Of a stretch of DNA of 64,000 bases, positions 1 through 64,000 are shown piece by piece. The notes beneath the pieces are model-generated. The model worked only from the letters and a program-made list of their open reading frames with translations. It had not been told where the DNA came from and did no database searches. The stretch is from assembly GCA_964399535.1 (NCBI GenBank), contig CAYNRE010000076.1, positions 22,937 to 86,936 of the forward strand, read 5' to 3'. The translations under genes were made by a program, and so were the position numbers. Within the stretch, counting starts at the first letter, position 1, and every line of letters begins with the position of its first letter. This DNA is from an uncultured Pirellulales bacterium (GTDB lineage Bacteria > Planctomycetota > Planctomycetia > Pirellulales > CAYNRE01).

Positions 1-1992
1 TGGGACGAGCTCAGCGAACTGATCCGCCGGGGCGCCTCGTTCAGCGGACACGAACGCAACTGCGCGTTCTTGAACCTGGGCCATGGCCCGTTCGCCAATA
101 TCTCGTCTGTCTCGGGAATCGACTTTGCTGACGACGGGAGAGCCCTGGGAGTGGTCGATGTCGACGTCGATGGCGATCTCGACGTTTGGGTGAGCAACCG
201 CACCGGGCCCCAACTGCGGCTGCTTCGCAATCGGCTGCCCGGGGAACGCCATTTCCTGCAGCTCCGGCTCCACGGCCGCAAGTCGAATCGCGACGCCGTG
301 GGTGCCCGGGCCGAGCTGCGGCTGCCCAGCGGCACCACGCTGGTGCGGGTAGTCCGATCGGGCGAAGGATTCATTGCCCAAAGCAGCAAAGTTCTTCATT
401 TCGGCCTGGGCGAGCACGACACGGTCGCCGGGCTCTCGATTCGCTGGCCTTCGGGATTGGTGCAAGAGCTCGCGGTTCCCCAAGTCGATCGGCGCTGGGA
501 ACTTTTCGAGGGAGACGAGCAGCTTAGCCCCTGGACACGCCCCGGCTCGCCGCTGTCCATGCCCGCATACACGGAGCCGGCCGGCGGGACCGACCCAACC
601 CACGAGCTGGCCGACGATACGACGAGCGACGGCGAACCGCGGGGAAGCCGACTGTTTCTGGCGGGCCGGATGCCGCTGCCGGTCTGCCGCCCCCGCGACG
701 CCGACGGAGAAACGCTGGAACTGGATCGCTTGCCGGGGCGGCCACGGCTGCTGGTACTGTGGGCCAGTTGGTGCCAGCCGTGCCTGGCGGAACTCAAGAG
801 TCTGGTTCGCGCCCGCGACCAACTCGAAGCAAGCGGGCTGGATGTGCTGGCCATGTCGACCGATGCCGCCGATGGCGCGGGCGATGGCCTTACCCAAGCC
901 CGGGCAGCGCTTGAGCGGCTCGAGTTCCCTTGGCCCAGCGTTTACGCCGATTCCGAGCTACTGGCGCGCCTGGAACTTGCGCTGCGGCACTTAAGCGATC
1001 GATGGCGCCCGCTGGGGGTTCCCACCAGCCTGCTACTGGACCGACAAGGCTGGATCGCCGCCGTGTACTTCGGCCCGGTCGAGGTTGAGCAGGTGCTGGC
1101 CGATGCGCAACGGGTCGATCTCGACCCCGTGGAACTCAAAGCGCATGCCGTGCCGTGGCCTGGCCGCTGGAGCTACTCGACCTATCGGGTTGACTTGGCC
1201 AAGCTGGCGGGCGAAATGCTCGAAAAGGGCTCGCCGGCCGATTACCTGCGGTACCTCGAAGCCGACTTCCTGTGGTACCAGCGGCTGGGAGAAAACGCCT
1301 CCGAGGCCGACGTCGCCGCGGCCCGCAACCGCCTGGTCGAGGCCCTGGAACGGTCCGCCCGCGACGCGCTGGCCGAAGGTCGCCCGCACGAAGCGGCCTC
1401 GGCTTTCGCCCAATTGCACAAACTTGCGCCGGACGACGCCGACATCTGGAACAACTGGGGAACCACGCTGGGGCTGAGCGGGCAATGGGAACAAGCGGCC
1501 CATGCCTTCCGCGAGGCTTGCCGCCGGAACCCCAGCCACCGCGAGGCAACCACCAACCTGGCGGGCGCCTTGGAGCGGCTGGGCGATTCCGCGGCCGCGG
1601 CATCGCAGTACGAAGCCATCGTGGCCGTCGACCCCCAGGCCCGCACTGCCCGGAACAACCTGGCCTGGTTGCGGGCCACTCACGCCGACGAGCGCCTGCG
1701 CCGCCCCGACGAGGCCACGCGGCTGGCGGAGGATCTTTGTCGCGAGACCGATTTCCGCCACCCTGGCTATTTGGATACGCTGGCCGCGGCCTACGCCGCT
1801 CAGGGCCGCTACGACCGTGCGAGCGATGTGGCGGCCAGGGCCGTGGAACTGGCCCGAAGCGACCAACCCCAACTGAGCGCCGCGATCGCCGGACGCCTGG
1901 AGCTTTACCGTCAGCGTCGCGCGTACGTTGCCCAGCGCGAGCAGAACCGATTGTCGCCCGCGGCGGCGGCCAGCCCGACTTCGGAGCCCTAA
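1..1992 (+). CDS. 5'-partial FG-GAP/ASPIC-UnbV (CRTAC1-like) protein with TlpA-like thioredoxin domain and C-terminal TPRs
   Basis: Frame 1 is open from base 1 (WDELSELIRRGASFSGHERNCAFLN...), so the gene starts upstream of the window rather than at the TTG at 70. Motifs: DVDVDGDLDVWV (FG-GAP), NRDAVGARAEL/GEGFIAQSS/LHFGLG (ASPIC/UnbV), WASWCQPC (thioredoxin fold), WNNWG/RNNLAW (TPR). Confidence 0.85.
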   Translation, partial: WDELSELIRRGASFSGHERNCAFLNLGHGPFANISSVSGIDFADDGRALGVVDVDVDGDLDVWVSNRTGPQLRLLRNRLPGERHFLQLRLHGRKSNRDAVGARAELRLPSGTTLVRVVRSGEGFIAQSSKVLHFGLGEHDTVAGLSIRWPSGLVQELAVPQVDRRWELFEGDEQLSPWTRPGSPLSMPAYTEPAGGTDPTHELADDTTSDGEPRGSRLFLAGRMPLPVCRPRDADGETLELDRLPGRPRLLVLWASWCQPCLAELKSLVRARDQLEASGLDVLAMSTDAADGAGDGLTQARAALERLEFPWPSVYADSELLARLELALRHLSDRWRPLGVPTSLLLDRQGWIAAVYFGPVEVEQVLADAQRVDLDPVELKAHAVPWPGRWSYSTYRVDLAKLAGEMLEKGSPADYLRYLEADFLWYQRLGENASEADVAAARNRLVEALERSARDALAEGRPHEAASAFAQLHKLAPDDADIWNNWGTTLGLSGQWEQAAHAFREACRRNPSHREATTNLAGALERLGDSAAAASQYEAIVAVDPQARTARNNLAWLRATHADERLRRPDEATRLAEDLCRETDFRHPGYLDTLAAAYAAQGRYDRASDVAARAVELARSDQPQLSAAIAGRLELYRQRRAYVAQREQNRLSPAAAASPTSEP

Positions 1993-2001
1993 GGATTCGC
2001 C

Positions 2002-5000
2002 ATGCCCTCCGCGTCGGAACCCTCCGGAACGCCGCACCGCGGTCGACCGCTTCGCGCGGCGAGCGCGATCGCGCTGCTTCTCGCGGGCCTGGCGCTGCTG
2101 GCCTGGGCCCGTTTCCCCATGCGGGGTCCGGGGAGGCCACCCGAGCCGACCGCGGGCACGGCCCGGCCAGAGGCCAAGCCCCCAGCGGGCACCCCCGCCG
2201 ACCCGACCAGCCTGGCTCGCCCGGCCGAGTCGGCCGCTAGCGGCTTGGCCGCGGCTCCTAGTGCGATCGCCGACGCCGCATTCCAACAGCGCGATAATCC
2301 TCTGGCCGATGGCTGGACCAGCGAAGCGGTGGGGAGCGCGGCGGCGGCGCAACTGGCTCGGCTGGCCCGGCTACTGTCACGGCCCCCGACCGAATGGGAG
2401 GCCGGACTGGCCGAGCTGGTTGCCGAATCGTGGTCGCCCCGGCCGCTGCGGCCGGCCGAACGGAAGCTGGCGTACCAGGCCAAAGGGGTGCGCGTGTTTC
2501 GCGGCGAAGTTCTCACGGGGGACCCACCTCGCGGGCCGGCCCTTACCGGTGGCGCGGCAGCGGCACCGGCAGCAGCGGCGGAAGCACTCGGCCGCCTGGC
2601 CGCCCCGCTGCTGGAGCGGGGTCCGCTTCGGGTCGAGTTCAAACTTTACGAAGTGGAATTGGCCGAGGGGATCGCCAGCACGCGGGTGTACGCCGATTGG
2701 CTTGCCGCCAATGACGATGGCTCGCGGCAGCTTCACGTCGGTTGGCGTTGCGATTGGGCGCTCGGCGCAACCGGCGCCCCCCCGCGCTTGTCCGGCATTA
2801 CCGTCGAGGAGTTCCAAGAGAGCGAATTCCTCGGGCCGGGCCCGCATCCCTGGGCCGACGTCACCGCCGACCTGCTGGGTAGTCAGCCGGCGTTTCGGGA
2901 TCAGCTTCGAATTGGAGTGGTGGGTTGGGCCGAGCGACTGCCGACCGCCCTGGGCCAGGACATTTTCGAGCAACAAGGGCTCGCCATCGGCGATGCCGAC
3001 GGCGATGGCCGCGACGACGTTTACGTCTGCCAGCCGGGTGGGTTGCCCAATCGCTTGTTTCTTCACCAGCCCGACGGGAGTGTCATCGAAGCAGCGGCCG
3101 AGGCCGGGCTCGACTGGCTCGATTTCACCCGCAGCGCCCTCTGGGTCGACCTGGAAAACGACGGCGACCAGGACCTGGTCCTGGCGTTTGCCAGCGAGGT
3201 CGCCACGTATGAAAACGTCGGCGGCGGGCGGTTTCGACCGGCCCAACGCTTCGCCACCGAGGGACGACCCAACGGACTGGCCGCGGCCGACTACGACCGC
3301 GACGGCCTCGTCGACTTGTACGTGGCCTGCTACGGTTCGGGCTACGCCGGCCTGGGCGGAGGCTGGATTCCGCTGCCCTATTTCGACGCTCAGAACGGGG
3401 CCGCCAACTATCTCTTGCGCAACCAGGGGGGGCTGGCCTTCGTCGATGCCACCCGGGCCACGGGGCTCGACGCCGGCAACCAGCGCTGGAGCTACGCGGC
3501 GGCCTGGGAGGACTACGACCGCGATGGCGACCCCGACCTGTACGTGGCCAACGATTTCGGCCGCAACAACCTGTACCGCAACGACGACGGCTTTTTTGTC
3601 GACGTCGCCCGCTCGGCCGGGGTGGAAGATATCGCCAATGGAATGTCGGTCAGTTGGGGCGATTTCAATCGCGACGGCCGGGAGGACCTGTACGTCGGCA
3701 ATATGTGGTCGTCGGCCGGCAATCGAATTACCGTGCAGCGGCAATTCAAACCCGACCTGAGCGATGCCGACCGGGCTCGCTACCAGCGCCTGGCCCGCGG
3801 AAACAGCCTCTTCGCGGGAACTCAAACCGGCGCGTTTCACGACGTGAGCCTGGCCGCCCATGCAACCGTGGGGCGTTGGGCCTGGAGTTCGCTACTGGTC
3901 GACTTCAATAACGACACCTGGCTCGATCTGTTGGTGGCCAACGGATTCATCACCAACATTCAGACGCACGACTTGTGAAGTTTCTTTTGGCGACAGGTCG
4001 TGTCGCGCTCAACCACCGCGGTCGAAGATCCGCGAACCGCCACCTACTACCAGGCCCTGCTGCAGCTCGACCGGCTGGTACGCGGGGGGGCCTCGTGGAG
4101 CGGTCATGAGCGCAATGTCTGCCTGCTCAACACCGCCGACGGCTCCTTCGCCGACTTCTCCTCGGCGAGCGGCTTCGACCTGCTCGACGATGCCCGGGCC
4201 ATCGGCGTGGTCGATTGGGACGGCGACGGCGACCAGGATTTGTGGATCAAGAACCATTCCGCGCCCCAGTTGCGATTTCTCGAAAACCGCTGGCCCGGCG
4301 GCGGCCACTACTGCGCCGTGCGGTTGACCGGGCAGCGCTCAAACCGCGACGGCATCGGGGCCCGAGTCGAAGTCGACCTGGGAGACGGTCGAGCCCCCCT
4401 GGTACGCAGCCTGCGAGCCGGCGAAGGGTATTCGTCGCAAGCCAGCAAATGGATCCATCTGGGGCTGGGAGGCCGCGCCGACCCGGTTCAATTAACCATC
4501 TTCTGGCCGAGTGGCACCATCGATCGGATTGCCGACCTGGCGGTCGACCGCCGGTACACCGTCGACGAGGGGAGCGGTCGCGCCGTTCCCTGGACCACCG
4601 GCGACGATTCCCGCGGGCTAAGCGCGCTGCCGCTGCCGGCCGAGCCCCCCCGGCCAGCCACGGAGCAGAACGTAGCCTTTCCCGCCCCCCTGCCCGACCT
4701 TCGCTTCCGCGATTCCAGCGGCGAAGTGCAATCGGTCCGGGCCGCGGGGAGGCCCCTCTGGATTCAGCTCTGGGCCAGTTGGTGCCAACCCTGCCTTGAA
4801 GAGTTGCAAGCCACGGCCCGAGCGGCCGAGCCGCTTCGTCAATCATCGCTCGACGTACTGGCCTTGAACCTGGAAACGGCCGGCCCCGATCCGGCGGTCG
4901 AACTGCGCCCCGGAGCGGCCGTACTGGAGCAGCTAGGCTGGTCGGCAGGGGCCGGTTGGGCGCTGCCCTCGGTGGTCGAGAAGCTCGAACTTTGGTCGCG

Positions 5001-5973
5001 AACCTCGTATTACTTCGACCGCCCTTTGGCGCTGCCCGCCAGCCTGTTGGTCGACGCCGACAATCGCTTGGTTGCGGTCTACCGAGGCGCGGTGGGGCCC
5101 CAGCTGGTGTTGGCCCGGGCGGCCCAGCTCGGTGCCCAAGCCGAGTTCGCAGGACCGCGGGGGTTGCCCTTTGCGGGTCGCTGGCAGGAGCCACCCGGCC
5201 GCGGCGCCTGGCTCGATCTGGCCGGCGCCTTTCGCCAGGCTGGCTACCGACCCGACGCGCGTCGCTACTACGAGGCCGCGCTGGCGATCCCCGCGACGGG
5301 TCCGAGGGCCGACCTCGAGAATCAATCGGCCCGGGCAGCGCTCGTCGACCTGACCTGGCAAGACGCACTCGACGAATTCGGCATTGGGCACATCGAGCAG
5401 GCCGAATCGCTGCTGCTGCGCGTTTTGGAAATGCAGCCCGACCACGCCGAGGCCCGATACCGCCTGGGCAGGCTGGCCGCGCATGTCCACGATCACGAGG
5501 CAGCCAGGCAGCATTACCGCGCGGCGCTGGCGCTCGAGCCCAAGCACGTTGGAGCCATGGCGAGCCTGGGGCTAAGCCTGCTCCAAGACAACCAGGTCGA
5601 CGAAGCCTTTGCCTGGTTCCGACAGGTTCTGGCGGTGACCCCGCAGTTTCCGGAAATCCAGGCCGCGATTGCTTGGACTCTGGCGACCCACGCCGACCCC
5701 GATCGTCGCAACGCCCGTGACGCGGTGATGATCGCGGAACACCTCTGCCAAAGCACTCAGTATCGGCACTACCCGTACCTTGATCTCTTGGCGGCTGCCT
5801 ACGCCGAACAAGGCGACTTCGCCCGGGCAGTCGAGTTGGCCGACCAGGCGGCCGAACTGGCCGCGGCGGCCGAGTCCGCCCAGCAGGCAGCGGCGATTCG
5901 CGAGCGGGCGCAGCGTTATCGCGAGGGCCAGCCGTATCGCCAGCCCGCGGCCGGCGCGGCCGCGGCGCCCTGA
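2002..5973 (+). CDS. Probable selenoprotein (UGA at 3976-3978 read as Sec, residue 659 of 1323): N-terminal membrane anchor, FG-GAP repeats, ASPIC/UnbV domain, thioredoxin-like WCQPC domain, TPRs. The alternative annotation is two ORFs, 2002-3978 and 4000-5973.
   Basis: ORFs 2002..3978 and 4000..5973 share a frame. The 21 nt between them read SFFWRQV with no stop. The FG-GAP/ASPIC fold continues across the TGA, the GTG at 4000 has no SD sequence, and a SECIS-like hairpin follows the TGA. Confidence 0.8.
3976..4006 (+). promoter_or_regulatory. UGA codon plus bacterial SECIS-like element (selenocysteine insertion sequence)
   Basis: TGA(3976-3978), 11-nt spacer AGTTTCTTTTG, then stem GCGACA(3990-3995) / loop GGTCG / TGTCGC(4001-4006), a perfect 6-bp stem. 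It has the same 11+17 layout and CAGGUC apex as the E. coli fdhF SECIS minihelix. Confidence 0.75.
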
Positions 5974-6016
5974 CCGGTCGCCGGATCTCGCCAGGCCCTC
6001 CGGCGGCTTTCTGCGG

Positions 6017-8281
6017 TTATTGGCGCGGCACCTGGCGCCAGTCGGGACGCGGGGGTACGGCGGCCCCCAAGCTGCCGCGCCGCAGGGCGTAGTACTGCTC
6101 GATCGGCCGATCGTCCGACAGCGCCGCCACCGGGGCGCCCGCCAAAAGCGCCCCCGGGTTGGCCTCGCGGGCGAGAATGCGGGCAGCCAGGCTGTCGAGC
6201 GTTTCCCCCGGGCTCCAGGCCAACAAATCGGCCTGTGCGGCCGCGGGCATGCGAGCCGCCATGGCCCGGGGCGATATTTCCGGAAACGGCTGGTTGGATG
6301 CCAGGTAGTGCATGCCCGTGCCCTCGTACGCGCGAAATACTCGGACAAAAGCAAACGAGCGGCTCATCGCCGCCAGCACGGCTCGCCCCACGGCGGGCTC
6401 GCTCTCCGGCATCCAAAGCTGAAACACGCCGCTAGGCGACAGGCGAGCCCCCGCCTGCGCAAAAAACTCGCTCGATAGCACTTGAGTCGCCCCGGGCCAC
6501 TCCAGCGGGCGAGGCGGATCGACAACGATCAGGTCGAACGGTTCCGGCCAGCAACGCAGAACGCGGCGCGGGTCGTCGTTCACCAGCCGCGGGGCCGAAG
6601 CCGACTGGTTCGTTTCCCACGCTTGCTGGTCGCGAACCACGGCGAGCAGCGCGGGAGACGCGTCGACCACCAGCAGGTCCATTCCCCAGCTTTTCAGGCT
6701 GCGAACCCCGGTCCCCAGGCCGGCTCCGATCACCAGGCCGCGCCGCGGTAGTTCTCGACAAAGACAACCCGCCAGATGCACGCTTACCTTGTCGAGTTGA
6801 TCGGGCCGCGCTCGGCCGACTCCGCCGATGGCTAGCCCCGAGGCGCTCTGGCCGGGTTCGCCAAACACCACGGCGGTTACGCGGGCATCGCGGTACACCC
6901 GGCAACCCTGCGCGACGACAAACGCGTCGAAGCTTTGGGCTCCGGCGAACACCGCCACGAACAGACCCAGCCCAAGCAGGCTGGCCGCGATCCACCGTGG
7001 GCGGAGCGTGGCTTCGAGCCACCAGGGAATACTTGCCGCCAGGGCCGCCCCCAGAATGACCGCCGCGCCGCTGGCGTAAGGAAGCACGCCCCAGCACAGT
7101 ACCAGCGAGCCGGCGAGCAGTCCGCCGGTCCACCAGGCCAGGCGGCTGCAGGCCTCGGAAAGCAGACAACCCCGCGGACCTTCCAGGGCGTAAACCGTCA
7201 GCCAGCCGAGCCCGATTCCAGCCGGGCACCCGGCCAAACAAGCCGCCCAGGGGGGCGCCGACCGGCGGGGGTCGCCCACGACGACAATCAGCGCCAGGGC
7301 CATGGCGGTAAACAGGCAAGCGCTGCCGGGGCGCGGCAAAACGCCCCGCCCGGCCCCTTGGCGCGCGGCCCAGCCCATTCCCAGGGCGAAGGCGATTCCG
7401 GCACCGATCGTCAGCGCGGCGCGGAAATACACCGTGGGCAACAGGAGCAAGTCCAGCGCGCGCCAGGTAGCTAAGCTCCAGCAAGCGACCAAGATTCCTG
7501 CGCCCATCCAACCCGCCGGCCCCAGCAACCGGCCACCGCGCTCCCTCGGGCCTTCGCGCGGCGCGAAGCGATCCGCGTCTTTCGACTTGCGGCGCGATGA
7601 ACGCGACCGCCGCGGCGCGCCCGTAAGACCGCCGAAACCGGCCAGCAGCATTGCGGCCAGATGCAGCCCAACCGCCGCCCAACCCAAACGAGTGAACCCC
7701 CCCAGCTCAATCAAGGCGAACTTCGCGGCGGCAAACCCCGTTAGCCCACCGACCAGCGCGGCCAGGGCGACCAGGCTCAGGCGGGGAACGCCGGCTTCTC
7801 GCTCCGCCGGCACGACCTCGGCCGCGGCCCGTAGCGTGGCCCCCGCCACGGCGCCCAGCAGCGCGGCCACGGCGCCGGCGCACAGAACTGCTCCCCAGGA
7901 GGTACACGGCAAGGGTCCCGAACCGGCCCAGGGCCAGGGTAGCCCGGCTGGCCACGGCAGGGGGAGCAAAAACGCGATGGCAAAGGCAAGGGCTCCGCCA
8001 CCTAGCCGTGCGGCCAATCGGCGACGGGCGGACGAAGCATGGGCTTGGCCGCGACGACGCCGCGCGGACCACCATCGAGCACCCCACGCGCTTCCGGCGC
8101 CGATTCCGCCCAGCGTCGCCAGCTCCACTGCCAGGGTCTGACCGCAGGCGGCCTGGATTCGGTTCCAAGCCAGCAGAAACTCTCCGGCCCAGGCCGCGCC
8201 CGCGGCGCCGCAAACGAGCAGAAGTGGCAGTGCCGCGCTTTTGCCCGGTTCGACCGAAGTCAACGGCGAGGGGTTCGACAT
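6017..8281 (-). CDS. Multi-pass membrane protein fused to a spermidine-synthase-like SAM-dependent methyltransferase domain (~754 aa)
   Basis: Many hydrophobic helices are followed by GLVIGAGLGTG (motif I), FDLIVVDPP and SSEFFAQAGARLSPSGVFQLW. The start is moved to ATG 8281 because the upstream in-frame extension overlaps the cytochrome gene. Confidence 0.75.
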   Translation of the reverse strand: MSNPSPLTSVEPGKSAALPLLLVCGAAGAAWAGEFLLAWNRIQAACGQTLAVELATLGGIGAGSAWGARWWSARRRRGQAHASSARRRLAARLGGGALAFAIAFLLPLPWPAGLPWPWAGSGPLPCTSWGAVLCAGAVAALLGAVAGATLRAAAEVVPAEREAGVPRLSLVALAALVGGLTGFAAAKFALIELGGFTRLGWAAVGLHLAAMLLAGFGGLTGAPRRSRSSRRKSKDADRFAPREGPRERGGRLLGPAGWMGAGILVACWSLATWRALDLLLLPTVYFRAALTIGAGIAFALGMGWAARQGAGRGVLPRPGSACLFTAMALALIVVVGDPRRSAPPWAACLAGCPAGIGLGWLTVYALEGPRGCLLSEACSRLAWWTGGLLAGSLVLCWGVLPYASGAAVILGAALAASIPWWLEATLRPRWIAASLLGLGLFVAVFAGAQSFDAFVVAQGCRVYRDARVTAVVFGEPGQSASGLAIGGVGRARPDQLDKVSVHLAGCLCRELPRRGLVIGAGLGTGVRSLKSWGMDLLVVDASPALLAVVRDQQAWETNQSASAPRLVNDDPRRVLRCWPEPFDLIVVDPPRPLEWPGATQVLSSEFFAQAGARLSPSGVFQLWMPESEPAVGRAVLAAMSRSFAFVRVFRAYEGTGMHYLASNQPFPEISPRAMAARMPAAAQADLLAWSPGETLDSLAARILAREANPGALLAGAPVAALSDDRPIEQYYALRRGSLGAAVPPRPDWRQVPRQ

Positions 8282-8306
8282 TCGGGTGCGCTCCGCCCGC
8301 CTGGCC

Positions 8307-9767
8307 TTAGAAACCTGCGTCGCCCGGGGAAGGCGATGCGGCCGGTTCGCCGGAAGATCGACGCTCTTCGGCCGCTGAATCTGTCTCGCCGGGCACGGTT
8401 TGCGCCTCGCTCTCCCACAACCGCAAGACTCGTTCCGCCAGCTCGCGATCGATTCGGATCTGATGATCGCGCATTCGCAACGGGGCAAGGTTGTTCTGGT
8501 CCGGCGTGTTGAACGTGATGTCGCTGATCGACTCGACCTTCGAGAGATGACAGTCGATGCAGTTCGCTCGCCCCCGAGCGCCCGCCCTGGGGAGCAAGCC
8601 ACACGATTCGACCTGATGGCAGCGCACGCAACGAGAAGAATACGCGGCCAGGTCGCCGCGCTGCCGGGCATGGGGGTCATGGCAAGAGGTGCAGGTCAGT
8701 TCCTCGCTGGCCTGAAAGCAACGCGACCGGCACAGCCGAGGCAACTGGTTGTTGCTATGCAGATCCAGCCGGGCCTGTTCGATCTCCGAGCCAAGGTCGA
8801 CATACTCGGCCAGCACGTCGCCGGGGCGAAAATCGAACGCGGGGCGCAACAGCCGGCCCACCGCGGAGTGGCACTGACCGCAAATTTCCAGTTGGCGCAT
8901 CCGCGGCAGCCGCACCGGATTGACGATCGCCCTGCCGGTTTTGTCCTGAGGGTTGCCCTGGTGCCAGGCAGCGTGCTCGCTTCCCGGCCCGTGGCACCGC
9001 TCGCAGGAAACCCCCAGCAACGCCTGGCTGCGTGTATAGGTGTTCGTCGTTCCCGGTTCGTATTCCAGCCAGGTCGCGTGGCAATCCAGGCATCGCGGAA
9101 TGATCGGCCGGTCGAACCAAACCTGGCCATCGACATAGTTGGGGCTGTTCACCCAGGCGTCTAAGCTCGAGAGATAGGTAACCGGCATCTGAAACAATTG
9201 GTTCTCGCGCCAGTAAAGGTACGATTGTCCCAGCTTGCCGGAACCAGTGACGATGTCGATTCGCTCGCTGCGCCGCCGGGGCGGTTGGCCCTCGACCGCC
9301 GTTTGGTACCAACCGTCGTCGCGGCGCGTCATCTCAAACCAGACGTCGGGGCGACGGGTGTTCATCCGCTGACCGGGCCCCGTAAAATCGCCGAGCAAGC
9401 TCTCCTCCGAAGGCCACCGCGACGTTTGCGCGTGCGAGGTGTGGACGTACGAGGCGTAGTACGCGGCGTGGCAGCCTTGGCACGACTGGGCACCCAGGAA
9501 GCGGGCCTTTCGCAGCCAATCGCTTGGCGGCGCTGCCCGAGACGCGCCGCCCCCTGCCGCCGGCTCGGCCCACACGTTCCGAGGCCCCCACCCGGTCCGA
9601 GGCCGCCACAGGGTCCGGGCAGCTCGGTCGTCGCCGGTCCCCAAGCCCCAGGCCAGGAGCACCGCAACGGCTACGCACGCGCCCCCCACCCACCGGCCCG
9701 ACCCGCCTCGCCCAGCGGAGCGGCCGGGTGCCAGGCCTTGGTCGATGTTGCGTCGCCCTGGTCCCAT
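8307..9767 (-). CDS. Multiheme c-type cytochrome (7 CxxCH motifs) with N-terminal hydrophobic anchor/signal
   Basis: Motifs CQGCH, CLDCH, CERCH, CGQCH, CTSCH, CVRCH, CIDCH, plus an extra CRSRC. The start is uncertain (ATG 9767 chosen; the ORF is open to 10010). Confidence 0.85.
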   Translation of the reverse strand: MGPGRRNIDQGLAPGRSAGRGGSGRWVGGACVAVAVLLAWGLGTGDDRAARTLWRPRTGWGPRNVWAEPAAGGGASRAAPPSDWLRKARFLGAQSCQGCHAAYYASYVHTSHAQTSRWPSEESLLGDFTGPGQRMNTRRPDVWFEMTRRDDGWYQTAVEGQPPRRRSERIDIVTGSGKLGQSYLYWRENQLFQMPVTYLSSLDAWVNSPNYVDGQVWFDRPIIPRCLDCHATWLEYEPGTTNTYTRSQALLGVSCERCHGPGSEHAAWHQGNPQDKTGRAIVNPVRLPRMRQLEICGQCHSAVGRLLRPAFDFRPGDVLAEYVDLGSEIEQARLDLHSNNQLPRLCRSRCFQASEELTCTSCHDPHARQRGDLAAYSSRCVRCHQVESCGLLPRAGARGRANCIDCHLSKVESISDITFNTPDQNNLAPLRMRDHQIRIDRELAERVLRLWESEAQTVPGETDSAAEERRSSGEPAASPSPGDAGF

Positions 9768-9988
9768 GTCCGGCCTAGAAGGAAGAGAGTCGCTTGCCGC
9801 AACAGGTCGTGCGCACCGCCTGCACGTCACCCACCGGCAACCGACGAACTCGATTCTAGTCGGCCGGGCCGGGCTGCGCGAGCCATACCGGGCGGTTTCC
9901 GGCCCCCCCGGGGGTTGGCTGCCGTGGGCGATGCGGCCCGGCGGGGGGTCGAGCCACGATTGGCTCGGCACCGGGCCCGCGGTCGGTT

Positions 9989-9994
9989 TATAAT
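9989..9994 (+). promoter_or_regulatory. Possible sigma70 -10 box for the TPR gene
   Basis: Perfect TATAAT in an AT-richer divergent intergenic gap about 90 nt upstream of ATG 10086. No convincing -35 box. Confidence 0.35.
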
Positions 9995-10085
9995 CCATGG
10001 TAACGAACACAGCCGATCGAGTGAGCGGTGAATTCTTGGGGGATCGCCGCGCGATGGCTGATTAGGTGCGGGGCGCGTCCGTCGT

Positions 10086-13000
10086 ATGGTCTCGTCGAGA
10101 TCTCGAGGACGCGACCGGCAGCGCCGGCGGTCGCGCCGTCGTTGGAACTACCGGCTGCTTGCCGCCACGGCGGTTTTCTGCGTCGTCGTCGGCGGGCTGG
10201 CGCACCTGCACGTCGAACGCCAGCGGCAGCGTCTGGCTCAAGAGCTACTGGCCGAGGCTCAGCTTGCCGAAACCCGGGCGGACTGGCGCGGCGCCTTGGA
10301 AGCCTGGGAAAAGTTCCTCGCACTTCGCCCCGGCGAACCGGCTGGCCTGACGGGCCGGGCCTTGGCCTTCGCCAACGTCGCGGAAACCCGACAGCAGAAG
10401 CTGCGAGCCCTGAAGCTGGCAGGCGAAGTGCTCGACCACTCGCCGCAACGCGTCAAGCTCCTGGCGGTGCGGGCCCGGCTCGCACTGGAAGTGGGCGATC
10501 TTCCCCTGGCGGTGGCCCAGGCCGAACGGGCACTGCGGATCGACCCCGACCAATCTCAAGTGCTGCGATCGTGGGTGGGGGCGCTCACTGGAATGGCGCT
10601 CTCGGGCGATTCCGTAAGCTGGAACACCGTGGCCGAAGCACTCGCGCAGGCCGTCGCCCGGCTGCCCGGCGACGAGGTCCTGGCACTGCAACTGGCCTGG
10701 CTCTATCGCGAGCGCCCGGAAACCGCCAAGGGCCCCGCCCCGGCGGCCGCCGATGCCGTGCTCGATCGGCTGGTGCTCGCCGCGCCCCGATCGGCCGCGG
10801 CGTTTCTCGCCCGCTGGGAGTATCGCCGCGCATTCAGGCTGCCCGGCGGCGACGACGACCTGCGCCGGGCGGTGGAACTGGGGCCCGATCAGGTGGGGGT
10901 TCGCCTGGCGGCCGGGCAAGCGGCGCTCGAGCGACGCGACTGGAACGAAGCGGCGCTGCATTTCGATCGGCTCATCGCGCTGGAGCCCGACAACCGCCGA
11001 GGTTATCTCGGCCGAGCCGAGGCCGAGTCCGGGGCCGGCCAGGATGAAAAGTGCCGCGCCACCCTCCGAGCCGGACTCGAAGCGGCCGACCCTCGCGATG
11101 TACTGCTGAACCTGCGGCTGGCCGAACGCTTGCTATCGGTCGATCTCGACGCGGCAGGCGAACACCTCGAACGGGCCTCGGCGAGCCTGTGGTTGGGTAA
11201 CGAACCCGATCGCGAGGTTCGTCTCGCCCGCCGCGCCCGGGCGCTGGCCGTGGTTGAGGGGCGGTTCCACCTGGCCCGGCGGCAATGGGCCGCGGCCCTG
11301 GATTCGTTCGCCGCGGTTTTCGCCGAGCCGACGGCCGCGGGCGATCGCGGTCCCACGTCGGCCGAGCGCATCACGGCCTACTACGGTCAGGCGAGCTGCT
11401 TTGGGCAGCTCGGTCAAGAAGATCGAGCCGCGGCGGCCTACGATGCGGCGCGGCAAATTGAGCCGCAATCGGCCGCCCATTGCCTGGCCGCGGGGCGGGC
11501 CTGGCTGGCCGCCGGGCAACCCGGCCTGGCCCTGGCAGCCTGGAAGCAGGCCCAAAGCCTGACTCCGGCCGAATCGGAAGCGGCGCGGAGCCTGCGGCGG
11601 GCGGTGGCCCGCGCCGAAGTGGCCAGCCAGCGGCTGCAGCCCCCCGCGCGACGCAGTTGGGCAGCGGCCGATGCCGCTCTGAACGCCATGGCCGGCGATA
11701 CCCAGAGCCGGATGGAATTGGCGCTGCTCACGGCCGAACGGCGCTCGCTCTCGGGCGAACAGGCTGCGGCCGTGGCCGTTCTGCGGCAGGCCCGCGAGCA
11801 ATTCCCCGCTTCGCTGGAGGTTTGGCGCCGGCTGGTGTTGGCACTGGTCGAAGCCCAGCGGCCCGACGAGGCCGACCAGCTCCTCCGCGAGCCGGGCACG
11901 ACCTCCTGGCCGCGAATCGAGGTACTGCGCACGACCGTGGAGCGGTACCTGGCCGAGCGCCAGTTCTCCGCGGCCCTGGTCCCTGTCCGCGCCGAGCTGG
12001 AGCAGGCCAACGATGCCGATCGGACCAAGCTGCTGCAGATTCTCTCCGAAATTCACCTGGCCGCCGGCGACCTTGCGGCCGCGCGACGATCGTTGATCGA
12101 ACGGGCCCTTTTCGAGCCGGGCCAGCCGACCCTCACCACGCAATTGGCCGATCTGGCACTGCAAGGGGGCGATTGGCCCGATCTGCAAGTCTGGGAAGAT
12201 CGCCTCCGCGAACTCGAAGGCAGGGACGGCGCCGGCTGGCGCTACTTTCAGGCCCGGCGGCTCCTGGCCCAGGTACAGCGGGCCGACGATCCCCGTTTGG
12301 CCCACGCCGCCGAGCTGGCCGACGAGTTGGCCGTCCGCCGCCCGCACTGGTCGCGCACCTGGCTGTTGCGGGGTTTGCTGAGCGAGGCGCAGGGCGGTAC
12401 GCCCGAGGCATCGCTCGCCGCCTACCGCCAGGCACTCCAGGCCCCCGACGCCGATTTGCTGGCGCTCGAACGATTGGTGGCCCTGCTCGACGGGCAGTCG
12501 CGTCTGGCCGAAGCCGAACCTTATGTCGACCTCTGGGCCGACCGCTTGACGACCTCGCGCTGGCTAAGTGCCCGGGTCATCGAAAGTCTTCTCGCCCTGG
12601 GCCAAGGGGGCCGCGCCGTCCGCCTTGCCCGGCTCGCCGTGGACCAGCGTCCGGGCGATCCGCTGCGGCGGCTCTGGTTGGCACAAACCCTGGCCGCCAT
12701 CGGCGACAACCGCGCCGCCGAGGCCCAGTTCATCACGGTGATCGAAGGCTCGCCCGGCGACGGGCGGGCATGGACCGGGCTTTTCCTTTGCCAGCTCGCG
12801 GCGGAGCGCCAGGCGGCAGCGCGGGAAACCTTGATTCGCCTGGCCGCCACTTCGGCGGTCGACCCCGCGGCCAAGTTTCGCATTCTCTGCGAAGGCTTCG
12901 CTCGGCTGGGCGATGCGCAGCTCGCCGACGAGGCCTATCGCGAGGCCCTACGCCTGGCGCCCGCCGATCCGGGGCTGCACGAGCGTGCCGCGGCATTCTT

Positions 13001-14423
13001 CCTGGGGCGCGACGACGCCTTCGCCGAGCAGTTGCTTCGCCGCCTGATCGAGCTGGCTCCTAACCCCTTGTCGGCGCGCCAACAGCTAATTCGCACCCTG
13101 GCAAGCCGGGGCGATGAGCGGGCCTGGCAAGAAGCCTGGCGGCTGCTGCAAGCGGGCCGGCCCTCGTCGCGTCCGCCGCAGGCCGACGATCTTCGGCTCG
13201 AAGCCTGGGTGCTTTCGCGCCGCGGCACCACCGCCGAACGAAAACAGGCGGTCGAACGATTGTCGCAGCTCCGCTACGAGTTCCAGCAGGCCAGCGACGA
13301 GGATCTGCGCCTGCTGGGCCAGCTTTATCGCGAACTCGAACAACCGACTCACGCCCGCCGGCTGCTGACCCAACTGGCCGATCGGGAGGAAGCCTCGTCC
13401 GGCGACCTCGTCGCCGCCGCGGAAGTGCTTTTGGGGCTGGGAGCCGACGCGGAGGCGGGGCCGTACATCCGGCGCCTGGCCGAACGCGAACCGACCGCCT
13501 GGACCACGCTGCTGCTGCGGGGGCGCTTGCTCCGGTTGCAAGGGCAAGTCGAGGCTATCCAAAGCACCTTCGAGCCCATCTGGCAATCGCAGCTTGATTC
13601 GGTCGACGATCCCGCCGGGCGGGGGCTGGTGCACTGGCAAGCCGGCCGGCTCTACGCGGCCCTCGAGCAAGACGACGCGGCCGAGCGCCACTTTCGCCAA
13701 GCCCTGAGCCTGGCTCCCCAGGGAAGCCACACCTGGACCGGCTGGCTCACCGCCCGCGGACGCTTCGGCGAAGCGGTCGACCACTGCTGTCAGCGATTGT
13801 CGGACCGCGGCACCCCCGAAGAAGCCATCGCCCTTTGCGACACGCTAACCGTGGCCGGCGCCAGCGCAGAGTTGATCCACCGGGCCCGCCCGCTCTTGGA
13901 GGTCGCCGGTGAGCGGTTCGCCGACCACACCGGTTTTCTCCTGGCTCGCGGAAACCTGGCCTTCACGGCGGGCGAGTCTCAAACGGCGATCGACTATTTT
14001 CGCCGGGTGCTCGAGCGAGAACCGGACCACGTGGCCGCTCTCAACAATCTGGCGATGCTGCTCTCGGAAGACCCTCCATCGTTGAGCGAAGCCGAACAGC
14101 GGCTGACCGCCGCCTTGAAGTTGGCCGGCCCGCGGCCCTGGCTGCAAGAAACCCTGGCGGTCATTCGGCTCCGCCAGGGCAACCTGGCCGAAGCCCGAGA
14201 CCTGTTGACCGCGCTGGCGCTGGAACCCCGCCCCTCGCCGACAAGCTGGTTCCACCTGGCGGTCTTACAGCAACAGGCCGGCCAGCCGGACGAAGCGCGG
14301 CGGGCTCTGGCCGAAGCCGAGCGAGCCCAGCTCGACGCGCGACATCTCTCCTCGTCCGAGCGGCTGCAACTGGCCGAGCTCACCAAGGTATTGCACGACG
14401 ACCCCGGCGAGGAAGCCCCCTAA
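10086..14423 (+). CDS. Giant membrane-anchored TPR protein (1445 aa)
   Basis: Arg-rich N-terminus, then one TM helix (LLAATAVFCVVVGGL), then continuous TPR-like helical repeats, e.g. AIDYFRRVLEREPDHVAALNNLAMLL. Confidence 0.85.
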   Translation: MVSSRSRGRDRQRRRSRRRWNYRLLAATAVFCVVVGGLAHLHVERQRQRLAQELLAEAQLAETRADWRGALEAWEKFLALRPGEPAGLTGRALAFANVAETRQQKLRALKLAGEVLDHSPQRVKLLAVRARLALEVGDLPLAVAQAERALRIDPDQSQVLRSWVGALTGMALSGDSVSWNTVAEALAQAVARLPGDEVLALQLAWLYRERPETAKGPAPAAADAVLDRLVLAAPRSAAAFLARWEYRRAFRLPGGDDDLRRAVELGPDQVGVRLAAGQAALERRDWNEAALHFDRLIALEPDNRRGYLGRAEAESGAGQDEKCRATLRAGLEAADPRDVLLNLRLAERLLSVDLDAAGEHLERASASLWLGNEPDREVRLARRARALAVVEGRFHLARRQWAAALDSFAAVFAEPTAAGDRGPTSAERITAYYGQASCFGQLGQEDRAAAAYDAARQIEPQSAAHCLAAGRAWLAAGQPGLALAAWKQAQSLTPAESEAARSLRRAVARAEVASQRLQPPARRSWAAADAALNAMAGDTQSRMELALLTAERRSLSGEQAAAVAVLRQAREQFPASLEVWRRLVLALVEAQRPDEADQLLREPGTTSWPRIEVLRTTVERYLAERQFSAALVPVRAELEQANDADRTKLLQILSEIHLAAGDLAAARRSLIERALFEPGQPTLTTQLADLALQGGDWPDLQVWEDRLRELEGRDGAGWRYFQARRLLAQVQRADDPRLAHAAELADELAVRRPHWSRTWLLRGLLSEAQGGTPEASLAAYRQALQAPDADLLALERLVALLDGQSRLAEAEPYVDLWADRLTTSRWLSARVIESLLALGQGGRAVRLARLAVDQRPGDPLRRLWLAQTLAAIGDNRAAEAQFITVIEGSPGDGRAWTGLFLCQLAAERQAAARETLIRLAATSAVDPAAKFRILCEGFARLGDAQLADEAYREALRLAPADPGLHERAAAFFLGRDDAFAEQLLRRLIELAPNPLSARQQLIRTLASRGDERAWQEAWRLLQAGRPSSRPPQADDLRLEAWVLSRRGTTAERKQAVERLSQLRYEFQQASDEDLRLLGQLYRELEQPTHARRLLTQLADREEASSGDLVAAAEVLLGLGADAEAGPYIRRLAEREPTAWTTLLLRGRLLRLQGQVEAIQSTFEPIWQSQLDSVDDPAGRGLVHWQAGRLYAALEQDDAAERHFRQALSLAPQGSHTWTGWLTARGRFGEAVDHCCQRLSDRGTPEEAIALCDTLTVAGASAELIHRARPLLEVAGERFADHTGFLLARGNLAFTAGESQTAIDYFRRVLEREPDHVAALNNLAMLLSEDPPSLSEAEQRLTAALKLAGPRPWLQETLAVIRLRQGNLAEARDLLTALALEPRPSPTSWFHLAVLQQQAGQPDEARRALAEAERAQLDARHLSSSERLQLAELTKVLHDDPGEEAP

Positions 14424-14461
14424 GTGGCCGCCGAGCTAATTGAAAAGCGCCCTCCGCGCGA

Positions 14462-14613
14462 GCAGCCTGTTGAAGAATTCCCCGGGCTGCGTCCTCGCAG
14501 GGATGCGAGGCCCGAATCACGAGGTAAGTCGTTATTCTGCGAGCCGCGACGAGCTTGGCTCCGGACTTGGCGAGGTTAACAAATGTCACGAGGGCTTTTG
14601 TTCGACCGCTTGC
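14462..14613. mobile_element. Possible degenerate MITE/REP-like element between convergent TPR genes
   Basis: GCAGCCTGTTGAAGAA (14462-14477) and TTGTTCGACCGCTTGC (14598-14613) match as inverted repeats at 11/16 positions. The interior is less GC-rich than the flanks. No transposase is present. Confidence 0.3.
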
Positions 14614-14618
14614 GAAGC

Positions 14619-17600
14619 CTACGATTCCCGCGGCCCTGGCGAACTCTCGACCGCCAGATGCGACTGGAGCCGCTCGAGCGCCGCCTGATCGCGAGGAGGC
14701 AACGGACGCAACCCGCGCGATCGGGCAACCTCCAGGGCCAACCGGGCGTCGCGGTCCTCGCCCAGCGCCGCGTAGGCTTCGGCCAGGTGCAGCCACCACC
14801 CGCCCGGCGCCCCGGGGCGCAACACGATCGACTCGCTCCAGCCAGCCGCTAGCTCGGCAAGTCCGGCCGAGAGCTCGGCCACGCTCAGCGTGTCGACAAA
14901 CGCCGGGAGCGGCCCCGCCAGTCGGGTCGCCTCGGCCAATGTCGCCCGGGCTCGATCGGCCAGCGACAGGTGGGTTGCTTCGATCCAGGCCCGATTGTTC
15001 CAGAGGACTGGGTTGGCGGGGTCTTGCGCCAGGGCCCGCTCGGTCAGCCGCAAGGCCTCGTCCGGGCGGCCCTGTTGATCCAGTAGCACTGCCCAGCTTG
15101 CCCATAAACCGATCGGTGGAGGATCGGCCGATCGCTCGGTGGCGTCCACCAAATCGCTTACGCGCCGGTTCAGCTCGGCGTAGCCCGCCGTCTGCGTTTC
15201 GGCCGTCAGCAGCCACTGGCAGCACAGTTCGGCCAGGGCAAGCCGCTCGGCTCCGGCGGCCTCGTCGAGGGCCTGGACCAACCGCGGGCCGCCGTCCGGA
15301 CGTGTCGTCCACCACCGAAGTTGGCAGCGCTGCTCGGGGGGCAACCATCGCGCGGCGTCTTCGACGCCTTGTTCGGCTGCGGCCGGGTCGATGCGCGCCC
15401 AGAGCCCGGCGATTTCCACCACGCGCTGCGCGCCCCAGGCCGGCGGAGGCTGGCCCTGGCCGATGTCGAGAAGTTGTTGCGCGGCCCAGCGAGCCGTGTC
15501 CGAGGCGCGCCCCCCGGCAACGGCGCATTGCAGACGCAGAAACTCCGCCCGCGGAAAACCGCCCCCAGCGGCCTCGAGCGCCTCGAGCAGCGCTTCGGCG
15601 GCATCGGCAAGACCGGCCGCCGTCGCCCATTCGGCCGCCGTGAGTAGTTGTCCCCGTTGCGGCGGGCCGGAGTTGCGAGGGGCGTCGATCAGCGACTTCA
15701 ACAGCCGGGCTGCCTCCTCCGTGTCGCCGCCGAGCAAACTTAACTGGGCGAGCACGAGCCGGTCTCCCGGTCCCTGCGCGTCGCTCGGGAGCGACGAGAG
15801 CAGTTCTCTCGCCTCGCGACGAGCAACCGGTCCCCCGTCCAATAATCGCGCCAACGCCCGCAGCCGCGGGTGGTCCGCCGCCGCGGGTTCGTCCTCGCCG
15901 GTCGAAAGCCAGACTAGCTTTTGGGCCAGGCTCGATTGGGGCACGGCGGGCGAGTGCGCCGCCGGTGCATCCGGCACCAGGGCGTCGGTCCGGAACACCG
16001 AGCACTGGTCGAAAACGGATTGCAACGCCCCGTCTTCGAGGGCAGCCACCCGTCGCAACGCCTCTTCGGCTTCTGCGAATCGACCATCGAGGTCCGCCCC
16101 GATCCCGGCCACCAATTGTCGCCAGAGGGCCTGATCCTCGCAGGCGAGTCGCCCCCAAACGCGCACGGCGCGCCAACCCGCCAGGGCGCGATCGCTCGAA
16201 CTGCCCTCGAGCGTTTCGCTCATAAACGCGGCCCAGGTCAGCCAGGCGGCCAACGAGTTGGGATGGCGTTCGATCAACGATTCAAAGTGCTCGGCGGCCG
16301 CCGCGGCGTCGCGCGGCCCCCCCCGCCGCCAAAGCACCCGCCCCCGCAGAAGCTCTAGCGCCACCTCGCCGGGTTGGCGAACCAAAGCCGCGTCGATCAG
16401 CGCCAGGGCCGAGTCGAATTCACCCCGCTCGATCAGCATCCGGATTCCCAAGGGGAGCACCTCGGGCTTAAGTCGGCTCGCTGGGGGCAACTGGTCCCAG
16501 GTGGTCGCAACCAGTACCGGATCGCGCGCGAGCAGCCCTAGTCCGATCAATTTGCGAGCCAGCGCCAGCCGGCGATCGCCCAACTTCCAGGCCTGGCGGT
16601 ACCCTTGTTGGGCGCGGGTCCAGTCGCCCCGCAACTCGGCGACTTGGGCCTGACCGGCCTCGGCCAGAGGCCAGTCGGGCCTGCTGGCGACCAGCGACCT
16701 GGCCAGTTCCTGTGCCCGGTCGAGCGCGGCCCTCTCGCCGGTTCGAGCCCGGGCCAACTCGCCGCGAAGCGTGGCAAAGTCGGCCAGCGATGTTCCCTCG
16801 GCACCCAGCTCGCGCAATCGCGCGGCGCACCACTGCAGCCGCGGTAAGTCTCCCTCGGCCAGGGCTCGCTCGATTTCGTCCAGCCACTGTGCGTAGCCGG
16901 CCCGCTCGACCGAATCCTCCCCCTCCGAGGCGTCGGCCAACAGGATCGGCGCCAGCGCCTCATCGCCGGCAAGGGCCTCGGATCGCTCGACCGCCTCGCG
17001 CGCCGCCTCCGGTTCACCGACCCGATCGAGCAACGAGGCCAGGTCACGCCAGAACTTTGGATTCTGCCGAAATACTCGCGCCAGCGTTCGCACTTCGGTC
17101 AGCCATTGGGCTCGGTCGATGGCCGTGCGGTAAAGCCGCGATTCGACCAGCACCAAAGCCAGGCGGTAATCGCCGCGCGCGAGCTCGGCCGCCTGGGCAA
17201 ACGCCTGGTCGAATTCGTCCCACGTTCGCTCCGCGACCGATCGGCTGGCCTGGAGCCGCAAGCACGACTCGGCCAGTTCGCGCCAAGCCGTTCCCGTAAT
17301 CGCCCAGGGGTTGGGCACCGGCGGCCCCAGGGCACGACGAAACTGCTGGTTGGCCTCTTCCCACCGACCGGCCGCCACGAGACCGCGGGCCAGGCCCAGC
17401 CGCAGCGCCGTGGCCTCGGGCGATTGCTCGAGGGCCTGCCGGTAGGCGGCAATGGCCAGATCGATCTGTCCGGCCAGAAACCGCGCTCGGCCCACTTCGC
17501 CCCAGACCGCGGCCGAGGCGCGCTCGCGGCGGGCCAGCGCGGCCGCCGCCTCCAGGTGGGCCAATCCCGCGGCCGGCCGGCGCCCCGGATTGCGCTCCGC

Positions 17601-18929
17601 CAGGCACCGCCGGGCCCGCAGCAGGTTGGCCAACACCCGCCACTGGGCCGGGGCCGGAGTCGCCTGCCGGGCCGAGGCGCCTAGCCGGTCGATCCAGCGG
17701 TCGAGTCGCTCGCCGGCAGCCGACCATTGTTCGGCCCAGAGCAATAGTTCCGCCCCCCGCGCGGAAAACAACCACACGCCCGGCGGCACGTGTTGCTCGG
17801 CTTTCGCAAGCACGTCGGCCATGGCCTGGGGGCTACCGGCCAGGGCGTGCCATTGGGCCAAGGCCAGAGCGGGGCGAGGATCGGTCGGCGCGCATCGGAC
17901 TGCTTCTTCCAGGTAGCGGCGGCACTCGGTCAGGCGCGCCGGGTGAATCGCTGGAAGCGAGTCGAGCGGTGGAAGTTCCAATTCAACCGTTAGCGGCACA
18001 TACGACTCGGCCACGGCCAAGAGCACCTCGACGTTGTCAGGCGCGATCCGCAGCGCTGCGGCCAGATCGGAATCGAGTCGCGGCTGCGCTAGGTGCGGAG
18101 GAGTTTGCACACCCGGTTCATGAAGCCGGCGGTACGAATATCGCAGCAACCGCGGCTCGAGGGCCTGAGGTTTTTTCTCCACCGCCCCGTCGACCAGTTG
18201 CCGGGCGGCATCCAGGGCTGCCTCGGGCGTCGCGAAACGTACCGGGCGTGCGTCGCGGTGCTGGGCCGCGCGGTGCAGCAGCGTCGCCAGGCGAAGCACC
18301 ACCAGCAGATTCTCCGGCTCACGCTCGACAAGCTCCTGGTAAGCTTCGATGGCCCGCCGGAAGACCGCCCCCTGGGCGCCGGGGCGCTCGGTCAACCGGT
18401 CGCAAGCTCGAGCCTTCAGGCGCCAGCCGCCAGCCGCGCGGGGGTTGGCCTCGAGCACCGCCTCGGCCGCCGCCAGGGCAAACTCCGGATCGGCCTCGAG
18501 TCTCAGTTCGCCCAGCCGCAGCCGCAAGGCCGGATCGGTCGGGTTAGCGTCGACGGCAACGGCATAAAGGTGCGCCGCCCAGGCCCGCTGGCGTGGGGTC
18601 GTCGCCTGGTGATCGACGCTTCGGGCCAGGCGAGTCAGAGCGGCGGGGTCGCCGGGGCGCAGCCTGAGGTAAGTCCGCAGTCGATACTCGGCCTCGGACC
18701 AACGGCCGGCCTGTTCGGCACGGCCGGCGGCAACCGCAAGCCAGTCCGCCATGCGGCTCATCTGCCAGCGATGCCAACCCCAAAGGGCCGGCACGGCCAG
18801 CACCGCCAGGCAGAGCGGCGCCCCCAGCCAACGCAGGTTTAGCACCTGGCGCCGCGCCGCGCGCTCGGGATGCCCCGGGCGGAAACGATCCCACCATCTC
18901 CGGTGCCGGGTCCTCGGCCGACGCGACAT
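14619..18929 (-). CDS. Giant membrane-anchored TPR protein (1436 aa), similar in architecture to 10086-14423
   Basis: Arg-rich N-terminus, TM helix (LGAPLCLAVLAVPALWGW), TPR repeats, and a C-terminal NPVLWNNRAWIEA...DTLSVAEL...WWLHLAEAY segment similar to the other TPR gene. Confidence 0.85.
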   Translation of the reverse strand: MSRRPRTRHRRWWDRFRPGHPERAARRQVLNLRWLGAPLCLAVLAVPALWGWHRWQMSRMADWLAVAAGRAEQAGRWSEAEYRLRTYLRLRPGDPAALTRLARSVDHQATTPRQRAWAAHLYAVAVDANPTDPALRLRLGELRLEADPEFALAAAEAVLEANPRAAGGWRLKARACDRLTERPGAQGAVFRRAIEAYQELVEREPENLLVVLRLATLLHRAAQHRDARPVRFATPEAALDAARQLVDGAVEKKPQALEPRLLRYSYRRLHEPGVQTPPHLAQPRLDSDLAAALRIAPDNVEVLLAVAESYVPLTVELELPPLDSLPAIHPARLTECRRYLEEAVRCAPTDPRPALALAQWHALAGSPQAMADVLAKAEQHVPPGVWLFSARGAELLLWAEQWSAAGERLDRWIDRLGASARQATPAPAQWRVLANLLRARRCLAERNPGRRPAAGLAHLEAAAALARRERASAAVWGEVGRARFLAGQIDLAIAAYRQALEQSPEATALRLGLARGLVAAGRWEEANQQFRRALGPPVPNPWAITGTAWRELAESCLRLQASRSVAERTWDEFDQAFAQAAELARGDYRLALVLVESRLYRTAIDRAQWLTEVRTLARVFRQNPKFWRDLASLLDRVGEPEAAREAVERSEALAGDEALAPILLADASEGEDSVERAGYAQWLDEIERALAEGDLPRLQWCAARLRELGAEGTSLADFATLRGELARARTGERAALDRAQELARSLVASRPDWPLAEAGQAQVAELRGDWTRAQQGYRQAWKLGDRRLALARKLIGLGLLARDPVLVATTWDQLPPASRLKPEVLPLGIRMLIERGEFDSALALIDAALVRQPGEVALELLRGRVLWRRGGPRDAAAAAEHFESLIERHPNSLAAWLTWAAFMSETLEGSSSDRALAGWRAVRVWGRLACEDQALWRQLVAGIGADLDGRFAEAEEALRRVAALEDGALQSVFDQCSVFRTDALVPDAPAAHSPAVPQSSLAQKLVWLSTGEDEPAAADHPRLRALARLLDGGPVARREARELLSSLPSDAQGPGDRLVLAQLSLLGGDTEEAARLLKSLIDAPRNSGPPQRGQLLTAAEWATAAGLADAAEALLEALEAAGGGFPRAEFLRLQCAVAGGRASDTARWAAQQLLDIGQGQPPPAWGAQRVVEIAGLWARIDPAAAEQGVEDAARWLPPEQRCQLRWWTTRPDGGPRLVQALDEAAGAERLALAELCCQWLLTAETQTAGYAELNRRVSDLVDATERSADPPPIGLWASWAVLLDQQGRPDEALRLTERALAQDPANPVLWNNRAWIEATHLSLADRARATLAEATRLAGPLPAFVDTLSVAELSAGLAELAAGWSESIVLRPGAPGGWWLHLAEAYAALGEDRDARLALEVARSRGLRPLPPRDQAALERLQSHLAVESSPGPRES

Positions 18930-19043
18930 GTCGCCGCCACCTATCTGAATACGGATTCGGCGCGACCCGACGCATCAAGCCGGCCTGGGTGAACGCCGAT
19001 TGGCCCCGAATCAAACAACCCGCAGGAACTTCGATGCGAGGTC

Positions 19044-21812
19044 TTAAACCCTGCCAGCCGCCTGGCGCCGCCGGCGAAGCTGCCAGCAGACCGCGGCCGA
19101 CAACAGGGACCAAATCGTCAGGCTTCCCGCCTCGGGCACCATCCGGGCTTCGAGCAGGAACTGGAACGATTGCCCCGCTTGCCCGAAGGCCGCCCCCTGA
19201 TCGGTGAACAGGGTGAGAAATGCGTAGTGTCGCCCCGGCCCCAGCAAGGGATCGGCCGTCAGTTGATAATCGACCGACTCGCCGCTCCCCAGAACCTGGC
19301 CAGGCTGGAAGCCCAACAGCGAGAACGCCGCCGCGTCGGGGCCCGTGAGGCTGTAGCCCAGAAGCGTCAGGTCGGTAAGAGTGGAATCACCCCCGTTGGG
19401 GTCGGTCGAGGTATTGGCGATCGACAGCACGTCGGTTCCGCTCGGCGGGCCGGGGTGGGTGTTGTCGAACACGGTAATTTGGGAGCCATTAGCCGGAGTG
19501 CTCTGAAAATTCGGACCGACGCTTTGGCCCAACAGGTTCACTCCCACCATTTCCGGCTGATTCCAACCGTTGGTACTGCCGTTGGTCGTCGACACGATCA
19601 GGGCCGCGTTGTCGAACCCGCGCTGATTCGGAGCATAGACGAACTGAAAGCTGGCGCTCGCGCCGTCATCCAGGTCGAAAGTTCCGCCGGCGCCGCTAAA
19701 CGCGGTTGAGCCGAGCGGAGACCCCACGCTGCCGTGCAAGTTGCTCGCACTGCCCAAACCCGAAAGGTTGCCATCGCCCACGTTCTGGACGTCGACCACG
19801 GCCACGGTGGTCGCCGTGCCGAAGCGGACCAGACCCGCCTGGGCGACCGTCACCTGGTTGACCGGGGCCACGGCCTGCCCGGAAAGCGAAAACACCCGGC
19901 CGTGGACCTGGTTCGTCCCATCGGCGCTGCCGTTCTCGAATTCCGCCGCCAGGTTTACCGTGGTGCTCCCCCGCTGCACCGGAGCGAATTGATAATGGAA
20001 GCTCTCCGTCGAGGCGTCGGGCAGCGAGAATAGGTCGCTACCCTGCAGGGTGAAGGGTCCGCCGCCGGTCGAGATTTGCCCTCGCAAGTTGGTCGCCGCT
20101 CCCAACCCCGAGAGGTTGCCGTCTCCCAGGTTGGAAAGCCCCACGCTGGCGCTGCCTACCTGGCCGACCAGTACGATTCCGGCACTGTTGGCCGATTCGT
20201 CGAACGCCGAGCTGACCGGGGCCACCCCCTGGCCGCTAATCGTGAACCCGCGCGTGTGGGCCTGGTTCGTACCGTCCGGGCTGCCATTGGTAAACGCCGC
20301 GCTGAGCGCCTGGCTGTCGCTGCCGCGGGCCGAGGGGGTGTAGCTATAGGTAAACTGGCCGCTCTGGCCGTCTCCCAGTTCGAACCCTCCAGACCCCAAC
20401 CGGGCAAACTCTCCACTGGCGCCGGGCAAACTGCCGTGCAGGTTGCTGACGCTACCCGCGCCCGACAGGTTTCCGTCTCCTACGTTGCCCACGTCGACCT
20501 GCATGGTCCGCGTTGCGCCCACCAGGGTCGGCCCCGCGTTGGCATTGGTCACGGCCCCACTAACCGGCGCGACCCCCTGACCCTGAAGCGTCAGCGTCGA
20601 GGTGCCTTTCTGGGTGACGATCGAGGCCCCCTGCGAATCGGACCCGCGGGCCGTCGGGCTGTAGCCGTATTGGGCCCCAACGGGTACTCCACCGATCCAT
20701 TGGTCGACGAATCCGTACTGCGTTCCAGCCGCCGTGTGGAACTCGCTCGCCGGATCGACGAAGTTGATGCTCAGCCGGCTGCCCACCTGGCCGGTGTTCG
20801 TGGCGGTCACCGTTTGCGACGCCGACTGGCCGACCAGCACGTTGCCAAACGAGACGCTGCCCCCGCTGCCCGGATTGGTTGCCACCCCGCTCGTGTCGGC
20901 GAGCAGGTTGTTATTGGCCGTTAGCATCGCCTGCTGGGCCCAAAACGCGTACCCCACCTGGTCAAGGTGAATCGGGTCGTACCCGAAGGCGGAATTCATT
21001 CGGGCCAGCGGCGTGGGCAAGTCCAAATTGCTGAAGCCCCAGCTGATCAACTGCATCAGCCCTTCGCTGTCGCTGTAGTGCACTCGCGGATTGCCCACCG
21101 CCACGTTGGTCTTGAAGTCTTCCAGCCCGAAAACCGAGTTGTTGAAGTCGGGCGCTTTCTGCGATCCAAACAGGGCCCGATTCAATTGCCCCGCCGAGGG
21201 CGCGCCCTGCAGCAGCCACAGGGCCGTGGTTCCCGTGTCGCCGGCCAAGACCGGCTCGATGTAATTCAGGTAGTCGTAACTAGCGATGGTGACCTGAATC
21301 GTCGGCCGCACGGCCAGGATCTGATCGACCAGCGATTGCACATTGGCCTGGACGCCGCTGTAAAGACTGTTGAGCTGGGCCGGGGTGAGCGCCGTGTTGT
21401 AGGCCCCCAGGAAGTCGTTGCCGCCAATGCTCAGGTGGACCATGTCGATGGTCGGAAAGGCCAGCAGCGGGGCGATTATCTGCGAACTGACCAGGGCCGG
21501 CGTGTTCAACCCGGCCGCGGTCATTCCGCCGATCGACGTATTCACGTGGGTCGTACCCACAAAGCCGTTGGTCGCGATCACGGTGTCCCAGACCGGCTGT
21601 GAAAAGGCGCCCCAGCTATCGCCGGTTACCAGGATTCGGGGCTGAGCCCGCGCCGGCGAACACGCCGAGGCGAGCACTCCCAGCACGAGCCCGACCCGCA
21701 AGATCAGCGCTCGCCGAGCCCCACCTGGGCATCCCGAACTCCGGCCGTCGGAGCAAGCTGCGAGACCGCCGAGTACGCTGGCACGCATGAAATCAGACAA
21801 CCGGTCGTGCAT
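19044..21812 (-). CDS. PEP-CTERM-type surface protein with N-terminal SGNH/GDSL hydrolase domain and repeated Ig-like (ASH/choice-of-anchor-D-like) domains
   Basis: Signal-like N-terminus; SGNH blocks TGDSWG, GGNDF and DPIH; three copies of N(V/L)GDGNLSGxGxx(S/T)NLxG; C-terminus VPEAGSLTIWSLLSAAVCWQLRRRR. Confidence 0.8.
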   Translation of the reverse strand: MHDRLSDFMRASVLGGLAACSDGRSSGCPGGARRALILRVGLVLGVLASACSPARAQPRILVTGDSWGAFSQPVWDTVIATNGFVGTTHVNTSIGGMTAAGLNTPALVSSQIIAPLLAFPTIDMVHLSIGGNDFLGAYNTALTPAQLNSLYSGVQANVQSLVDQILAVRPTIQVTIASYDYLNYIEPVLAGDTGTTALWLLQGAPSAGQLNRALFGSQKAPDFNNSVFGLEDFKTNVAVGNPRVHYSDSEGLMQLISWGFSNLDLPTPLARMNSAFGYDPIHLDQVGYAFWAQQAMLTANNNLLADTSGVATNPGSGGSVSFGNVLVGQSASQTVTATNTGQVGSRLSINFVDPASEFHTAAGTQYGFVDQWIGGVPVGAQYGYSPTARGSDSQGASIVTQKGTSTLTLQGQGVAPVSGAVTNANAGPTLVGATRTMQVDVGNVGDGNLSGAGSVSNLHGSLPGASGEFARLGSGGFELGDGQSGQFTYSYTPSARGSDSQALSAAFTNGSPDGTNQAHTRGFTISGQGVAPVSSAFDESANSAGIVLVGQVGSASVGLSNLGDGNLSGLGAATNLRGQISTGGGPFTLQGSDLFSLPDASTESFHYQFAPVQRGSTTVNLAAEFENGSADGTNQVHGRVFSLSGQAVAPVNQVTVAQAGLVRFGTATTVAVVDVQNVGDGNLSGLGSASNLHGSVGSPLGSTAFSGAGGTFDLDDGASASFQFVYAPNQRGFDNAALIVSTTNGSTNGWNQPEMVGVNLLGQSVGPNFQSTPANGSQITVFDNTHPGPPSGTDVLSIANTSTDPNGGDSTLTDLTLLGYSLTGPDAAAFSLLGFQPGQVLGSGESVDYQLTADPLLGPGRHYAFLTLFTDQGAAFGQAGQSFQFLLEARMVPEAGSLTIWSLLSAAVCWQLRRRRQAAGRV

Positions 21813-22093
21813 TGATCCACCCAGACGTCAATCGATCGCACCCCCCAAAATAGCGACCCCCCATTCTAAGTAGTTCGATCCGCGGCGCCAAACGGTAAGC
21901 AGGGAGGAAGCAAAATCCAATGCTTTCTCGGAGACACGAGTCGACTTGGACACACAGTTGAATCCCACCTAGAATAGGGGCCAACAATGGGGGGTCGCCT
22001 GACCCGTCAAAGGTTGAGTACAGTCAGGATACCTGGGCACCATTGACGCACCGAATTGGGACGATGCGCTTTCGCGGAGCGGAGATAGAAGCA

Positions 22094-25000
22094 ATGCCTC
22101 ACAGAATGGCTGGGTCGTTGGAAAACCGCCGCGCGGCCCATTCCGGACGCCGAGGATTGTTCGGCACCGTCGCTAGCCGCCCACCCTTTTGGGCAATCGC
22201 CGTATCGCTCGGGCTCGCTGCCGGCTTGGCCAGCGTACGGCTGGCAACCGCGGGAACTCTCCTGATCGACTCGTCGGCCGGAACCGTCAACGGCGTTTCG
22301 TCGGGTGTCTGGCGCGGTACCAACTTCACGGTCTCGAACACGGCGACCACAACCGTGATTCGCTTTTTTGGTGATTGGGACGTCAGCGGAGATCTTGTCA
22401 CCGGCTCGGGCAGCCGTGCCGTTTCGATCTTGGTCGGCGACGACCTGCTCGCGACCGGCGCCACCTTCGATTTCGATGCGAGCGGCGTCACCGCGGGGGC
22501 CGGCGGCGGCAGCGGCGGACTAGGTGCCGGCGCGGCCGGATCGGGAGGGGGCCAGAATGGCTTCGGCGGCGGTGGTGGGGGCGGCGGTGCCGGCGCGGGC
22601 GCCGTGCTCGGTACCTTCCCCGGACTGCCAGGCAACACTGGCAACGGCGGGGGTGGCGCGTCGAGCGGCGCGGCCGGTGGCTCGGGAACCGCCGGAGCTA
22701 GCGGCGGCGCCGGCGTCAACTCGCCCGGCAGCAGCGGCACTGGCGGCGGCGCTGGTGCCGGTGGAGCCGCCGGAGGCGCCGGCGCAACCGGCGGTGGTGG
22801 CGGCGCCGGTTCGGGTGGAGCAATTTGGTTTACGCCTGGCACACCCGGCTTGCCCGGCGGCGACGGATCTCCGGGGGCCGCGGGCGGCGCTGGCAACCCC
22901 GGCGGAACCGGGGCCGCGGGGCTCAACACGGGCACGGGCGCAGCGATCTCTGGCGGCGGTGGCGGCGGCCAGGGGGGCGGTGGCGGACAAGGGGGGGGCG
23001 GGGGCGGGGGCGGCGGCGCCGGTGGTGGTGGCGGCGGCGGCGGCGGCGCCGGTGGCTTTACCAATATCGGCTTCATCCTTCCGCTCTGGGGAGGTATCGG
23101 CGGAGACGGAGGCAGCGGCGGCGGTGGAGGCAACGGAGGATCCGGCGGTGCCGCCGGTGCGGGGGGCGCGGGCGGCGGCGGCGGCGGCGCCTTCGAAGTG
23201 TTGGCCAACGGCCGCCTTGTTTACGATGGCGGCAGCTTCTCGGCTCGCGGAGGAGACGCTCTGCTGTCGGGTACGGGAACCGGCGGCACCAGCGGAAGCG
23301 GGGGCGGCGGCGGCGCACCAGGAAACCCGGACCTGCCCGGACCGTTTCCCCAGGCGGTCAATACCAACGGCGGCTATGGCGGCAATGGGGGCAGCGGCGG
23401 CGGAGGAGGCAGCGGCGGCAACGGAGGATCGGGCGGAGGCGGCGGGGGCGGCGCGGGCGGCACCGTAAAGCTGGTCGGCACGGCAACCGTCGGAGCGGCC
23501 TCGACCGTGAACGTCGAGGGGGGAAGTGGCAGCGCCGCCGGAGGCGACGGCCGGTTTCTCTTCGGTAACAACACCAGCGCGGCTTTCGGCGGGTCCGTCG
23601 GCGGTGCCGTCACCACCACGCTTGTCGGGCCCACCAATGCCAACCCCTATGTCTCCGGCACCCCGCAAACCGCGCTCATCGCCGGGCTCGCCGGCGGAGC
23701 CGAGGCCTACGGGCTGACCGCGCTGAGCGCCACCGGAGATTTCGCCAGCACCATTGCCGAAGCGCCCGATTTCGCGATCGCGGCCCTGGTTCGCCAGCCC
23801 TCGGCCCAGTTGCTGGGCGAGAACTACACGGGTTACGACGCCCTTTATTACGTCAACGTGCGGGGGTACGGAACCCGCCCCCTCGACGCGCCCAGCCTGG
23901 GGGTAGGCAGCGGAGTGTTGGCCCAGGCACAGCAAGGCGGATTCGCCGCGCAGCCGGCCTTCGGCGGCAGTGGCCCCACGCCACTGACCGCGTTGGCGGC
24001 CAACGAGGTTTACGCCACGCTGGTTCCCACCAGTCGCAACCTGAACTACAACTTCGCCGCCACGTTGGGCGGAAACGCTTACACCAGCGCGAACAACACG
24101 CTCACCGTGGGAAGCACTGTCTACCTGGTCGGGCCGGCGCCGGTGGTGCAAACCAACCCTGGCCCCGGCGGCACGCTGAGCTTCGGCAAAGTGCTGGTCG
24201 GCCAAACGGGCACGCGGACGTTTCAGGTCTCCAACGTCGGCCCCGCTGAAAGCGTGCTCTTCGGAGCCACGGCCACTCCGGTCGGCGCCGAATTCGGCGG
24301 GACGGGCCAGGCATTCGACCTGGATAGCAGCCAAAGCGTTGATCAGCTTTACACCTACGCACCCAAAAACCGCGGCAGCGACGCCCAGTTTCTCACCACG
24401 CAAACCACCGCCGCCAGCCTTGCCGATCCGTTGGTATTGCTCTCAGGACAGGGGGTGGCCCCGGTCAACCAGGTTACTTTCGTCAACCCGCCCAATACCC
24501 GGATCGGCGAAACCAGCACCGCCTCGGTCACGGTCCTCAATACGGGCGACGGCAACCAATCGGGCCTGGGAACCATGAGCAACTTGCAGGGAATGCTCTG
24601 GGCGCCGCTGGGCTCGCACGCCTTCCTCGGCGGCGGCAGTACGATTCAATTGGCCGATGGAGCCTCGCGAACTTTCAACTTCCAATTCGCGCCGACCACG
24701 CCCGGCACCGAGCAGGCGATTGTGACCGCGGCTCTGACCAACGGTCGAGCCGACGGGAGCAATCTGCCGGAAAACGTGACCGTTATGCTCACCGGCGAAG
24801 GGTTCACGCCCCTTTTCGCCGCTTCGGCCTCGACCGGCGAGATCGAATTCGTCGACGTGCCGGCCGGCGGCTCGGCCAGCCAAACGCTGGTGATCTCCAA
24901 CGCCAGCACCCAGCTTTCTGGCGATGTGCTGGCACTGTCCGTCCCTACGCTCGCCTCGATGAGCGATACGACCCTGACCGCCCTGACGCTGTTGGGGTAC

Positions 25001-25336
25001 GAGATTACAGGCCCGGGGGCGGGCGCCTTTCAACTGCTTGGCTTCCAGCCCGGCCTGGTCCTGGGAGAACAGCAGTCGACTTCGCTCGTGGTCCAGTTCG
25101 ATGCGCCAAGTCAGGCATCGCCGCTCGAGGCGTATCTCACCTTTTTCACCGACCAGGGGGCCTCGTTCGGCCAGGCCGGCCAGAACTTCTCGTTCCAACT
25201 CAGTTCGCATCACACGCCCGAGCCAGCTTCGTTCGCCATCTGGACCGGGCTGGGCCTGGCAGCCTGGCTCGCTCACGGTCGCCGGCGACGCAAGGCCGCA
25301 TGCCCACCATCGGGCCCGCCATCGGTGAGCCGCTAA
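22094..25336 (+). CDS. PEP-CTERM surface protein with long Gly-rich (PGRS-like) region and Ig-like domains (~1080 aa)
   Basis: Signal helix (AIAVSLGLAAGLASVRLATA), poly-Gly region, NTGDGNQSGLGTMSNLQG repeat, C-terminus TPEPASFAIWTGLGLAAWLAHGRRRRK. The start is uncertain (TTG 22043 or ATG 22064/22094/22106); GGAG lies 9 nt before 22094. Confidence 0.8.
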   Translation: MPHRMAGSLENRRAAHSGRRGLFGTVASRPPFWAIAVSLGLAAGLASVRLATAGTLLIDSSAGTVNGVSSGVWRGTNFTVSNTATTTVIRFFGDWDVSGDLVTGSGSRAVSILVGDDLLATGATFDFDASGVTAGAGGGSGGLGAGAAGSGGGQNGFGGGGGGGGAGAGAVLGTFPGLPGNTGNGGGGASSGAAGGSGTAGASGGAGVNSPGSSGTGGGAGAGGAAGGAGATGGGGGAGSGGAIWFTPGTPGLPGGDGSPGAAGGAGNPGGTGAAGLNTGTGAAISGGGGGGQGGGGGQGGGGGGGGGAGGGGGGGGGAGGFTNIGFILPLWGGIGGDGGSGGGGGNGGSGGAAGAGGAGGGGGGAFEVLANGRLVYDGGSFSARGGDALLSGTGTGGTSGSGGGGGAPGNPDLPGPFPQAVNTNGGYGGNGGSGGGGGSGGNGGSGGGGGGGAGGTVKLVGTATVGAASTVNVEGGSGSAAGGDGRFLFGNNTSAAFGGSVGGAVTTTLVGPTNANPYVSGTPQTALIAGLAGGAEAYGLTALSATGDFASTIAEAPDFAIAALVRQPSAQLLGENYTGYDALYYVNVRGYGTRPLDAPSLGVGSGVLAQAQQGGFAAQPAFGGSGPTPLTALAANEVYATLVPTSRNLNYNFAATLGGNAYTSANNTLTVGSTVYLVGPAPVVQTNPGPGGTLSFGKVLVGQTGTRTFQVSNVGPAESVLFGATATPVGAEFGGTGQAFDLDSSQSVDQLYTYAPKNRGSDAQFLTTQTTAASLADPLVLLSGQGVAPVNQVTFVNPPNTRIGETSTASVTVLNTGDGNQSGLGTMSNLQGMLWAPLGSHAFLGGGSTIQLADGASRTFNFQFAPTTPGTEQAIVTAALTNGRADGSNLPENVTVMLTGEGFTPLFAASASTGEIEFVDVPAGGSASQTLVISNASTQLSGDVLALSVPTLASMSDTTLTALTLLGYEITGPGAGAFQLLGFQPGLVLGEQQSTSLVVQFDAPSQASPLEAYLTFFTDQGASFGQAGQNFSFQLSSHHTPEPASFAIWTGLGLAAWLAHGRRRRKAACPPSGPPSVSR
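22495..23470 (+). repeat. Low-complexity Gly-rich coding tract (GGC runs)
   Basis: Repeated GGGGGGGGA/GGSGG/GGNGG units interrupted by short hydrophobic inserts. Confidence 0.85.
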
Positions 25337-25403
25337 ATCGGCTGGACGAACGGCCTGTGAAAGGTTTCAGCAAATTGCTTGATCGCGCGGACGCGATCGC
25401 AGA

Positions 25404-25628
25404 TTAGCGACCTAAGGCTTTATTCGGCGAGCCGCCAGCGGTCGGCGACACTGTCTTGCCGGCAGGCGACGGGACTGCTCGCGTGGCAAATCCAAGCAGC
25501 ACTGCTTCAGCACGAACCCGAAAGGTTGGATCGTTCTTGCCGCGTTCCTCCAGATACTTTCGCACCTCGGGTGCGTCACCGCTCCCGTGCTTGTGCAGCA
25601 GGTTGGTGAATTCGATCAGTTCGTTCAT
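25404..25628 (-). CDS. Small hypothetical protein (74 aa, MNELIEFTNLLHKHG...)
   Basis: ATG 25628 with a GGGAG SD about 8 nt upstream. The amphipathic helical sequence is unlike the Arg/Pro-rich shadow ORFs, and it fills an otherwise empty gap. Confidence 0.55.
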   Translation of the reverse strand: MNELIEFTNLLHKHGSGDAPEVRKYLEERGKNDPTFRVRAEAVLLGFATRAVPSPAGKTVSPTAGGSPNKALGR

Positions 25629-25836
25629 CCCCACACTCCCAAGACGAAACTCCGAAGAACGGTGGAATCGGTCTTTTACCCGCGAGACGCCCGCCGCCCT
25701 CACCATCGAGCTGAGTGCTAACCGGTCGCCCTAGGCGATCAAGGGAGCTATCGCACCGTTCGTTCGGATGGAAACTGTTGAATCCCATAGGATCGCCCTC
25801 CTTACACCCTCTAAGTGCGCCGGACGGCCGAATTCC

Positions 25837-25906
25837 AAAAAAAAACGAAGCCCCCCCGGAATGGTTGGTTGTTGGCTGGCAGCTCAGCAATGACCCCGGG
25901 GGGGGC
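25837..25906 (-). terminator. Probable Rho-independent terminator downstream of the peptidase-epimerase pair
   Basis: On the minus strand, GCCCCCCCCGG...CCGGGGGGGC stem followed by TTCG and a 9-nt T tract (A run 25837-25845 on +). The loop is unusually long (~35 nt). Confidence 0.55.
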
Positions 25907-26042
25907 ACCACCGGACAAACCGATCCAACGGCTGCTCTCCACACGATTTAGCGCCGTAGCGGTGGGCGCCAGTCGGCAGACGGCCCGGCGCAGGGACCAC
26001 CCAAAATGCGGGTGCGGGAAGCGTTCTGCCGGGTGGCTTGCG

Positions 26043-26960
26043 CTAAGCGCCGGCACGGCCGCCTTGGATTGTCGCGACGAGTTGTTGCACCGTCTCTTCC
26101 AGCAACCGTTGGCCGCCGAACTCCAGCCCCAGCCCGCGCAGTTTGCCGGTCTCGATCTCGTGCCGCGGCCGCGACTGGCCGCCGGCGATTTCGCTCGAGC
26201 TGCCCGTAATCTCGCGCGCCAAGTGGGCAACGTCCCACTCGGACACATAGCGGTCGTAACAGTTGAACACCTGCCCGGCGATGTCGGGCACGGTCAGCAG
26301 CCGGCACACTGCGCGGGCCACGTCGGCCGCGTGCACCTCTTTTCCGCCGCCCCGGCAGGCCACCGGCTGGCCGCGCACCACGGCGGCTACCAGGTCGTAC
26401 CATTTGCTCGCCTGCGGCGGATGGGCCAGGCCGTAAATGCCGGTCGGCCGCAAGGCACAAATCTCGTAGCCCTCGCCCCAACCGTAGCTGCGCACAAACT
26501 GCTCGATGGCGGCCTTGTGAGCCCCGTAGTGGTGATTGCTCCAGGTCGGGTGCGCTTCGTCGAGCGACCGATCGTCGAGAACTACTTCGTGAACCGCGCA
26601 GGTCGAAAGGAAGACGAAGCGACCCGCGCCGGCGGCCCGGGCCGCTTCGATCAGCCGTAGCGTGCCAACCACGTTGCGCTCGACGAACTGGACCACGCTC
26701 CCCTCGGCGCGGCGAAACCCGCGCCCGGGCCGATCGAGCGCCGCGTGAACCACCGCCTGACAGCCCGCCACCAGCGTGGCCGCGCTGTCCGGATCGGCCA
26801 GGTCGCCCGGCACCCATACCAGTTGACCGGCTAGTTCCTCCAGCCCCCCGCGGTCGCTCGAGGGCCGAAACCAGGCCCGGCAGTCATGGCCCTGGGCAAC
26901 CAGCGCGCGGACCAGGTAGCGCCCCAGAAACCCGCTGGCTCCGGTTACGGCTACTCGCAT
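26043..26960 (-). CDS. NAD-dependent epimerase/dehydratase (extended SDR), 305 aa
   Basis: TGASGFLG Rossmann motif, FVFLST, YGAHK (YxxxK), LRPTGIYG. Confidence 0.9.
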   Translation of the reverse strand: MRVAVTGASGFLGRYLVRALVAQGHDCRAWFRPSSDRGGLEELAGQLVWVPGDLADPDSAATLVAGCQAVVHAALDRPGRGFRRAEGSVVQFVERNVVGTLRLIEAARAAGAGRFVFLSTCAVHEVVLDDRSLDEAHPTWSNHHYGAHKAAIEQFVRSYGWGEGYEICALRPTGIYGLAHPPQASKWYDLVAAVVRGQPVACRGGGKEVHAADVARAVCRLLTVPDIAGQVFNCYDRYVSEWDVAHLAREITGSSSEIAGGQSRPRHEIETGKLRGLGLEFGGQRLLEETVQQLVATIQGGRAGA

Positions 26961-26994
26961 GGCGGCAGTCTCCCGGCGCGGGTCGCCCGATCGA

Positions 26995-29067
26995 TTACTG
27001 CGGCCCGGCAGGGCAATACTGCTTGAGCCAAGCGAAGATCTCCTGGTGCCAGAAGACGCTATTGGCGGGCTTCAGAACCCAGTGCCCCTCGTCGGGGAAG
27101 TTGATCATCTTCGAGGGCACCCCCAACCGCTGCAGCACGGTGAACATCATCAGCCCCTCGCCCACCGGCACGCGAAAATCCTGATCGTTATGAATGATCA
27201 GCATGGGCGTTTTGAAATTGCCGGCGAACAGGTGCGGAGAATACTTTTCGTACGATTCGCGGTTCACCCAGGGTGGGCCGCCGTGTTCCCACTCGTCGAA
27301 CCAAATCTCTTCAGTGCTGGCGTACATGCTGTCGAAATTGAACACGCCGCAGTGGCAAATCAGCGTGCGGAACCGGTCGGTGTGGCCGGCGAACCAGTTC
27401 ATCATGTAGCCGCCGAAACTGGCCCCGGCAGCCGCCATCCGCTGCGGGTCGACATAGGGCAGCCGGGCCAGGTAATCGGCTCCGGCCATCAGGTCCTCGA
27501 AACACTTGCCGCCCCAGTCGCCCGAAATCTCGTTCACGTACTGCTGCCCAAAGCCGGTGCTCCCGCGCGGATTGGGCATGGCCACCACATAGCCCTGGGC
27601 GGCCCATACCTCGGGGTTCCAGCGGTAACTCCAACTATCGGTCCAGGCCCCCTGCGGTCCGCCATGCACCAGGTACACCAGCGGCCATCGCTGGGACGGA
27701 TCGAACCCCGGCGGCTTCAGAATCCACATCTGCATCGGCGTGCCGCCGGCCCCCGGCACGTCGACGCTCTCCGGGCGAGGCAAATCGAGCCTGGCCAACA
27801 GCTCGCGGTTCGCCTGACTCACCACGGTCAGCTTGCCGCTGCCGTCGATCAGGCACACTTCGGGCGGGCTGCTCATGGTTGCTCGCAGGGCGGCGGCGCG
27901 CTCGCCGGAGTTGGCCGCCGATAGCGACGCGATCGACCCGCCCGTGGCGAAGGGCTTGGGCCCGCCCCCGTCGCGGGGCACGCGATACACCGACGTAGCG
28001 CCGCGCACTTCGGCCAGAAACAACAGTGCACTACCATCGGCGGTCCAGAGCAATTGATCGACCGAGGCATCGAGCTCGGCCGTAAGCGAGCGCGCCTTGC
28101 CTCCGGCCGCGGGGCGCACGTAAAGCTGCCAGCGGTCGGCTTCGAACCCGGCCTGCGACTGGGCGCGGTAGGCCAGCCACCGGCCGTCGGGCGAAAACCG
28201 CGGACAGCCGTCGGCCGCGGGATTGTCTTCGGTAAGGTTCTCGGCCGGCCCCCCCTCGATCGAGACCCGCCACAGGTCGTGATTCGTATTCCATGCCTCG
28301 TTCACTTGGGCCGGCGCCGTGAATACCAGGGCCCGGCCATCGGGCGTAAAGGTGAAGTCGTCGCCCACCGAAAACGTGGTCGACGTGGGATAGGCATCCC
28401 AATCGCCAGGCGTCACGTCGCGGGGTTCGCCCCCCGAGGCCGGCAAGACGAACAGGTGCTGGCGCTTCCCCTCGACCCAACTATCCCAGTGGCGAAAGAA
28501 CAACCGGTCGAACACCCGGGCCTTGACCGGGTTCTTTTCGGCCTCGTCGATCCGCCGCTGGTGGGCCGCGTCGGCCTCGGCCGGCGCGAGCGAGGAGTAT
28601 TCCGGAAACACCGCCGAGACGAACGCGATCCACTTTCCGTCGGGCGACCAGAGGGCCCCCGAGGCTTCGCTGGCCAACCGGGTGAGTTGGCGTGCCTCGC
28701 CCCCATCGACGTCGATCACCCACAACTGCAAGCTGCCCGAGCGATTGGACTGAAACAACACCTGCTTGCTGTCGGGGCTGAAGCGGGGATGCGAGTCTTT
28801 CTTGTCGGTGGTGGTGAGCTGGCGCGGCGCCCCACCCTCGGTCGAAACGAGCCAAAGCGTGGAACTGGTCGAGTTCTTGGCCACGTCGGCCCGCGTGGCT
28901 ACGTAAACCACCCACCGCCCGTCGGGGCTGATTTCCGGGTCGGCCAGTCGCTCGATGGCCAACAAATCGTCGACGGTCATGGGGCGGCCCTCGGCCGCCG
29001 CGCTCGCATGGCGGATGGTCAAGCTCAGTCCCCCCAGAAAAACGACAAGCCAGGTGAGTCGCTGCAT
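26995..29067 (-). CDS. Secreted S9-family (prolyl oligopeptidase/acylaminoacyl-peptidase-like) serine peptidase, 690 aa
   Basis: Signal peptide, PD40/TolB-like propeller repeats (PRFSPD), HGGPQG, GASFGG nucleophile, DFRVP Asp, EGHW His. Confidence 0.92.
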   Translation of the reverse strand: MQRLTWLVVFLGGLSLTIRHASAAAEGRPMTVDDLLAIERLADPEISPDGRWVVYVATRADVAKNSTSSTLWLVSTEGGAPRQLTTTDKKDSHPRFSPDSKQVLFQSNRSGSLQLWVIDVDGGEARQLTRLASEASGALWSPDGKWIAFVSAVFPEYSSLAPAEADAAHQRRIDEAEKNPVKARVFDRLFFRHWDSWVEGKRQHLFVLPASGGEPRDVTPGDWDAYPTSTTFSVGDDFTFTPDGRALVFTAPAQVNEAWNTNHDLWRVSIEGGPAENLTEDNPAADGCPRFSPDGRWLAYRAQSQAGFEADRWQLYVRPAAGGKARSLTAELDASVDQLLWTADGSALLFLAEVRGATSVYRVPRDGGGPKPFATGGSIASLSAANSGERAAALRATMSSPPEVCLIDGSGKLTVVSQANRELLARLDLPRPESVDVPGAGGTPMQMWILKPPGFDPSQRWPLVYLVHGGPQGAWTDSWSYRWNPEVWAAQGYVVAMPNPRGSTGFGQQYVNEISGDWGGKCFEDLMAGADYLARLPYVDPQRMAAAGASFGGYMMNWFAGHTDRFRTLICHCGVFNFDSMYASTEEIWFDEWEHGGPPWVNRESYEKYSPHLFAGNFKTPMLIIHNDQDFRVPVGEGLMMFTVLQRLGVPSKMINFPDEGHWVLKPANSVFWHQEIFAWLKQYCPAGPQ

Positions 29068-29266
29068 CGCGGGCCCCCTTGGATCTTAAGTGTTCAGCTC
29101 GTGGTGCGCCCTTGGCCTCGACCTCGATACAGCTTGGCCAGCGCAAGTTGGGGCAGTGTACCCGCTGGGGTGCCCGCCTGGCGAGCGCCGAGGGTGACAG
29201 CGGCGCCCAGGACGCAATCGAGGCCGCAGCGCACACGCGCGGGCACAGCCCACCGATGCGACCGTG

Positions 29267-31402
29267 CTACGCGCGTCGCTCGCCGCGGAGCCGCGTGGCC
29301 AGCCGGCTGAGAAACCCTCCCGGCGGAGCGATCGCTACGACCCGGGGCGGTGCGATAGTCGGCCGCGGAGCCAAGAGGTGGTCGTCGGCAGCGACCGATT
29401 TCGTCGTGGCGTTCGAATCGCTTCGAGCGGTGGCCGACAGGGCCGGAGCAGCCGCCCAACTTTGCGGCGGAGAAACATCGAATTCGGCGATTTCTGCTTC
29501 CGCTGCGGCGGGGGCCAGCGGCGCCGCGCCGGTGGGGGCCAAACCGAAGTTGGCCGACCAGATGGCGTAGTCGGCCAGCCCCACCGAGCCGTCGCCGTTG
29601 AAATCGCCCGACCAACCGGCGCCGGTCTTGCCGAACTGGGCGGCCCAAATAGCGTAATCGCCGGCGCCCACGATTCCATCGCCATCGGCGTCGCCGGCGA
29701 TGCGATTCTCAGGCCCGTTCCAATCGCCCACCAAGGGGCGCCAGGCCGAGTTGCTGGGGCCGTAGCTGAAGGTCAGATCGCTCAGGCCCTGGCCGTTGGC
29801 ATTCTTCAGAAAGAACGTGCTCGACGCACTGACGTAGAACCCGATCGAATCGGTCCGATCGGCGTTCCAATCGCCCACGAGCGGCACCCAGCCCTGCCCT
29901 GCCGCGCCAAAGGTGAAAACCAGGTCCGATACCCCCTGGCTGTTCGAGTTCTTCAAAAAAAACGTGCTGGTCTGCGGCGCGTAAAAGCCCACGCTGTCGG
30001 TGCCGTCGCCGTTCCAATCGCCCACCAACGGCACCCAACCCGAGTTGCTCGGGCCAAAGTTAAAGGTCAGGTCCGACGTGCCTTGGCTATTGCCGTTCTT
30101 CAAAAAGAAGGTGCTGCTCTGCGGCGCGTAAAAGCCCACGCTGTCGGTGCCGTCGTTGTTCCAATCGCCCACCAGCGGAATCCAACCCGAGTTGCCGGGG
30201 CCGTAGCTGAAGATCAGATCCGACAGCCCTTGGCTGTTGGAGTTTTTCAGATAGAACTGGCTGGCCGCCGGGTCGTAGAAACCCACGGTCGAGCGATTGA
30301 TACGCGGCGCCGGAGCGGCGATGACCTGAATCGTAAACGTCTGCGCGGCCGAGGTGTCGTTGCCGCCGCCGGCAGTGCCGCCATTGTCTTTCAGCCGCAC
30401 CTCTACGGTCGCCGTGCCCGACTTGCCCGTGGCCACCGTATAGGTCAGTGTTCCGGTCGGCGAAATAACCGGCTGCAGGCTGAACAGCCCCGAGTTGTTG
30501 TTGCTGACGAGAAAGTTCACGGTCTGCCCCGCCTCGCCAGGAGGGCCAGGGCTGATGTTCGTCGCCCAGTTGACCACGGTTTGCGGCGGCGCGTTTTGAT
30601 TGACCGTTTGATTGGCACCCTTGGTGAACGAAGGAGGCTGGTTGACCGACGTCTGCGGATCGTAGGTGACCGTGCGGCTAAAGGCGCTGACGTTGCCCGC
30701 CAGGTCGGTTGCCACGGTGCCGATCGAGTTGAGCCCCGCGAACAGTTGCACGCCGGTAAACTGGAACTGGCCGGTCGGGCCGGCGGTTACGACCAGGCTC
30801 CCCCGGTCCAGGCTCACCTGGGCATTGGGCTCGGTCGTGCCGACCAACGTAACCAGTTCGCTGTTGGTCACGCCGTCCTGGTTCGGGTCGAATACCGACG
30901 AAATCGAAAACGCGGGGGCCGCCGGCAGCGTGGTGTCGCGAGTGAAATTCAGGCTGGCCAGGCCCAGCCGGCCCAGGTTGTCGGTGGCCCGCAGGTTGAT
31001 CGTATAACTACCGTCGGGAACCACGCCCGAGCCGAACTGGGCTAGGCGAATCGACTGCAGCGTGGCGAAGTCGATCAGGTATTGGCCGCCGGGCTGTAGT
31101 ACTCCCAGGCCGGTGAGCTCGACCGGCGAGGCACCCTGGGGCGCTCCGCCGAACGAGCCGGTGAAACTGCTGACGGTTCCCTGCACGGTAATCGTGCCGA
31201 CCACCTCGGTTTCCGAGGAGATGCGGTCGGTCGAGCTGCTGCCAGTGTCGGTAAACAGGCTGGCGGTAACGATCGGCTCGCCGGCCAGCATCTGACGCTG
31301 CTCGAGCGACTCCAGCCCCAGCCGCGCACGGCGACGGCCGGCGGGGCGCGCACCCCCGCCCTGCCGCGCTCCCTGGGCCCAATTCCAAGGCTTGAAATTC
31401 AT
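29267..31402 (-). CDS. Planctomycete exported adhesin-like protein (~711 aa): Ig-like domains, cadherin-like domain, four 49-aa repeats, dockerin-like C-terminal domain
   Basis: LESLEQRQMLAG export motif; NQPPSFTKGANQTV; PLVGDWNxDGTD repeats; paired GDADGDGIVGAGDYAIW/GDFNGDGSVGLADYAIW motifs. The start is moved to ATG 31402. Confidence 0.8.
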   Translation of the reverse strand: MNFKPWNWAQGARQGGGARPAGRRRARLGLESLEQRQMLAGEPIVTASLFTDTGSSSTDRISSETEVVGTITVQGTVSSFTGSFGGAPQGASPVELTGLGVLQPGGQYLIDFATLQSIRLAQFGSGVVPDGSYTINLRATDNLGRLGLASLNFTRDTTLPAAPAFSISSVFDPNQDGVTNSELVTLVGTTEPNAQVSLDRGSLVVTAGPTGQFQFTGVQLFAGLNSIGTVATDLAGNVSAFSRTVTYDPQTSVNQPPSFTKGANQTVNQNAPPQTVVNWATNISPGPPGEAGQTVNFLVSNNNSGLFSLQPVISPTGTLTYTVATGKSGTATVEVRLKDNGGTAGGGNDTSAAQTFTIQVIAAPAPRINRSTVGFYDPAASQFYLKNSNSQGLSDLIFSYGPGNSGWIPLVGDWNNDGTDSVGFYAPQSSTFFLKNGNSQGTSDLTFNFGPSNSGWVPLVGDWNGDGTDSVGFYAPQTSTFFLKNSNSQGVSDLVFTFGAAGQGWVPLVGDWNADRTDSIGFYVSASSTFFLKNANGQGLSDLTFSYGPSNSAWRPLVGDWNGPENRIAGDADGDGIVGAGDYAIWAAQFGKTGAGWSGDFNGDGSVGLADYAIWSANFGLAPTGAAPLAPAAAEAEIAEFDVSPPQSWAAAPALSATARSDSNATTKSVAADDHLLAPRPTIAPPRVVAIAPPGGFLSRLATRLRGERRA
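29714..30292 (-). repeat. Four tandem 147-bp (49-aa) coding repeats
   Basis: The unit SVGFYxPxxSTFFLKNxNSQGxSDLxFxxGxxxxGWxPLVGDWNxDGTD recurs. The DNA string gtaaaagcccacgctgtcggtgccgtcg occurs at 29981 and 30128 (147-bp period). Confidence 0.9.
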
Positions 31403-31728
31403 CGAAACGAAGTCCCGCGCAACCCCACGGGCGCAGCAGCGCCCAGTGGGGTTGGCGAAGGAATTTAAGAGTCTGTTCCGGGATCTGAAAGGATCGAAAT
31501 CCAGCTCCCATGGGGCGCCTTGCCCGAACCACTTGGCGCGGCCGGCAGGATCCGCTTCGGGGCTGTTTTTCAATACTTTCGAGTCTAGTCGCCCTCGGTA
31601 GGCACGCCAAGGAAAAATCGCGCTAACCGGCACCACCGGAACTGCCGGCGGCACCGCGCCGCGGTGACCGCGGACACGGCAAGCTCACGGCCCCGCGGCG
31701 CTCCGCCCCAGCCGAAACACGGCAAAAC

Positions 31729-33438
31729 TCAGGGCTCCACGTCGTCCGAGACGAGGGCTGCCTTAAGTTCTTCCGCCGGGCTGGCCTGGGGACCAACCGG
31801 CAGCGGGCGGCGAGCGGTTTGCCGCAGATGGTCGACCAGGTGGCCCAACAGCTCGGCCACGCGTGGCTGATGCTCGGGCAACTGGGCCAGGTTGGTGGTT
31901 TCGTGCGGGTCGGTCTCCAGGTCGTAAAGCTCGATCTCGACACCGGCCGGGGGCCGGAGCGTGGCATAACCATCGGTGCGAGCCACCTGCCCCAGCCGAT
32001 AGATCAGCTTCCAGCGCTGGTCGCGAATGAGCGCTTCTTCGTTGGGAGCATACTCCACGACGACCCTGGGGCGATGCTCCGTGGCCCGGCGCTCGAGTAG
32101 CAGCCAAAGCGACTCGCCCGCCAGGTCGTCGGTCAGCGGCAGCCCGGCCCACTCTAGCACCGTGGGGGCCACGTCGACCAACTCGACCAAGGCCGACGAA
32201 ACGCCCCCGGGCTCCACTCGGCCCGGCGCGGCAACCAGCAGCGGCACCCGAATGGCCTCCTCCCAGCTACAGTGCTTTTCGAATCGACCGTGGTGGCCAA
32301 GCAGGTAGCCGTGGTCGCCCAGAAACACGATCAACGTGTCGTCTTGGCGCCCTGCGCGCTCGAGCGAGTCGAGCAACCTCCCCACGCTGGCATCGAGAAA
32401 CGCCACCGAAGTATGGTAGGCCGCGGCGATGCCCCGCTTCTCAGCGTCGGTCAATTCGGCGAACACCTCGGGAATCTGCCGCTGGTCGGAGCCGCTCACC
32501 GGCGGTACCGCGAATTGCTCGGGCGAAACCCGGCCCGCGTATTCGATCGGAAAATGAAACGGCGAGTGCGGTTCGTAAAAGCTGACAAACAGCAGAAACG
32601 GTGCTTCGCCGGCTGCCGTGAGCCACTTGGCGGCTTCATCTACGAGGTAGCTCGAGGCCATCTCTGGCTCGCGCAGCGCATAGGGCAGCACCTGGCTGTT
32701 CAGCCAGATGCGGGCCGGATCGCGAAACGGCTTCCACGGCCCCAGCGTCGCCAGCTCCGCGGGCAGCGGCTCGCCCGGATGACCCGCCAGGAAGCCGCGG
32801 TGGTCGGCCAGGTCGACCCGGGTTTGAAAGCCATGCTGCAGCTGGCTGTTGAAATGCATTTTTCCCAGCGCGGCGGTCAAGTAGCCGGCCGCCGCAAAGC
32901 GATCGGCCAGCGTCACCGCCGATTCGGGGAGCGGCGTGCCGAGCTTGGTAACCCCCAGCGAGCGCGGGTAGCGGCCCGTGAGCAGCGACTGTCGCGAGGC
33001 CGTGCAGACCGGCGAGTTGCAGAAAGCCCGCTCGAACCGCATTCCCGCGGCCGCCAACCGATCGAGCCGTGGCGAGAGGCAATGGGGGTTGCCATAACAG
33101 CCTAGGGCGTGTGCAGCCAGGTCGTCGGAAACAATGACCAGCACGCTGGGGCGCCGGGCTTGGGCTGGCAAGGGGGTCGTCGGGCCGACGGCCAGTAGCA
33201 CCAGGAGCGCTGCCCCGAGGGCTTTGGCGGCGATCGCGTGCCGGCGGAATCGGCTGGTCGGGCCCCGCGTGGACCACCAACCCGCGCCCGATGGCGTCCG
33301 GACCGAATCGACTGGCGTGGCGACCGAGCTGGGCAGCGGGTTTCCCGTCGCGATTCCGTCAGGGTGTGACATACGGTTGTCACTCGAGGTCGTCATTCTG
33401 GTATCTACGGACGGGGGTGAGGTTTCCACGGTTTCCAT
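31729..33438 (-). CDS. Secreted sulfatase (formylglycine type); start uncertain, probably further downstream
   Basis: VLVIVSDD, CTASRQSLLTG (Cys-type FGly motif), GKMH, YEPHSPF, GDHG, EKH, WKLI; signal-like stretch ending LPAQA. Confidence 0.88.
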   Translation of the reverse strand: METVETSPPSVDTRMTTSSDNRMSHPDGIATGNPLPSSVATPVDSVRTPSGAGWWSTRGPTSRFRRHAIAAKALGAALLVLLAVGPTTPLPAQARRPSVLVIVSDDLAAHALGCYGNPHCLSPRLDRLAAAGMRFERAFCNSPVCTASRQSLLTGRYPRSLGVTKLGTPLPESAVTLADRFAAAGYLTAALGKMHFNSQLQHGFQTRVDLADHRGFLAGHPGEPLPAELATLGPWKPFRDPARIWLNSQVLPYALREPEMASSYLVDEAAKWLTAAGEAPFLLFVSFYEPHSPFHFPIEYAGRVSPEQFAVPPVSGSDQRQIPEVFAELTDAEKRGIAAAYHTSVAFLDASVGRLLDSLERAGRQDDTLIVFLGDHGYLLGHHGRFEKHCSWEEAIRVPLLVAAPGRVEPGGVSSALVELVDVAPTVLEWAGLPLTDDLAGESLWLLLERRATEHRPRVVVEYAPNEEALIRDQRWKLIYRLGQVARTDGYATLRPPAGVEIELYDLETDPHETTNLAQLPEHQPRVAELLGHLVDHLRQTARRPLPVGPQASPAEELKAALVSDDVEP

Positions 33439-33557
33439 GGTACTACGGTCGTCCTAGCGCTCGAGCGGCGGGGTCCGGGCCAACCTGTGCGGCGGCCCTG
33501 CTGGGCCAATTGGCCACTGCGGCGGAACACGGCCGGCCTGCACCACGAGGAGGAGCT

Positions 33558-33812
33558 ATGCACCGAGATTCGCCGCCGTCGCGCTCGATCGATTCCAGCA
33601 CCGCTCCCAAGAAGGCCCGATCGCTTCGCGCCAAACAACCACCGAGGCGCACGCTCGGCGTTGAAGTTCGCCAGCCCGCGCGGCCGATCGCCCAAGGCGC
33701 CCCGCGCAAATCGGCGAGGCGGTTTCGGCCCCGCACGGCGGCACGCGGCTACCCAGGGCTGACCTACCAGGGCCGGTCGCCCGACCCGTTCGGCCTTCGG
33801 CCAGTGTGCTGA
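33558..33812 (+). CDS. Possible small basic protein (84 aa)
   Basis: Strong SD (GAGGAGGAG 33547-33555) just before ATG 33558, in an otherwise empty gap. No recognisable motif; it could be a chance ORF. Confidence 0.25.
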   Translation: MHRDSPPSRSIDSSTAPKKARSLRAKQPPRRTLGVEVRQPARPIAQGAPRKSARRFRPRTAARGYPGLTYQGRSPDPFGLRPVC

Positions 33813-33898
33813 GTTGGCCGCCGGGCAACAGCCGGAGCGACTGAGTACCAGCGGGGTTCGGGAGAAGCTGGCCGCGAAGGGCCAACTCCTCCGGCCTG

Positions 33899-36800
33899 TT
33901 AGGGAACGTTGGTCTTGGTTTCGCTCGGATCGCCATCGTTGAGCAGGTCTTGGGCGATCGAGTACAGGAACCAATCCAGATCCGCGCCTCCGACCAAGGT
34001 ATCGACCGCGTTGTCGTTCAGCACCGTCACGCCCGCTTGCAGGAAGAAGTTTCCATTCAGGCGTGGCCCACTGCCGGTGCCGGAAATGTTGGCGACCCGG
34101 TCGGGATAAGCACGCGTTGAGTTCCATTCGTTTTGAATGGAGAAGATGGCGGTCGGGTAATTGGGCGACAGTTGCACGATGCCCGAAACCAGCAGGTCTT
34201 CACCGGCGCCGGCGTCGAGCAGATCGGCCCCGCGGTGGCCGATAAGAATGTCTTTCCCGTTACCACCGAACAGACTGTCGTTGCCGTCGGCGCCCTGGGT
34301 GCCGCCGATGAGCAGGTCATTTCCCTCGCCGCCGTCTAGAGTATCGCCCAAGAAGCCGCCGACGAGCGTATCGCCGCCGTTTCCGCCGTAGAGCACCACT
34401 TGCCGCGTGGTGAGGAACTCGGCGATCAGGCCGTCGTTGTTATCGTAGCCGTAGGCGATGACCTTGCCGGTGACGCCGCTGACGATACTGGTGCGATTGA
34501 CCAGGGTGGTGTTTTCAAGCTGCACGAACACCGTGACCGAATTGCTGACCCCGGTGAAGAAGAACACTCCGTCCAGGCCGTTGGTGCCACCCCAGATCAG
34601 GTCGATCTTGCCGGTGCCGTCGTCGCGGAGCACGTACTCGCTGGTGGTCACCGGGTAGTTGGTCACCGGCCCCGTGGCGCTCTGCCGGTCGGTGGCCGAA
34701 ACCTTGACCGTGGTCACCCCGGCGGTGAAGAACGAGCGGGTAACGTTCACGCCGCTGCCCGGGCCAACCACGGTTTGGTCAACGCTGCCGTTGCCGTCCC
34801 AGTCGATGTTGTAGGTGAAGTTGAAGCCTTGATCGACCGTGGAAGGATCGGTGGCGGTGAACGTGAAGCTGCGCACTTCGCCGCGATAGCCGCCGGTGCC
34901 GCTGCCGGCCACCGTGGGACCCGCATTGTTGATCGTCACCGTGGTGGCCGCCGAGGTCACCGTGGACACGCCGTCGCTGACGCGCACGCGCACGTTCGAG
35001 ATCGAGGTCGGGCCCTCGCCGAAACCATAGGCCACGAGTTGGGCCCAGGTAATCGTGGGCGAGACGCCCGTGGCGTCGCCGAAGGTGCCGTCGCCGTTGA
35101 CATCCCAGCTATAAGTCAGCACGTCGAGCAAGTTCGGGTCGCTCGAGCCCGAGCCGTTGAGCACCAGGTTCTGGCCTTCGGCAATCGTGTAGGGCCCGCC
35201 CGCGTTGGCCGTGGGGGCCACGTTGTTCATGGTCAGCGTGGTAGCGCTCGACACGACTTGGGCCTTGCCGTCGCTCACCAGCACCCGCACCTGGTAATTG
35301 GTGCCGTTGTTGATCCCCAGCACCGCCAGCTGCACGGGCGTCACCGACGGGTTCTGGCCCGTGGCATCGCCGTAGACGCCGTCGCCGTTCACGTCCCAAC
35401 TGTAAGTGAGCGTGTCGCCTACGTCGGCATCGGTGCCGCTGCCGGCCAGGTTCAAACTCTGGCCTTCGTTAATCACATAGGGCCCACCCGCGCCGGCGGT
35501 GGGCGGATTGTTGAGCGAATCGAGCTGCAGGAAGGGGAACGGCACCAACTGCGAGCTGACCGCGCCGCCCCCTTGCAGGGTGAAGCTGACGGAACCCCCT
35601 TGCAGGGCGGCGAAAATCTGCCGCGGCGTGGTGGCATCGGTCAAGGCGGTGAACTTCACCCGCCCCAGCAGGGCATACTCGCCCACGCCCACGCCCGAGA
35701 GCCCGGTGCTGCCCCCCAGGCTGGTCACCCGGCCATTGGCGTCGTTGACCGTGCCCGTCCGCGAATTGGGGAAGACGCTGCCCGGCGTAATATTGCCCGT
35801 GCTCGAATTCAAAATCGCCGTATCGTAGGCCAGGCTCACCGAGCCGCCGGCGATGCCGGTCGCCCCGGGCGCTTGCACCCAGAATTCGACGTAGAAATCG
35901 GTGTTCTTTGTGACCGTGCCGACCGGGCTGGGAAGCGAACCGGAACGCTCGGTGGTGGTCGGAACGTAGACCGGAACGCCGTAGACCTTCACCTCGGAGT
36001 TAGCCGCGGGGGTCGTACCGAAGAGGAAGCTGTAAAAGGTGCCGATGTCGTCCGGATTGAAGATGTGCCCTTGGGCCTCCTTGACAAACAGTTCGTAGTC
36101 AAAGCTTCCGGCGGGCAGGCTCGCCCCCGCGGCCGCCAACCCCAGCGCGGTGTACATGTTGGCCGAGCGCTCGCGGCGGGTCAGCCCTTGGGCATTGCCG
36201 AATTCGCTGGTGTCTTCCGGCGTGGTATCGTTCTGCCCCACCCAGAGCATGATTCGGCTCTGTAGAAACGCGGGCACGTCGAACGCGGTGCCAGCCTGGT
36301 TGGTGGTGGTTCCGGCCGGGGCCGGGAAGAGCGCTGTAAGTTGGGCGCCATAGGGGAAGATCACGTTGTCGAGCGGGAAAGTCTGGCGGTCGGCGCTGGC
36401 GGCCACGATGGCGTTTACCCGATCGGGGTGTGCATAGGCAAAGTTCTCGGCAAAGTGCGCCCCGCGCGAGAAGCCGAACATCCGCAAGTCGTTGGGGTTG
36501 CCGATCCCCGTGGCGGTCACCTCGGTAATGATGTTGAGCAGCGCCAGGTCGGCCGCGGCGTCGTTGCTGGTATTCCAACTCAGCCGGCCGTAGTCGTCGT
36601 AGCGGCCGCCCGCGGCAAAGAATGGCGCCAGTACGATCGCCCCGGTTATGCCGTTGGCCGGGTTGGCGATGTAGTTCTGCCAATAGGTGGTCATGGCGCC
36701 AATTTCGCGGCCCGCACCGTGCGTGGCCACGATGATCGGCGTGCTGGCATTGACGGTGCCAAAAACGCCGATTCGGTAGCTCAAGTCCGGATCAGCCGTG

Positions 36801-39226
36801 TCGGCCACCTGAAACACGCCCGTGGGCAGCGTCGGCGAGAAGAACAGCCCCTGGTTGTGAATCCGCACGTCGTCGACGTAGAAGCCGTCGACCGGCACAT
36901 TGGCCAAACCGTATTGCGAGAAGCGAATCTTGAACGAGGAGTTGAAGGTGAGCCCCGCTCCGAACTGGGTGTTGATCCGCTGAATATTATCGCCCAGGTC
37001 ATACTCCATCAGCCGCCACAGCCCGTCGCCCTGGCGATTGGTCATATCCTGGCCGGTGATGTCGATCAGCCGATACCAATTGACGCCGTTGCTGGAGATG
37101 GCTACGCCGTCGCCCAGGGCCCCCGGATCGGTGAGCAGGAACGCATCGGAGAGCGGGTCGGGTTCATCGTCGTTGGCGGTGCCGTAGCTTCCCTCAAACT
37201 GCTGAAAGGTGAGCGTGGCATCGCTGAGCGAGGAAAGGTTCACGGTCAGCGTGGCCGCGGCCAGGTCTTTGACCGCGTCGCCCCCCGAGGAGCGGAACCT
37301 GAGGCTGCGACCACCCGGTTCGACCGAGGTTCCCAGAATTACCGCTGCCTGGCCCTGGCCGGTCGACGTGGTGGTCCAGAACGAGCCGTTCAGCCCCGCG
37401 TCGAAGTTGTCGTAAAACGTCGAGGACCGGTTCACGCCCACATTTACCGTGCGGCGATCTTCAAGGGTCAGCCAGCCGTCGTCGGCAACCACCACCGTCA
37501 CCGCCACCTCGGCCGGATCGCTGGCCGAGGGGGTCCAGGTAATCTGCCCGGTCGTGGGGTTGATGGTCATCCCCGCCGGGGCGTTTTCCAGCGAATAGGT
37601 AAGCGTGTCGTTGTTGGGGTCGGTCGCCGTGATCGTGTAGTTGAGCGTGCTCCCCTGGTTCACGTACAGATGCGGAGCATAGGGTAGCGAGGGGCGGTTG
37701 TTTACCGGCGTGAGCACGAAGCCCTGGTTCTGGCCCTGGGGATTGAGGCCGTTGCCGACGATGATGCCCAGATCGTTAATGTCGGTCGCCGAATTCAAAA
37801 CCCAACCCGTGCCCGAGGAGTCGACCGCGTCGTTCAGGTTGAAGGTGCCGCGCCCGGGAATCCAGACCCAGGCGTTGTTCACTCCCGAGATGGGCAGCTT
37901 GGTGGTGCCCACCCCAACGCCGAAGTTGTTGATCGCTGTACCCAGGCTGTTGTGGGCGGGCGATCCGTCCTCCATCAGCGGGGGCAGCCCCGTGATGGTC
38001 GAAAAGGGAGTCGTGGCGTTGGTGTCCCAAATCACCGCGGCCAACCCCGAAGTCTGGTCCAGGGCTTGCCCGATGGCCACGCCCAGGTCGTTAATATCCG
38101 AGGCCAGGCTGTAGTCGTTGTCGCCCGAGATCGACGGGGCCCCCAGGCTGCGGATGCCGCGAACGGGATCCCAAACAAACGCGTTGATGTCCGGGTCGAG
38201 CGAACTGCCCACGCTGCCGGCGCCAACCACCACGCCGGCGTTATTCATGCCCGTGGCCAGGCTGATATCGAGCCCACCGCTCAGGTCGCCGATATCGGTC
38301 AGCCCGAGCTTGCTTCCTTGGGTGGTCGTGGTCACGTCGACCGTGGCGCCCCCATCGAGCGTGGAGTTGACCACCTGCATCTGCTGGATGTTCATGTTGG
38401 CCCGCTGGCCGACGAACGTCACCACCCAGGGGGTGCCGGGGCCGGGGCCGCCCGTCACATTGGCGTTGTTCGCGCCAATGTTCGACATCCCGCGGATGGC
38501 GGTCTGAACCTGCGACGCGGTGGCGTTGTAGGGGATGGCCACCGAGGTCACGTTGAAAATCTTGAGCTGAAAGGTGCCGCTGGTCGGGGTGCCGGTAATG
38601 GCGATCTGCTGCACTTCGTTGCGGTTGGCCTCGCCCCAGATAAAGGCGTGCGAGAAATTGCCCGCCCCGCTGGTGCCCGCCACCTGGTTGGCCGAGTTAA
38701 TGTCGACCGCGGCGCTCCAGTCGTCTCCTCCGGCCAGATCTCCCAAGTTGGTGAAGGTCTGCGTGTTGGGGTTCCAAATAAAAGCCCGGTCGCCGTTGGC
38801 CTGCGACGATTGGTCGCCGGTTTTCGAGGCGCCGCTGCGCCCCACCACGTAACCGGCGTCGTTGATTCCCGTGGCCTGCGACTGGGTCTTGCCCGAAAGC
38901 GTGCCGATATTCGTGGAGGTAATCGTCTGTTCTTCGGCGTCCCAAAGCGTGGCCCGCTCGTTGTTGCTGGCAATGGTGCCGGTGCCGGCCACCATCAGGC
39001 TGTTGTTAATGGCGTTGGCCGCGCTGCTGACCGCGCCCCCAGCCAGATCGGGCAGCGGTGTGAGTACATAGGTCAGCGCCAACAGCCGGCGGTCTTCCAG
39101 CGGATCGATCGACAGCGCCCTGCGCCGCCCATGTCGTCCGGTTCGCCCTGAAGCAGCTTCGCCGCGATTTGCTTCCTGTGCCAACCACTTGCGCACCTGC
39201 GATCCGGCTTGTGAGAACAACGACAT
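33899..39226 (-). CDS. Large planctomycete exported protein (1775 aa): HAF-like repeats, Ig domain, alpha/beta-hydrolase domain, cohesin-like domain, PKD-like repeats, RTX-like Ca-binding repeats
   Basis: LSIDPLEDRRLLA export motif; AxxINxxGxVxG...AFIW repeats; GFSRG (36461-36475); GGPYxIxEG repeats; GGNGGDTLVGG/GGEGNDLLIGG nonapeptides. Confidence 0.85.
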   Translation of the reverse strand: MSLFSQAGSQVRKWLAQEANRGEAASGRTGRHGRRRALSIDPLEDRRLLALTYVLTPLPDLAGGAVSSAANAINNSLMVAGTGTIASNNERATLWDAEEQTITSTNIGTLSGKTQSQATGINDAGYVVGRSGASKTGDQSSQANGDRAFIWNPNTQTFTNLGDLAGGDDWSAAVDINSANQVAGTSGAGNFSHAFIWGEANRNEVQQIAITGTPTSGTFQLKIFNVTSVAIPYNATASQVQTAIRGMSNIGANNANVTGGPGPGTPWVVTFVGQRANMNIQQMQVVNSTLDGGATVDVTTTTQGSKLGLTDIGDLSGGLDISLATGMNNAGVVVGAGSVGSSLDPDINAFVWDPVRGIRSLGAPSISGDNDYSLASDINDLGVAIGQALDQTSGLAAVIWDTNATTPFSTITGLPPLMEDGSPAHNSLGTAINNFGVGVGTTKLPISGVNNAWVWIPGRGTFNLNDAVDSSGTGWVLNSATDINDLGIIVGNGLNPQGQNQGFVLTPVNNRPSLPYAPHLYVNQGSTLNYTITATDPNNDTLTYSLENAPAGMTINPTTGQITWTPSASDPAEVAVTVVVADDGWLTLEDRRTVNVGVNRSSTFYDNFDAGLNGSFWTTTSTGQGQAAVILGTSVEPGGRSLRFRSSGGDAVKDLAAATLTVNLSSLSDATLTFQQFEGSYGTANDDEPDPLSDAFLLTDPGALGDGVAISSNGVNWYRLIDITGQDMTNRQGDGLWRLMEYDLGDNIQRINTQFGAGLTFNSSFKIRFSQYGLANVPVDGFYVDDVRIHNQGLFFSPTLPTGVFQVADTADPDLSYRIGVFGTVNASTPIIVATHGAGREIGAMTTYWQNYIANPANGITGAIVLAPFFAAGGRYDDYGRLSWNTSNDAAADLALLNIITEVTATGIGNPNDLRMFGFSRGAHFAENFAYAHPDRVNAIVAASADRQTFPLDNVIFPYGAQLTALFPAPAGTTTNQAGTAFDVPAFLQSRIMLWVGQNDTTPEDTSEFGNAQGLTRRERSANMYTALGLAAAGASLPAGSFDYELFVKEAQGHIFNPDDIGTFYSFLFGTTPAANSEVKVYGVPVYVPTTTERSGSLPSPVGTVTKNTDFYVEFWVQAPGATGIAGGSVSLAYDTAILNSSTGNITPGSVFPNSRTGTVNDANGRVTSLGGSTGLSGVGVGEYALLGRVKFTALTDATTPRQIFAALQGGSVSFTLQGGGAVSSQLVPFPFLQLDSLNNPPTAGAGGPYVINEGQSLNLAGSGTDADVGDTLTYSWDVNGDGVYGDATGQNPSVTPVQLAVLGINNGTNYQVRVLVSDGKAQVVSSATTLTMNNVAPTANAGGPYTIAEGQNLVLNGSGSSDPNLLDVLTYSWDVNGDGTFGDATGVSPTITWAQLVAYGFGEGPTSISNVRVRVSDGVSTVTSAATTVTINNAGPTVAGSGTGGYRGEVRSFTFTATDPSTVDQGFNFTYNIDWDGNGSVDQTVVGPGSGVNVTRSFFTAGVTTVKVSATDRQSATGPVTNYPVTTSEYVLRDDGTGKIDLIWGGTNGLDGVFFFTGVSNSVTVFVQLENTTLVNRTSIVSGVTGKVIAYGYDNNDGLIAEFLTTRQVVLYGGNGGDTLVGGFLGDTLDGGEGNDLLIGGTQGADGNDSLFGGNGKDILIGHRGADLLDAGAGEDLLVSGIVQLSPNYPTAIFSIQNEWNSTRAYPDRVANISGTGSGPRLNGNFFLQAGVTVLNDNAVDTLVGGADLDWFLYSIAQDLLNDGDPSETKTNVP

Positions 39227-40001
39227 GGGCTACGCCTCGTAGTGAGTAGGGGCAACAACTTCCAGGAAAGCAACTGCGGGCGACCAACCAACTGCCGGGC
39301 CAACTTCGCGATACAAACCAAACCGCCCTGCTACGCGTGTCGGTCCGGGTACGAACGGGCATACGATGGGCGTGCCGACACTCGGCGCCGCGGCCCCGCC
39401 CGCCGCGCTAAGCGACAAGCAAGGCTCTCGCGCTTCGAATGCCGTCCGCAATACGTGCAACCGGCCGCCACACTCTCGTGCCGACCATGCCGCCTGGGAT
39501 ATCTCTGTTCCGCAATCTCGATCCGCAATCTCGTTCCGAGACTCAATCCGCAACCGGCCGATCAACGGCCGGCTCTTGCGCCTGGCACCTTGGGAGGAGT
39601 CGGCCTGCGCTATTTCCGAGTCGCGCAGACGATTTCGATGTCCCCACACCTAGCCACCCAAACACCGGCGATGGGTTGTCGGCCCCTGACGAAAGCCCGT
39701 CGCTGGCTTGGTGCCCTGGCAGCAAGACGAGTGCTGCGCTCCACTTGGCGAGCCCCTAGCCTCTCTGGACCCGACCACCAGCAGCAACCCGGCCCTTGGG
39801 CCTCGAGAAGCCGCTTCCGGACGGTCGCTACAGGCCCTAGGGTCACTAGAGGCCGCAAAGTCCTCTCATCTTAGTCCGCTCCGCGTGCCAAGCGAAATAG
39901 TTTGATACGAAATTTTCGTTAGAAAACCATCTCGGCGGCCCGTTGTCGACATCCTGGTGGGGGGAAACCGGCCGCGGGTTTCCGCCAACGAGCCCCGCCG
40001 C

Positions 40002-40763
40002 TTAGCCAGCGGGTTTTCCTCGCATCCGCCGCGCCGAGAGCGGCGAGACCACCCATTGTTCTCCCGTGGTGTCCAGCGGCAGCGAGAGGGCCATCAAAAT
40101 CACTTCGGCCACCCGCACCGGCGGCAGCGCCCCGGGAGGGGGCGGAACCGGGCCGTTTTGTTGCCAAAGCGGCGTGTCGATGGCGTCGGGCAACACCACC
40201 TGAACGCGAATCCCCAGCCCACGGACCTCTTCGGCAATCGACTCCGAAAGGCTGATGACCCCCGCCTTCGACGCGCTATAGACCGAGTCGAGCGGACGAG
40301 CCTTGCGGCCGCTGGTCGAAGCCAAATTGATAATCTGCCCGGCTTTGCGCGCCACCAAGTGCCGTAGCACCGCCCGGTTGATGAGAAAGGTGCCCTTGAG
40401 ATTGGTGCCGACGACCAGTTCGTATTCCTCGTCGTCGACCTCGACGAGCGGCCGCGGGCGCACCCCCGACGGCCTGAGAATTCCGGCGCAGTGCACCAGG
40501 GCATCGATCTGGCCAAATCGCTCGATCGTCTGATCGACCAGCCGCTGGCAGTCGTCGGCCGAGCGCAAATCGCCCGCCAGCCCCAGCACCTGGGCGCCGG
40601 CAATCTTCCCCAACGGCTCGACGGCGGCGCTGACGCGCTCGGGCCGCAGGTCGCAGATCGCAACACGGGCCCCCTGCGCCACGAGCAATTCGGCCGTGGC
40701 CAGGCCGATGCCGCTGGCAGCCCCGGTGACAAAAATAGACTGGTTTTTCAGGTCAATACTCAC
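40002..40763 (-). CDS. Short-chain dehydrogenase/reductase (FabG-like), 253 aa
   Basis: TGAASGIG, VHCAG, NLKG, YSASK. Confidence 0.92.
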   Translation of the reverse strand: MSIDLKNQSIFVTGAASGIGLATAELLVAQGARVAICDLRPERVSAAVEPLGKIAGAQVLGLAGDLRSADDCQRLVDQTIERFGQIDALVHCAGILRPSGVRPRPLVEVDDEEYELVVGTNLKGTFLINRAVLRHLVARKAGQIINLASTSGRKARPLDSVYSASKAGVISLSESIAEEVRGLGIRVQVVLPDAIDTPLWQQNGPVPPPPGALPPVRVAEVILMALSLPLDTTGEQWVVSPLSARRMRGKPAG

Positions 40764-40840
40764 GGGAAGGCGTCCTGCGGGTCAATCGAGAGGGAGTTGC
40801 AAACAGCCATTTTCAAGAGCTCACCAGACCGGTTCGAGCG

Positions 40841-41665
40841 CTAAGTACCGGTCTCTGGCGGGCGCTGCCAGGCCCGCGGCCGGATCGGTACCAAAAGGGG
40901 CGAGTCCCACTGAGATTGTCCCGGCGCCGCTAGTAGCTCGGCTACCAACCGGCCAACCTCCTCGGGGAGCAGCGAGCCTTGTTTGTTGAGCTGTGTGCCG
41001 GCAATCATGCCCGTCTCGACCACATCGGGCAAGAACGAGAATACTCGCACCCCCTGGGGAGCCACCTCCGCGGCCAAGGCGTCGAGCAGCGCCAGCGCGG
41101 CACGCTTCGAGGCGCAATACCCGGCCCCGAAGCCCAGCCCGCGACGGGCTGCCCGGGCCGAGGAGATATTGACGATCTGTCCGCGTTGCTGGGCCACCAT
41201 CCGCTGGGCAGCCGCACGCACCGTGTAGAACACTCCCCGCAAGTTGGTGTCGAGAATGTCGTCCCAAACCGCTTCGTCGAGCTGGGCCACGGCCTGGGGC
41301 AGGTGGTGCGTCGACAGCGAACTGCGGGCGATGCCCGCGCTGGTGACCAGAATATCGACCCCGCCCAGCGCCTCATCGGCGCGTTGCCACAGCGCGTCGA
41401 TCGCCTCGCGACGGCGGACGTCGCAGCCGGAAAACCCGATGGAGCCTGGCATTTCGCTCACCGCTCGACCGACCTTGGCCCGGTCGCGGCTGGCGATGAG
41501 CAACCGGCAGCCTCGGCCGGCCAGTTCTCGGGCGATGGCCAGCCCGATGCCGCTGGCACCCCCGGTAATCACGGCCCGCTGACCCGCTAACGGGCCGAGC
41601 GGGGGCGGTAGCGGGCTAGTCGTTGGCCCGACCGAACTGGGTAACTGGTTGCCTGGTATCGACAC
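40841..41665 (-). CDS. Short-chain dehydrogenase/reductase (~274 aa)
   Basis: TGGASGIG, VTSAG, NLRG, YCASK. GTG 41665 preceded by a G-rich SD is chosen as start (the ORF is open to 41737). Confidence 0.9.
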   Translation of the reverse strand: MSIPGNQLPSSVGPTTSPLPPPLGPLAGQRAVITGGASGIGLAIARELAGRGCRLLIASRDRAKVGRAVSEMPGSIGFSGCDVRRREAIDALWQRADEALGGVDILVTSAGIARSSLSTHHLPQAVAQLDEAVWDDILDTNLRGVFYTVRAAAQRMVAQQRGQIVNISSARAARRGLGFGAGYCASKRAALALLDALAAEVAPQGVRVFSFLPDVVETGMIAGTQLNKQGSLLPEEVGRLVAELLAAPGQSQWDSPLLVPIRPRAWQRPPETGT

Positions 41666-42303
41666 TACCACCCCCCCCACAGGACACACCGATTCGAGCA
41701 GGCCGGGTGGGGTCCGTCGCGCGGTTCGGACCGGCAACCAGACCCAAAAAACTGGGGCCTATCGAGCCCGGGCTGGGCACGCGCCGCAGCCGGGGCAGGA
41801 TACCGGTCGCGCGCGGCATACTCAACGTTGCTTTAAGAACCTTTAGCGCAGGAAATGCTTGTGTGTCGGGTTGACGGGGTTATGCTAGCTTTTGCCTTCT
41901 CGCCCGTATCGTTCGAGGTGCATTTGGTGGGGAACTCGACGGCCGGGTGGAAGGTACTCGCAGGACCATGGTCTGCCCAATCGCCAGGGTCGGTTGCGCG
42001 CTAAGCAAGGCAGGGCAACTACCCCAGCAACCCGCCGGGTCGCATCCCACCGATCGTCGGGCGTAAGCGCCAGTCGCAGAAAGCAGTAGGTAAGTCGTTG
42101 GCACGCTGGGCTCGCGAGGCGGTTTGCCGCTCGGGCCAAGTCGCTGCTCGCACTGGTCAACCGACCGGCGCCGGGCAAGCGCTCGCGGCGTGAGAACTTC
42201 CCATCACCAGCGGACGTTCTGCTCACATCGATTCGACGCCGAGAATGGCCCCACACGTGGGCGACTGGATGATTGCGCCACCGAGCCACTAGAGAGGACT
42301 CTC

Positions 42304-45300
42304 GTGCAACACAGCGCAGCGCGGGACGGACAGGAGACAGTACAGACCCCGCCGGGCGACCGACCATCAGGCTGCCCCCCACGAGCCCGCCTGGGCGAGG
42401 TGCTGGTTCTAGGCCCAGCCGGCGCCGCCGGATCGGGAATCGCGATCGCCGCTTCGCGCGCCGATGCCTGTGGGCTTTTGGACTGGACCTGTGCGCCGGA
42501 AGCCGTCTCGGCCGACGACGAATGCCTTGCCCCCTTGGTGACCGAAACCCGGCGCCTCGGCGCGCAAGCGGGCGAGCGATTCGGGTTGGTGCTGTGGGGC
42601 CGGCTGGGGATCGTTGAATCGGCCGCTCTGGCGGCGATCGATCGTTGCCACACGCTGCTGCTGGTGCCCACGACCGATCGTCACGAATTGGCCGAAGCCT
42701 ATGCGCGGGCGCGGCTGATCGCCTCTCGGGTGGGCCTCGTCGTGGCCGATTCCGCGCAGGCCGCTTGGGCCGCGGAACTGGGAGCCGACCTGGTGGTCGC
42801 CAAGGGGCATGAAGCCGGCGGTTTCGTGGCCGACGAAACCACGTTCGTCCTCGTGCAGCGGCTTTTGGCCTGGGGCCGGCTCCCGGTGATTGCCTGGGGG
42901 GGGATCGGCGTCCGTTCGGCCGCGGCCGTCAGCGTGGGAGGCGCCGCGGGGGTCGCGCTCGATTGGCCCTTGGCGCTGCTCGGCGAGTCGGCCCTGCCCC
43001 CTGGCTTCCGCAAGCGTCTGGCCAGCATGGATGGGAGCGAGACCGTGGCCGTGCGCGGGCCCGACGGTCGCTGGCTGCGGTTCTATCATCAGCCGGGCAT
43101 GACCGCCCTGGAGCGGCTGGAACGGCTGGCCGACGAATTGGCCACGGCCGACCAAGCCCCCGGCGAGAAGCTTCGCGCCTGGCGGCAAGTGGTGGGGGAA
43201 TTAGCCTCCCGGGCCGGCGAAAAAGATCGGCTCTGGACGACCGGGCAAGATGCCTGTTTCGCCGCCGGTTGGGCCCAGCGCTGCCCCTCGGTGGGGCGCT
43301 TCCTGCGCTTGTTTCGCGAGCAGACCGACCAGGCGCTGGCCGATTGCCGCGCCAGCCGGGTCCTGGCCGCCGGCAGCGAGCTGGCCCAATCGCACGGCAC
43401 CGAATTCCCCGTGGTTCAAGGGCCCATGACCCGGGTCAGCGACGTGGCCTCCTTCGCCCGCGCCGTGGCCGATGGCGGCGGGCTTCCCTTTTTGGCGCTG
43501 GCCCTGATGAGCGGCGGACAAGCCCGCCAACTGCTCAGCGAAACCAAGCAATTGCTCGGCCAGCTTCCCTGGGGCGTGGGCGTATTGGGCTTTGTGGGGC
43601 GCGAGCTGCGCGCTGAGCAGTTTGCCGCCATCGAAGAAGTAGCGCCCCCGTTTGCCATCATCGCCGGCGGGCGCCCCGACCAGGCTCAATCGCTCGAGGC
43701 CCGGGGTATCAAGACCTATCTGCACGTTCCCAGCCCGGGCATGCTCTCGATGTTCCTGGCCGAGGGAGCGCGGCGGTTCATTTTCGAAGGTCGCGAATGC
43801 GGCGGGCACGTGGGCCCACGCTCGAGCCTGGTGCTGTGGGAGACCATGATCCAGGTCTTGCTCGACGCGCCGCTCGACGAGGCACAGGCCCGCGGCGTTC
43901 ACGTGTTGTTCGCCGGTGGAATTCACGACGGGTTGGGGGCCGCCATGGTGGCGGCGCTGGCCCAGCCGTTGGTGGCGCGGGGGATGAAGGTCGGCGTGCT
44001 GCTGGGCACCGCCTATCTGTTCACGCGCGAGATCGTGGAGACCGGCGCGATTCTCGAGGGCTTTCAACAACAGGCCCTGGCGACCGAGCGTACCGTGCTA
44101 CTGGAAACCGGGCCCGGTCACGCCACGCGCTGCGCCGCGACCCATTTCTACGACGTTTTCGAGGAAGAGAAACGCTCGCTCCGTCGCCAACAATTGCCGG
44201 CCGAACAAGTCCGCGAAGAGCTGGAGAACCTGAACCTGGGGCGGCTCCGTATCGCCTCCAAGGGCATTACCCGCCGTACGAGCGAATCCTCGGGCCAGAG
44301 CGAGCTGGTCCACGTGGAAGCTGCCGAACAGGCCCGGGAAGGCATGTTCATGATCGGCCAGGTGGCCGCCCTGCGGCATGAGCCGACCACGGTTCGCCAG
44401 TTGCACCAGCAGGTCTGCGGCGGGGCCACCGAGCGCTTGGCCCAACTGGCCCCCCGGCCCGAGCCCGAGCGCTTCGAGCTGGTCTCTGAGCCGGCCCCGC
44501 CCCCGCTGGATATCGCCGTGATCGGCATGTCGTGCCTGCTGCCCGGCGCACATGACCTGACCCAGTACTGGCACAATATCCTTGCCAACCGCGACTTGCT
44601 CACCGAGATTCCCCAAGATCGCTACGAGTGGCAGCGGTGGTGGAACGAGGACCGCAAGGCCCGCGACAAAATCTACAGCCGTTGGGGCGGCTTCCTCGAC
44701 GACGTGGCGTTCGACCCGCTCAAGTACGGCATTCCCCCCTCGGCCCTCAAGAGCATCGAACCGATTCAACTGTTGGCCCTGGAGCTGGTCGACCGGGCCT
44801 TGCGCGATTCGGGCTACGATGCCCACAACCCACACAAAGACCGCACCGCCGTCATGTTCGGAGCCGGCGGCGGCATCGCCGAGTTGGGGGCCGGTTACGC
44901 GGTGCGCTCGATGCTGCCGCAGTACCTGGAAAACCCCGACGAGCGGCTCTGGTCGCAACTACCCGAGTGGACCGAAGACAGCTTTGCCGGCATTCTGATG
45001 AACGTGATCGCCGGCCGGGTGAGCAATCGCTTCGACCTGGGGGGTGTGAACTACACGGTCGACGCGGCTTGTGCCTCGTCGCTGGCCGCGATTTACCTGG
45101 CTTGCCGCGAACTGGCCGACGGGACCGCCGACCTGTGCATTACCGGCGGCGTCGACACGCTGCAAAGCCCGTTCAGCTACCTCTGTTTCGGCACGGCGGG
45201 CGCGCTCTCGCCCCGCGGCAAATCGCGCACCTTCGATGCCTCGAGCGACGGCATCGCCATTAGCGAAGGCCTGGCCGCCGTGGTGCTCAAGCGGCGGGCC

Positions 45301-48300
45301 GACGCCGAGCGCGACGGCGACCGCATTTACGCCGTCATCCGCGGCGTGGCCGGCGCATCCGACGGGCGGTCCAAGGGTATGACCGCCCCGCGCCACGAAG
45401 GACAGGTGCGCACCTTGCTGCGGGCCTATCGCCAGGCCCGCTTCAGCCCTGCTTCGGTCGATCATTTCGAGGCCCACGGCACTGGCACCTCGGTGGGCGA
45501 CATGACCGAATGCCTGTCGCTAACTCGAGCGCTTGAGTTGGCCGGCGCGGGGCCGGAGAATTCGGCCATCGGCAGCGTCAAATCGCAAATCGGCCATACC
45601 AAGTGCACCGCCGGCGTGGCCGGTTTGATCAAGTCGGCCTTGGCGCTCTACTACCGTGTGTTGCCGCCCACGCTGCACGTCGAACAGCCCAACCCCAAGG
45701 GGCGGCTCGTCGATGGGCCCTTGTATGTCAACAGCCAGGTCCGCCCCTGGATCGCCGGCCCCCAACCGCGGCGCGCCGGCGTCTCGTCGTTCGGCTTCGG
45801 CGGCACCAATTTCCATACGGTGCTCGAGGAATACACGGGCGAACCCGCTCCGGCCCAAGCCCGCATGGCCCGTCGCGAAATGGGTGCCGAACTGCTGCTG
45901 TTCGCCGCCAACGCGCCGGCCGGCCTGTTGCAAAAAGTGCGAAGCCTGGCCGATCCGCTCGCCCGGGCGGTTGCCGCGGGGCACGAACTATCGCTCGCCG
46001 ACCTGGCGGCAACCTGGCATCGCCGCCAATCGACGGCGCCCGAGGGGCCCCGCGCCGCCGTGGTGGCCACCAGCGTCGACGGCCTTCGCGAACAACTGAC
46101 CGCGCTGATCGCGCACTTGTCCGCACCCGGCGGAAACGGAAACCTGCCCGCCGGCGTGAGCTACCGGGCTCAGCCGTTGGCCACAGGCCAGCGGGTAGCG
46201 CTGCTTTTCCCGGGTCAGGGATCGCAGTTTCCCAACATGCTTCGCGACCTGGCCGTGCAGTTCCGCGAAGTGGCCGACGTTTTCAGCCTGGCCGATTCGG
46301 TGCTCGCCGGCGCCTGGTCCAAGCCGCTCAGCCGCCACGTCTTCCCGGTTCCGGCGTTTAATCCCCAGCAGCAGCGCAGCCAGGTCGAAGCGCTTAAGGC
46401 CACCGACGTACTTCAACCGGCGCTAGGCGCCTGTGGGCTGGCACTCTTGCGGCTGCTCGAGGGCCTGGGCGTTCGCGCCACCATGGCCGCGGGGCACAGC
46501 TATGGCGAGCTCGTGGCCCTGGCCGCGGCCGGCAGCCTCTCGCCCGAAAGCTTGCTGCGGCTGTCGCTAGCCCGGGGTCGCTCAATCGTCGAACTGGTTT
46601 CCAGCGGTCAACAGAAAGAATTGGGCCAAATGCTGGCTATCGCCGCGCCGGGGCCTGAAGTGGCCGATGCCCTGGCCGGCCTGCCCGAAGTATGGTTGGC
46701 GAACCTGAACAGCCCGCGGCAAACCATCGTGAGCGGCACGGCCTCGGGTCTGGCGGGGGTTCGGCAGCGGCTCGACGAGCGGAAGCTGGCCGCCACTCCC
46801 CTGCCCGTGGCCTGCGCCTTCCACAGCCCGTTGGTCGCCGCGGCCGGAGCCCGGTTTGCCGAGGCGCTTTCGCAAACCGAATTCCGCGCCCCGCGCTGGG
46901 AGGTGTTTGGCAACACCACGGCCGACGCATACCCCGACGATCCGGCCGTGATTCGCCGCCGCCTGACCGAGCACCTGACCAGCCAGGTGCGGTTCGTCGA
47001 ACAAATTGAAGCCATGTACGCCGCCGGGGCGCGGGTGTTCGTCGAGCTGGGCCCCAAGGGGGTGTTGAGCAAGCTGACCCGCGAAATTCTGGGCGATCGC
47101 CCTCACCTGGCCGTACCGCTGCAGCCGAGCGAAACCGACGGCGTGCGGCAACTCTTGGGCGGTCTGGCCGAATTGTTCGTCGCGGGGGTTCCGCTCGACC
47201 CAGAACGGCTGTATCAAGGCCGCGAATTGGCCACCTTGGACCTGGCCGCGCTGGCGCAGCCGAAGGCGCCGCCGGCCAAACACCTGTGGCTGATCAACGG
47301 CGGCTACGCGCGCCCGATTCACCAGCCCAAGCGGACCATGCCGCGCCGAGTTCGCCTGGTGGGCGAGGGGGAAGTCGCCGTGTCGGGCAGCGCGCCGGCC
47401 CCGGCTGCCGCGCCCGCGATCTCCGCGTCCGCCGGGCCGTCGATGGCTCCGGCGGCGAGCCCTGTTGCGGCCCCTCAGGCACCGGCTGTCGCCTCACTGC
47501 CCCTGGCCCCGGTCCCCGCCCAAGTTCCGGCGGTTTCCGCTGCCGCGGTTCCCATTCCCTCGGCCCCGAGTGCGGTCTCGGGCGACGCCCTGGTCGATTT
47601 CCAAGAGACGATGCGCTACTTCCTGGCCATGCAGGAAGCGGTGATGACCTCGTACTTCCAAGGGGCACCGGCCGCGGCTGCCCCCGCGGGCACGGTGATT
47701 CCCGTGGCCGCGCCGGCCGCTGCTGCGCCCCCGATCGCCGTCGCGTCGGTGCCCGCGCCGCAGGGGGTCGTCGCGCCAGCCGGGCCGCCGCAAGTGGTGC
47801 CCGCGGCGGCGCAAACGCCCCCTGCCCTCCCGCCGGTCGCCGTGGTGGTCAGCTCCCCGGCTGGGACCGAGCCGGCCGCCGACCGGGCCATGGCCGACGA
47901 GAACTCCTCGCAACCTGCCCTGGCACCGGCGCTCAGCCGCCAAGGACTGGGCGATCTGCTGGTGAACATTGTCAGCGAGCGCACCGGGTACCCCTCCGAC
48001 ATGCTTGAGATGAGCGCCAACCTCGAGGCCGATCTGGGGATCGACTCGATCAAACGGGTGGAAATTGTCGGCGCGTTCCGCCGCGCCGCCCTGCCCGAGT
48101 TGCAGGAGCCCCCGGCCTGGTTCATGGAAAAGGTGACCGGAGTCACCACGCTTCGCCAAATCGTCGATACGGTCGCGGAACTGGCAGGAGCCACGCAGGC
48201 GGGAACCGACGCCGCCACGCCCCCGCCTTCGACCGCGGCCACCGCCGAGGTTGCGACGGTCCGGGAAGAAGCGCTCGAAGAACTGTTGATGAACGTGGTC

Positions 48301-51114
48301 AGCGAGCGCACCGGATACCCGGCCGACATGCTGGCACTCGATGCCAACCTGGAGGCCGATCTGGGAATCGACTCGATCAAGCGCGTGGAAATTGTGGGCG
48401 CCTTTCGCCGCGCTGCCCTGCCCGAGCTGGATGACCCGCCGAGCTGGTTTATGGAGGAAATGAGCGGCGCCGGCACCATGCGGGCGATCCTCTCCGGCGT
48501 TACGCGGTTGGGCCATGAGCTCTCGGGCACCTCGCCGGCCGCGGCGGCCGTGGCGCCGGTTCACGCCGACCAGCACCATTCCCAAGGCCAAGCATCGCCC
48601 AACGGCGAGGCGGCCGTTCGCGCCAACGCGCCGGTGGGCAAACCCCTGGCAGACGATTGCCCACGCTGTGTGGCCGCCGTGGTCGAAGTGCCCTGGTCTA
48701 AGGTGCCCGCGGCTTCGCTCGCCGCCGGCACGCTCCTGCTGACCGACGACCAGACGGGTCTGGCGGGCGCGCTGGTGGCGGCACTCAGCGCGCAAGGCCG
48801 CTCGGCGGTCGTGCTCCCGGAATCGGCGCTCCTTTCGCCCGAGGCGGCTCGGGCCCAGCTCGAAGAACTCCGCCGCACGCGCGGACCGCTGGCCGGGCTG
48901 ATTCACCTGGCCCCGCTGGCCCCCGTGGCGGCTTATCCGGGCGTGGCCGCCGCGGCCTGGCAATCGGCCTACGAGCGCGAGGTTCGCTCGCTGTTGGGGC
49001 TTTTGCAGGCCCTGGCGCCGGAACTAGCCGCCTCGGCCGACGGAGCCATGGCCGTGCTGTCGGTAACCCTGGGGGGTGGAGATTTCCGACTCGAGCCGAA
49101 TCTGGAGGCCTCGCGCCCCTGGCGGGGCGGGGTCACCGGGGTCTTGAAGGTGGCGGCCAAGGAATGGACGGGGGCCCGCTTCCGCGCGATCGATACCACC
49201 CAGCCACCGGACCCGGGTGCCCTGATTCGCGAGCTTTCGCTGGGGGGCCCGGTGGAAATCGGTTACCGCGGCACACGCCGGTTTACCATCGAGCCCATGC
49301 GGCGCGACCTGCCCGAGGTGCCACCGGGCGCCGATCTTGCCGGCCTGACCGCCGAGAGCGTGGTGCTGGTCACCGGCGGGGCGCGGGGCATCACGGCCGA
49401 AGTGGCCGAAGCGCTGGCTGCCCATGTGCCGTTGCGGCTGGTGCTGATGGGGCGGACGCCGTTGATCGAAACGTCCGATGCAGAGCTCGACGCCGCCGGC
49501 GATGCCGGCGCCCTCCGGGCTCTGCTCATCGCCCGGCTCAAGGCGGCTGGCCAAAGCGTGACCCCGCGCGATGTCGAGCGCCAGGTGGCCTCGCACCTGG
49601 CCCAGCGCGAGGTGCGCGAAAGCCTGGCGCGAATCAGCGCCGCCGGCGCCCAGGTGGAGTACGTTGCCTGCGACGTCCGCGATTCGCTGGCCCTGGCCTC
49701 GGCGGTCCGCGAAATTCGCGATCGCTGCGGCCGCATCGACGGCCTGATCCATGGCGCCGGGGTGATCGAAGACCGGTACCTGGTCGACAAATCCGTCGAG
49801 TCGTTCGACCGCGTCGTCAACACCAAGGTCGATTCGCTCCTGGCCCTGCTCTCGCTGATCGAGCCGGCCGAACTGAAGATGCTGGTGCTGTTCTCGTCGG
49901 TCAGCGGCTTTTTCGGCAACCCGGGCCAGGCCGATTACGCGGCCGCCAACGAAACGCTCAATCGCCTGGCCGCGCGGTTGGGGCGCTTACTTCCCGCCCG
50001 GGTCGTGGCCATCAACTGGGGCCCCTGGGAGGGCACCGGCATGGTCACCCCCGAAGTGGCCCGGCAGTTTGCCGCCCGCGGCGTGGGCATGGTGCCCGTT
50101 GCTCGCGGCCGGCGGGCCGTGTTGGCCGAACTGGCCAGCGAGGAGACCGGCGACCCGTGCGTGCTCTGCGGCCCCGGCCCCTGGGTCGAGGGCGCCGAGC
50201 GCCTGGCCGATGAAGCCAGCCGGGTCGATGTGCCCACGCCCCTCTTGGCGGGCCAGCGGGTCACGCTGCCCGAGCCGGGTTTGCTCGAGGCCGAGGTCTG
50301 TCTCGATAGCGCCAAACACCCCTACCTGAACGAGCACCGCATCGACGACCACCCCGTGCTGCCGCTGTGCTTCGCCACCGAGCTGATGGTCGAGGCGGCG
50401 GCCGCCGCCGCCCCGCCCGATTGGCACGTGGTGCGCGTGGAAAATGTGCGGGCGTTCGCCGGCGTCGTGCTGCAACAAGCCAAGCGCGAACTGGTGGTGC
50501 GGGCCGAACCTCTGGAGCGTTCGGCCGAGGGGGGCCGCTGGCGGGTTCAGATTCTCGATCCGCAGCGCAATCGCCGCCCGCACTACGATTGCATGGTGGT
50601 GCTCGCCTCGCGCCGCCCGGCGCCACCGGCCGTACCGGCGCTGGAGCGCATCGCCGAGCGGTTCCCCTTGGGCAGCGTGGGCGAAGCCTATTCCCGCTGG
50701 CTGTTTCATGGTCCGCTGTTTCAAGCCATTACGGAATTGCGTGGGCTCGACGCCAGCGGCATCGACGCCGTGTTCCGCCCCAGCGATCCGGAAGCCACGA
50801 TCGGGCGCGGCGATACCACCGGCTGGCTGATCGACCCGGTGGTGCTCGATGCCTGTCCGCAACTGGCAATGCTCTGGTCGCGAGCCCGATTCGATACCAG
50901 CCCGCTACCCAACCGCGTGGGGGCGTTCCACCGTTTTGGCCCGATCGGCGACGGACCGCTCGAGGCGGTGTTCCGTGTCGAGCCGGGCACCGACGAATCG
51001 GCCTATAAAGCCACGGTTTGGCTGATTCGCGGCGGCCGCGTCGTGGGCATCATGGAGGGGCTCGAAGGGGCCGGCACCGCCGCGCTCAACCGCATCACCG
51101 GGAGCTCATCGTGA
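42304..51114 (+). CDS. Iterative type I PKS/PUFA-synthase-like megasynthase: FabK/PfaD-like enoyl reductase (tandem TIM-barrel-like halves)-KS-AT-ACP-ACP-KR-DH (~2936 aa)
   Basis: GTG 42304 with AGAGAGGA SD. ER: VAKGHEAGG and FEGRECGGHVG. KS: DAAC (Cys 45070), HGTGT, GHTK. AT: GHSYG (46492), AFHS. ACP: LGIDSIKRVEI twice (Ser 48046, 48373). KR: GGARGIT, YAAAN. DH: HRIDDHPVLP, LFHGP. Confidence 0.92.
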   Translation: MQHSAARDGQETVQTPPGDRPSGCPPRARLGEVLVLGPAGAAGSGIAIAASRADACGLLDWTCAPEAVSADDECLAPLVTETRRLGAQAGERFGLVLWGRLGIVESAALAAIDRCHTLLLVPTTDRHELAEAYARARLIASRVGLVVADSAQAAWAAELGADLVVAKGHEAGGFVADETTFVLVQRLLAWGRLPVIAWGGIGVRSAAAVSVGGAAGVALDWPLALLGESALPPGFRKRLASMDGSETVAVRGPDGRWLRFYHQPGMTALERLERLADELATADQAPGEKLRAWRQVVGELASRAGEKDRLWTTGQDACFAAGWAQRCPSVGRFLRLFREQTDQALADCRASRVLAAGSELAQSHGTEFPVVQGPMTRVSDVASFARAVADGGGLPFLALALMSGGQARQLLSETKQLLGQLPWGVGVLGFVGRELRAEQFAAIEEVAPPFAIIAGGRPDQAQSLEARGIKTYLHVPSPGMLSMFLAEGARRFIFEGRECGGHVGPRSSLVLWETMIQVLLDAPLDEAQARGVHVLFAGGIHDGLGAAMVAALAQPLVARGMKVGVLLGTAYLFTREIVETGAILEGFQQQALATERTVLLETGPGHATRCAATHFYDVFEEEKRSLRRQQLPAEQVREELENLNLGRLRIASKGITRRTSESSGQSELVHVEAAEQAREGMFMIGQVAALRHEPTTVRQLHQQVCGGATERLAQLAPRPEPERFELVSEPAPPPLDIAVIGMSCLLPGAHDLTQYWHNILANRDLLTEIPQDRYEWQRWWNEDRKARDKIYSRWGGFLDDVAFDPLKYGIPPSALKSIEPIQLLALELVDRALRDSGYDAHNPHKDRTAVMFGAGGGIAELGAGYAVRSMLPQYLENPDERLWSQLPEWTEDSFAGILMNVIAGRVSNRFDLGGVNYTVDAACASSLAAIYLACRELADGTADLCITGGVDTLQSPFSYLCFGTAGALSPRGKSRTFDASSDGIAISEGLAAVVLKRRADAERDGDRIYAVIRGVAGASDGRSKGMTAPRHEGQVRTLLRAYRQARFSPASVDHFEAHGTGTSVGDMTECLSLTRALELAGAGPENSAIGSVKSQIGHTKCTAGVAGLIKSALALYYRVLPPTLHVEQPNPKGRLVDGPLYVNSQVRPWIAGPQPRRAGVSSFGFGGTNFHTVLEEYTGEPAPAQARMARREMGAELLLFAANAPAGLLQKVRSLADPLARAVAAGHELSLADLAATWHRRQSTAPEGPRAAVVATSVDGLREQLTALIAHLSAPGGNGNLPAGVSYRAQPLATGQRVALLFPGQGSQFPNMLRDLAVQFREVADVFSLADSVLAGAWSKPLSRHVFPVPAFNPQQQRSQVEALKATDVLQPALGACGLALLRLLEGLGVRATMAAGHSYGELVALAAAGSLSPESLLRLSLARGRSIVELVSSGQQKELGQMLAIAAPGPEVADALAGLPEVWLANLNSPRQTIVSGTASGLAGVRQRLDERKLAATPLPVACAFHSPLVAAAGARFAEALSQTEFRAPRWEVFGNTTADAYPDDPAVIRRRLTEHLTSQVRFVEQIEAMYAAGARVFVELGPKGVLSKLTREILGDRPHLAVPLQPSETDGVRQLLGGLAELFVAGVPLDPERLYQGRELATLDLAALAQPKAPPAKHLWLINGGYARPIHQPKRTMPRRVRLVGEGEVAVSGSAPAPAAAPAISASAGPSMAPAASPVAAPQAPAVASLPLAPVPAQVPAVSAAAVPIPSAPSAVSGDALVDFQETMRYFLAMQEAVMTSYFQGAPAAAAPAGTVIPVAAPAAAAPPIAVASVPAPQGVVAPAGPPQVVPAAAQTPPALPPVAVVVSSPAGTEPAADRAMADENSSQPALAPALSRQGLGDLLVNIVSERTGYPSDMLEMSANLEADLGIDSIKRVEIVGAFRRAALPELQEPPAWFMEKVTGVTTLRQIVDTVAELAGATQAGTDAATPPPSTAATAEVATVREEALEELLMNVVSERTGYPADMLALDANLEADLGIDSIKRVEIVGAFRRAALPELDDPPSWFMEEMSGAGTMRAILSGVTRLGHELSGTSPAAAAVAPVHADQHHSQGQASPNGEAAVRANAPVGKPLADDCPRCVAAVVEVPWSKVPAASLAAGTLLLTDDQTGLAGALVAALSAQGRSAVVLPESALLSPEAARAQLEELRRTRGPLAGLIHLAPLAPVAAYPGVAAAAWQSAYEREVRSLLGLLQALAPELAASADGAMAVLSVTLGGGDFRLEPNLEASRPWRGGVTGVLKVAAKEWTGARFRAIDTTQPPDPGALIRELSLGGPVEIGYRGTRRFTIEPMRRDLPEVPPGADLAGLTAESVVLVTGGARGITAEVAEALAAHVPLRLVLMGRTPLIETSDAELDAAGDAGALRALLIARLKAAGQSVTPRDVERQVASHLAQREVRESLARISAAGAQVEYVACDVRDSLALASAVREIRDRCGRIDGLIHGAGVIEDRYLVDKSVESFDRVVNTKVDSLLALLSLIEPAELKMLVLFSSVSGFFGNPGQADYAAANETLNRLAARLGRLLPARVVAINWGPWEGTGMVTPEVARQFAARGVGMVPVARGRRAVLAELASEETGDPCVLCGPGPWVEGAERLADEASRVDVPTPLLAGQRVTLPEPGLLEAEVCLDSAKHPYLNEHRIDDHPVLPLCFATELMVEAAAAAAPPDWHVVRVENVRAFAGVVLQQAKRELVVRAEPLERSAEGGRWRVQILDPQRNRRPHYDCMVVLASRRPAPPAVPALERIAERFPLGSVGEAYSRWLFHGPLFQAITELRGLDASGIDAVFRPSDPEATIGRGDTTGWLIDPVVLDACPQLAMLWSRARFDTSPLPNRVGAFHRFGPIGDGPLEAVFRVEPGTDESAYKATVWLIRGGRVVGIMEGLEGAGTAALNRITGSSS

Positions 51115-54100
51115 CCCAGGGCCACCACGCGCCTGCCGAGGGCCAGGGCCGGGCCGTCTCCGAGGCCCCTGAAATGGCCGCCGACGAGGTCGCCATCGTC
51201 GGGATGGCCTGCATCGTGCCGGGCGCCGACAGCCCCGGCCGCTTCTGGCAGAACATCGTCGGCAAGTTCGACGCCGTCTCCGAGCCCACCCCCGACTGGC
51301 AGCCCGAGATGTTCGCCGACCCGCACCGGGCCGACCGGGTGTACACGGCCCGGGGGGGTTACCTGGGGGAACTGAGCCGGTTCAACTCGGCCCGCTACGG
51401 CATCATGCCTTCGAGCATCGAGGGGGCCGAACCGGACCAGTTCCTGGCCTTTCGCTGCGCGATCGAGGCCCTGGAAGACGCCGGATACCCCCAGATACCG
51501 CTCTCGCGGGAAAAGACCGGGGTAATTGTCGGCCGGGGCATCTTCGTCAACCGCGGCATGTACACCATGTACGCCCAGGGGTACCTGGTCGAACAGGTGG
51601 TCGATTTGCTCCACCGGCTTGAGCCCGGCCGCAGCGACGACGAGCTGGACCTGATTCGCCGCGAGTTGAAACGGCACCTCCCCCCCTTCAACGCCGAGAC
51701 GGTGCCGGGGCTCACCCACAATGTGCTGGCAGGTCGGATCGCCAACCGGCTCGACCTGAACGGCCCCGCCTACATGGTCGACGCCGCCTGCGCTTCGGCC
51801 CTGATCGCGGCCGAGCAGGGCATTCGCGAGTTGAAGACCGGTCACTGCGACGCGGTGATTATCGGCGGCGTGCAGGTCTCGACGCCGGGGATGGTGACCA
51901 AGGCGTTTTGCCATCTCGAAGCGCTCAGCAAAACGGGCCGCATCGCCCCTTTCTCGGCCGAGGCCAATGGAACGCTCTTGGGGCAAGGCTGCGGCATGCT
52001 GGTGCTCAAGCGGCGGCGCGACGCCGAGCGCGACGGCAACCGCATTTACGCCTTGCTGCGGGCCGTGGGTACCTCGTCCGACGGCAAGGGCTCGGGCCTG
52101 CTCGCGCCCAGCCAGGCCGGGCAAGAGCTGGCTGTGCGCCGGGCCTACGCCGAGGCAGGAGTCGACCCCGGCACCGTCGAATTGATCGAAGCCCACGGCA
52201 CCGGCATTCCGCTGGGCGACCAAACCGAGCTGCGCACGCTACGGGCCTGCTTCGGTGCGCGCCAGGGCAGCCGCCCCACGGTGGCGGTGGGCAGCGTCAA
52301 GTCGATGATCAGCCACTTGATTCCGGCTTCCGGCGCGGCCTCGCTGATCAAGACGGCGCTGGCCGTTTACCACCGGGTGCTGCCCCCGATGCTGCACGCC
52401 GAGAAGGCCAACCCCGAGCTGAAGTTGGCCGAATCGCCGTTTTATCTTTCGACCGAAGCGCGCCCCTGGATCCACGGCCAGGCCGCCCCGCGCCGCGCGG
52501 GGGTGAACGCCTTCGGTTTCGGCGGCATCAATGCCCACGCGATTCTCGAAGCGTACGAGCCCCCGAACGAGGCGGCGCTTCCTTCGCTGGAACGTCAGTG
52601 GCCCAGCGAGTTGGTCGTGGTTTCGGCCGAGGATCGCGCCGGGCTGTTGACTCGCTGCCGTCAGCTCGAGGGCTGGCTCGAACCCGCCAGCGAGCTGAGC
52701 CTGGTCGACGTGGCGGCGTCGCTAGCCGCCGAGCGGGGGCGCAGCCGGTTGGCGATCGTCGCGGCCGATCTGGCCGACCTGCGTAAGAAACTGGCTCAGG
52801 CCCAGCGACTGCTGGCCGACCCGGCCCGCGACAAAATCCAGGATCGCAGCGGCATTTTCTGGTATGCCCAGCCGCTGGCGGCCGGGGCAGCCGACGGCCG
52901 AGCCACCGACCTGGGGCGCGTGGCCTGCGTGTTTCCGGGGGAAGGGGCCCAGTACCCCGGCATGTTGGCCGACCTGTGCCGGCACTTTCCCGCGGTGCGG
53001 CATCAATTCGACCTGACCGACGCCGCTTTCCTGCAGAGCCGCCTGGGGCAGCCGCTCAGCCCGCTGATTTATCCCCCCCCCGAGTGCGCCGATCAGGCGG
53101 AAGCCGAGCTGCGCGAGTTGGGCGGGGCGGTTACCAGCGTCACCCTGGCCTCGCGAGCACTGTGGGCCCTGCTGGAACAGTTGCAGCTTCGGCCCGACGC
53201 CATCGTGGGGCACTCCAGTGGAGAATTCGGCGCCCTGATGGCCGCCGGGGTCATCGCCCCAAAAACCGAGGGCGAGTTGATTCGCGCCTTGGCCGAGGGG
53301 GCGGAAAACGCCGCCGAGCTGGCCCACTCCGGCCTGGTGCAGCCAGCCGTGCTGACCGCCGTGGGGGGCGCCGACCGCCAGGCCGTGGCCAACGTGCTGG
53401 CGGCCGCCGGAGGGGCCTTGACCGTGGCCATGGACAACTGCCCCAGCCAGCTCGTCCTTTCGGGCGACGACCAGAGTACCGCCGCCGCGCTCGACGGGCT
53501 GCGCGGCAAGGGGGGGCTCTGCGAACGGTTGCCCTGGGGTCGCGCCTACCACACGCCGGCCTTCGCCCCGGCCGTCGAGATCATGCGGAAATACTACGAC
53601 CGCGTGGGGCTGCGGGCGCCAAACGTGGAGCTCTGGAGCTGTTCAACCGCTGGCCGATTTCCCAACGACGCGGCCGGCGCCCAGAAGCTGGCCCTCCAGC
53701 AGTGGAGCACCCCGGTTCGGTTCCGGGAAACCGTCGAGGCGATGTACGCCGCCGGCGTGCGCGTGTTCGTCGAGGTGGGGCCGCGCGGCAACCTCTCGGC
53801 CTTTATCAGCGATACCTTGGCCCGCTCGCCGCACCTGGCCGTTCCGCTCGATTTGCCCCGCCGCGACGGCGTGACCCAGCTTTGCCGGGCGTTGGGGCAA
53901 CTCGTGGCCCACGGCGTGCCGCTCGACTGGTCGGTGTTGTACGAGCGCCGCCGTCCGGCAGCGCTCGATTTCAACGCCCCGCCGCCGAAGCCCGCCAGGC
54001 TCGACCCCCAATTGGAATTGAAACTGCCCGAGCTACAGGTCTCGGACGAAGCGGCCCGGCAGTGGCAGGCGGGGCTCGCGCGGCCCGCAGCTTCGAAGGG

Positions 54101-56876
54101 GCTCGGTGTCGAGCCCCCTGCCCCGCAGCCGCGGCCGCAGCTACTGCCGCAACCCGCCGCGGCGATGGCAGCCGAACTGTCTTCGCCCCCGGCCGATGGC
54201 CCTGGTCGCCCGGCCGTGGCGGGGCCAGGCGCGGCGGCGCCCGCCACCGCATCGCCAAGCGCCACCGCATCGCCCGCAGCCATTCCACCGACTGCGTTGG
54301 CCACTCCCGCAAGCGCCGCACCGGGGAACAGCGCGGGCCCCACGGCCGCGCCGATTGGCGCTGATCGACGCGCCGCCGTGCTGGCCGCCTTCCAGCAGAC
54401 GATGCGCCAGTTCCTCGAAACCCAGGGCCGCGTCTTGCTGCGCAGCGGCCAGGCAGCCTCGGCCTCGGGGGCAGCGTTCCGACCTGCCGCGCAAGCAATC
54501 GCGGCGGCGACGGCGGAAGAGCCGAGCGCTGCGACGGCGGCGGAACCCGCTTCACCCCCGCCGCAAACCGCGGGGCCCACCGCCCGAGGGAACGCAACGG
54601 ACCCGCCGACCGAGGTGCCACGGGCGGCCGCGCCCCAGGCAAACGCCCAGGCCAGCCCGGAGGCGCCCCCGCCCGCAGCTCGGCCGCGCCCGTCGTCCCC
54701 GGCGCCGGCCTCTGCGGCGAGCCTGGCGGGGCCATTGCCGGCCATTGCCGAATCGACCGCGGCGGCGGTGGTACCCACCCCTCCCAGGCACGTGTCCGGC
54801 GATGCCGACTTGTCGGTCGCGGCGGTGCTCGACGAGCCGACGCTTACCGAGCGGCTGCTGTCCATTGTGAGCGATCGCACGGGCTACCCGGCCGACATGC
54901 TCGACCTCGACGCCAATCTGGAAGCCGACCTGGGAATCGACTCGATTAAACGGGTCGAGGTGATTGGAGCCTTTCGCCGGGCCGTCTTGCCGCCGAGCCA
55001 GGATCCGGCCGATCGGCTGATGGAGCGCATGACGGGCGCCAAGACACTGCGCTCGATCCTGGCAACGATGTCGGAAATGGCCCTGGGGGTCTCCTCGCGA
55101 GAAGCCCTCGGTTCGCCGGTCGCCGAAGCGGCCCCCTCGCCCCCTGGCACCCGGCGCTGGCCCTACCTGGAACACGTGCTCCTGCACGAACCGGGGCGTC
55201 GGCTGATTGCCGAATGCGAACTGGACGTGGCCCGCCATCCGTTCCTGGCCGACCACACGTTTTTCGGACGGCGGTTATCCACGGTCGACCCCACGCTGCT
55301 GGCCCTGCCCGTGATGCCGCTGGCGATGAGCCTGGAATTGATGACCGAAGCGGCCGCCACGCTGCGCCCCGACCTGCACCTGGCGGCCCTGGTCGATGTA
55401 CAAACCCTCCGCTGGCTCTCGTTCGAAACCGAGGCCCGGCGGGTCCGCCTGGAAGCCACGGAAGTCGACGATTTGCGGATCCGCGTCAAGCTTTCCGAAG
55501 CCGATCGCGAGGGCTATAGCGCGGCCATTTCCGAGGGCATCGTCGAGTTTTCCACGACCCCGGTAGAGCTTGGCCCGGCGGTGGTTCCCGACCGGGCAGA
55601 GACCCCCGCGCCGTGGGCCGAAAAGCTGTACGAATGGATCCTGTTCCACGGGCCGGCCTTCCGCGGAATCGACCGGCTCGACCGCTGCGATCCTCACGCG
55701 GTTCACGCCTGGGTCCACGAGCCCGATCCGGCCCAGCTCTTGCCCACGGGCAGCCAGGCTTCACTGGTGCTGCCGGCTTCGCTGATCGATGTCGCCTTTC
55801 AGGTGCCCGGCATGGTCTACGGAAACTGGAAGCCGAGCGACCCGGAGGTGCACATGGTGTACCCCAACAGCTTCCAGCGGCTCGAGGTGGCCGGCCGCCG
55901 GCCGCCGGTGGGCACCCAGCTCGAGGTTCGCTCCACGGTTGAGCGCGAGGGGCAGTACCTGCACACCGCCTTCGAGGTGGTCGACCCCGAGGGCCTCGTA
56001 GTGGTCCGGGCCCTGGGCCGGGTTTGCCAGCTGGTCGATTTCCCCACCGGCATTCACCATTATTCCAAGGCCCCGCTCGAGGTGACCTGTAGCCGGGAAA
56101 TAACCGACCTGTTTCTGCAAACGCCGTTCATCGAGCACGTGACGGTTTGCGAAATCGGCCACGCCACCGGCCCCATCTTGCTCAATCGGCTGTGGTCCCA
56201 GGCCCTCGCCCGGGTCATCCTCGGCCGGTCCGAGCGGCGCGTTTTCGCCGGGTTGAAACTGCCCCCCTCGGCCAGCGCCAGTTGGCTCATCGGGCGGGCC
56301 GTGGCCAAAGACGCGGTTCGGCTCCGGCTGGGCGCAGGGCTGACCATGGCCGACGTGGCGATTGCGCCCAATCCGGACGGCAAACCCGAGGCCCTGCTGC
56401 CAGCGGGCCAGGGCCGGCCGCCGGCGGTGAGCCTGGCGCATAAAGACTTTGCCGCCGTGGCCGCGGCGGCCGACGCCGCGTCCGTGGCAGGCGTGGGTGT
56501 CGACATCGAGCTGTTGGGCACCATGTACCCGGGCCTGGTCGACGATGCCTTTAATAGCCACGAGCGGGCCCTGATCGAGGCGGCGGCCCGCGGCGCGGGG
56601 GCCCCGGTCGATCAATGGCGGCTTTCGGCCTGGGCGGCCAAGGAGGCGGTGGGCAAGGCGCTGGGCAAAGGGGTTCTGGGTGGCCCCCGCAGCATCGAGG
56701 TGCTCGCGGTCGACGCCCAGCAGGGCCGGCTTTCGCTCATTCTCAAGGGGCCCATGGCCAAGGCGTTTCCGCGCTACGCCTCGGCGCCCGGGCACGAGCG
56801 GCGGCTCGACGCCTTCTGCCGCATTCGAGGGCCGCACGTAATCGCCCTCTGCGTGCTGCCCGCCGACGGTGGGTAA
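51111..56876 (+). CDS. Type I PKS: KS-AT-ACP-DH with C-terminal fused 4'-phosphopantetheinyl transferase (~1921 aa)
   Basis: GTG 51111 overlaps the upstream TGA (GTGA) and has a GGGAG SD. KS: DAAC (Cys 51789), HGTG, SHL. AT: GHSSG (53208), AYHT. ACP: LGIDSIKRVEV (Ser 54942). DH: LADHTFFG. PPTase: VSLAHK, GVGVDIE, WAAKEAVGKALG (56631). Confidence 0.92.
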   Translation: MTQGHHAPAEGQGRAVSEAPEMAADEVAIVGMACIVPGADSPGRFWQNIVGKFDAVSEPTPDWQPEMFADPHRADRVYTARGGYLGELSRFNSARYGIMPSSIEGAEPDQFLAFRCAIEALEDAGYPQIPLSREKTGVIVGRGIFVNRGMYTMYAQGYLVEQVVDLLHRLEPGRSDDELDLIRRELKRHLPPFNAETVPGLTHNVLAGRIANRLDLNGPAYMVDAACASALIAAEQGIRELKTGHCDAVIIGGVQVSTPGMVTKAFCHLEALSKTGRIAPFSAEANGTLLGQGCGMLVLKRRRDAERDGNRIYALLRAVGTSSDGKGSGLLAPSQAGQELAVRRAYAEAGVDPGTVELIEAHGTGIPLGDQTELRTLRACFGARQGSRPTVAVGSVKSMISHLIPASGAASLIKTALAVYHRVLPPMLHAEKANPELKLAESPFYLSTEARPWIHGQAAPRRAGVNAFGFGGINAHAILEAYEPPNEAALPSLERQWPSELVVVSAEDRAGLLTRCRQLEGWLEPASELSLVDVAASLAAERGRSRLAIVAADLADLRKKLAQAQRLLADPARDKIQDRSGIFWYAQPLAAGAADGRATDLGRVACVFPGEGAQYPGMLADLCRHFPAVRHQFDLTDAAFLQSRLGQPLSPLIYPPPECADQAEAELRELGGAVTSVTLASRALWALLEQLQLRPDAIVGHSSGEFGALMAAGVIAPKTEGELIRALAEGAENAAELAHSGLVQPAVLTAVGGADRQAVANVLAAAGGALTVAMDNCPSQLVLSGDDQSTAAALDGLRGKGGLCERLPWGRAYHTPAFAPAVEIMRKYYDRVGLRAPNVELWSCSTAGRFPNDAAGAQKLALQQWSTPVRFRETVEAMYAAGVRVFVEVGPRGNLSAFISDTLARSPHLAVPLDLPRRDGVTQLCRALGQLVAHGVPLDWSVLYERRRPAALDFNAPPPKPARLDPQLELKLPELQVSDEAARQWQAGLARPAASKGLGVEPPAPQPRPQLLPQPAAAMAAELSSPPADGPGRPAVAGPGAAAPATASPSATASPAAIPPTALATPASAAPGNSAGPTAAPIGADRRAAVLAAFQQTMRQFLETQGRVLLRSGQAASASGAAFRPAAQAIAAATAEEPSAATAAEPASPPPQTAGPTARGNATDPPTEVPRAAAPQANAQASPEAPPPAARPRPSSPAPASAASLAGPLPAIAESTAAAVVPTPPRHVSGDADLSVAAVLDEPTLTERLLSIVSDRTGYPADMLDLDANLEADLGIDSIKRVEVIGAFRRAVLPPSQDPADRLMERMTGAKTLRSILATMSEMALGVSSREALGSPVAEAAPSPPGTRRWPYLEHVLLHEPGRRLIAECELDVARHPFLADHTFFGRRLSTVDPTLLALPVMPLAMSLELMTEAAATLRPDLHLAALVDVQTLRWLSFETEARRVRLEATEVDDLRIRVKLSEADREGYSAAISEGIVEFSTTPVELGPAVVPDRAETPAPWAEKLYEWILFHGPAFRGIDRLDRCDPHAVHAWVHEPDPAQLLPTGSQASLVLPASLIDVAFQVPGMVYGNWKPSDPEVHMVYPNSFQRLEVAGRRPPVGTQLEVRSTVEREGQYLHTAFEVVDPEGLVVVRALGRVCQLVDFPTGIHHYSKAPLEVTCSREITDLFLQTPFIEHVTVCEIGHATGPILLNRLWSQALARVILGRSERRVFAGLKLPPSASASWLIGRAVAKDAVRLRLGAGLTMADVAIAPNPDGKPEALLPAGQGRPPAVSLAHKDFAAVAAAADAASVAGVGVDIELLGTMYPGLVDDAFNSHERALIEAAARGAGAPVDQWRLSAWAAKEAVGKALGKGVLGGPRSIEVLAVDAQQGRLSLILKGPMAKAFPRYASAPGHERRLDAFCRIRGPHVIALCVLPADGG

Positions 56877-56993
56877 ACGCGGCCTGGCAGGGCGCGTGGT
56901 GAAACAACCGTCTTGTCAGGTCGCGCCGGTCGGGGATGATGGACGGTTGACGCTTTTGGCACAGCTTCGACGTGGGTGGCGAGACGAATCGAA

Positions 56994-58589
56994 ATGCGAA
57001 CCGTATTGTTTGGATTGGACGGGGCCACGTTCACCGTGCTCGACGACCTGGTCGCCCGGGGCGTCATGCCCAACCTGGCCAAGGTCTATGCCCAGGGGGC
57101 TCGGGCCAAGCTGGCCTCGACCGCCCTGCCGCTGACGCCCCAAGCCTGGACCAGCATGGCCACCGGCCGCACCGGGGGCCATCACGGCATCAGCGACTGG
57201 GTGCGCTTTCGCTGGGGCCCCGAGGGCAACTACGGCCACATTAACAACGCCCGCGACATCCATGCCGAAACCATCTGGCAATATGCCTCGCGCTCGGGCC
57301 GCCGAGTAACCGTACTGAATTACTTCGGCCTGGCGCCCCCCTCGCCGCTGGCCGGGCACTCCATGCCGGGGTTCACCTCGGGGCGCCATCTGCGCCGATC
57401 GAGCTGGCCCAGCGACCTGTTTGCCCGCCTGGAGCAGGTGCCCGATTTCGACGTGAAAACCCTGGGGCTCGACCTGGAGATCGAGCGCCAGGTGCTGCAG
57501 GAAATGCCGGCCGACCAGTGGCGCCCCTGGCTCGAACATCACATCGCTCGCGATCGCATCTGGTTCGGGGTGCTGGAACACCTGATGCGGACCGAGCCGA
57601 GCGACCTGTCGGCCATCGTTTTCGATGGGGTCGACAAGCTGCAGCACCTGGCCTGGCGGCTCTTGGATCCGGCCCTGGCGACCGACCAGGCCAGCGACTG
57701 GGACCACCAGGTTCGGGACCTGTGTCACGACTACTTCCGGCAAATCGACCGTTTCCTGGGCCGCGTGCTGGAGTTGTTGGGGCCCTGGGGCCGGGTCTTC
57801 GTCGTCTCCGATCATGGCTTCACCGCCTCGACGGAAATCTTCTACGTCAACAAATGGCTGGCCGACCGCGGCTACCTGGTCTGGAAGGGCCAGCAGCAGC
57901 TCGACCAGGACGAGGCCTGCGCCACGGCCAAGCCCGAGAACGACGCCAACGCCATCGACCTGGAGCAAAGCCGGGCGTTTGCCTTCACTCCCAGCGCTAA
58001 TGGAATCTTTCTGCAGGTTCCGGGCGACCAATACGAGGCGATCTGCGGCCAGATTACCCGGGAGCTACTGGCCCTGCGTGGTCCCGATGGCGGCCAGGTG
58101 GTTACGGCGGTCAAACGGCGCGACCAGGTCTTCGCCGGGCCCTACATGGAAAACTTCCCCGACCTGACGCTGGAGCTGCGCGACCACGGGTTTGTTTCGG
58201 TGTTGAACTCGGCCGTGGTGCTCAGGCCCCGCCGAGTGCCGATGGGCACCCACCATCCGCAGGGTGTAATTCTGGGCGCGGGGCCCGGCATTCGCGCCGG
58301 TGCCCAGGTCGACCTGCTCAGCATCCTGGACGTGGCCCCGCTGTTGGCCCACAGCTTGGGATTGGAGATTCCGGCCGACTACGAAGGCGAATTCCCCGCT
58401 TCGCTGTACGACCCCAGCTACCTGGCAAGCGATCCGCCCCGGCGCGCCGCCGAGCAGGTGCCGGCGGATCGACAGGCCCCCGCGGATCGGCAGGCCCCGG
58501 GCACGGCGGGCGAGGAGGCCAGCGAATTGGACGGCGAGGAGGAAACCGCCATTTACGAGCGGCTGCGGAGCCTGGGGTACATCGAGTGA
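56994..58589 (+). CDS. Alkaline-phosphatase superfamily protein (type I phosphodiesterase/NPP-like), 531 aa
   Basis: GLDGA, PLTPQAWTSMATG (Thr nucleophile position), DGVDKLQH, SDHG, GTHHP; C-terminus RLRSLGYIE. Confidence 0.88.
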   Translation: MRTVLFGLDGATFTVLDDLVARGVMPNLAKVYAQGARAKLASTALPLTPQAWTSMATGRTGGHHGISDWVRFRWGPEGNYGHINNARDIHAETIWQYASRSGRRVTVLNYFGLAPPSPLAGHSMPGFTSGRHLRRSSWPSDLFARLEQVPDFDVKTLGLDLEIERQVLQEMPADQWRPWLEHHIARDRIWFGVLEHLMRTEPSDLSAIVFDGVDKLQHLAWRLLDPALATDQASDWDHQVRDLCHDYFRQIDRFLGRVLELLGPWGRVFVVSDHGFTASTEIFYVNKWLADRGYLVWKGQQQLDQDEACATAKPENDANAIDLEQSRAFAFTPSANGIFLQVPGDQYEAICGQITRELLALRGPDGGQVVTAVKRRDQVFAGPYMENFPDLTLELRDHGFVSVLNSAVVLRPRRVPMGTHHPQGVILGAGPGIRAGAQVDLLSILDVAPLLAHSLGLEIPADYEGEFPASLYDPSYLASDPPRRAAEQVPADRQAPADRQAPGTAGEEASELDGEEETAIYERLRSLGYIE

Positions 58590-61237
58590 GCAGCGCCCCC
58601 CTCAGCGCGCCCGCCCGCGACGCCCGGCCGGCCCGGGCACTGTCGATGGGGCACTTTCGGCGCGTGGCGGCCGGCGGCTTCGGCGACGGGCGCAATAGCT
58701 ACGCATACGGCTACGCCTGGTACGACGGCCACGTTTACATCGGCACCAACCGCGACTTGCTGGTGATGGCCAAGACGCGGTTTCGCTACACGGTCCCCTC
58801 GGTGATCTGGCCGGTCGAGGTACCTACCGACTTCAACACGGCCGACCGTGGCGGCCAGATTTGGCGCTACAATCCCCAGACCGATGTTTGGCAGTGCGTT
58901 TACCGCTCGCCGATTGTCGCGGGGCTCGAAGGGCGCACCGTGCCGTTGGCCGCCGGGTTTCGCAATCTGTGCGTGTTTCAGGGGCGCAGCGACCCGCGCC
59001 CGGCGCTGTACACCATTCCCAGTTGCGGCTCCTTCGGCAAGGGGCCGGTCATGCTCCGCTCGATCGACGGCGTTCACTTCGAGCCGATTACCGAGCAGGG
59101 AATGGGGCTGGGCGACCCGAACGTCACCGCCTTTCGTTCGCTGCTGGTCTTCCAAGACCGGCTGTTTACCACGCCGGCGGGCTCGCGCGGCGGCGACCCC
59201 AACGTTTCCTACTTCGCCTCGATCCTGTGCACCGAGGACCCGCTCTCGGGCCGCTGGGAGCGAACCAACGTAGGTTCCTTTGGCGACCCCACCAACTACG
59301 GCATTTACGACATGTGCGTCGCCGGCGATTGGCTCTACGCCGGCACGATGAACATTCGCGAAGGCTGTCAGCTCTGGAAAACCCGGGCCGAGGGCAAGCC
59401 ACCGTTCCACTGGGTCAAGGTGTTCGATCGCGGCGCCGATCGCGGCATCTTGAACCAGGGCGTGGTTTGCCTCTGCGCTTATGGCGACGCCGTGTACTTG
59501 GGCACCGGCATTCAAAACGGCGGCTTCGACCGGGTGAACAACGTGGGGCCCGACGCCGCGGAAGTGATTCGCGTATTTCCCGACGACACTTGGGAGTTGG
59601 TGGCCGGCACGCCGCGCATGACGCGCCAAGGGCTGAAGGTGCCCGTCAGCGGGCTCACCGCCGGCTTTGGCAACCCGTTCGCCGGCTACGTTTGGCGAAT
59701 GTGTGCCCACGAGGGGGCGATTTACGTCGGCACCTACGATGGCTCGTCGATGCTTCGCTATGCCGAGCTCGATGCCCGGGCCCAACGCATTTTCGATCCG
59801 GCCACGATGGAACACTTCATGCGGTTTCGAGGCGGCTGCGAGCTCTGGCGCTCGGCCGACGGCAATCACTGGTCGCCGGTAACTCGCAACGGCTTCGGCA
59901 ACCCGAACAACTGGGGCATTCGCACGCTGCTCTCCACGCCGGCCGGGCTGTTCGTGGGAACGGCGAACCCCTTTGGGCCACGGTCTGCGCTGCGCGGCAT
60001 CGGCGGCTGGCGATACGAAGACAATCCGCAAGGCGGGATCGAAGTTTGGCACGGGGCCTGGCAACATGCCGGCCCGCGCGATCGCCCCCCGAGCCTCGAG
60101 GCCGAGCGGGAACCGGTGTGGGTGCCCGACGCCACCAGCCCGCCGGGCGAGCAGGTGCTGGCGCTGCCGGAGCTGGGCGGGGCGCTGCGCGAGCCGGCGG
60201 GGGTCGAGCAAAGCATCGACCGCAGTGCCTGGCTCGACACGCTCTGGGACGAGGCGGGGCGGTTGATCGATGCGGGCCCCCTAGGCGAACGGGCGCGCCC
60301 CAGCCGGGGAAGCGAAAACCAACCCCGGCACACTGTCCGCGACCGAGAACAGCTAGCGCACGAACATTTTTCCGCGCATCCCAATGGTCAACTCAGCCGG
60401 TCAAGCCCCGGCACCTCGAGTCCCCTCACGGGGGTGGAAGATGCGCTCTCGGAATATTATCTTGGCACTGAGCTGCGCAACACCGGGTATTGGCGGGAGG
60501 AAACCCAGTCGGCGGCCAGGGCGGCACGATTGCTCGTCGAGGAACTGCTGGCCCTGGTGCCGGCAGACACCGGGGCGGAGCCAGGTGCCGAATCCGCGCC
60601 GCGGCACGGGTCGCCCGAGCGAGTGCTGGTGATTGGCCGAGGAGGCGCGGAGCTCAGTGGCCTGGTCGCCGCGCGCTGGCCAGGCTGCACGGTTACCACC
60701 TGGGGTCCGGGAATGCTCGCGGATCCTACGCCTGAGAGCCCAACCACCTGGCCGCTCGCTTCGCAATCGGTCGATCGGGTGGTCTGGATCGAGGGGCCCT
60801 GGTGCAGCGGCGCGGGGGAAGCGGGAATCCGCGAGGCGCTGCGGATCCTGCGGCCGGGCGGATTGCTGGTGGCCTCGGACCTGGTCGGTGCGCCGCGTGA
60901 AGCGGGCCGGCCCGCGCCGGCGGCGTTTCGCCAGGAGCTAGGCAGCCAGTATTACCCGGCGGTACTGGCGCGATATCGCCAGGAGTTGCTCGGCGCTGGA
61001 TTTGAAGAAGCGGAAACGCACGATCTGACTTATTACGGGTGGCTGCGGTTCTGCCGGCACAACCGGCAGTACTTCATTACCCGGTTGTTGTTTCACCACT
61101 TGGACCAAGAGTTGCTTACCGCCGTGCTCGGGTCGCTGCCGGGGGGCAACCTGCTGGTAGCCGCCCACGTGGCATGCCTGGCCCGCAAGTCGCCTCGCGC
61201 GTGCGAAACGGCCCTGGCAGCGCAGTCTGCCGACTAA
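58586..61237 (+). CDS. Two-domain protein: beta-propeller-like N-terminal domain plus C-terminal SAM-methyltransferase-like domain (883 aa)
   Basis: GTGA overlap with the upstream gene. Repeated GFG(D/N)xxN/LYxGT/xWRS blades; C-terminal NTGYW, RVLVIGRGG, EALRILRPGGLLVASD. Confidence 0.65.
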   Translation: MSSAPLSAPARDARPARALSMGHFRRVAAGGFGDGRNSYAYGYAWYDGHVYIGTNRDLLVMAKTRFRYTVPSVIWPVEVPTDFNTADRGGQIWRYNPQTDVWQCVYRSPIVAGLEGRTVPLAAGFRNLCVFQGRSDPRPALYTIPSCGSFGKGPVMLRSIDGVHFEPITEQGMGLGDPNVTAFRSLLVFQDRLFTTPAGSRGGDPNVSYFASILCTEDPLSGRWERTNVGSFGDPTNYGIYDMCVAGDWLYAGTMNIREGCQLWKTRAEGKPPFHWVKVFDRGADRGILNQGVVCLCAYGDAVYLGTGIQNGGFDRVNNVGPDAAEVIRVFPDDTWELVAGTPRMTRQGLKVPVSGLTAGFGNPFAGYVWRMCAHEGAIYVGTYDGSSMLRYAELDARAQRIFDPATMEHFMRFRGGCELWRSADGNHWSPVTRNGFGNPNNWGIRTLLSTPAGLFVGTANPFGPRSALRGIGGWRYEDNPQGGIEVWHGAWQHAGPRDRPPSLEAEREPVWVPDATSPPGEQVLALPELGGALREPAGVEQSIDRSAWLDTLWDEAGRLIDAGPLGERARPSRGSENQPRHTVRDREQLAHEHFSAHPNGQLSRSSPGTSSPLTGVEDALSEYYLGTELRNTGYWREETQSAARAARLLVEELLALVPADTGAEPGAESAPRHGSPERVLVIGRGGAELSGLVAARWPGCTVTTWGPGMLADPTPESPTTWPLASQSVDRVVWIEGPWCSGAGEAGIREALRILRPGGLLVASDLVGAPREAGRPAPAAFRQELGSQYYPAVLARYRQELLGAGFEEAETHDLTYYGWLRFCRHNRQYFITRLLFHHLDQELLTAVLGSLPGGNLLVAAHVACLARKSPRACETALAAQSAD

Positions 61238-61262
61238 CCCCGACGGTTTCGAGGATTGCCCG

Positions 61263-61562
61263 ATGCCCGACACCACACCCGACCGCGACACGATCGTCAA
61301 AGAGCTTGTCGCCGTGCTTTCCGACATGACCGCCGATTGGGACACCGCCAGCGAAGGCCCGATTGGCCCGCAGACTCGCTTGATCGCTGACCTGGGCTTT
61401 GAGTCGATCGACGTGGTGCACCTGGTCGTGGCCATCGAAGAGCGCTTTCAGCGGCGGGATTTTCCTTTCCAAGAACTGCTCATGGAAAATGGGCAGTACG
61501 TCGACGAGCTGACCGTGGCCCAAGTGGTCGATTTCATCGCCCGCAGTTTGAGTGCTTCCTGA
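61263..61562 (+). CDS. Stand-alone acyl carrier protein (99 aa)
   Basis: LIADLGFESIDVVHLVVAIEERF (Ser at 61404), acidic composition, LTVAQVVDFI. Confidence 0.9.
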   Translation: MPDTTPDRDTIVKELVAVLSDMTADWDTASEGPIGPQTRLIADLGFESIDVVHLVVAIEERFQRRDFPFQELLMENGQYVDELTVAQVVDFIARSLSAS

Positions 61563-61651
61563 TCGGTGACGCGAGAGTTCCGCCGGCCCGACCCGCGCGA
61601 GCGCTTCGCGCTGGGCGGAGATGACCAACACGCTCGGAGACGACTGGTCTG

Positions 61652-63247
61652 ATGCATCCCACCGTGCTGATTGGTTTGGACGGGGCCACGTTCACCGTCT
61701 TCGACGCCCTGATCGCCGAGGGACACCTGCCGCACCTGGGTGCCCTGATGGCCCGGGGAGTGCGCGCCGAGCTGCTCTCGACTCCCCACCCGCTCACGCC
61801 GCCGGCCTGGACCACGCTGATGACCGGGCGGAGCCCCGGCGAGCACGGGATTTACGATTTTCTGCGGGCCGAAATCCGTGACGACGGAGCCTTCTTCACG
61901 CTGAACAACTTTCGCGACGTGCGTTGCGAAACCATCTGGAGCATTGTCAGCCGCCAGGGGGGGCGAATCACCTCGCTCAATTTCCCGCTCATGGCTCCCC
62001 CGCCGCCGGTCAACGGCTGCCTGGTGCCGGGGCTGTTGTCGTGGCGCCACCTGCGGCGCAATGTGCTGCCGGCCGAGCTGTACGACGAGCTGAAGTCGCT
62101 TCCCCAGTTCAAGCCGCAGGAGTTGTCTTGGGATTTTGAGCGCGAACGCAAGGGCACCCAGGTGCTGCCCGACGACGAGCTGGAAGATTGGGTCCGCTTC
62201 CACATTCGCCGCGAGCAGCAGTGGTACGAGATTACGCGCCACGTGATGCAGCGTCACCCGGCCGATCTGACCGCGATGATGTACGACGGAACCGACAAGC
62301 TGCAGCACAGTTGTTGGCGGTTTCTCGATCCCCGCTACCTGGCCTCCCAGCCCGACGCCTTCCAGCGGCTGCTCCGCGAACTTTCGGTGCAGTACTTCCG
62401 CGAGCTCGACGAGTTCGTGGGCGAAATCGTCGCCCTGGCCGGCCCCCAAGCCCGGGTGTTCATTGCCTCGGACCATGGGTTCGGCCCCAACGAGATCGTG
62501 CTGCGCATTAACAAATGGCTGGAATCGCGGGGTTACTTGCGGTGGCAGGCCAAAACCGCGGGTCCCGCCCCCAAAACCGGCAACGCGCACTACGTGCTCT
62601 TGGACTGGGAACACACCCAGGCCTATGCCCAGAGCGGCGCCACCAACGGGATTCACATCCGGGTCCGCGAAGAGGGGCATCGCGGCGGCATTGCCCGGGC
62701 CGACTACGGCGCTTTCTGCCGGCAATTGGCCGACGAGCTGCTGGCCCTCCGCGATCCGCGAACCGGGCAGGCCGTGGTGACCGCCGTGTTGCGCCGCGAA
62801 GAGATTTACCCCGGCCAGGCCTTCGACAAGGCCCCCGACCTGACGCTGGTGCTGGCCGACCACGGTTTCTTCAGCGTGCTCGATGCCGAGCCGATCGTCG
62901 ATACTCGCCCGGTCGTGGCCGGCACCCATTATCCGGAGGGGGTGTTGATCGCGGCGGGCCCGGGAATTCGCCAGGGGGAGCGGCTTCCGCAGCAGCGCAT
63001 TCTGGACGTGGCGGCTACGTTGCTCTACAGCCTGGGGCTGCCGATTCCCTCGGATTTCGAAAGCCAGGTTATGGACGGCCTGTTCGAGCCCGGTTTTCGC
63101 TCGGCTCATCCGGCCAAGATCGGCCCCCCCACGCAGCGCCCCGCGCAGTTCGCCGCCACGGCGTGCGAAGCCGAAACGGCCGAAGAATCGCAAGACTCGG
63201 AAGAAAAGATTCTCAACCGGCTGCGAGCGCTGGGTTATGTGGAGTAG
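61652..63247 (+). CDS. Second alkaline-phosphatase/NPP-superfamily protein, 531 aa, paralogue of 56994-58589
   Basis: GLDGA, PLTPPAWTTLMTG, DGTDKLQH, SDHG, GTHYP; C-terminus RLRALGYVE. Confidence 0.88.
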   Translation: MHPTVLIGLDGATFTVFDALIAEGHLPHLGALMARGVRAELLSTPHPLTPPAWTTLMTGRSPGEHGIYDFLRAEIRDDGAFFTLNNFRDVRCETIWSIVSRQGGRITSLNFPLMAPPPPVNGCLVPGLLSWRHLRRNVLPAELYDELKSLPQFKPQELSWDFERERKGTQVLPDDELEDWVRFHIRREQQWYEITRHVMQRHPADLTAMMYDGTDKLQHSCWRFLDPRYLASQPDAFQRLLRELSVQYFRELDEFVGEIVALAGPQARVFIASDHGFGPNEIVLRINKWLESRGYLRWQAKTAGPAPKTGNAHYVLLDWEHTQAYAQSGATNGIHIRVREEGHRGGIARADYGAFCRQLADELLALRDPRTGQAVVTAVLRREEIYPGQAFDKAPDLTLVLADHGFFSVLDAEPIVDTRPVVAGTHYPEGVLIAAGPGIRQGERLPQQRILDVAATLLYSLGLPIPSDFESQVMDGLFEPGFRSAHPAKIGPPTQRPAQFAATACEAETAEESQDSEEKILNRLRALGYVE

Positions 63248-63291
63248 CCCGTGCCTGCCCGACATCGCGCGCAATCAGGAGGGCGCCGCGG

Positions 63292-64000
63292 ATGCCCAAC
63301 CGGTTTGGCCCCCGGCTGTTGAGCCCGGTGCGTACGGTCCTCGGCGGTCTGCTCCTGGCGGGCTGGGCCCTGGTCGGGGGATGGGCCTCGGCGGCGCAAC
63401 CCCCCAAGGCGCCGCCGGCACCACCGGCATTGGCCCAGCCAACCAACGTGTCTAGCGTGGCCGGCGACTTCGTCCATACCCTCCGCACCACCGACGGCCG
63501 TACGCGCCGCTACCTGGTGCACACGCCGCCAAGCTACGACGGCCGCCGCCCCCTGCCCGTGGTGCTCGCCTTTCATGGCGGCGGCGGGCGCGCCGAAACC
63601 ATGGTTCGTCAAAGCCGTCTCAACCCGGTGGCCGACAAATACGGCTTCGTTGTGGTCTATCCCGACGGCACCGGCCGGCTACGGCTGCTCACCTTCAATG
63701 CAGGCACCTGTTGCGGTTACGCCGTGGCGAAAAAGGTCGACGACGTCGCTTTCGTCAGCCAGTTGCTCGACGCATTGCCGGGACGCTACGCGATCGACCC
63801 GCGCCGGGTTTACGCCACGGGGATGAGCAACGGAGCGATGTTTTGCTATCGACTGGCGGCTGAGCTTTCCGAGCGGATCGCGGCCATTGCCCCGGTTGCC
63901 GGCGATATGGGGGTCGATGGCCCGCAACCCCGCCGCAGCGTGCCGGTGATGCACTTTCACGGGTTGGCCGATCGCAATGTGCTTTACGAAGGAGGGCTCG
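63292..64000 (+). CDS. 3'-partial secreted PHB-depolymerase/LpqC-like esterase (absent from the ORF track because it has no stop in the window)
   Basis: ATG 63292 with AGGAGG SD; signal peptide ending WASAA; RRYLVHTP, LPVVLAFHGGGG, GFVVVYPDG, VDDVAF, TGMSNGA (63817-63837), MHFHGLAD. The frame is open to the window end. Confidence 0.88.
   Translation, partial: MPNRFGPRLLSPVRTVLGGLLLAGWALVGGWASAAQPPKAPPAPPALAQPTNVSSVAGDFVHTLRTTDGRTRRYLVHTPPSYDGRRPLPVVLAFHGGGGRAETMVRQSRLNPVADKYGFVVVYPDGTGRLRLLTFNAGTCCGYAVAKKVDDVAFVSQLLDALPGRYAIDPRRVYATGMSNGAMFCYRLAAELSERIAAIAPVAGDMGVDGPQPRRSVPVMHFHGLADRNVLYEGGL

Follow-up and report, generated by a model that had tools for sequence, protein, structure and literature searches.

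The window, i.e. the whole stretch of 64,000 nucleotides from an uncultured Pirellulales bacterium analysed here, contains two consecutive open reading frames, 2002..3978 (658 aa, ATG start) and 4000..5973 (657 aa, GTG start), which share one common frame. Translated in one piece, positions 2002-5973 read ...NIQTHDL*SFFWRQVVSRS..., with codon 659 as the sole internal stop and the TGA at 5971-5973 as the terminal one. An earlier note on this DNA had claimed that a TGA joins the two frames and is followed by 11 nt and the 17-nt hairpin GCGACA-GGTCG-TGTCGC; the single translation and the nucleotides at 3976-4006 confirm both statements (Table 1).

Table 1. Features of the locus in window coordinates
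Feature	Position	Strand	Basis
Tandem upstream paralogue, C-terminal part only	1..1992	+	translation aligns from ...RRGASFSGHERNCAFLN...
Recoded CDS, 1323 residues, proposed Sec at residue 659	2002..5973	+	single internal TGA, same frame
Hydrophobic N-terminal segment A19-A36	2056..2109	+	seen in translation
FG-GAP/VCBS beta-propeller repeats, limits approximate	2989..3966	+	Pfam FG-GAP_3, FG-GAP
In-frame TGA, proposed selenocysteine codon, residue 659	3976..3978	+	conservation among loci
11-nt spacer agtttcttttg, UGA to hairpin; codons Ser-Phe-Phe and TG of Trp	3979..3989	+	
SECIS-like minihelix gcgaca-ggtcg-tgtcgc, 17 nt	3990..4006	+	fold and covariation
Minihelix stem (6 bp)	3990-3995 / 4001-4006		
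Minihelix loop GGUCG (5 nt)	3996-4000		
Cys707 in HERNVC, candidate resolving cysteine	4120..4122	+	Cys-column comparison; role inferred
UnbV_ASPIC domain, residues 784-853	4351..4560	+	Pfam PF07593
TlpA/ResA-like thioredoxin-fold domain	4678..5121	+	PDB TlpA 1jfu, E=1.3e-10
CxxC codons (WCQPC, residues 927-931)	4783-4794	+	within thioredoxin-fold domain
C-terminal TPR repeats, residues 1068-1310	5203..5931	+	multiple Pfam TPR families

The propeller/ASPIC architecture had been proposed to run through the TGA, and Pfam searches with the read-through product bear this out: FG-GAP_3 (E=2.6e-36, six stretches) and FG-GAP (E=1.1e-15) match before the codon, and UnbV_ASPIC matches after it (E=5.9e-15, 55.3 bits vs a cut-off of 23.4). 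The thioredoxin domain expected in cis is likewise present. The Redoxin Pfam match around WCQPC is weak, TlpA (1jfu, Table 1) is the nearest sequence with a solved structure, and the NCBIfam TlpA model scores 43 bits vs a cut-off of 230 bits; the region is thus best regarded as a relative of the domain, not as a TlpA orthologue. The hydrophobic segment A19-A36 is probably a signal anchor, which would place the remainder of the 1323-residue protein outside the cytoplasm; the N-terminus of an orthologue, P0121, resembles a signal peptide. The tandem upstream paralogue carries ERNC and WCQPC, and the window begins ~24 codons past the position equivalent to the TGA in that gene.

A hallmark of the family is the strict conservation of the internal TGA. 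A protein-similarity search yielded 80 loci from Planctomycetota, Verrucomicrobiota and Acidobacteriota, of which 78 carry TGA precisely at the codon-659 position and none carries TAA or TAG; past the TGA their frame is open and conserved, with SFFWRQVV and the later domains kept in frame. Overall, 148 distinct TGA loci from ~118 assemblies were collected, and the stop is TGA in 148/148. All carriers found are uncultured MAGs or SAGs, and the TGA form was also noted for the complete genomes OZ242040.1, CP030884.1 and CP170459.1; UBA7890 holds at least six family loci. Within the window, TGA is an ordinary stop that closes 5/16 large ORFs, this gene included, and TAA is the commonest stop; reassignment of TGA in the genetic code is therefore ruled out.

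Could the locus simply consist of two separate genes, a pseudogene or a sequencing error, with the TGA as a true stop and the GTG at 4000 as a start, or with no start at all? Gene callers and the NCBI annotation do split such loci, as the earlier note had predicted: ~60 of the first 120 database homologues end precisely with ...DL, as split gene calls would, and L290, for example, is annotated as 407 aa plus 683 aa, the halves of split loci being named 'VCBS repeat-containing protein, partial' and 'redoxin domain-containing protein'. The comparative data already contradict this reading, however, and we consider it extremely improbable. All loci conserve, in frame, the segment SFFWRQVV, which follows the TGA and precedes any possible start; the stop is invariably TGA, although TAA is the most frequent stop in the window; homologues that lack the TGA are contiguous; and a sequencing error cannot recur in ~118 assemblies. 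Nor is a start codon conserved: gene callers place the starts of the downstream fragments anywhere from 7 to 50 codons past the TGA, with no conserved restart among them, which speaks against a separate product from 4000. Upstream of 4000, the sequence shows no purine-rich stretch resembling an SD; as an argument for joining the ORFs, which the earlier note had made of it, this carries little weight.

The hairpin downstream of the TGA is unremarkable when considered alone; the local segment folds at -9.5 kcal/mol, and a 71-nt fold has z = +0.8 vs shuffles. That it is more than chance follows from the comparison across loci, not from the single-sequence fold. A perfect 6/6-bp hairpin at the fixed offset is found in 139/148 distinct TGA loci and in 0/82 TGA-less homologues encoding SFFWRQVV, the mean MFE being -9.7 vs -4.8 kcal/mol, and the 11-nt spacer has constant length in all TGA loci compared for spacing. 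The stem covaries: 98.7% of cells are paired, compensatory changes occur in 3/6 pairs (pair 18-28, for instance, is AU in 42, GU in 36, GC in 15, CG in 8 and UA in 1), and 34 double-change cells were observed vs 2.0 in shuffles, with 0/500 shuffles equally high. At the third codon positions of Val7, Val8 and Ser9, the entropy is 0.51, 0.20 and 0.44 bits in the TGA group vs 1.63, 1.76 and 1.49 bits in the TGA-less group; synonymous sites over the hairpin are thus frozen only in TGA-bearing genes.

Scoring with a bacterial SECIS model, one of the checks suggested earlier, gave a consistent picture. The published bSECIS model (PMC13188914) demands a loop of 3-9 nt on a stem of 4-16 bp, a G in loop positions 1-2, a UGA-to-loop distance of 16-37 nt and an MFE <= -7.5 kcal/mol; the present element agrees with all four criteria, its 6-bp stem carrying the 5-nt loop GGUCG, which opens with GG and lies 17 nt from the UGA, and its energy being the -9.5 kcal/mol given above. 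Rfam returned no SECIS or tRNA-Sec family, neither for the whole window at gathering thresholds nor for 3940-4060 at E<=10. bSECIS elements usually vary between families, whereas the present hairpin is frozen in its nucleotides across three phyla.

The claimed likeness to the E. coli fdhF SECIS holds for the geometry and only in part for the details. The upper SECIS stem-loop of E. coli comprises 17 nt, positions 15-31, at 11 nt from the UGA (PMC8659212), and 3990-4006 correspond to nucleotides 15-31 counted from the U of the UGA, with the same 11-nt spacer, GGUC in the apical loop and a location inside the coding sequence. In contrast, the bulged U17 is absent here, the stem being a perfect 6 bp; the 5-nt loop is shifted by one base and puts G and U one position before G23/U24; and the conserved lower helix of the 40-nt element is without counterpart, no conserved flank pairing around the hairpin being found in the TGA-locus sequences and folds compared. 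The hairpin is hence better described as 'fdhF-like' than as identical to the E. coli element.

The presence of the TGA is tightly linked to that of further redox-competent residues. The ERN motif is followed, within two residues, by a Cys in 103/126 TGA loci vs 0/35 TGA-less ones; counted by column, Cys is present in 95/133 TGA loci vs V/I in 79/79 TGA-less loci. Likewise, a CxxC ~272 aa past the TGA is found in 127/131 TGA loci vs 2/78 TGA-less soil-type loci. The co-occurrence of the TGA with the nearby Cys and WCxPC, both degenerate in TGA-less relatives, suggests a selenol/thiol relay.

In homologues of the DLxSFFWRQVV segment, x is TGA in the 148 loci and Cys in a few orthologues; both residues that the earlier note had named as decisive are thus found at this position. 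A scan aimed at a TGY pattern, together with a further protein search, brought up the Cys forms; L281, L283 (= P0127) and P0121 combine Cys with the same ERNC and WCxPC. In total, Cys occupies the position in 8 of ~106 spanning homologues, and only 2-4 of these 8 possess the redox residues. L283 has a TGC codon next to an intact hairpin (a 'fossil') and looks like a very recent Sec/Cys switch. A redox-degenerate sister group has S, A, G, D or N at the Sec position, and some relatives have R, S, E or G there yet keep WCxPC; the Sec-CxxC link is thus strong but has exceptions. Where the position is occupied by Cys or another residue, the orthologues are uninterrupted proteins of 1000-1335 aa.

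Structural information comes from an AlphaFold model of the Cys orthologue P0121 (pLDDT 90.9, pTM 0.91), which serves as a proxy for the protein of the window. Foldseek matches the model to murine CRTAC1 (9etn_A, E=5.9e-22, TMt 0.74); other structural matches are ResA, TlpA and DsbE, and, for the TPR region, TPR structures. In the model, Cys644, the Sec equivalent, is the first residue of a helix (644-654), and both Cys644 and the CxxC are positioned at helix N-termini, as would suit the suggested relay.

Taken together, the conserved TGA, the hairpin tied to it and its covariation support the earlier proposal of a 1323-aa selenoprotein: 2002-5973 very probably encode one exported, membrane-anchored polypeptide, in which the UGA is decoded as Sec659 by means of a SECIS and which acts as a putative redox relay. 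The encoded protein could function in the following manner: With the ribosome at the UGA (3976), the hairpin that follows after 11 nt would work as a bacterial SECIS and recruit SelB with Sec-tRNA(Sec), and selenocysteine would enter as residue 659, a step for which the support is comparative. If selenium or SelB were lacking, translation would end at the UGA, and nothing but the 658-residue propeller fragment would be made. The complete product would combine a CRTAC1-like, Ca-binding FG-GAP propeller with ASPIC/UnbV, a TlpA/ResA-like thioredoxin domain and TPRs, and Sec659 would sit at the N-terminus of the helix formed by the conserved SFFWRQVV. There, it may act as a redox-active selenol that reacts with an oxidised substrate and is then joined in a selenenylsulfide to the family-specific Cys (706/707) close by; the Sec may be recycled by the fused WCxPC domain, which in turn is possibly reduced by a membrane protein such as CcdA/DsbD.

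The premature product of this scheme raises the question of whether UGA and SECIS mainly constitute a selenium-dependent switch between a 658-residue anchored propeller and the full redox protein, selection maintaining the ratio of the isoforms rather than Sec chemistry. UGA recoding in bacteria is partial, with a stated efficiency of 30-40% in E. coli (PMC4513850), which would be in line with a switch. The short product would stop at a domain boundary of the model, past the last propeller strand, and relatives tolerate D, N, S, A or G at the Sec site. The tight co-occurrence of the TGA with Cys706 and WCxPC, however, and the matching redox residues of Cys orthologues argue for a chemical role of the residue, and a switch would supplement Sec insertion, not substitute for it. 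As the main role of the element, we regard a switch as unlikely.

Stop-codon read-through is promoted by downstream RNA structures in other systems, and the hairpin might in the same way stimulate read-through of the UGA by a standard tRNA (a Trp or Cys near-cognate), giving full-length protein without selenium. What lends this some appeal is that Sec machinery genes are absent from the 64-kb window: selA, selB, selC and selD were found neither there nor in the ~1.7 Mb of flanks of related loci, ARAGORN detected no tRNA-Sec in the window or any family locus, and tblastn with approximate E. coli SelD and SelB queries, which served only as probes, had no match in 1.7 Mb (window and L001-L198). 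We nevertheless judge it very unlikely, given that the element matches SelB-dependent SECIS elements in spacing, size and GG(U) loop and that redox-competent orthologues show Cys, never Trp, at the codon. Moreover, SelA (TIGR00474, 403 bits) is present in one carrier assembly, CAYWNK01, which also holds family locus L123, a single case of co-occurrence that depends on metagenomic binning; no carrier's sequence examined showed selB, selC or selD. SelA is common among Planctomycetota assemblies, at times adjoining SelD; four more Planctomycetota SelA proteins were traced to assemblies outside the list of family carriers. Table S2 of Peng 2016 names users of Sec among Planctomycetes, Verrucomicrobia and Acidobacteria. 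A scan of the flanks for a hairpin plus ORF, aimed at further selenoprotein genes, retrieved, apart from one divergent paralogue (L010), nothing but members of the family, and a U-motif scan of the flanks was too noisy for use.

The selenoprotein reading has consequences for the known repertoire. A 2026 catalogue lists 119 prokaryotic selenoprotein families (PMC13188914, Table 1), none of which is an FG-GAP, VCBS or UnbV_ASPIC family. No NCBIfam 20.0 selenoprotein model reaches its cut-off; the best, WAxxUGC_long, scores 24 bits vs 300 and covers the thioredoxin domain only. The literature searched yielded neither a link of ASPIC, FG-GAP, VCBS, CRTAC1 or UnbV to Sec nor a redox or selenoprotein function for CRTAC1-type proteins, and a U residue is annotated in 0/240 family proteins retrieved; looking up the exact protein of the window ORF gave no record. 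The family is large, occurs in more than 100 environmental assemblies and is outside both the PMC13188914 catalogue and NCBIfam. 'Nearly all' known selenoprotein families have many Cys homologues (PMC13188914), and the scarcity of such homologues here may explain why searches for Sec/Cys pairs overlooked the family; families poor in Cys homologues escape such searches, yet can be large and multicopy. The use of selenium by PVC bacteria and Acidobacteriota is thus probably underestimated.

More tentatively, and with considerable doubt, the gene might be the founding member of a major overlooked class of extracytoplasmic selenoenzymes, namely CRTAC1-like propellers that bear Sec and have a built-in thioredoxin domain for recycling, with several copies in each genome of Planctomycetota, Verrucomicrobiota and Acidobacteriota from sea and soil. 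If so, the class could form a large share of the host selenoproteomes and perform chemistry unassigned to any selenoprotein, e.g. periplasmic turnover of peroxide, disulfides or metal(loid)s, and the UGA might double as a selenium-sensing isoform switch. On the practical side, hundreds of public loci are split as 'VCBS repeat protein, partial' and 'redoxin/ASPIC domain protein' and would be repaired by a simple rule: DL-TGA-SFFWRQVV, then GCGRCAGGUCGUGYCGC. For the CRTAC1/ASPIC propeller family, the locus provides the first sign found of a redox or selenium function, and Sec, Cys and CxxC offer biochemistry a clear, testable relay. The SECIS, near-invariant over three phyla and overlapping a conserved peptide, is a natural case of dual coding constraint.

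Several known systems resemble parts of the proposed protein. Like catalogued prokaryotic selenoproteins, it would contain a single Sec, its SECIS would follow immediately on the UGA, and its role would probably be a redox one; unlike in the catalogued 'UxxC' thioredoxin-like selenoproteins, the Sec would be positioned outside the CxxC motif. With the CRTAC1/ASPIC-UnbV family it shares FG-GAP_3, FG-GAP and UnbV_ASPIC domains above the Pfam gathering thresholds and, as seen for the P0121 model, a fold that superposes on murine CRTAC1 (9etn), whereas the present clade adds the putative Sec, the extra Cys, the TlpA-like domain and TPRs. A thioredoxin fold in which WCxPC lies where a helix begins is shared with the extracytoplasmic reductases TlpA, ResA and DsbE, and the presumed fusion of a recycling thioredoxin domain to a catalytic module is reminiscent of PilB (thioredoxin-MsrA/B).

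Two adjacent ORFs of the window, 2002..3978 (658 aa) and 4000..5973 (657 aa), had been proposed in an earlier note to form one gene interrupted by a TGA. Translation of 2002-5973 bears this out: both ORFs lie in one frame, and the resulting 1323 residues contain a sole internal stop, codon 659, in the context ...NGFITNIQTHDL*SFFWRQVVSRS.... The claimed succession of TGA, 11 nt and hairpin is present in the window DNA, where RNA folding predicts a 6-bp stem with a 5-nt loop at exactly this place, and the claimed ASPIC/UnbV, thioredoxin and TPR parts are recovered as Pfam matches, the Redoxin match being weak (see table). Near its N-terminus the product has a hydrophobic stretch, a probable signal anchor. 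The 71 nt around the hairpin fold with ordinary energy (z = +0.8), and the window sequence alone therefore proves nothing. Reassignment of TGA as a sense codon is ruled out, since TGA terminates 5 of the 16 large ORFs in the window, including the putative selenoprotein gene itself. The 16 largest ORFs end in TAA (10), TGA (5) and TAG (1), a preference for TAA that is unexpected given the G+C of 68%.

Features of the window gene and its surroundings (nucleotide positions in the window unless stated otherwise)
Feature	Position	Strand	Basis
Tandem paralogue with ERNC, WCQPC and TPRs	1-1992	+	
In-frame tga	3976-3978	+	window DNA read directly
Spacer agtttcttttg, 11 nt	after tga 3976-3978	+	window DNA
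Hairpin gcgaca-ggtcg-tgtcgc	3990-4006	+	window DNA, RNA folding
FG-GAP_3, six stretches	read-through product		Pfam
Post-ERN Cys	Cys707 of window protein		
UnbV_ASPIC	residues 784-853, read-through product		Pfam
Redoxin, weak match around WCQPC	residues 927-931, read-through product		Pfam
TPRs	residues 1068-1310, read-through product		Pfam
887-aa ORF, no Pfam match	6017-8680	-	
Multihaem cytochrome c	8307-10010	-	
TPR protein, ~1440 aa	10086-14423	+	
TPR protein, ~1440 aa	14619-18929	-	
S9 peptidase with PD40 repeats	26995-29067	-	
Sulfatase	31729-33438	-	
Long ORF, 1775 aa	33899-39226	-	
Long ORF, 2996 aa	42124-51114	+	
Long ORF, 1952 aa	51018-56876	+	

In a protein search with 267 residues across the junction, ~60 of the best 120 matches stop exactly at the residue preceding the TGA (...DL), ~35 start at a variable distance downstream of it and ~23 run across the site. 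The DNA of 80 relatives found by protein similarity was inspected, from species-representative genomes of Planctomycetota, Verrucomicrobiota, Acidobacteriota and a few oddly labelled bins. An in-frame TGA occupies exactly the position of window codon 659 in 78 of them, TCG and TAC in one each, and TAA or TAG in none of the 80; downstream, the reading frame stays open through S-[FV]-[FY]-W-R-Q-V-V and the later domains. The residue x of DLxSFFWRQVV, which the earlier note had singled out for comparison, corresponds to a TGA in these 78 loci, and Cys forms also exist. A DNA pattern scan for TGA plus the following codons gave at least 120 matches; with duplicates removed, the TGA loci collected number at least 148, from ~118 assemblies, the carriers listed being MAGs or SAGs throughout. 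Complete sequences that carry the TGA form include OZ242040.1, OZ250177.1, OZ220742.1, CP030884.1 and CP170459.1. Public gene calls split these loci, as had been anticipated (e.g. 407 aa + 683 aa in L290), and none of 240 family proteins retrieved carries U (Sec) in its annotated sequence. The putative selenoprotein family is expanded within genomes: Akkermansiaceae UBA7890 (DLRK01) holds at least six separate TGA-plus-hairpin loci (L012, L032, L066, L097, L177, L190), and several other assemblies hold two to four each.

A spacer of 11 nt separates TGA and hairpin in every TGA locus listed, and the hairpin consensus is GCGRCA-GGUCG-UGYCGC. Such a structure might simply follow from the encoded peptide, and TGA-less homologues encoding the same SFFWRQVV (80 metagenome loci, hairpin counts over 82) served as the control. 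A perfect 6/6-bp hairpin is found in 139/148 TGA loci listed (a 5/6-bp one in 8 further) versus 0/82 TGA-less loci; the loop is GGTCG in 136/148 and mostly GGTGG in the TGA-less loci, and the mean MFE is -9.7 versus -4.8 kcal/mol. Third-position entropies at Val7, Val8 and Ser9 are 0.51, 0.20 and 0.44 bits in the TGA loci, here the 78 from protein similarity and hence without pattern bias, versus 1.63, 1.76 and 1.49 bits in the TGA-less loci, while the codons flanking the hairpin are free to vary in both groups. Across 105 distinct sequences, 98.7% of cells are paired and three of the six pairs show compensatory changes; double-change cells number 34 versus 2.0 in shuffles (0/500 shuffles reach 34), and sliding the register lowers pairing to 14-67%. 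In the pattern-scan loci most stem positions are fixed by the pattern itself; pair 18-28, which was left free, is AU 42, GU 36, GC 15, CG 8 and UA 1, and other stem compensations (GCGACG/CGTCGC, GAGGCA/TGCCTC) are present in the unbiased protein-similarity set. Because the TGA-less homologues with the same peptide have no such hairpin, it is to be regarded as a predicted SECIS and not as a by-product of encoding SFFWRQVV. The region after the TGA was also scored, as had been suggested, against the published bSECIS model (PMC13188914), and the window hairpin agrees with all four of its criteria.

An early impression that Cys never occurs at the Sec site was wrong, as a TGY scan gave eight real family members. 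One of them, the Phycisphaerales SJ659 locus L283 (GCA_020852275.1, JADZBE010000032.1; positions 6999-7030 of L283; protein P0127), has TGC for TGA, a complete 17-nt hairpin (GCGACAGGTCGTGTCGC), ERNC and WCPNC. Such a combination would fit a very recent replacement of Sec by Cys, or a difference of one base in the assembly. In L281 (Ca. Polarisedimenticolia, DASXTC01), TGC is accompanied by a hairpin decayed to 4/6, ERKC and WCAPC. Five Bryobacterales loci (L279, L280, L285, L287, L289) and L286 have Cys at the site but no CxxC; the Bryobacterales clade is without the thioredoxin-region CxxC and ERNC, and its other conserved Cys lies in GWNC. Among ~106 scorable of 120 full-length spanning homologues, the site residue is D (34), N (26), S (16), C (8), A (6), G (6), E (5), Y (2), Q (2) or R (1).

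Three further positions co-vary with the TGA, namely the Cys after the ERN motif and both Cys of WCxPC. The former, ~47 residues past the TGA, is present in 103/126 TGA loci versus 0/35 TGA-less ones; counted by alignment column, Cys occurs in 95/133 TGA loci versus V/I in 79/79 TGA-less. The first and second Cys of WCxPC are present in 126/133 and 125/133 TGA loci; TGA-less loci of the soil type show [S/A/G]xx[C/S] instead. The link between TGA and the presumed redox Cys is strong, yet it has exceptions, since WCxPC is retained in a few relatives whose residue at the Sec site is R, S, E or G.

P0121, a Cys orthologue of 1184 aa with ~38% identity to the window protein along its whole length, was modelled as a stand-in from 70 aligned sequences (mean pLDDT 90.9, pTM 0.91). 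Cys644, the Sec equivalent, opens helix 644-654 (CSFFWRQVVAQ) right behind the last propeller strand, and the CxxC (917-920) lies at the N-terminus of helix 918-929. Such placement is typical for reactive thiols or selenols. The top Foldseek match is murine CRTAC1 (9etn_A, E=5.9e-22, TMt 0.74); next come ResA, TlpA and DsbE, which match the thioredoxin domain, and TPR proteins; by sequence, the structure closest to the thioredoxin domain is TlpA (1jfu, E=1.3e-10). A Sec-Cys-CxxC relay with an extracytoplasmic redox function may exist, its chances being roughly even.

Sec machinery is absent from the 64-kb window and from ~1.7 Mb of family-locus flanks, and the window has neither tRNA genes nor Rfam matches. 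In a genome scan with the SelA PLP-lysine motif (120 random matches examined), one match, L346 (CAYWNK010000202.1), shares its assembly, the uncultured Planctomycetaceae bin binchicken_co366_43, with the family locus L123 (CAYWNK010000137.1). The L346 ORF scores 403 bits on TIGR00474 selA (cut-off 267.9); in L123, which has TGA, hairpin and WCAPC, the frame is open for 621 codons upstream of the TGA and 576 downstream. SelA adjoins tRNA-Sec in two other matches, a Verrucomicrobiae (L292) and a Phycisphaeraceae (L349) MAG. Searching with the L346 protein retrieved at least 120 SelA proteins, many labelled Planctomycetota, some of whose genes adjoin SelD. Planctomycetes, Verrucomicrobia (including Rubritalea marina) and Acidobacteria are listed as Sec users (Peng et al. 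2016, Table S2). From the SelA found with L123, the SelA proteins of these lineages and that list, Sec machinery exists among the carrier lineages, and its SelA component in one carrier at least, the L123 metagenomic bin. In Planctomycetota assemblies (loci L412, 5705-6709, and L414, 9036-9431), selA lies beside or near a selD-like gene (AIRS/AIRS_C).

For the tandem paralogue directly upstream, the window begins ~24 codons past the expected TGA position, which thus falls outside it. A divergent upstream paralogue in L010 (4022, +) has an in-frame TGA (...EVDL-TGA-SDLWRAVV...) followed by 10 nt and the hairpin GGCGTGC-GGTC-GTGCGCT; its frame is open for 633 codons upstream of this TGA and 370 downstream. 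No sel genes occur among the window neighbours (6017-33438); further downstream, the two longest ORFs overlap by ~100 nt.

FG-GAP, VCBS or UnbV_ASPIC appears in none of the 119 prokaryotic selenoprotein families and subfamilies listed with domain identifiers in a 2026 review (PMC13188914). The family is without a model in NCBIfam 20.0, where none of the selenoprotein models matches at its cut-off either; the open full-text literature gave nothing relevant tying selenoprotein or selenocysteine to ASPIC, FG-GAP, VCBS, CRTAC1 or UnbV, and the family goes unmentioned in the papers on deep-Sep, BSepDB and GOS. Standard searches depend on Sec/Cys pairs (PMC13188914), and it is plausible that the family was missed because its Cys forms are scarce.

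The original observation is thus confirmed, and the conserved TGA with its TGA-linked, covarying hairpin supports the selenoprotein reading; Sec is very probably inserted at residue 659 of the window protein. The family appears to be new but of a known kind, that of bacterial selenoproteins whose SECIS is canonical. The likeness to fdhF claimed in the earlier note holds for spacing and size, since the window hairpin, like the upper stem-loop of the E. coli SECIS, comprises 17 nt (positions 15-31) and lies 11 nt from the UGA; it does not extend to the bulged U17, which is absent, or to the GGUC, which is one base out of register.

Follow-up and report, generated by a model that had tools for sequence, protein, structure and literature searches.

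The window (the whole stretch of DNA analysed, 64,000 nucleotides) carries, between 40002 and 64000, two SDR genes on the minus strand and, on the plus strand, the genes for two megasynthases (PKS1 and PKS2), a phosphodiesterase (NPP1), a propeller-methyltransferase-like protein, a free ACP, a second phosphodiesterase (NPP2) and the start of an esterase. Pfam and NCBIfam profiles and AF2 models placed ER-KS-AT-ACP2-KR-DH, KS-AT-ACP-DH-PPTase, the accessory genes and both SDRs where the initial annotation had located them, with Pfam E-values for domains in the cluster down to 1e-66, far beyond the level of chance matches. The features are the following.

40002-40763, minus: SDR a, FabG-like (PF00106, E 9e-53), divergent from the PKS operon
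40841-41737, minus: SDR b, FabG-like (PF00106, E 1.6e-45)
42124-51114, plus: PKS1, predicted iterative synthase of PfaA/PfaD-like type; ORF open from 42124, true start uncertain
42727-43122, plus: PKS1 partial FabK-like segment (residues about 202-333)
43381-44418, plus: PKS1 ER, NMO/FabK-type (PF03060, residues 420-765)
44509-45684, plus: PKS1 KS (Pfam, residues 796-1187)
46204-47190, plus: PKS1 AT (Pfam, residues 1361-1689)
about 47956-48183, plus: PKS1 ACP1 (Ser 1975)
about 48283-48513, plus: PKS1 ACP2 (Ser 2084)
49360-50049, plus: PKS1 KR (Pfam, residues 2413-2642)
50245-51066, plus: PKS1 DH (Pfam, residues 2708-2981)
51018-56876, plus: PKS2 (probable ATG at 51174)
51183-52400, plus: PKS2 KS (Pfam, residues 56-461)
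52929-53825, plus: PKS2 AT (Pfam, residues 638-936)
54849-55067, plus: PKS2 ACP, single (DLGIDSIKRVEV)
55194-56027, plus: PKS2 DH (Pfam, residues 1393-1670)
56490-56750, plus: PKS2 integrated PPTase (PF01648, residues 1825-1911)
56976-58589, plus: NPP1, NPP-type phosphodiesterase of the alkaline-phosphatase superfamily (PF01663, E 6.5e-31)
58586-61237, plus: beta-propeller and methyltransferase-like fusion, 883 aa (AF2 fold; homologues with PF08241)
about 58643-60070, plus: its beta-propeller part (AF2 model)
about 60443-61237, plus: its methyltransferase-like domain (divergent SAM motif I)
61263-61562, plus: stand-alone acyl carrier protein (TIGR00517, E 3e-7; DLGFESIDVV, Ser present)
61652-63247, plus: NPP2, NPP-type phosphodiesterase (PF01663, E 4.8e-40)
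63292-64000, running past the window end, plus: secreted PHA-depolymerase-type esterase (PF10503, NF050058)

Both megasynthases are predicted from their sequences to be iterative and of the Pfa type, and the catalytic motifs of KS and AT are intact in both. PKS1 displays VDAACASS, EAHGTGT, GHT and GHSYG, as well as two copies of LGIDSIKRVEI, with DLGIDSIKRVEI present in each of its ACPs. It scored 1184.6 bits with the PfaA model TIGR02813 (cut-off 1010.1 bits), and structure comparison yielded two FabK matches along its length. PKS1 has in common with PfaA/PfaD (pfaEABCD) the KS-MAT-tandem ACP-KR-DH order, the Ala/Pro-rich ACP linkers, the LGIDSIKRVEI motifs and a FabK/NMO-type ER, but its ER is fused N-terminally, following a second, incomplete FabK-like segment. 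The score, the linked tandem ACPs and the ER thus bear out the proposal that these are Pfa/Hgl-kind megasynthases.

PKS2 retains the Cys-His-His residues of its KS (VDAACASA, EAHGTGI, SH) and the AT motif GHSSG. The PfaA model is the top-scoring profile for its KS-AT region, and its best solved-structure matches are modular PKS KS-AT didomains. Pfam found neither a KR nor an ER in PKS2. Like enediyne PKSE (KS-AT-ACP-KR-DH-PPTase), it is a single, predicted iterative module ending with a DH and then an integrated PPTase; unlike PKSE, it is devoid of a KR, since its AT-ACP linker is low-complexity and no hidden domain was found in this Ala/Pro-rich segment. The same architecture recurs in loci L085, L086 and L003, and is split in two in L002.

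As to the SDRs, SDR b matches Pfam only from residue 54 onward, so its true start probably lies downstream of the point where the ORF opens. In tblastn comparisons with SDRs lying within Schlesneria and Pirellulales clusters, SDR a reached 224-230 bits; SDR b gave 135-184 bits against cluster SDRs. Loci L001 and L085 contain two SDRs within the cluster itself. At the other end, the partial esterase of the window scored 135 bits with NF050058 (model positions 4-137), and its full-length orthologues scored 153-176 bits, all above the cut-off of 150 bits. Signal-like N-terminal segments are found in the esterases of the window, L001, L085 and L086.

The 883-aa protein, whose start is overlapped by the NPP1 stop, gave no match with Pfam or NCBIfam. 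Its N-terminal 500 residues adopt a beta-propeller fold in the AF2 model (pLDDT 93, pTM 0.92), for which the best PDB matches were generic propellers with TMq of 0.45 or below and no close solved structure. We collected 839 homologues (family alignment A1; 384 representative clusters at E<=1e-30), some of which carry PF08241, in the C-terminal part of the full-length ones. Remote relatives of the propeller are fused to secreted modules, so its function may be one of binding and not of catalysis.

The recurrence of this gene set was followed in 80 propeller loci drawn from one-genome-per-species contigs. With the propeller as query, synteny was found in Schlesneria paludicola, Desulfobulbaceae and Methylococcales. 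ORF clustering of the loci gave the recurrent order PKS-PKS-ACP-NPP-(alpha/beta hydrolase)-propeller, and this set recurs in Planctomycetota, Thermodesulfobacteriota, Methylococcales, Tectomicrobia, Nitrospiria, Acidobacteriota, Chondromyces, Acidimicrobiia and Cyanobacteria. Where flanks of 8 kb or more were available on each side (43 loci), 35 loci had an NPP, 31 a free ACP, 29 an esterase and 19 a PKS2-type KS; 17 of these 19 also had an NPP. Conversely, the NPP as query led again to PKS clusters, in Thermodesulfobacteriota strain B35 and in a contig with the exact gene order of the window. The cluster-family search thus found NPP, propeller-methyltransferase and ACP strongly conserved together with the PKS genes across phyla, where the initial annotation would have been refuted by a lack of co-conservation. 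The association is looser in some lineages: NPP is wholly missing from some cyanobacterial loci, and in alphaproteobacterial loci ACP and NPP are several kb apart, with no PKS within 10 kb.

No thioesterase or NRPS domain was detected by Pfam and NCBIfam profiles in the region 40002-64000, as first reported, yet an alpha/beta hydrolase is encoded between NPP and propeller in most relatives. The subtype represented by the window has a second NPP copy instead and carries no alpha/beta hydrolase, small methyltransferase or HlyD gene of the kind found in relatives. ORF clustering also revealed sulfotransferases in 34 loci, often several per locus, HlyD-type adaptors in 32, and recurrent methyltransferase, TauD-type dioxygenase, TPR and SDR genes. 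In three cyanobacterial loci (L052, L056 and L075) the ACP is fused to a sulfotransferase, which suggests that the free ACP would bear the substrate undergoing tailoring. The sulfotransferases of the related clusters, together with their O-methyltransferases, several esterases and export adaptors, suggest a hydroxylated, ester-containing, exported lipid.

No characterised counterpart or published product of the PKS-NPP-propeller cluster was found in the literature, in line with the original remark that the gene set was not recognised as a known pathway, as far as our searches reach. The planctomycete cluster stands about an even chance of being an orphan secondary-lipid biosynthetic operon, belonging to a family spread over many bacterial phyla for which we found no described product. 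Beyond domain assignment, we infer all pathway steps, as follows. The PKS2 PPTase would prime the free ACP and the three integrated ACPs. PKS1, with its FabK-type ER, would iteratively convert malonyl-CoA to a long, largely reduced acyl chain, to which PKS2, having no KR or ER, would add the last unit or units; ketoreduction in trans by the free SDRs would leave a beta-hydroxy or enoyl chain end. The chain might then pass to the free ACP, serving as a tailoring platform on or beside which the NPPs and the propeller would work. Our preferred guess, a tentative one, is that an NPP cleaves a phosphodiester in a carrier-linked intermediate during release, possibly the Ser-phosphopantetheine bond, which would fit with the presence of a dedicated PPTase. 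Gene adjacency is the one observation hinting at such an action on ACP, and we know of no NPP-family enzyme having an ACP as substrate. The product would leave the cytoplasm, and outside it the secreted esterase may trim or recycle an ester-linked form; in relatives, sulfate or methyl groups would be added and export would proceed via TPR/HlyD-type systems.

We considered the possibility that the product is, as initially proposed, a long-chain lipid bearing a phospho(di)ester-linked head group, which the NPPs would transfer to a lipid hydroxyl by means of their Thr nucleophile, in the manner of EptA and LtaS. NPP1 and NPP2 (42% identical) both have the complete set of metal ligands and the Thr nucleophile (alignment A3); D10, T49, D215, H219, D274, H275 and H426 of NPP2 are invariant in 52 sequences, D10 and T49 aligning with D54 and T90 of Xac NPP. 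An alcohol can in principle replace water as acceptor in such an intact bimetal site, the gene is duplicated in the window's subtype, and ENPP6 and autotaxin, which work on lipid head groups, are among the top Foldseek matches of the NPP2 model (pLDDT 88.6), with Xac NPP, ENPP1/3 and PhnA. Yet these closest structures are soluble NPP-branch hydrolases, not sulfatase-type membrane transferases, and a sequence scan found no signal peptide or membrane segment in either NPP (nor any hydrophobic segment in NPP1). By modelled fold and active site both are hydrolytic NPP-type phosphodiesterases, predicted to be cytoplasmic, and not EptA/LtaS-type membrane transferases. Furthermore, neither the window's cluster nor the related ones examined contain a gene for a kinase, for a CDP-alcohol transferase or for synthesis of a head group, and in 28 of 40 loci NPP comes immediately after the free ACP gene, which favours carrier-protein chemistry over head-group attachment. 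The head-group proposal is therefore unsupported, and we regard it as unlikely. Compared with Xanthomonas NPP, ENPP1/3, ENPP6 and autotaxin, the cluster NPPs share the fold, the six metal ligands and the Thr, but differ by their predicted cytoplasmic location beside an ACP inside a PKS cluster, by a conserved C-terminal LGY motif and by their length (about 530 versus about 380 aa), indicating large insertions.

It also seems doubtful that the product is an ester-linked hydroxy-fatty-acid exolipid (3-(3-hydroxyalkanoyloxy)alkanoate or estolide type), made by RhlA-like esterification of beta-hydroxyacyl-ACPs by the alpha/beta hydrolase, optionally sulfated or methylated, exported, and turned over by the secreted PHA-depolymerase-type esterase. 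In 35 loci, ACP-NPP does have as its neighbour an Abhydrolase_1 protein, about 300 aa in length, many further esterases (PAF-AH/chlorophyllase-like, BD-FAE, beta-lactamase-fold) occur in relatives, the esterase orthologues pass the NF050058 cut-off, HlyD-type adaptors are frequent, and the presence of sulfotransferases and O-methyltransferases implies that hydroxyl or carboxyl groups are free. This scheme, however, leaves NPP and propeller without a role, its key hydrolase is absent from the window's own subtype, and the hydrolases score far under the cut-offs of all named families that they match.

Quite improbable is a CurM/Ols-like hydrocarbon pathway, in which activation of an ACP-bound beta-hydroxyl (with sulfate, in the case of relatives) would be followed by hydrolase-triggered decarboxylative elimination to a terminal alkene. 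The cyanobacterial fusions of ACP to a PF13469 sulfotransferase, with an alpha/beta hydrolase nearby, mirror the ACP-ST-TE off-loading logic of CurM (PMC3908369) and olefin synthase, and the free SDRs could leave a beta-hydroxyl even though PKS2 has no KR. Yet sulfotransferase and alpha/beta hydrolase are both absent from the window and its close relatives, several sulfotransferases per locus look like decoration rather than a single activation step, and hydrocarbons need neither export adaptors nor secreted esterases.

Finally, the idea that this is simply the cluster of a PUFA synthase (EPA/DHA-type), a heterocyst-glycolipid synthase or an enediyne PKSE is contradicted by membership tests and extremely unlikely: the PfaA-family score, tandem ACPs, FabK-type ER and PKSE-like DH-PPTase end speak for it, but PfaB, PfaC (KS-CLF plus two FabA-type DH), any KS-CLF pair or FabA-type dehydratase/isomerase, thioester reductase, glycosyltransferase, the PKSE-type KR in PKS2, hot-dog thioesterase and linked E3/E4/E5 genes are all absent from the cluster, both KS keep the catalytic Cys, the second synthase is KS-AT-ACP-DH-PPTase, none of the best solved-structure matches of PKS2 is annotated as an enediyne PKS, and the NPP, propeller, free ACP and secreted esterase genes have no pfa-cluster counterpart.

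Returning to the orphan lipid operon, comparable orphans have been described. The swf cluster of sponge symbionts is likewise a widespread iterative PKS/FAS cluster, sulfotransferase-linked and without a known product, but the architectures of SwfA (KS-AT-DH-ER-KR-ACP), SwfB (reductase-sulfotransferase) and SwfC (radical SAM enzyme) are all unlike those found here (PMC3908369). Another is Type J, an uncharacterised 'secondary lipid synthase' of Planctomyces limnophilus with ER and KS-MAT-ACP3-KR, termed 'apparently partial' in a survey that covers pfa-like genes only and does not mention NPP, propeller, ACP or esterase genes (Shulse and Allen 2011, PMC3098273); as in the window, it is a planctomycete ER and PfaA-like pair without known product. 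Type O of the same survey, from Dinoroseobacter, Gloeobacter and Parvularcula, is perhaps also comparable: its taxonomic spread resembles that of the propeller/NPP cassette, whose carriers include Gloeobacterales and Paracoccaceae. In Roseivivax, a PPTase is fused to an esterase.

The cluster at window positions 40002-64000 is real, well delimited, widely conserved and orphan. All genes and domains that the initial annotation had listed for this region were recovered, as long open reading frames with strong domain matches. Two SDR genes are separated by a divergent intergenic region from a row of plus-strand genes whose junctions are short or overlapping:

40002-40763, minus strand: SDR a, FabG-like (strong domain match)
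40841-41737, minus strand: SDR b, FabG-like (strong domain match)
42124-51114, plus strand: PKS1, with an NMO/FabK-type ER (residues 420-765), KS, AT, two ACPs, KR and a PKS-type DH
from 51018 (likely ATG at 51174), plus strand: PKS2, KS-AT-ACP-DH-PPTase
56976-58589, plus strand: NPP1, phosphodiesterase family
58586-61237, plus strand: propeller-methyltransferase-like protein, 883 aa
61263-61562, plus strand: free ACP
61652-63247, plus strand: NPP2, phosphodiesterase family
from 63292, cut by the window end, plus strand: esterase with a signal-peptide-like N-terminus and a match to the PHB-depolymerase esterase family

The G+C content of the window is about 68%, the cluster shows no compositional break, and Rfam and tRNA scans of the window yielded no RNA genes. 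For both the propeller protein and NPP2, the closest homologues were found in assemblies of Pirellulales, Planctomycetales and Phycisphaerae, which assigns the window to a member of the Planctomycetota.

PKS1 scored 1184.6 bits against the PfaA model TIGR02813 (curated cut-off 1010.1). Its fused ER reached 73.7 bits with PF03060 and also matched FabK structures. Ahead of this complete ER lies a second, partial FabK-like segment (residues ~202-333; N-terminus at window 42124-43380), which aligns to FabK positions 114-246. The first ~90 codons of the PKS1 reading frame look non-coding, so that its true start is uncertain. The catalytic motifs were intact in both synthases, with a Cys-His-His triad in each KS, GHSxG in each AT, and HxxxG/D and DxxxQ in each DH; LGIDSIKRVE(I/V), the ACP motif quoted in the initial annotation, was found in all three integrated ACPs. 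Since both KS domains keep the triad, neither is a CLF. No FabA-type domain was found, the DH domains matching only PS-DH of the PKS type and PKS_DH_N. We considered the possibility that PKS2 contained a hidden KR. This was ruled out, because the 340 residues between its AT and ACP form a low-complexity, Ala/Pro-rich linker, as does the long AT-to-ACP stretch of PKS1; PKS2 is thus truly devoid of a KR.

Like the canonical PUFA synthases (pfaABCD/E), the cluster encodes a PfaA-type KS-MAT-ACPn-KR-DH protein, as judged from TIGR02813 and the Pfam order, and a PfaD-type (FabK/NMO) ER, here fused to PKS1; unlike them, it has neither a PfaC-type KS-CLF pair nor a FabA-type dehydratase/isomerase. 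The features of hglEGDCA/B and hglT (KS-CLF-AT, ACP-thioester reductase and glycosyltransferase) were absent from 40002-64000 and from the relatives' clusters examined. Canonical Pfa or Hgl membership was ruled out on the absence of a CLF, a FabA-type DH, a thioester reductase and a glycosyltransferase. Enediyne PKSEs carry KS-AT-ACP-KR-DH-PPTase in one protein, from which PKS2 differs by having no KR. No solved enediyne PKS was among the best structure matches, and PKSE membership was also ruled out; the hot-dog thioesterase and E3/E4/E5 genes of PKSE cassettes were absent from the cluster. Genes with UnbV/ASPIC domains do occur at window 1-5973, 35 kb from the cluster and in an unrelated TPR/FG-GAP context. 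The sponge swf cluster was rejected as a counterpart on its different architecture. Among described systems, the nearest are the secondary-lipid synthase types, themselves uncharacterised, that Shulse and Allen defined (PMC3098273), compared here by description only, for which no product is known and no accessory genes are mentioned. They include Type J of Planctomyces limnophilus, an ER with KS-MAT-ACP3-KR called 'apparently partial', and Type O of Dinoroseobacter, Gloeobacter and Parvularcula (PMC3098273). A paper of 2026 that describes a new genus of planctomycetes assigns clusters of this sort to type I PKS or hglE-KS only and names no product, and a full-text literature search returned no paper characterising the gene set and no product for the cassette. 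The synthase core is of the known Pfa/Hgl secondary-lipid kind, and the accessory cassette is new to that kind.

NPP1 and NPP2 are paralogues (42% identical). Seven residues (D10, T49, D215, H219, D274, H275 and H426) were invariant in a 52-member alignment including both window copies. D10 corresponds in the alignment to D54 of Xanthomonas NPP (Xac NPP), and T49 to its nucleophile T90; the other five, by position and motif, we take to be the remaining NPP metal ligands. The NPP bimetal site (Asp, Asp/His, Asp-His, His) and the Thr nucleophile are present. An AlphaFold (AF2) model (pLDDT 88.6) has the NPP-type alpha/beta core fold, with 2gsn, 5egh and 4b56 as top Foldseek matches (E ~1e-17, TMt ~0.67); the nearest structures were those of Xac NPP, ENPP6, ENPP1/3, autotaxin and phosphonoacetate hydrolase. 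Signal peptides and hydrophobic segments are absent from both proteins, which differ from Xac/ENPP-type NPPs in length (530 aa versus ~380) through large insertions. On the invariant residues, the modelled fold and the absence of a signal peptide or hydrophobic segment, we read NPP1 and NPP2 as intact, cytoplasmic, predicted NPP-type phosphodiesterases with large insertions. These properties bear on the product proposed in the initial annotation, a long-chain lipid with a phospho(di)ester-linked head group. Both NPPs are soluble, hydrolase-type proteins, genes for head-group activation are absent, and no positive evidence for such a head group was obtained; we consider this lipid unlikely.

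The N-terminal 500 residues of the propeller protein matched no Pfam or NCBIfam model, and were modelled with high confidence as a beta-propeller (pLDDT 93, pTM 0.92). No close solved structure was found for it; the structural neighbours, generic Kelch, lectin and peptidase propellers with TMq ≤0.45, were discarded as a functional lead. The family comprises 384 representative clusters at E ≤1e-30; members from different phyla share 43-48% identity. Many of their Arg, Asp, Glu, Asn, Tyr and Trp residues are invariant, among them R56, R126, D136, R158, R184, D218, R286, D315, E326, R329, R344 and R446. Remote relatives are fused to secreted modules (subtilase, PKD, TSP3), which hints at a binding role and is uninformative for the cytoplasmic cluster members. 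Pfam gave no match to the C-terminal domain of the 883-aa protein itself. Full-length homologues with 45-46% identity carry PF08241, and through these relatives the domain is, on sequence grounds, homologous to class I methyltransferases. At the position of SAM motif I (E/D-x-G-x-G-x-G), the window reads VLVIGRGGAE and proteobacterial members read DVGCGTG or DIGCGMG; because the motif is divergent in the planctomycete branch, methyltransferase activity of that branch is uncertain. The truncated esterase scored 135 bits over model positions 4-137 only of NF050058, the NCBIfam model for the catalytic domain of extracellular type-1 short-chain PHA depolymerases (cut-off 150), and its full-length orthologues scored 153-176 bits, above the cut-off. 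Signal-like N-termini were present in all of them, the window copy included.

A search with the propeller protein recovered the same cluster in three lineages far apart from one another: Schlesneria paludicola, a Desulfobulbaceae MAG and a Methylococcales MAG. The order in Schlesneria is ER-PKS1, PKS2, ACP, NPP, alpha/beta hydrolase, propeller-methyltransferase, methyltransferase, two SDRs, Esterase_PHB and TPR. Retaining one genome per species gave 139 relatives, with 80 loci kept. They came from Planctomycetota, Thermodesulfobacteriota, Methylococcales and Competibacteraceae; from Alphaproteobacteria (Bosea, Roseivivax, Frigidibacter); from Tectomicrobia/Entotheonellaceae, Nitrospiria, Acidobacteriota and Rokubacteria; and from Chondromyces, Acidimicrobiia and many Cyanobacteria. 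Flanks of 8 kb or more on each side of the propeller gene were available for 43 loci; of these, 35 had an NPP, 31 a free ACP and 29 an esterase. A PKS2-type KS was seen in 19 of the 43, 17 of which also had an NPP. Clustering of the reading frames gave PKS-PKS-ACP-NPP-alpha/beta hydrolase-propeller as the recurrent order. Frequent additions were PF13469 sulfotransferases (34 loci) and HlyD-type adaptors (32 loci), and further recurrent genes encoded TPR proteins, methyltransferases, SDRs, TauD-type dioxygenases and extra esterases.

The reverse search, from NPP2 homologues, again led to PKS clusters, in Thermodesulfobacteriota strain B35 and in a metagenomic contig, L086. The latter has exactly the order of the window (PKS2, NPP1, propeller-methyltransferase, ACP, NPP2, esterase), with a TPR protein after the esterase and then unrelated genes. 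Extrapolating from L086, the window subtype probably ends about two genes past the window, without the alpha/beta hydrolase, small methyltransferase and HlyD protein. Because synteny recurs from both queries, the NPP and propeller-methyltransferase genes are firmly co-conserved with the PKS genes; their linkage, on which the initial annotation had staked its proposal, holds across phyla. The cassette is 40-50% identical from Planctomycetota to Cyanobacteria, Proteobacteria, Acidobacteriota, Nitrospiria and Tectomicrobia. Conservation of this degree suggests that the product is a lipid or exolipid common among bacteria, which may escape routine lipid analysis.

Apparent NPP-alpha/beta hydrolase and propeller-SDR fusions in high-GC loci proved to be longest-ORF artefacts with differing reading frames. 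Curated names for the relatives' alpha/beta hydrolase, small methyltransferase, sulfotransferase, TauD and TPR proteins (e.g. BioC, BioH, PcaD) were discarded as weak matches far below cut-off. In 32 loci (e.g. L064, 17500-19869, minus strand), the HlyD-type adaptor is fused to an N-terminal membrane domain resembling the intramembrane HExxH metalloprotease of daptide clusters (NF041824, 61 bits, below cut-off). Four loci from Competibacteraceae and other Proteobacteria (L027, L037, L064, L032) have two or three propeller paralogues upstream of HlyD, each with a sulfotransferase gene, which suggests iterative or combinatorial tailoring. In Thermodesulfobacteriota, two family III CoA-transferase genes lie between the hydrolase/SDR genes and the propeller gene (L085, 14300-16710; also L002 and L033), with a B12-binding radical SAM gene also inserted before the propeller gene in L002 and L033, and two additional CMAS-like methyltransferases in L085.

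The domain set, intact catalytic motifs, synteny, fusions and predicted localisation are the observations from which we infer a series of steps. The PPTase built into PKS2 would prime all four carrier domains. PKS1 would iteratively make a long, largely reduced chain, and PKS2, aided by the SDRs, would add a beta-hydroxy or enoyl end. The two SDRs are candidates for trans-acting ketoreductases, since PKS2 has no KR and they are conserved cluster members. The chain would then be handed to the free ACP, where the NPP and the propeller protein would act on it, and the product would be exported and processed by the secreted esterase. We give this overall picture an even chance of being right. Judging from the export adaptors, the TPR proteins and the secreted esterase, either the product or one of its precursors exits the cytoplasm. 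The occurrence of sulfotransferases in some phyla and of O-methyltransferase-like enzymes in others argues for free hydroxyl or carboxyl groups on the product. In Roseivivax, a PPTase is fused to an esterase-family domain. An alternative product, an ester-linked hydroxy-acid exolipid, would be consistent with the abundance of esterases and with the PHA-depolymerase-type enzyme; it leaves the NPP and the propeller protein without a role, and the window subtype has no alpha/beta hydrolase, which makes it an improbable account. A CurM-like terminal-alkene route, although it fits the ACP-sulfotransferase fusions of three cyanobacterial loci, is very unlikely, as the sulfotransferase is absent from the window.

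For the proposed tailoring at the free ACP, the same three fusions argue that this protein carries the tailored substrate. The NPP reaction is the least supportable step. Its target may be a phosphodiester of an intermediate bound to the carrier, and could be the bond between Ser and phosphopantetheine. A carrier-linked phosphodiester is favoured by gene adjacency: in 28 of 40 loci, an NPP gene is immediately preceded by the gene for the free ACP. The rearranged window, in which the ACP still comes before NPP2, is among them, and alphaproteobacterial and some cyanobacterial loci break this pattern. Cleavage at Ser-phosphopantetheine would also explain the dedicated PPTase. To our knowledge, no NPP-family enzyme cleaves a Ser-phosphopantetheine or other carrier-linked phosphodiester. 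It is a long shot that the NPPs off-load or recycle, in a way new to carrier-protein biosynthesis, by cleaving the phosphodiester of acyl-phosphopantetheine-ACP (or another carrier-linked one), with the ACP re-primed at each turn by the PKS2 PPTase. Equally doubtful is the joint reading, in which NPP off-loading is combined with the propeller protein as a new family of tailoring enzymes and with a widespread, as yet unseen class of exported bacterial lipids; if true, the lipid would carry sulfate in cyanobacteria and proteobacteria, and in planctomycetes it would be methylated or plain. The question is directly testable, since there are cultured carriers: Schlesneria paludicola, Thermodesulfobacteriota strain B35, Roseivivax halotolerans, Frigidibacter albus and Bosea sp. 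117. Solving the cluster would assign a function to two sizeable families, the propeller proteins and the 530-aa 'AlkP superfamily phosphohydrolase/phosphomutase' group.

The genes upstream of 40000 are unrelated to the cluster; they encode ASPIC/UnbV-FG-GAP-TPR proteins, two ~1450-aa TPR proteins, a multihaem cytochrome, an S9 peptidase, a sulfatase and a 1775-aa PKD/RTX protein. The last (33899-39226, minus strand), with He_PIG, PKD and RTX calcium-binding repeats, adjoins the cluster and is probably a secreted or surface protein; it was not found beside related clusters. The sulfatase (31729-33453, minus strand; PF00884, E 5.6e-53) is of the formylglycine type and belongs to the alkaline-phosphatase superfamily, unrelated to the cluster NPPs. 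At 1-5973 (plus strand), three consecutive ~650-aa ORFs share one reading frame. The first has an AhpC/TSA redoxin domain and TPR repeats, and the second its own ATG at 2002 and a signal-like start. FG-GAP repeats end ORF 2 and ASPIC/UnbV starts ORF 3, with a TGA at 3976-3978 between them, so that a CRTAC1-like architecture appears to be split between two ORFs. The convergent TPR-rich proteins at 10062-14423 (plus strand) and 14619-18974 (minus strand), of near-equal length (~1450 aa), are possibly paralogues. A ~925-aa ORF (19044-21827, minus strand) has no Pfam match, and a 1097-aa ORF (22043-25336, plus strand) has only sub-threshold matches of the ASH/Cep192-type beta-sandwich. The highest G+C of the window (0.72), with positive GC skew, was seen at 22-24 kb.
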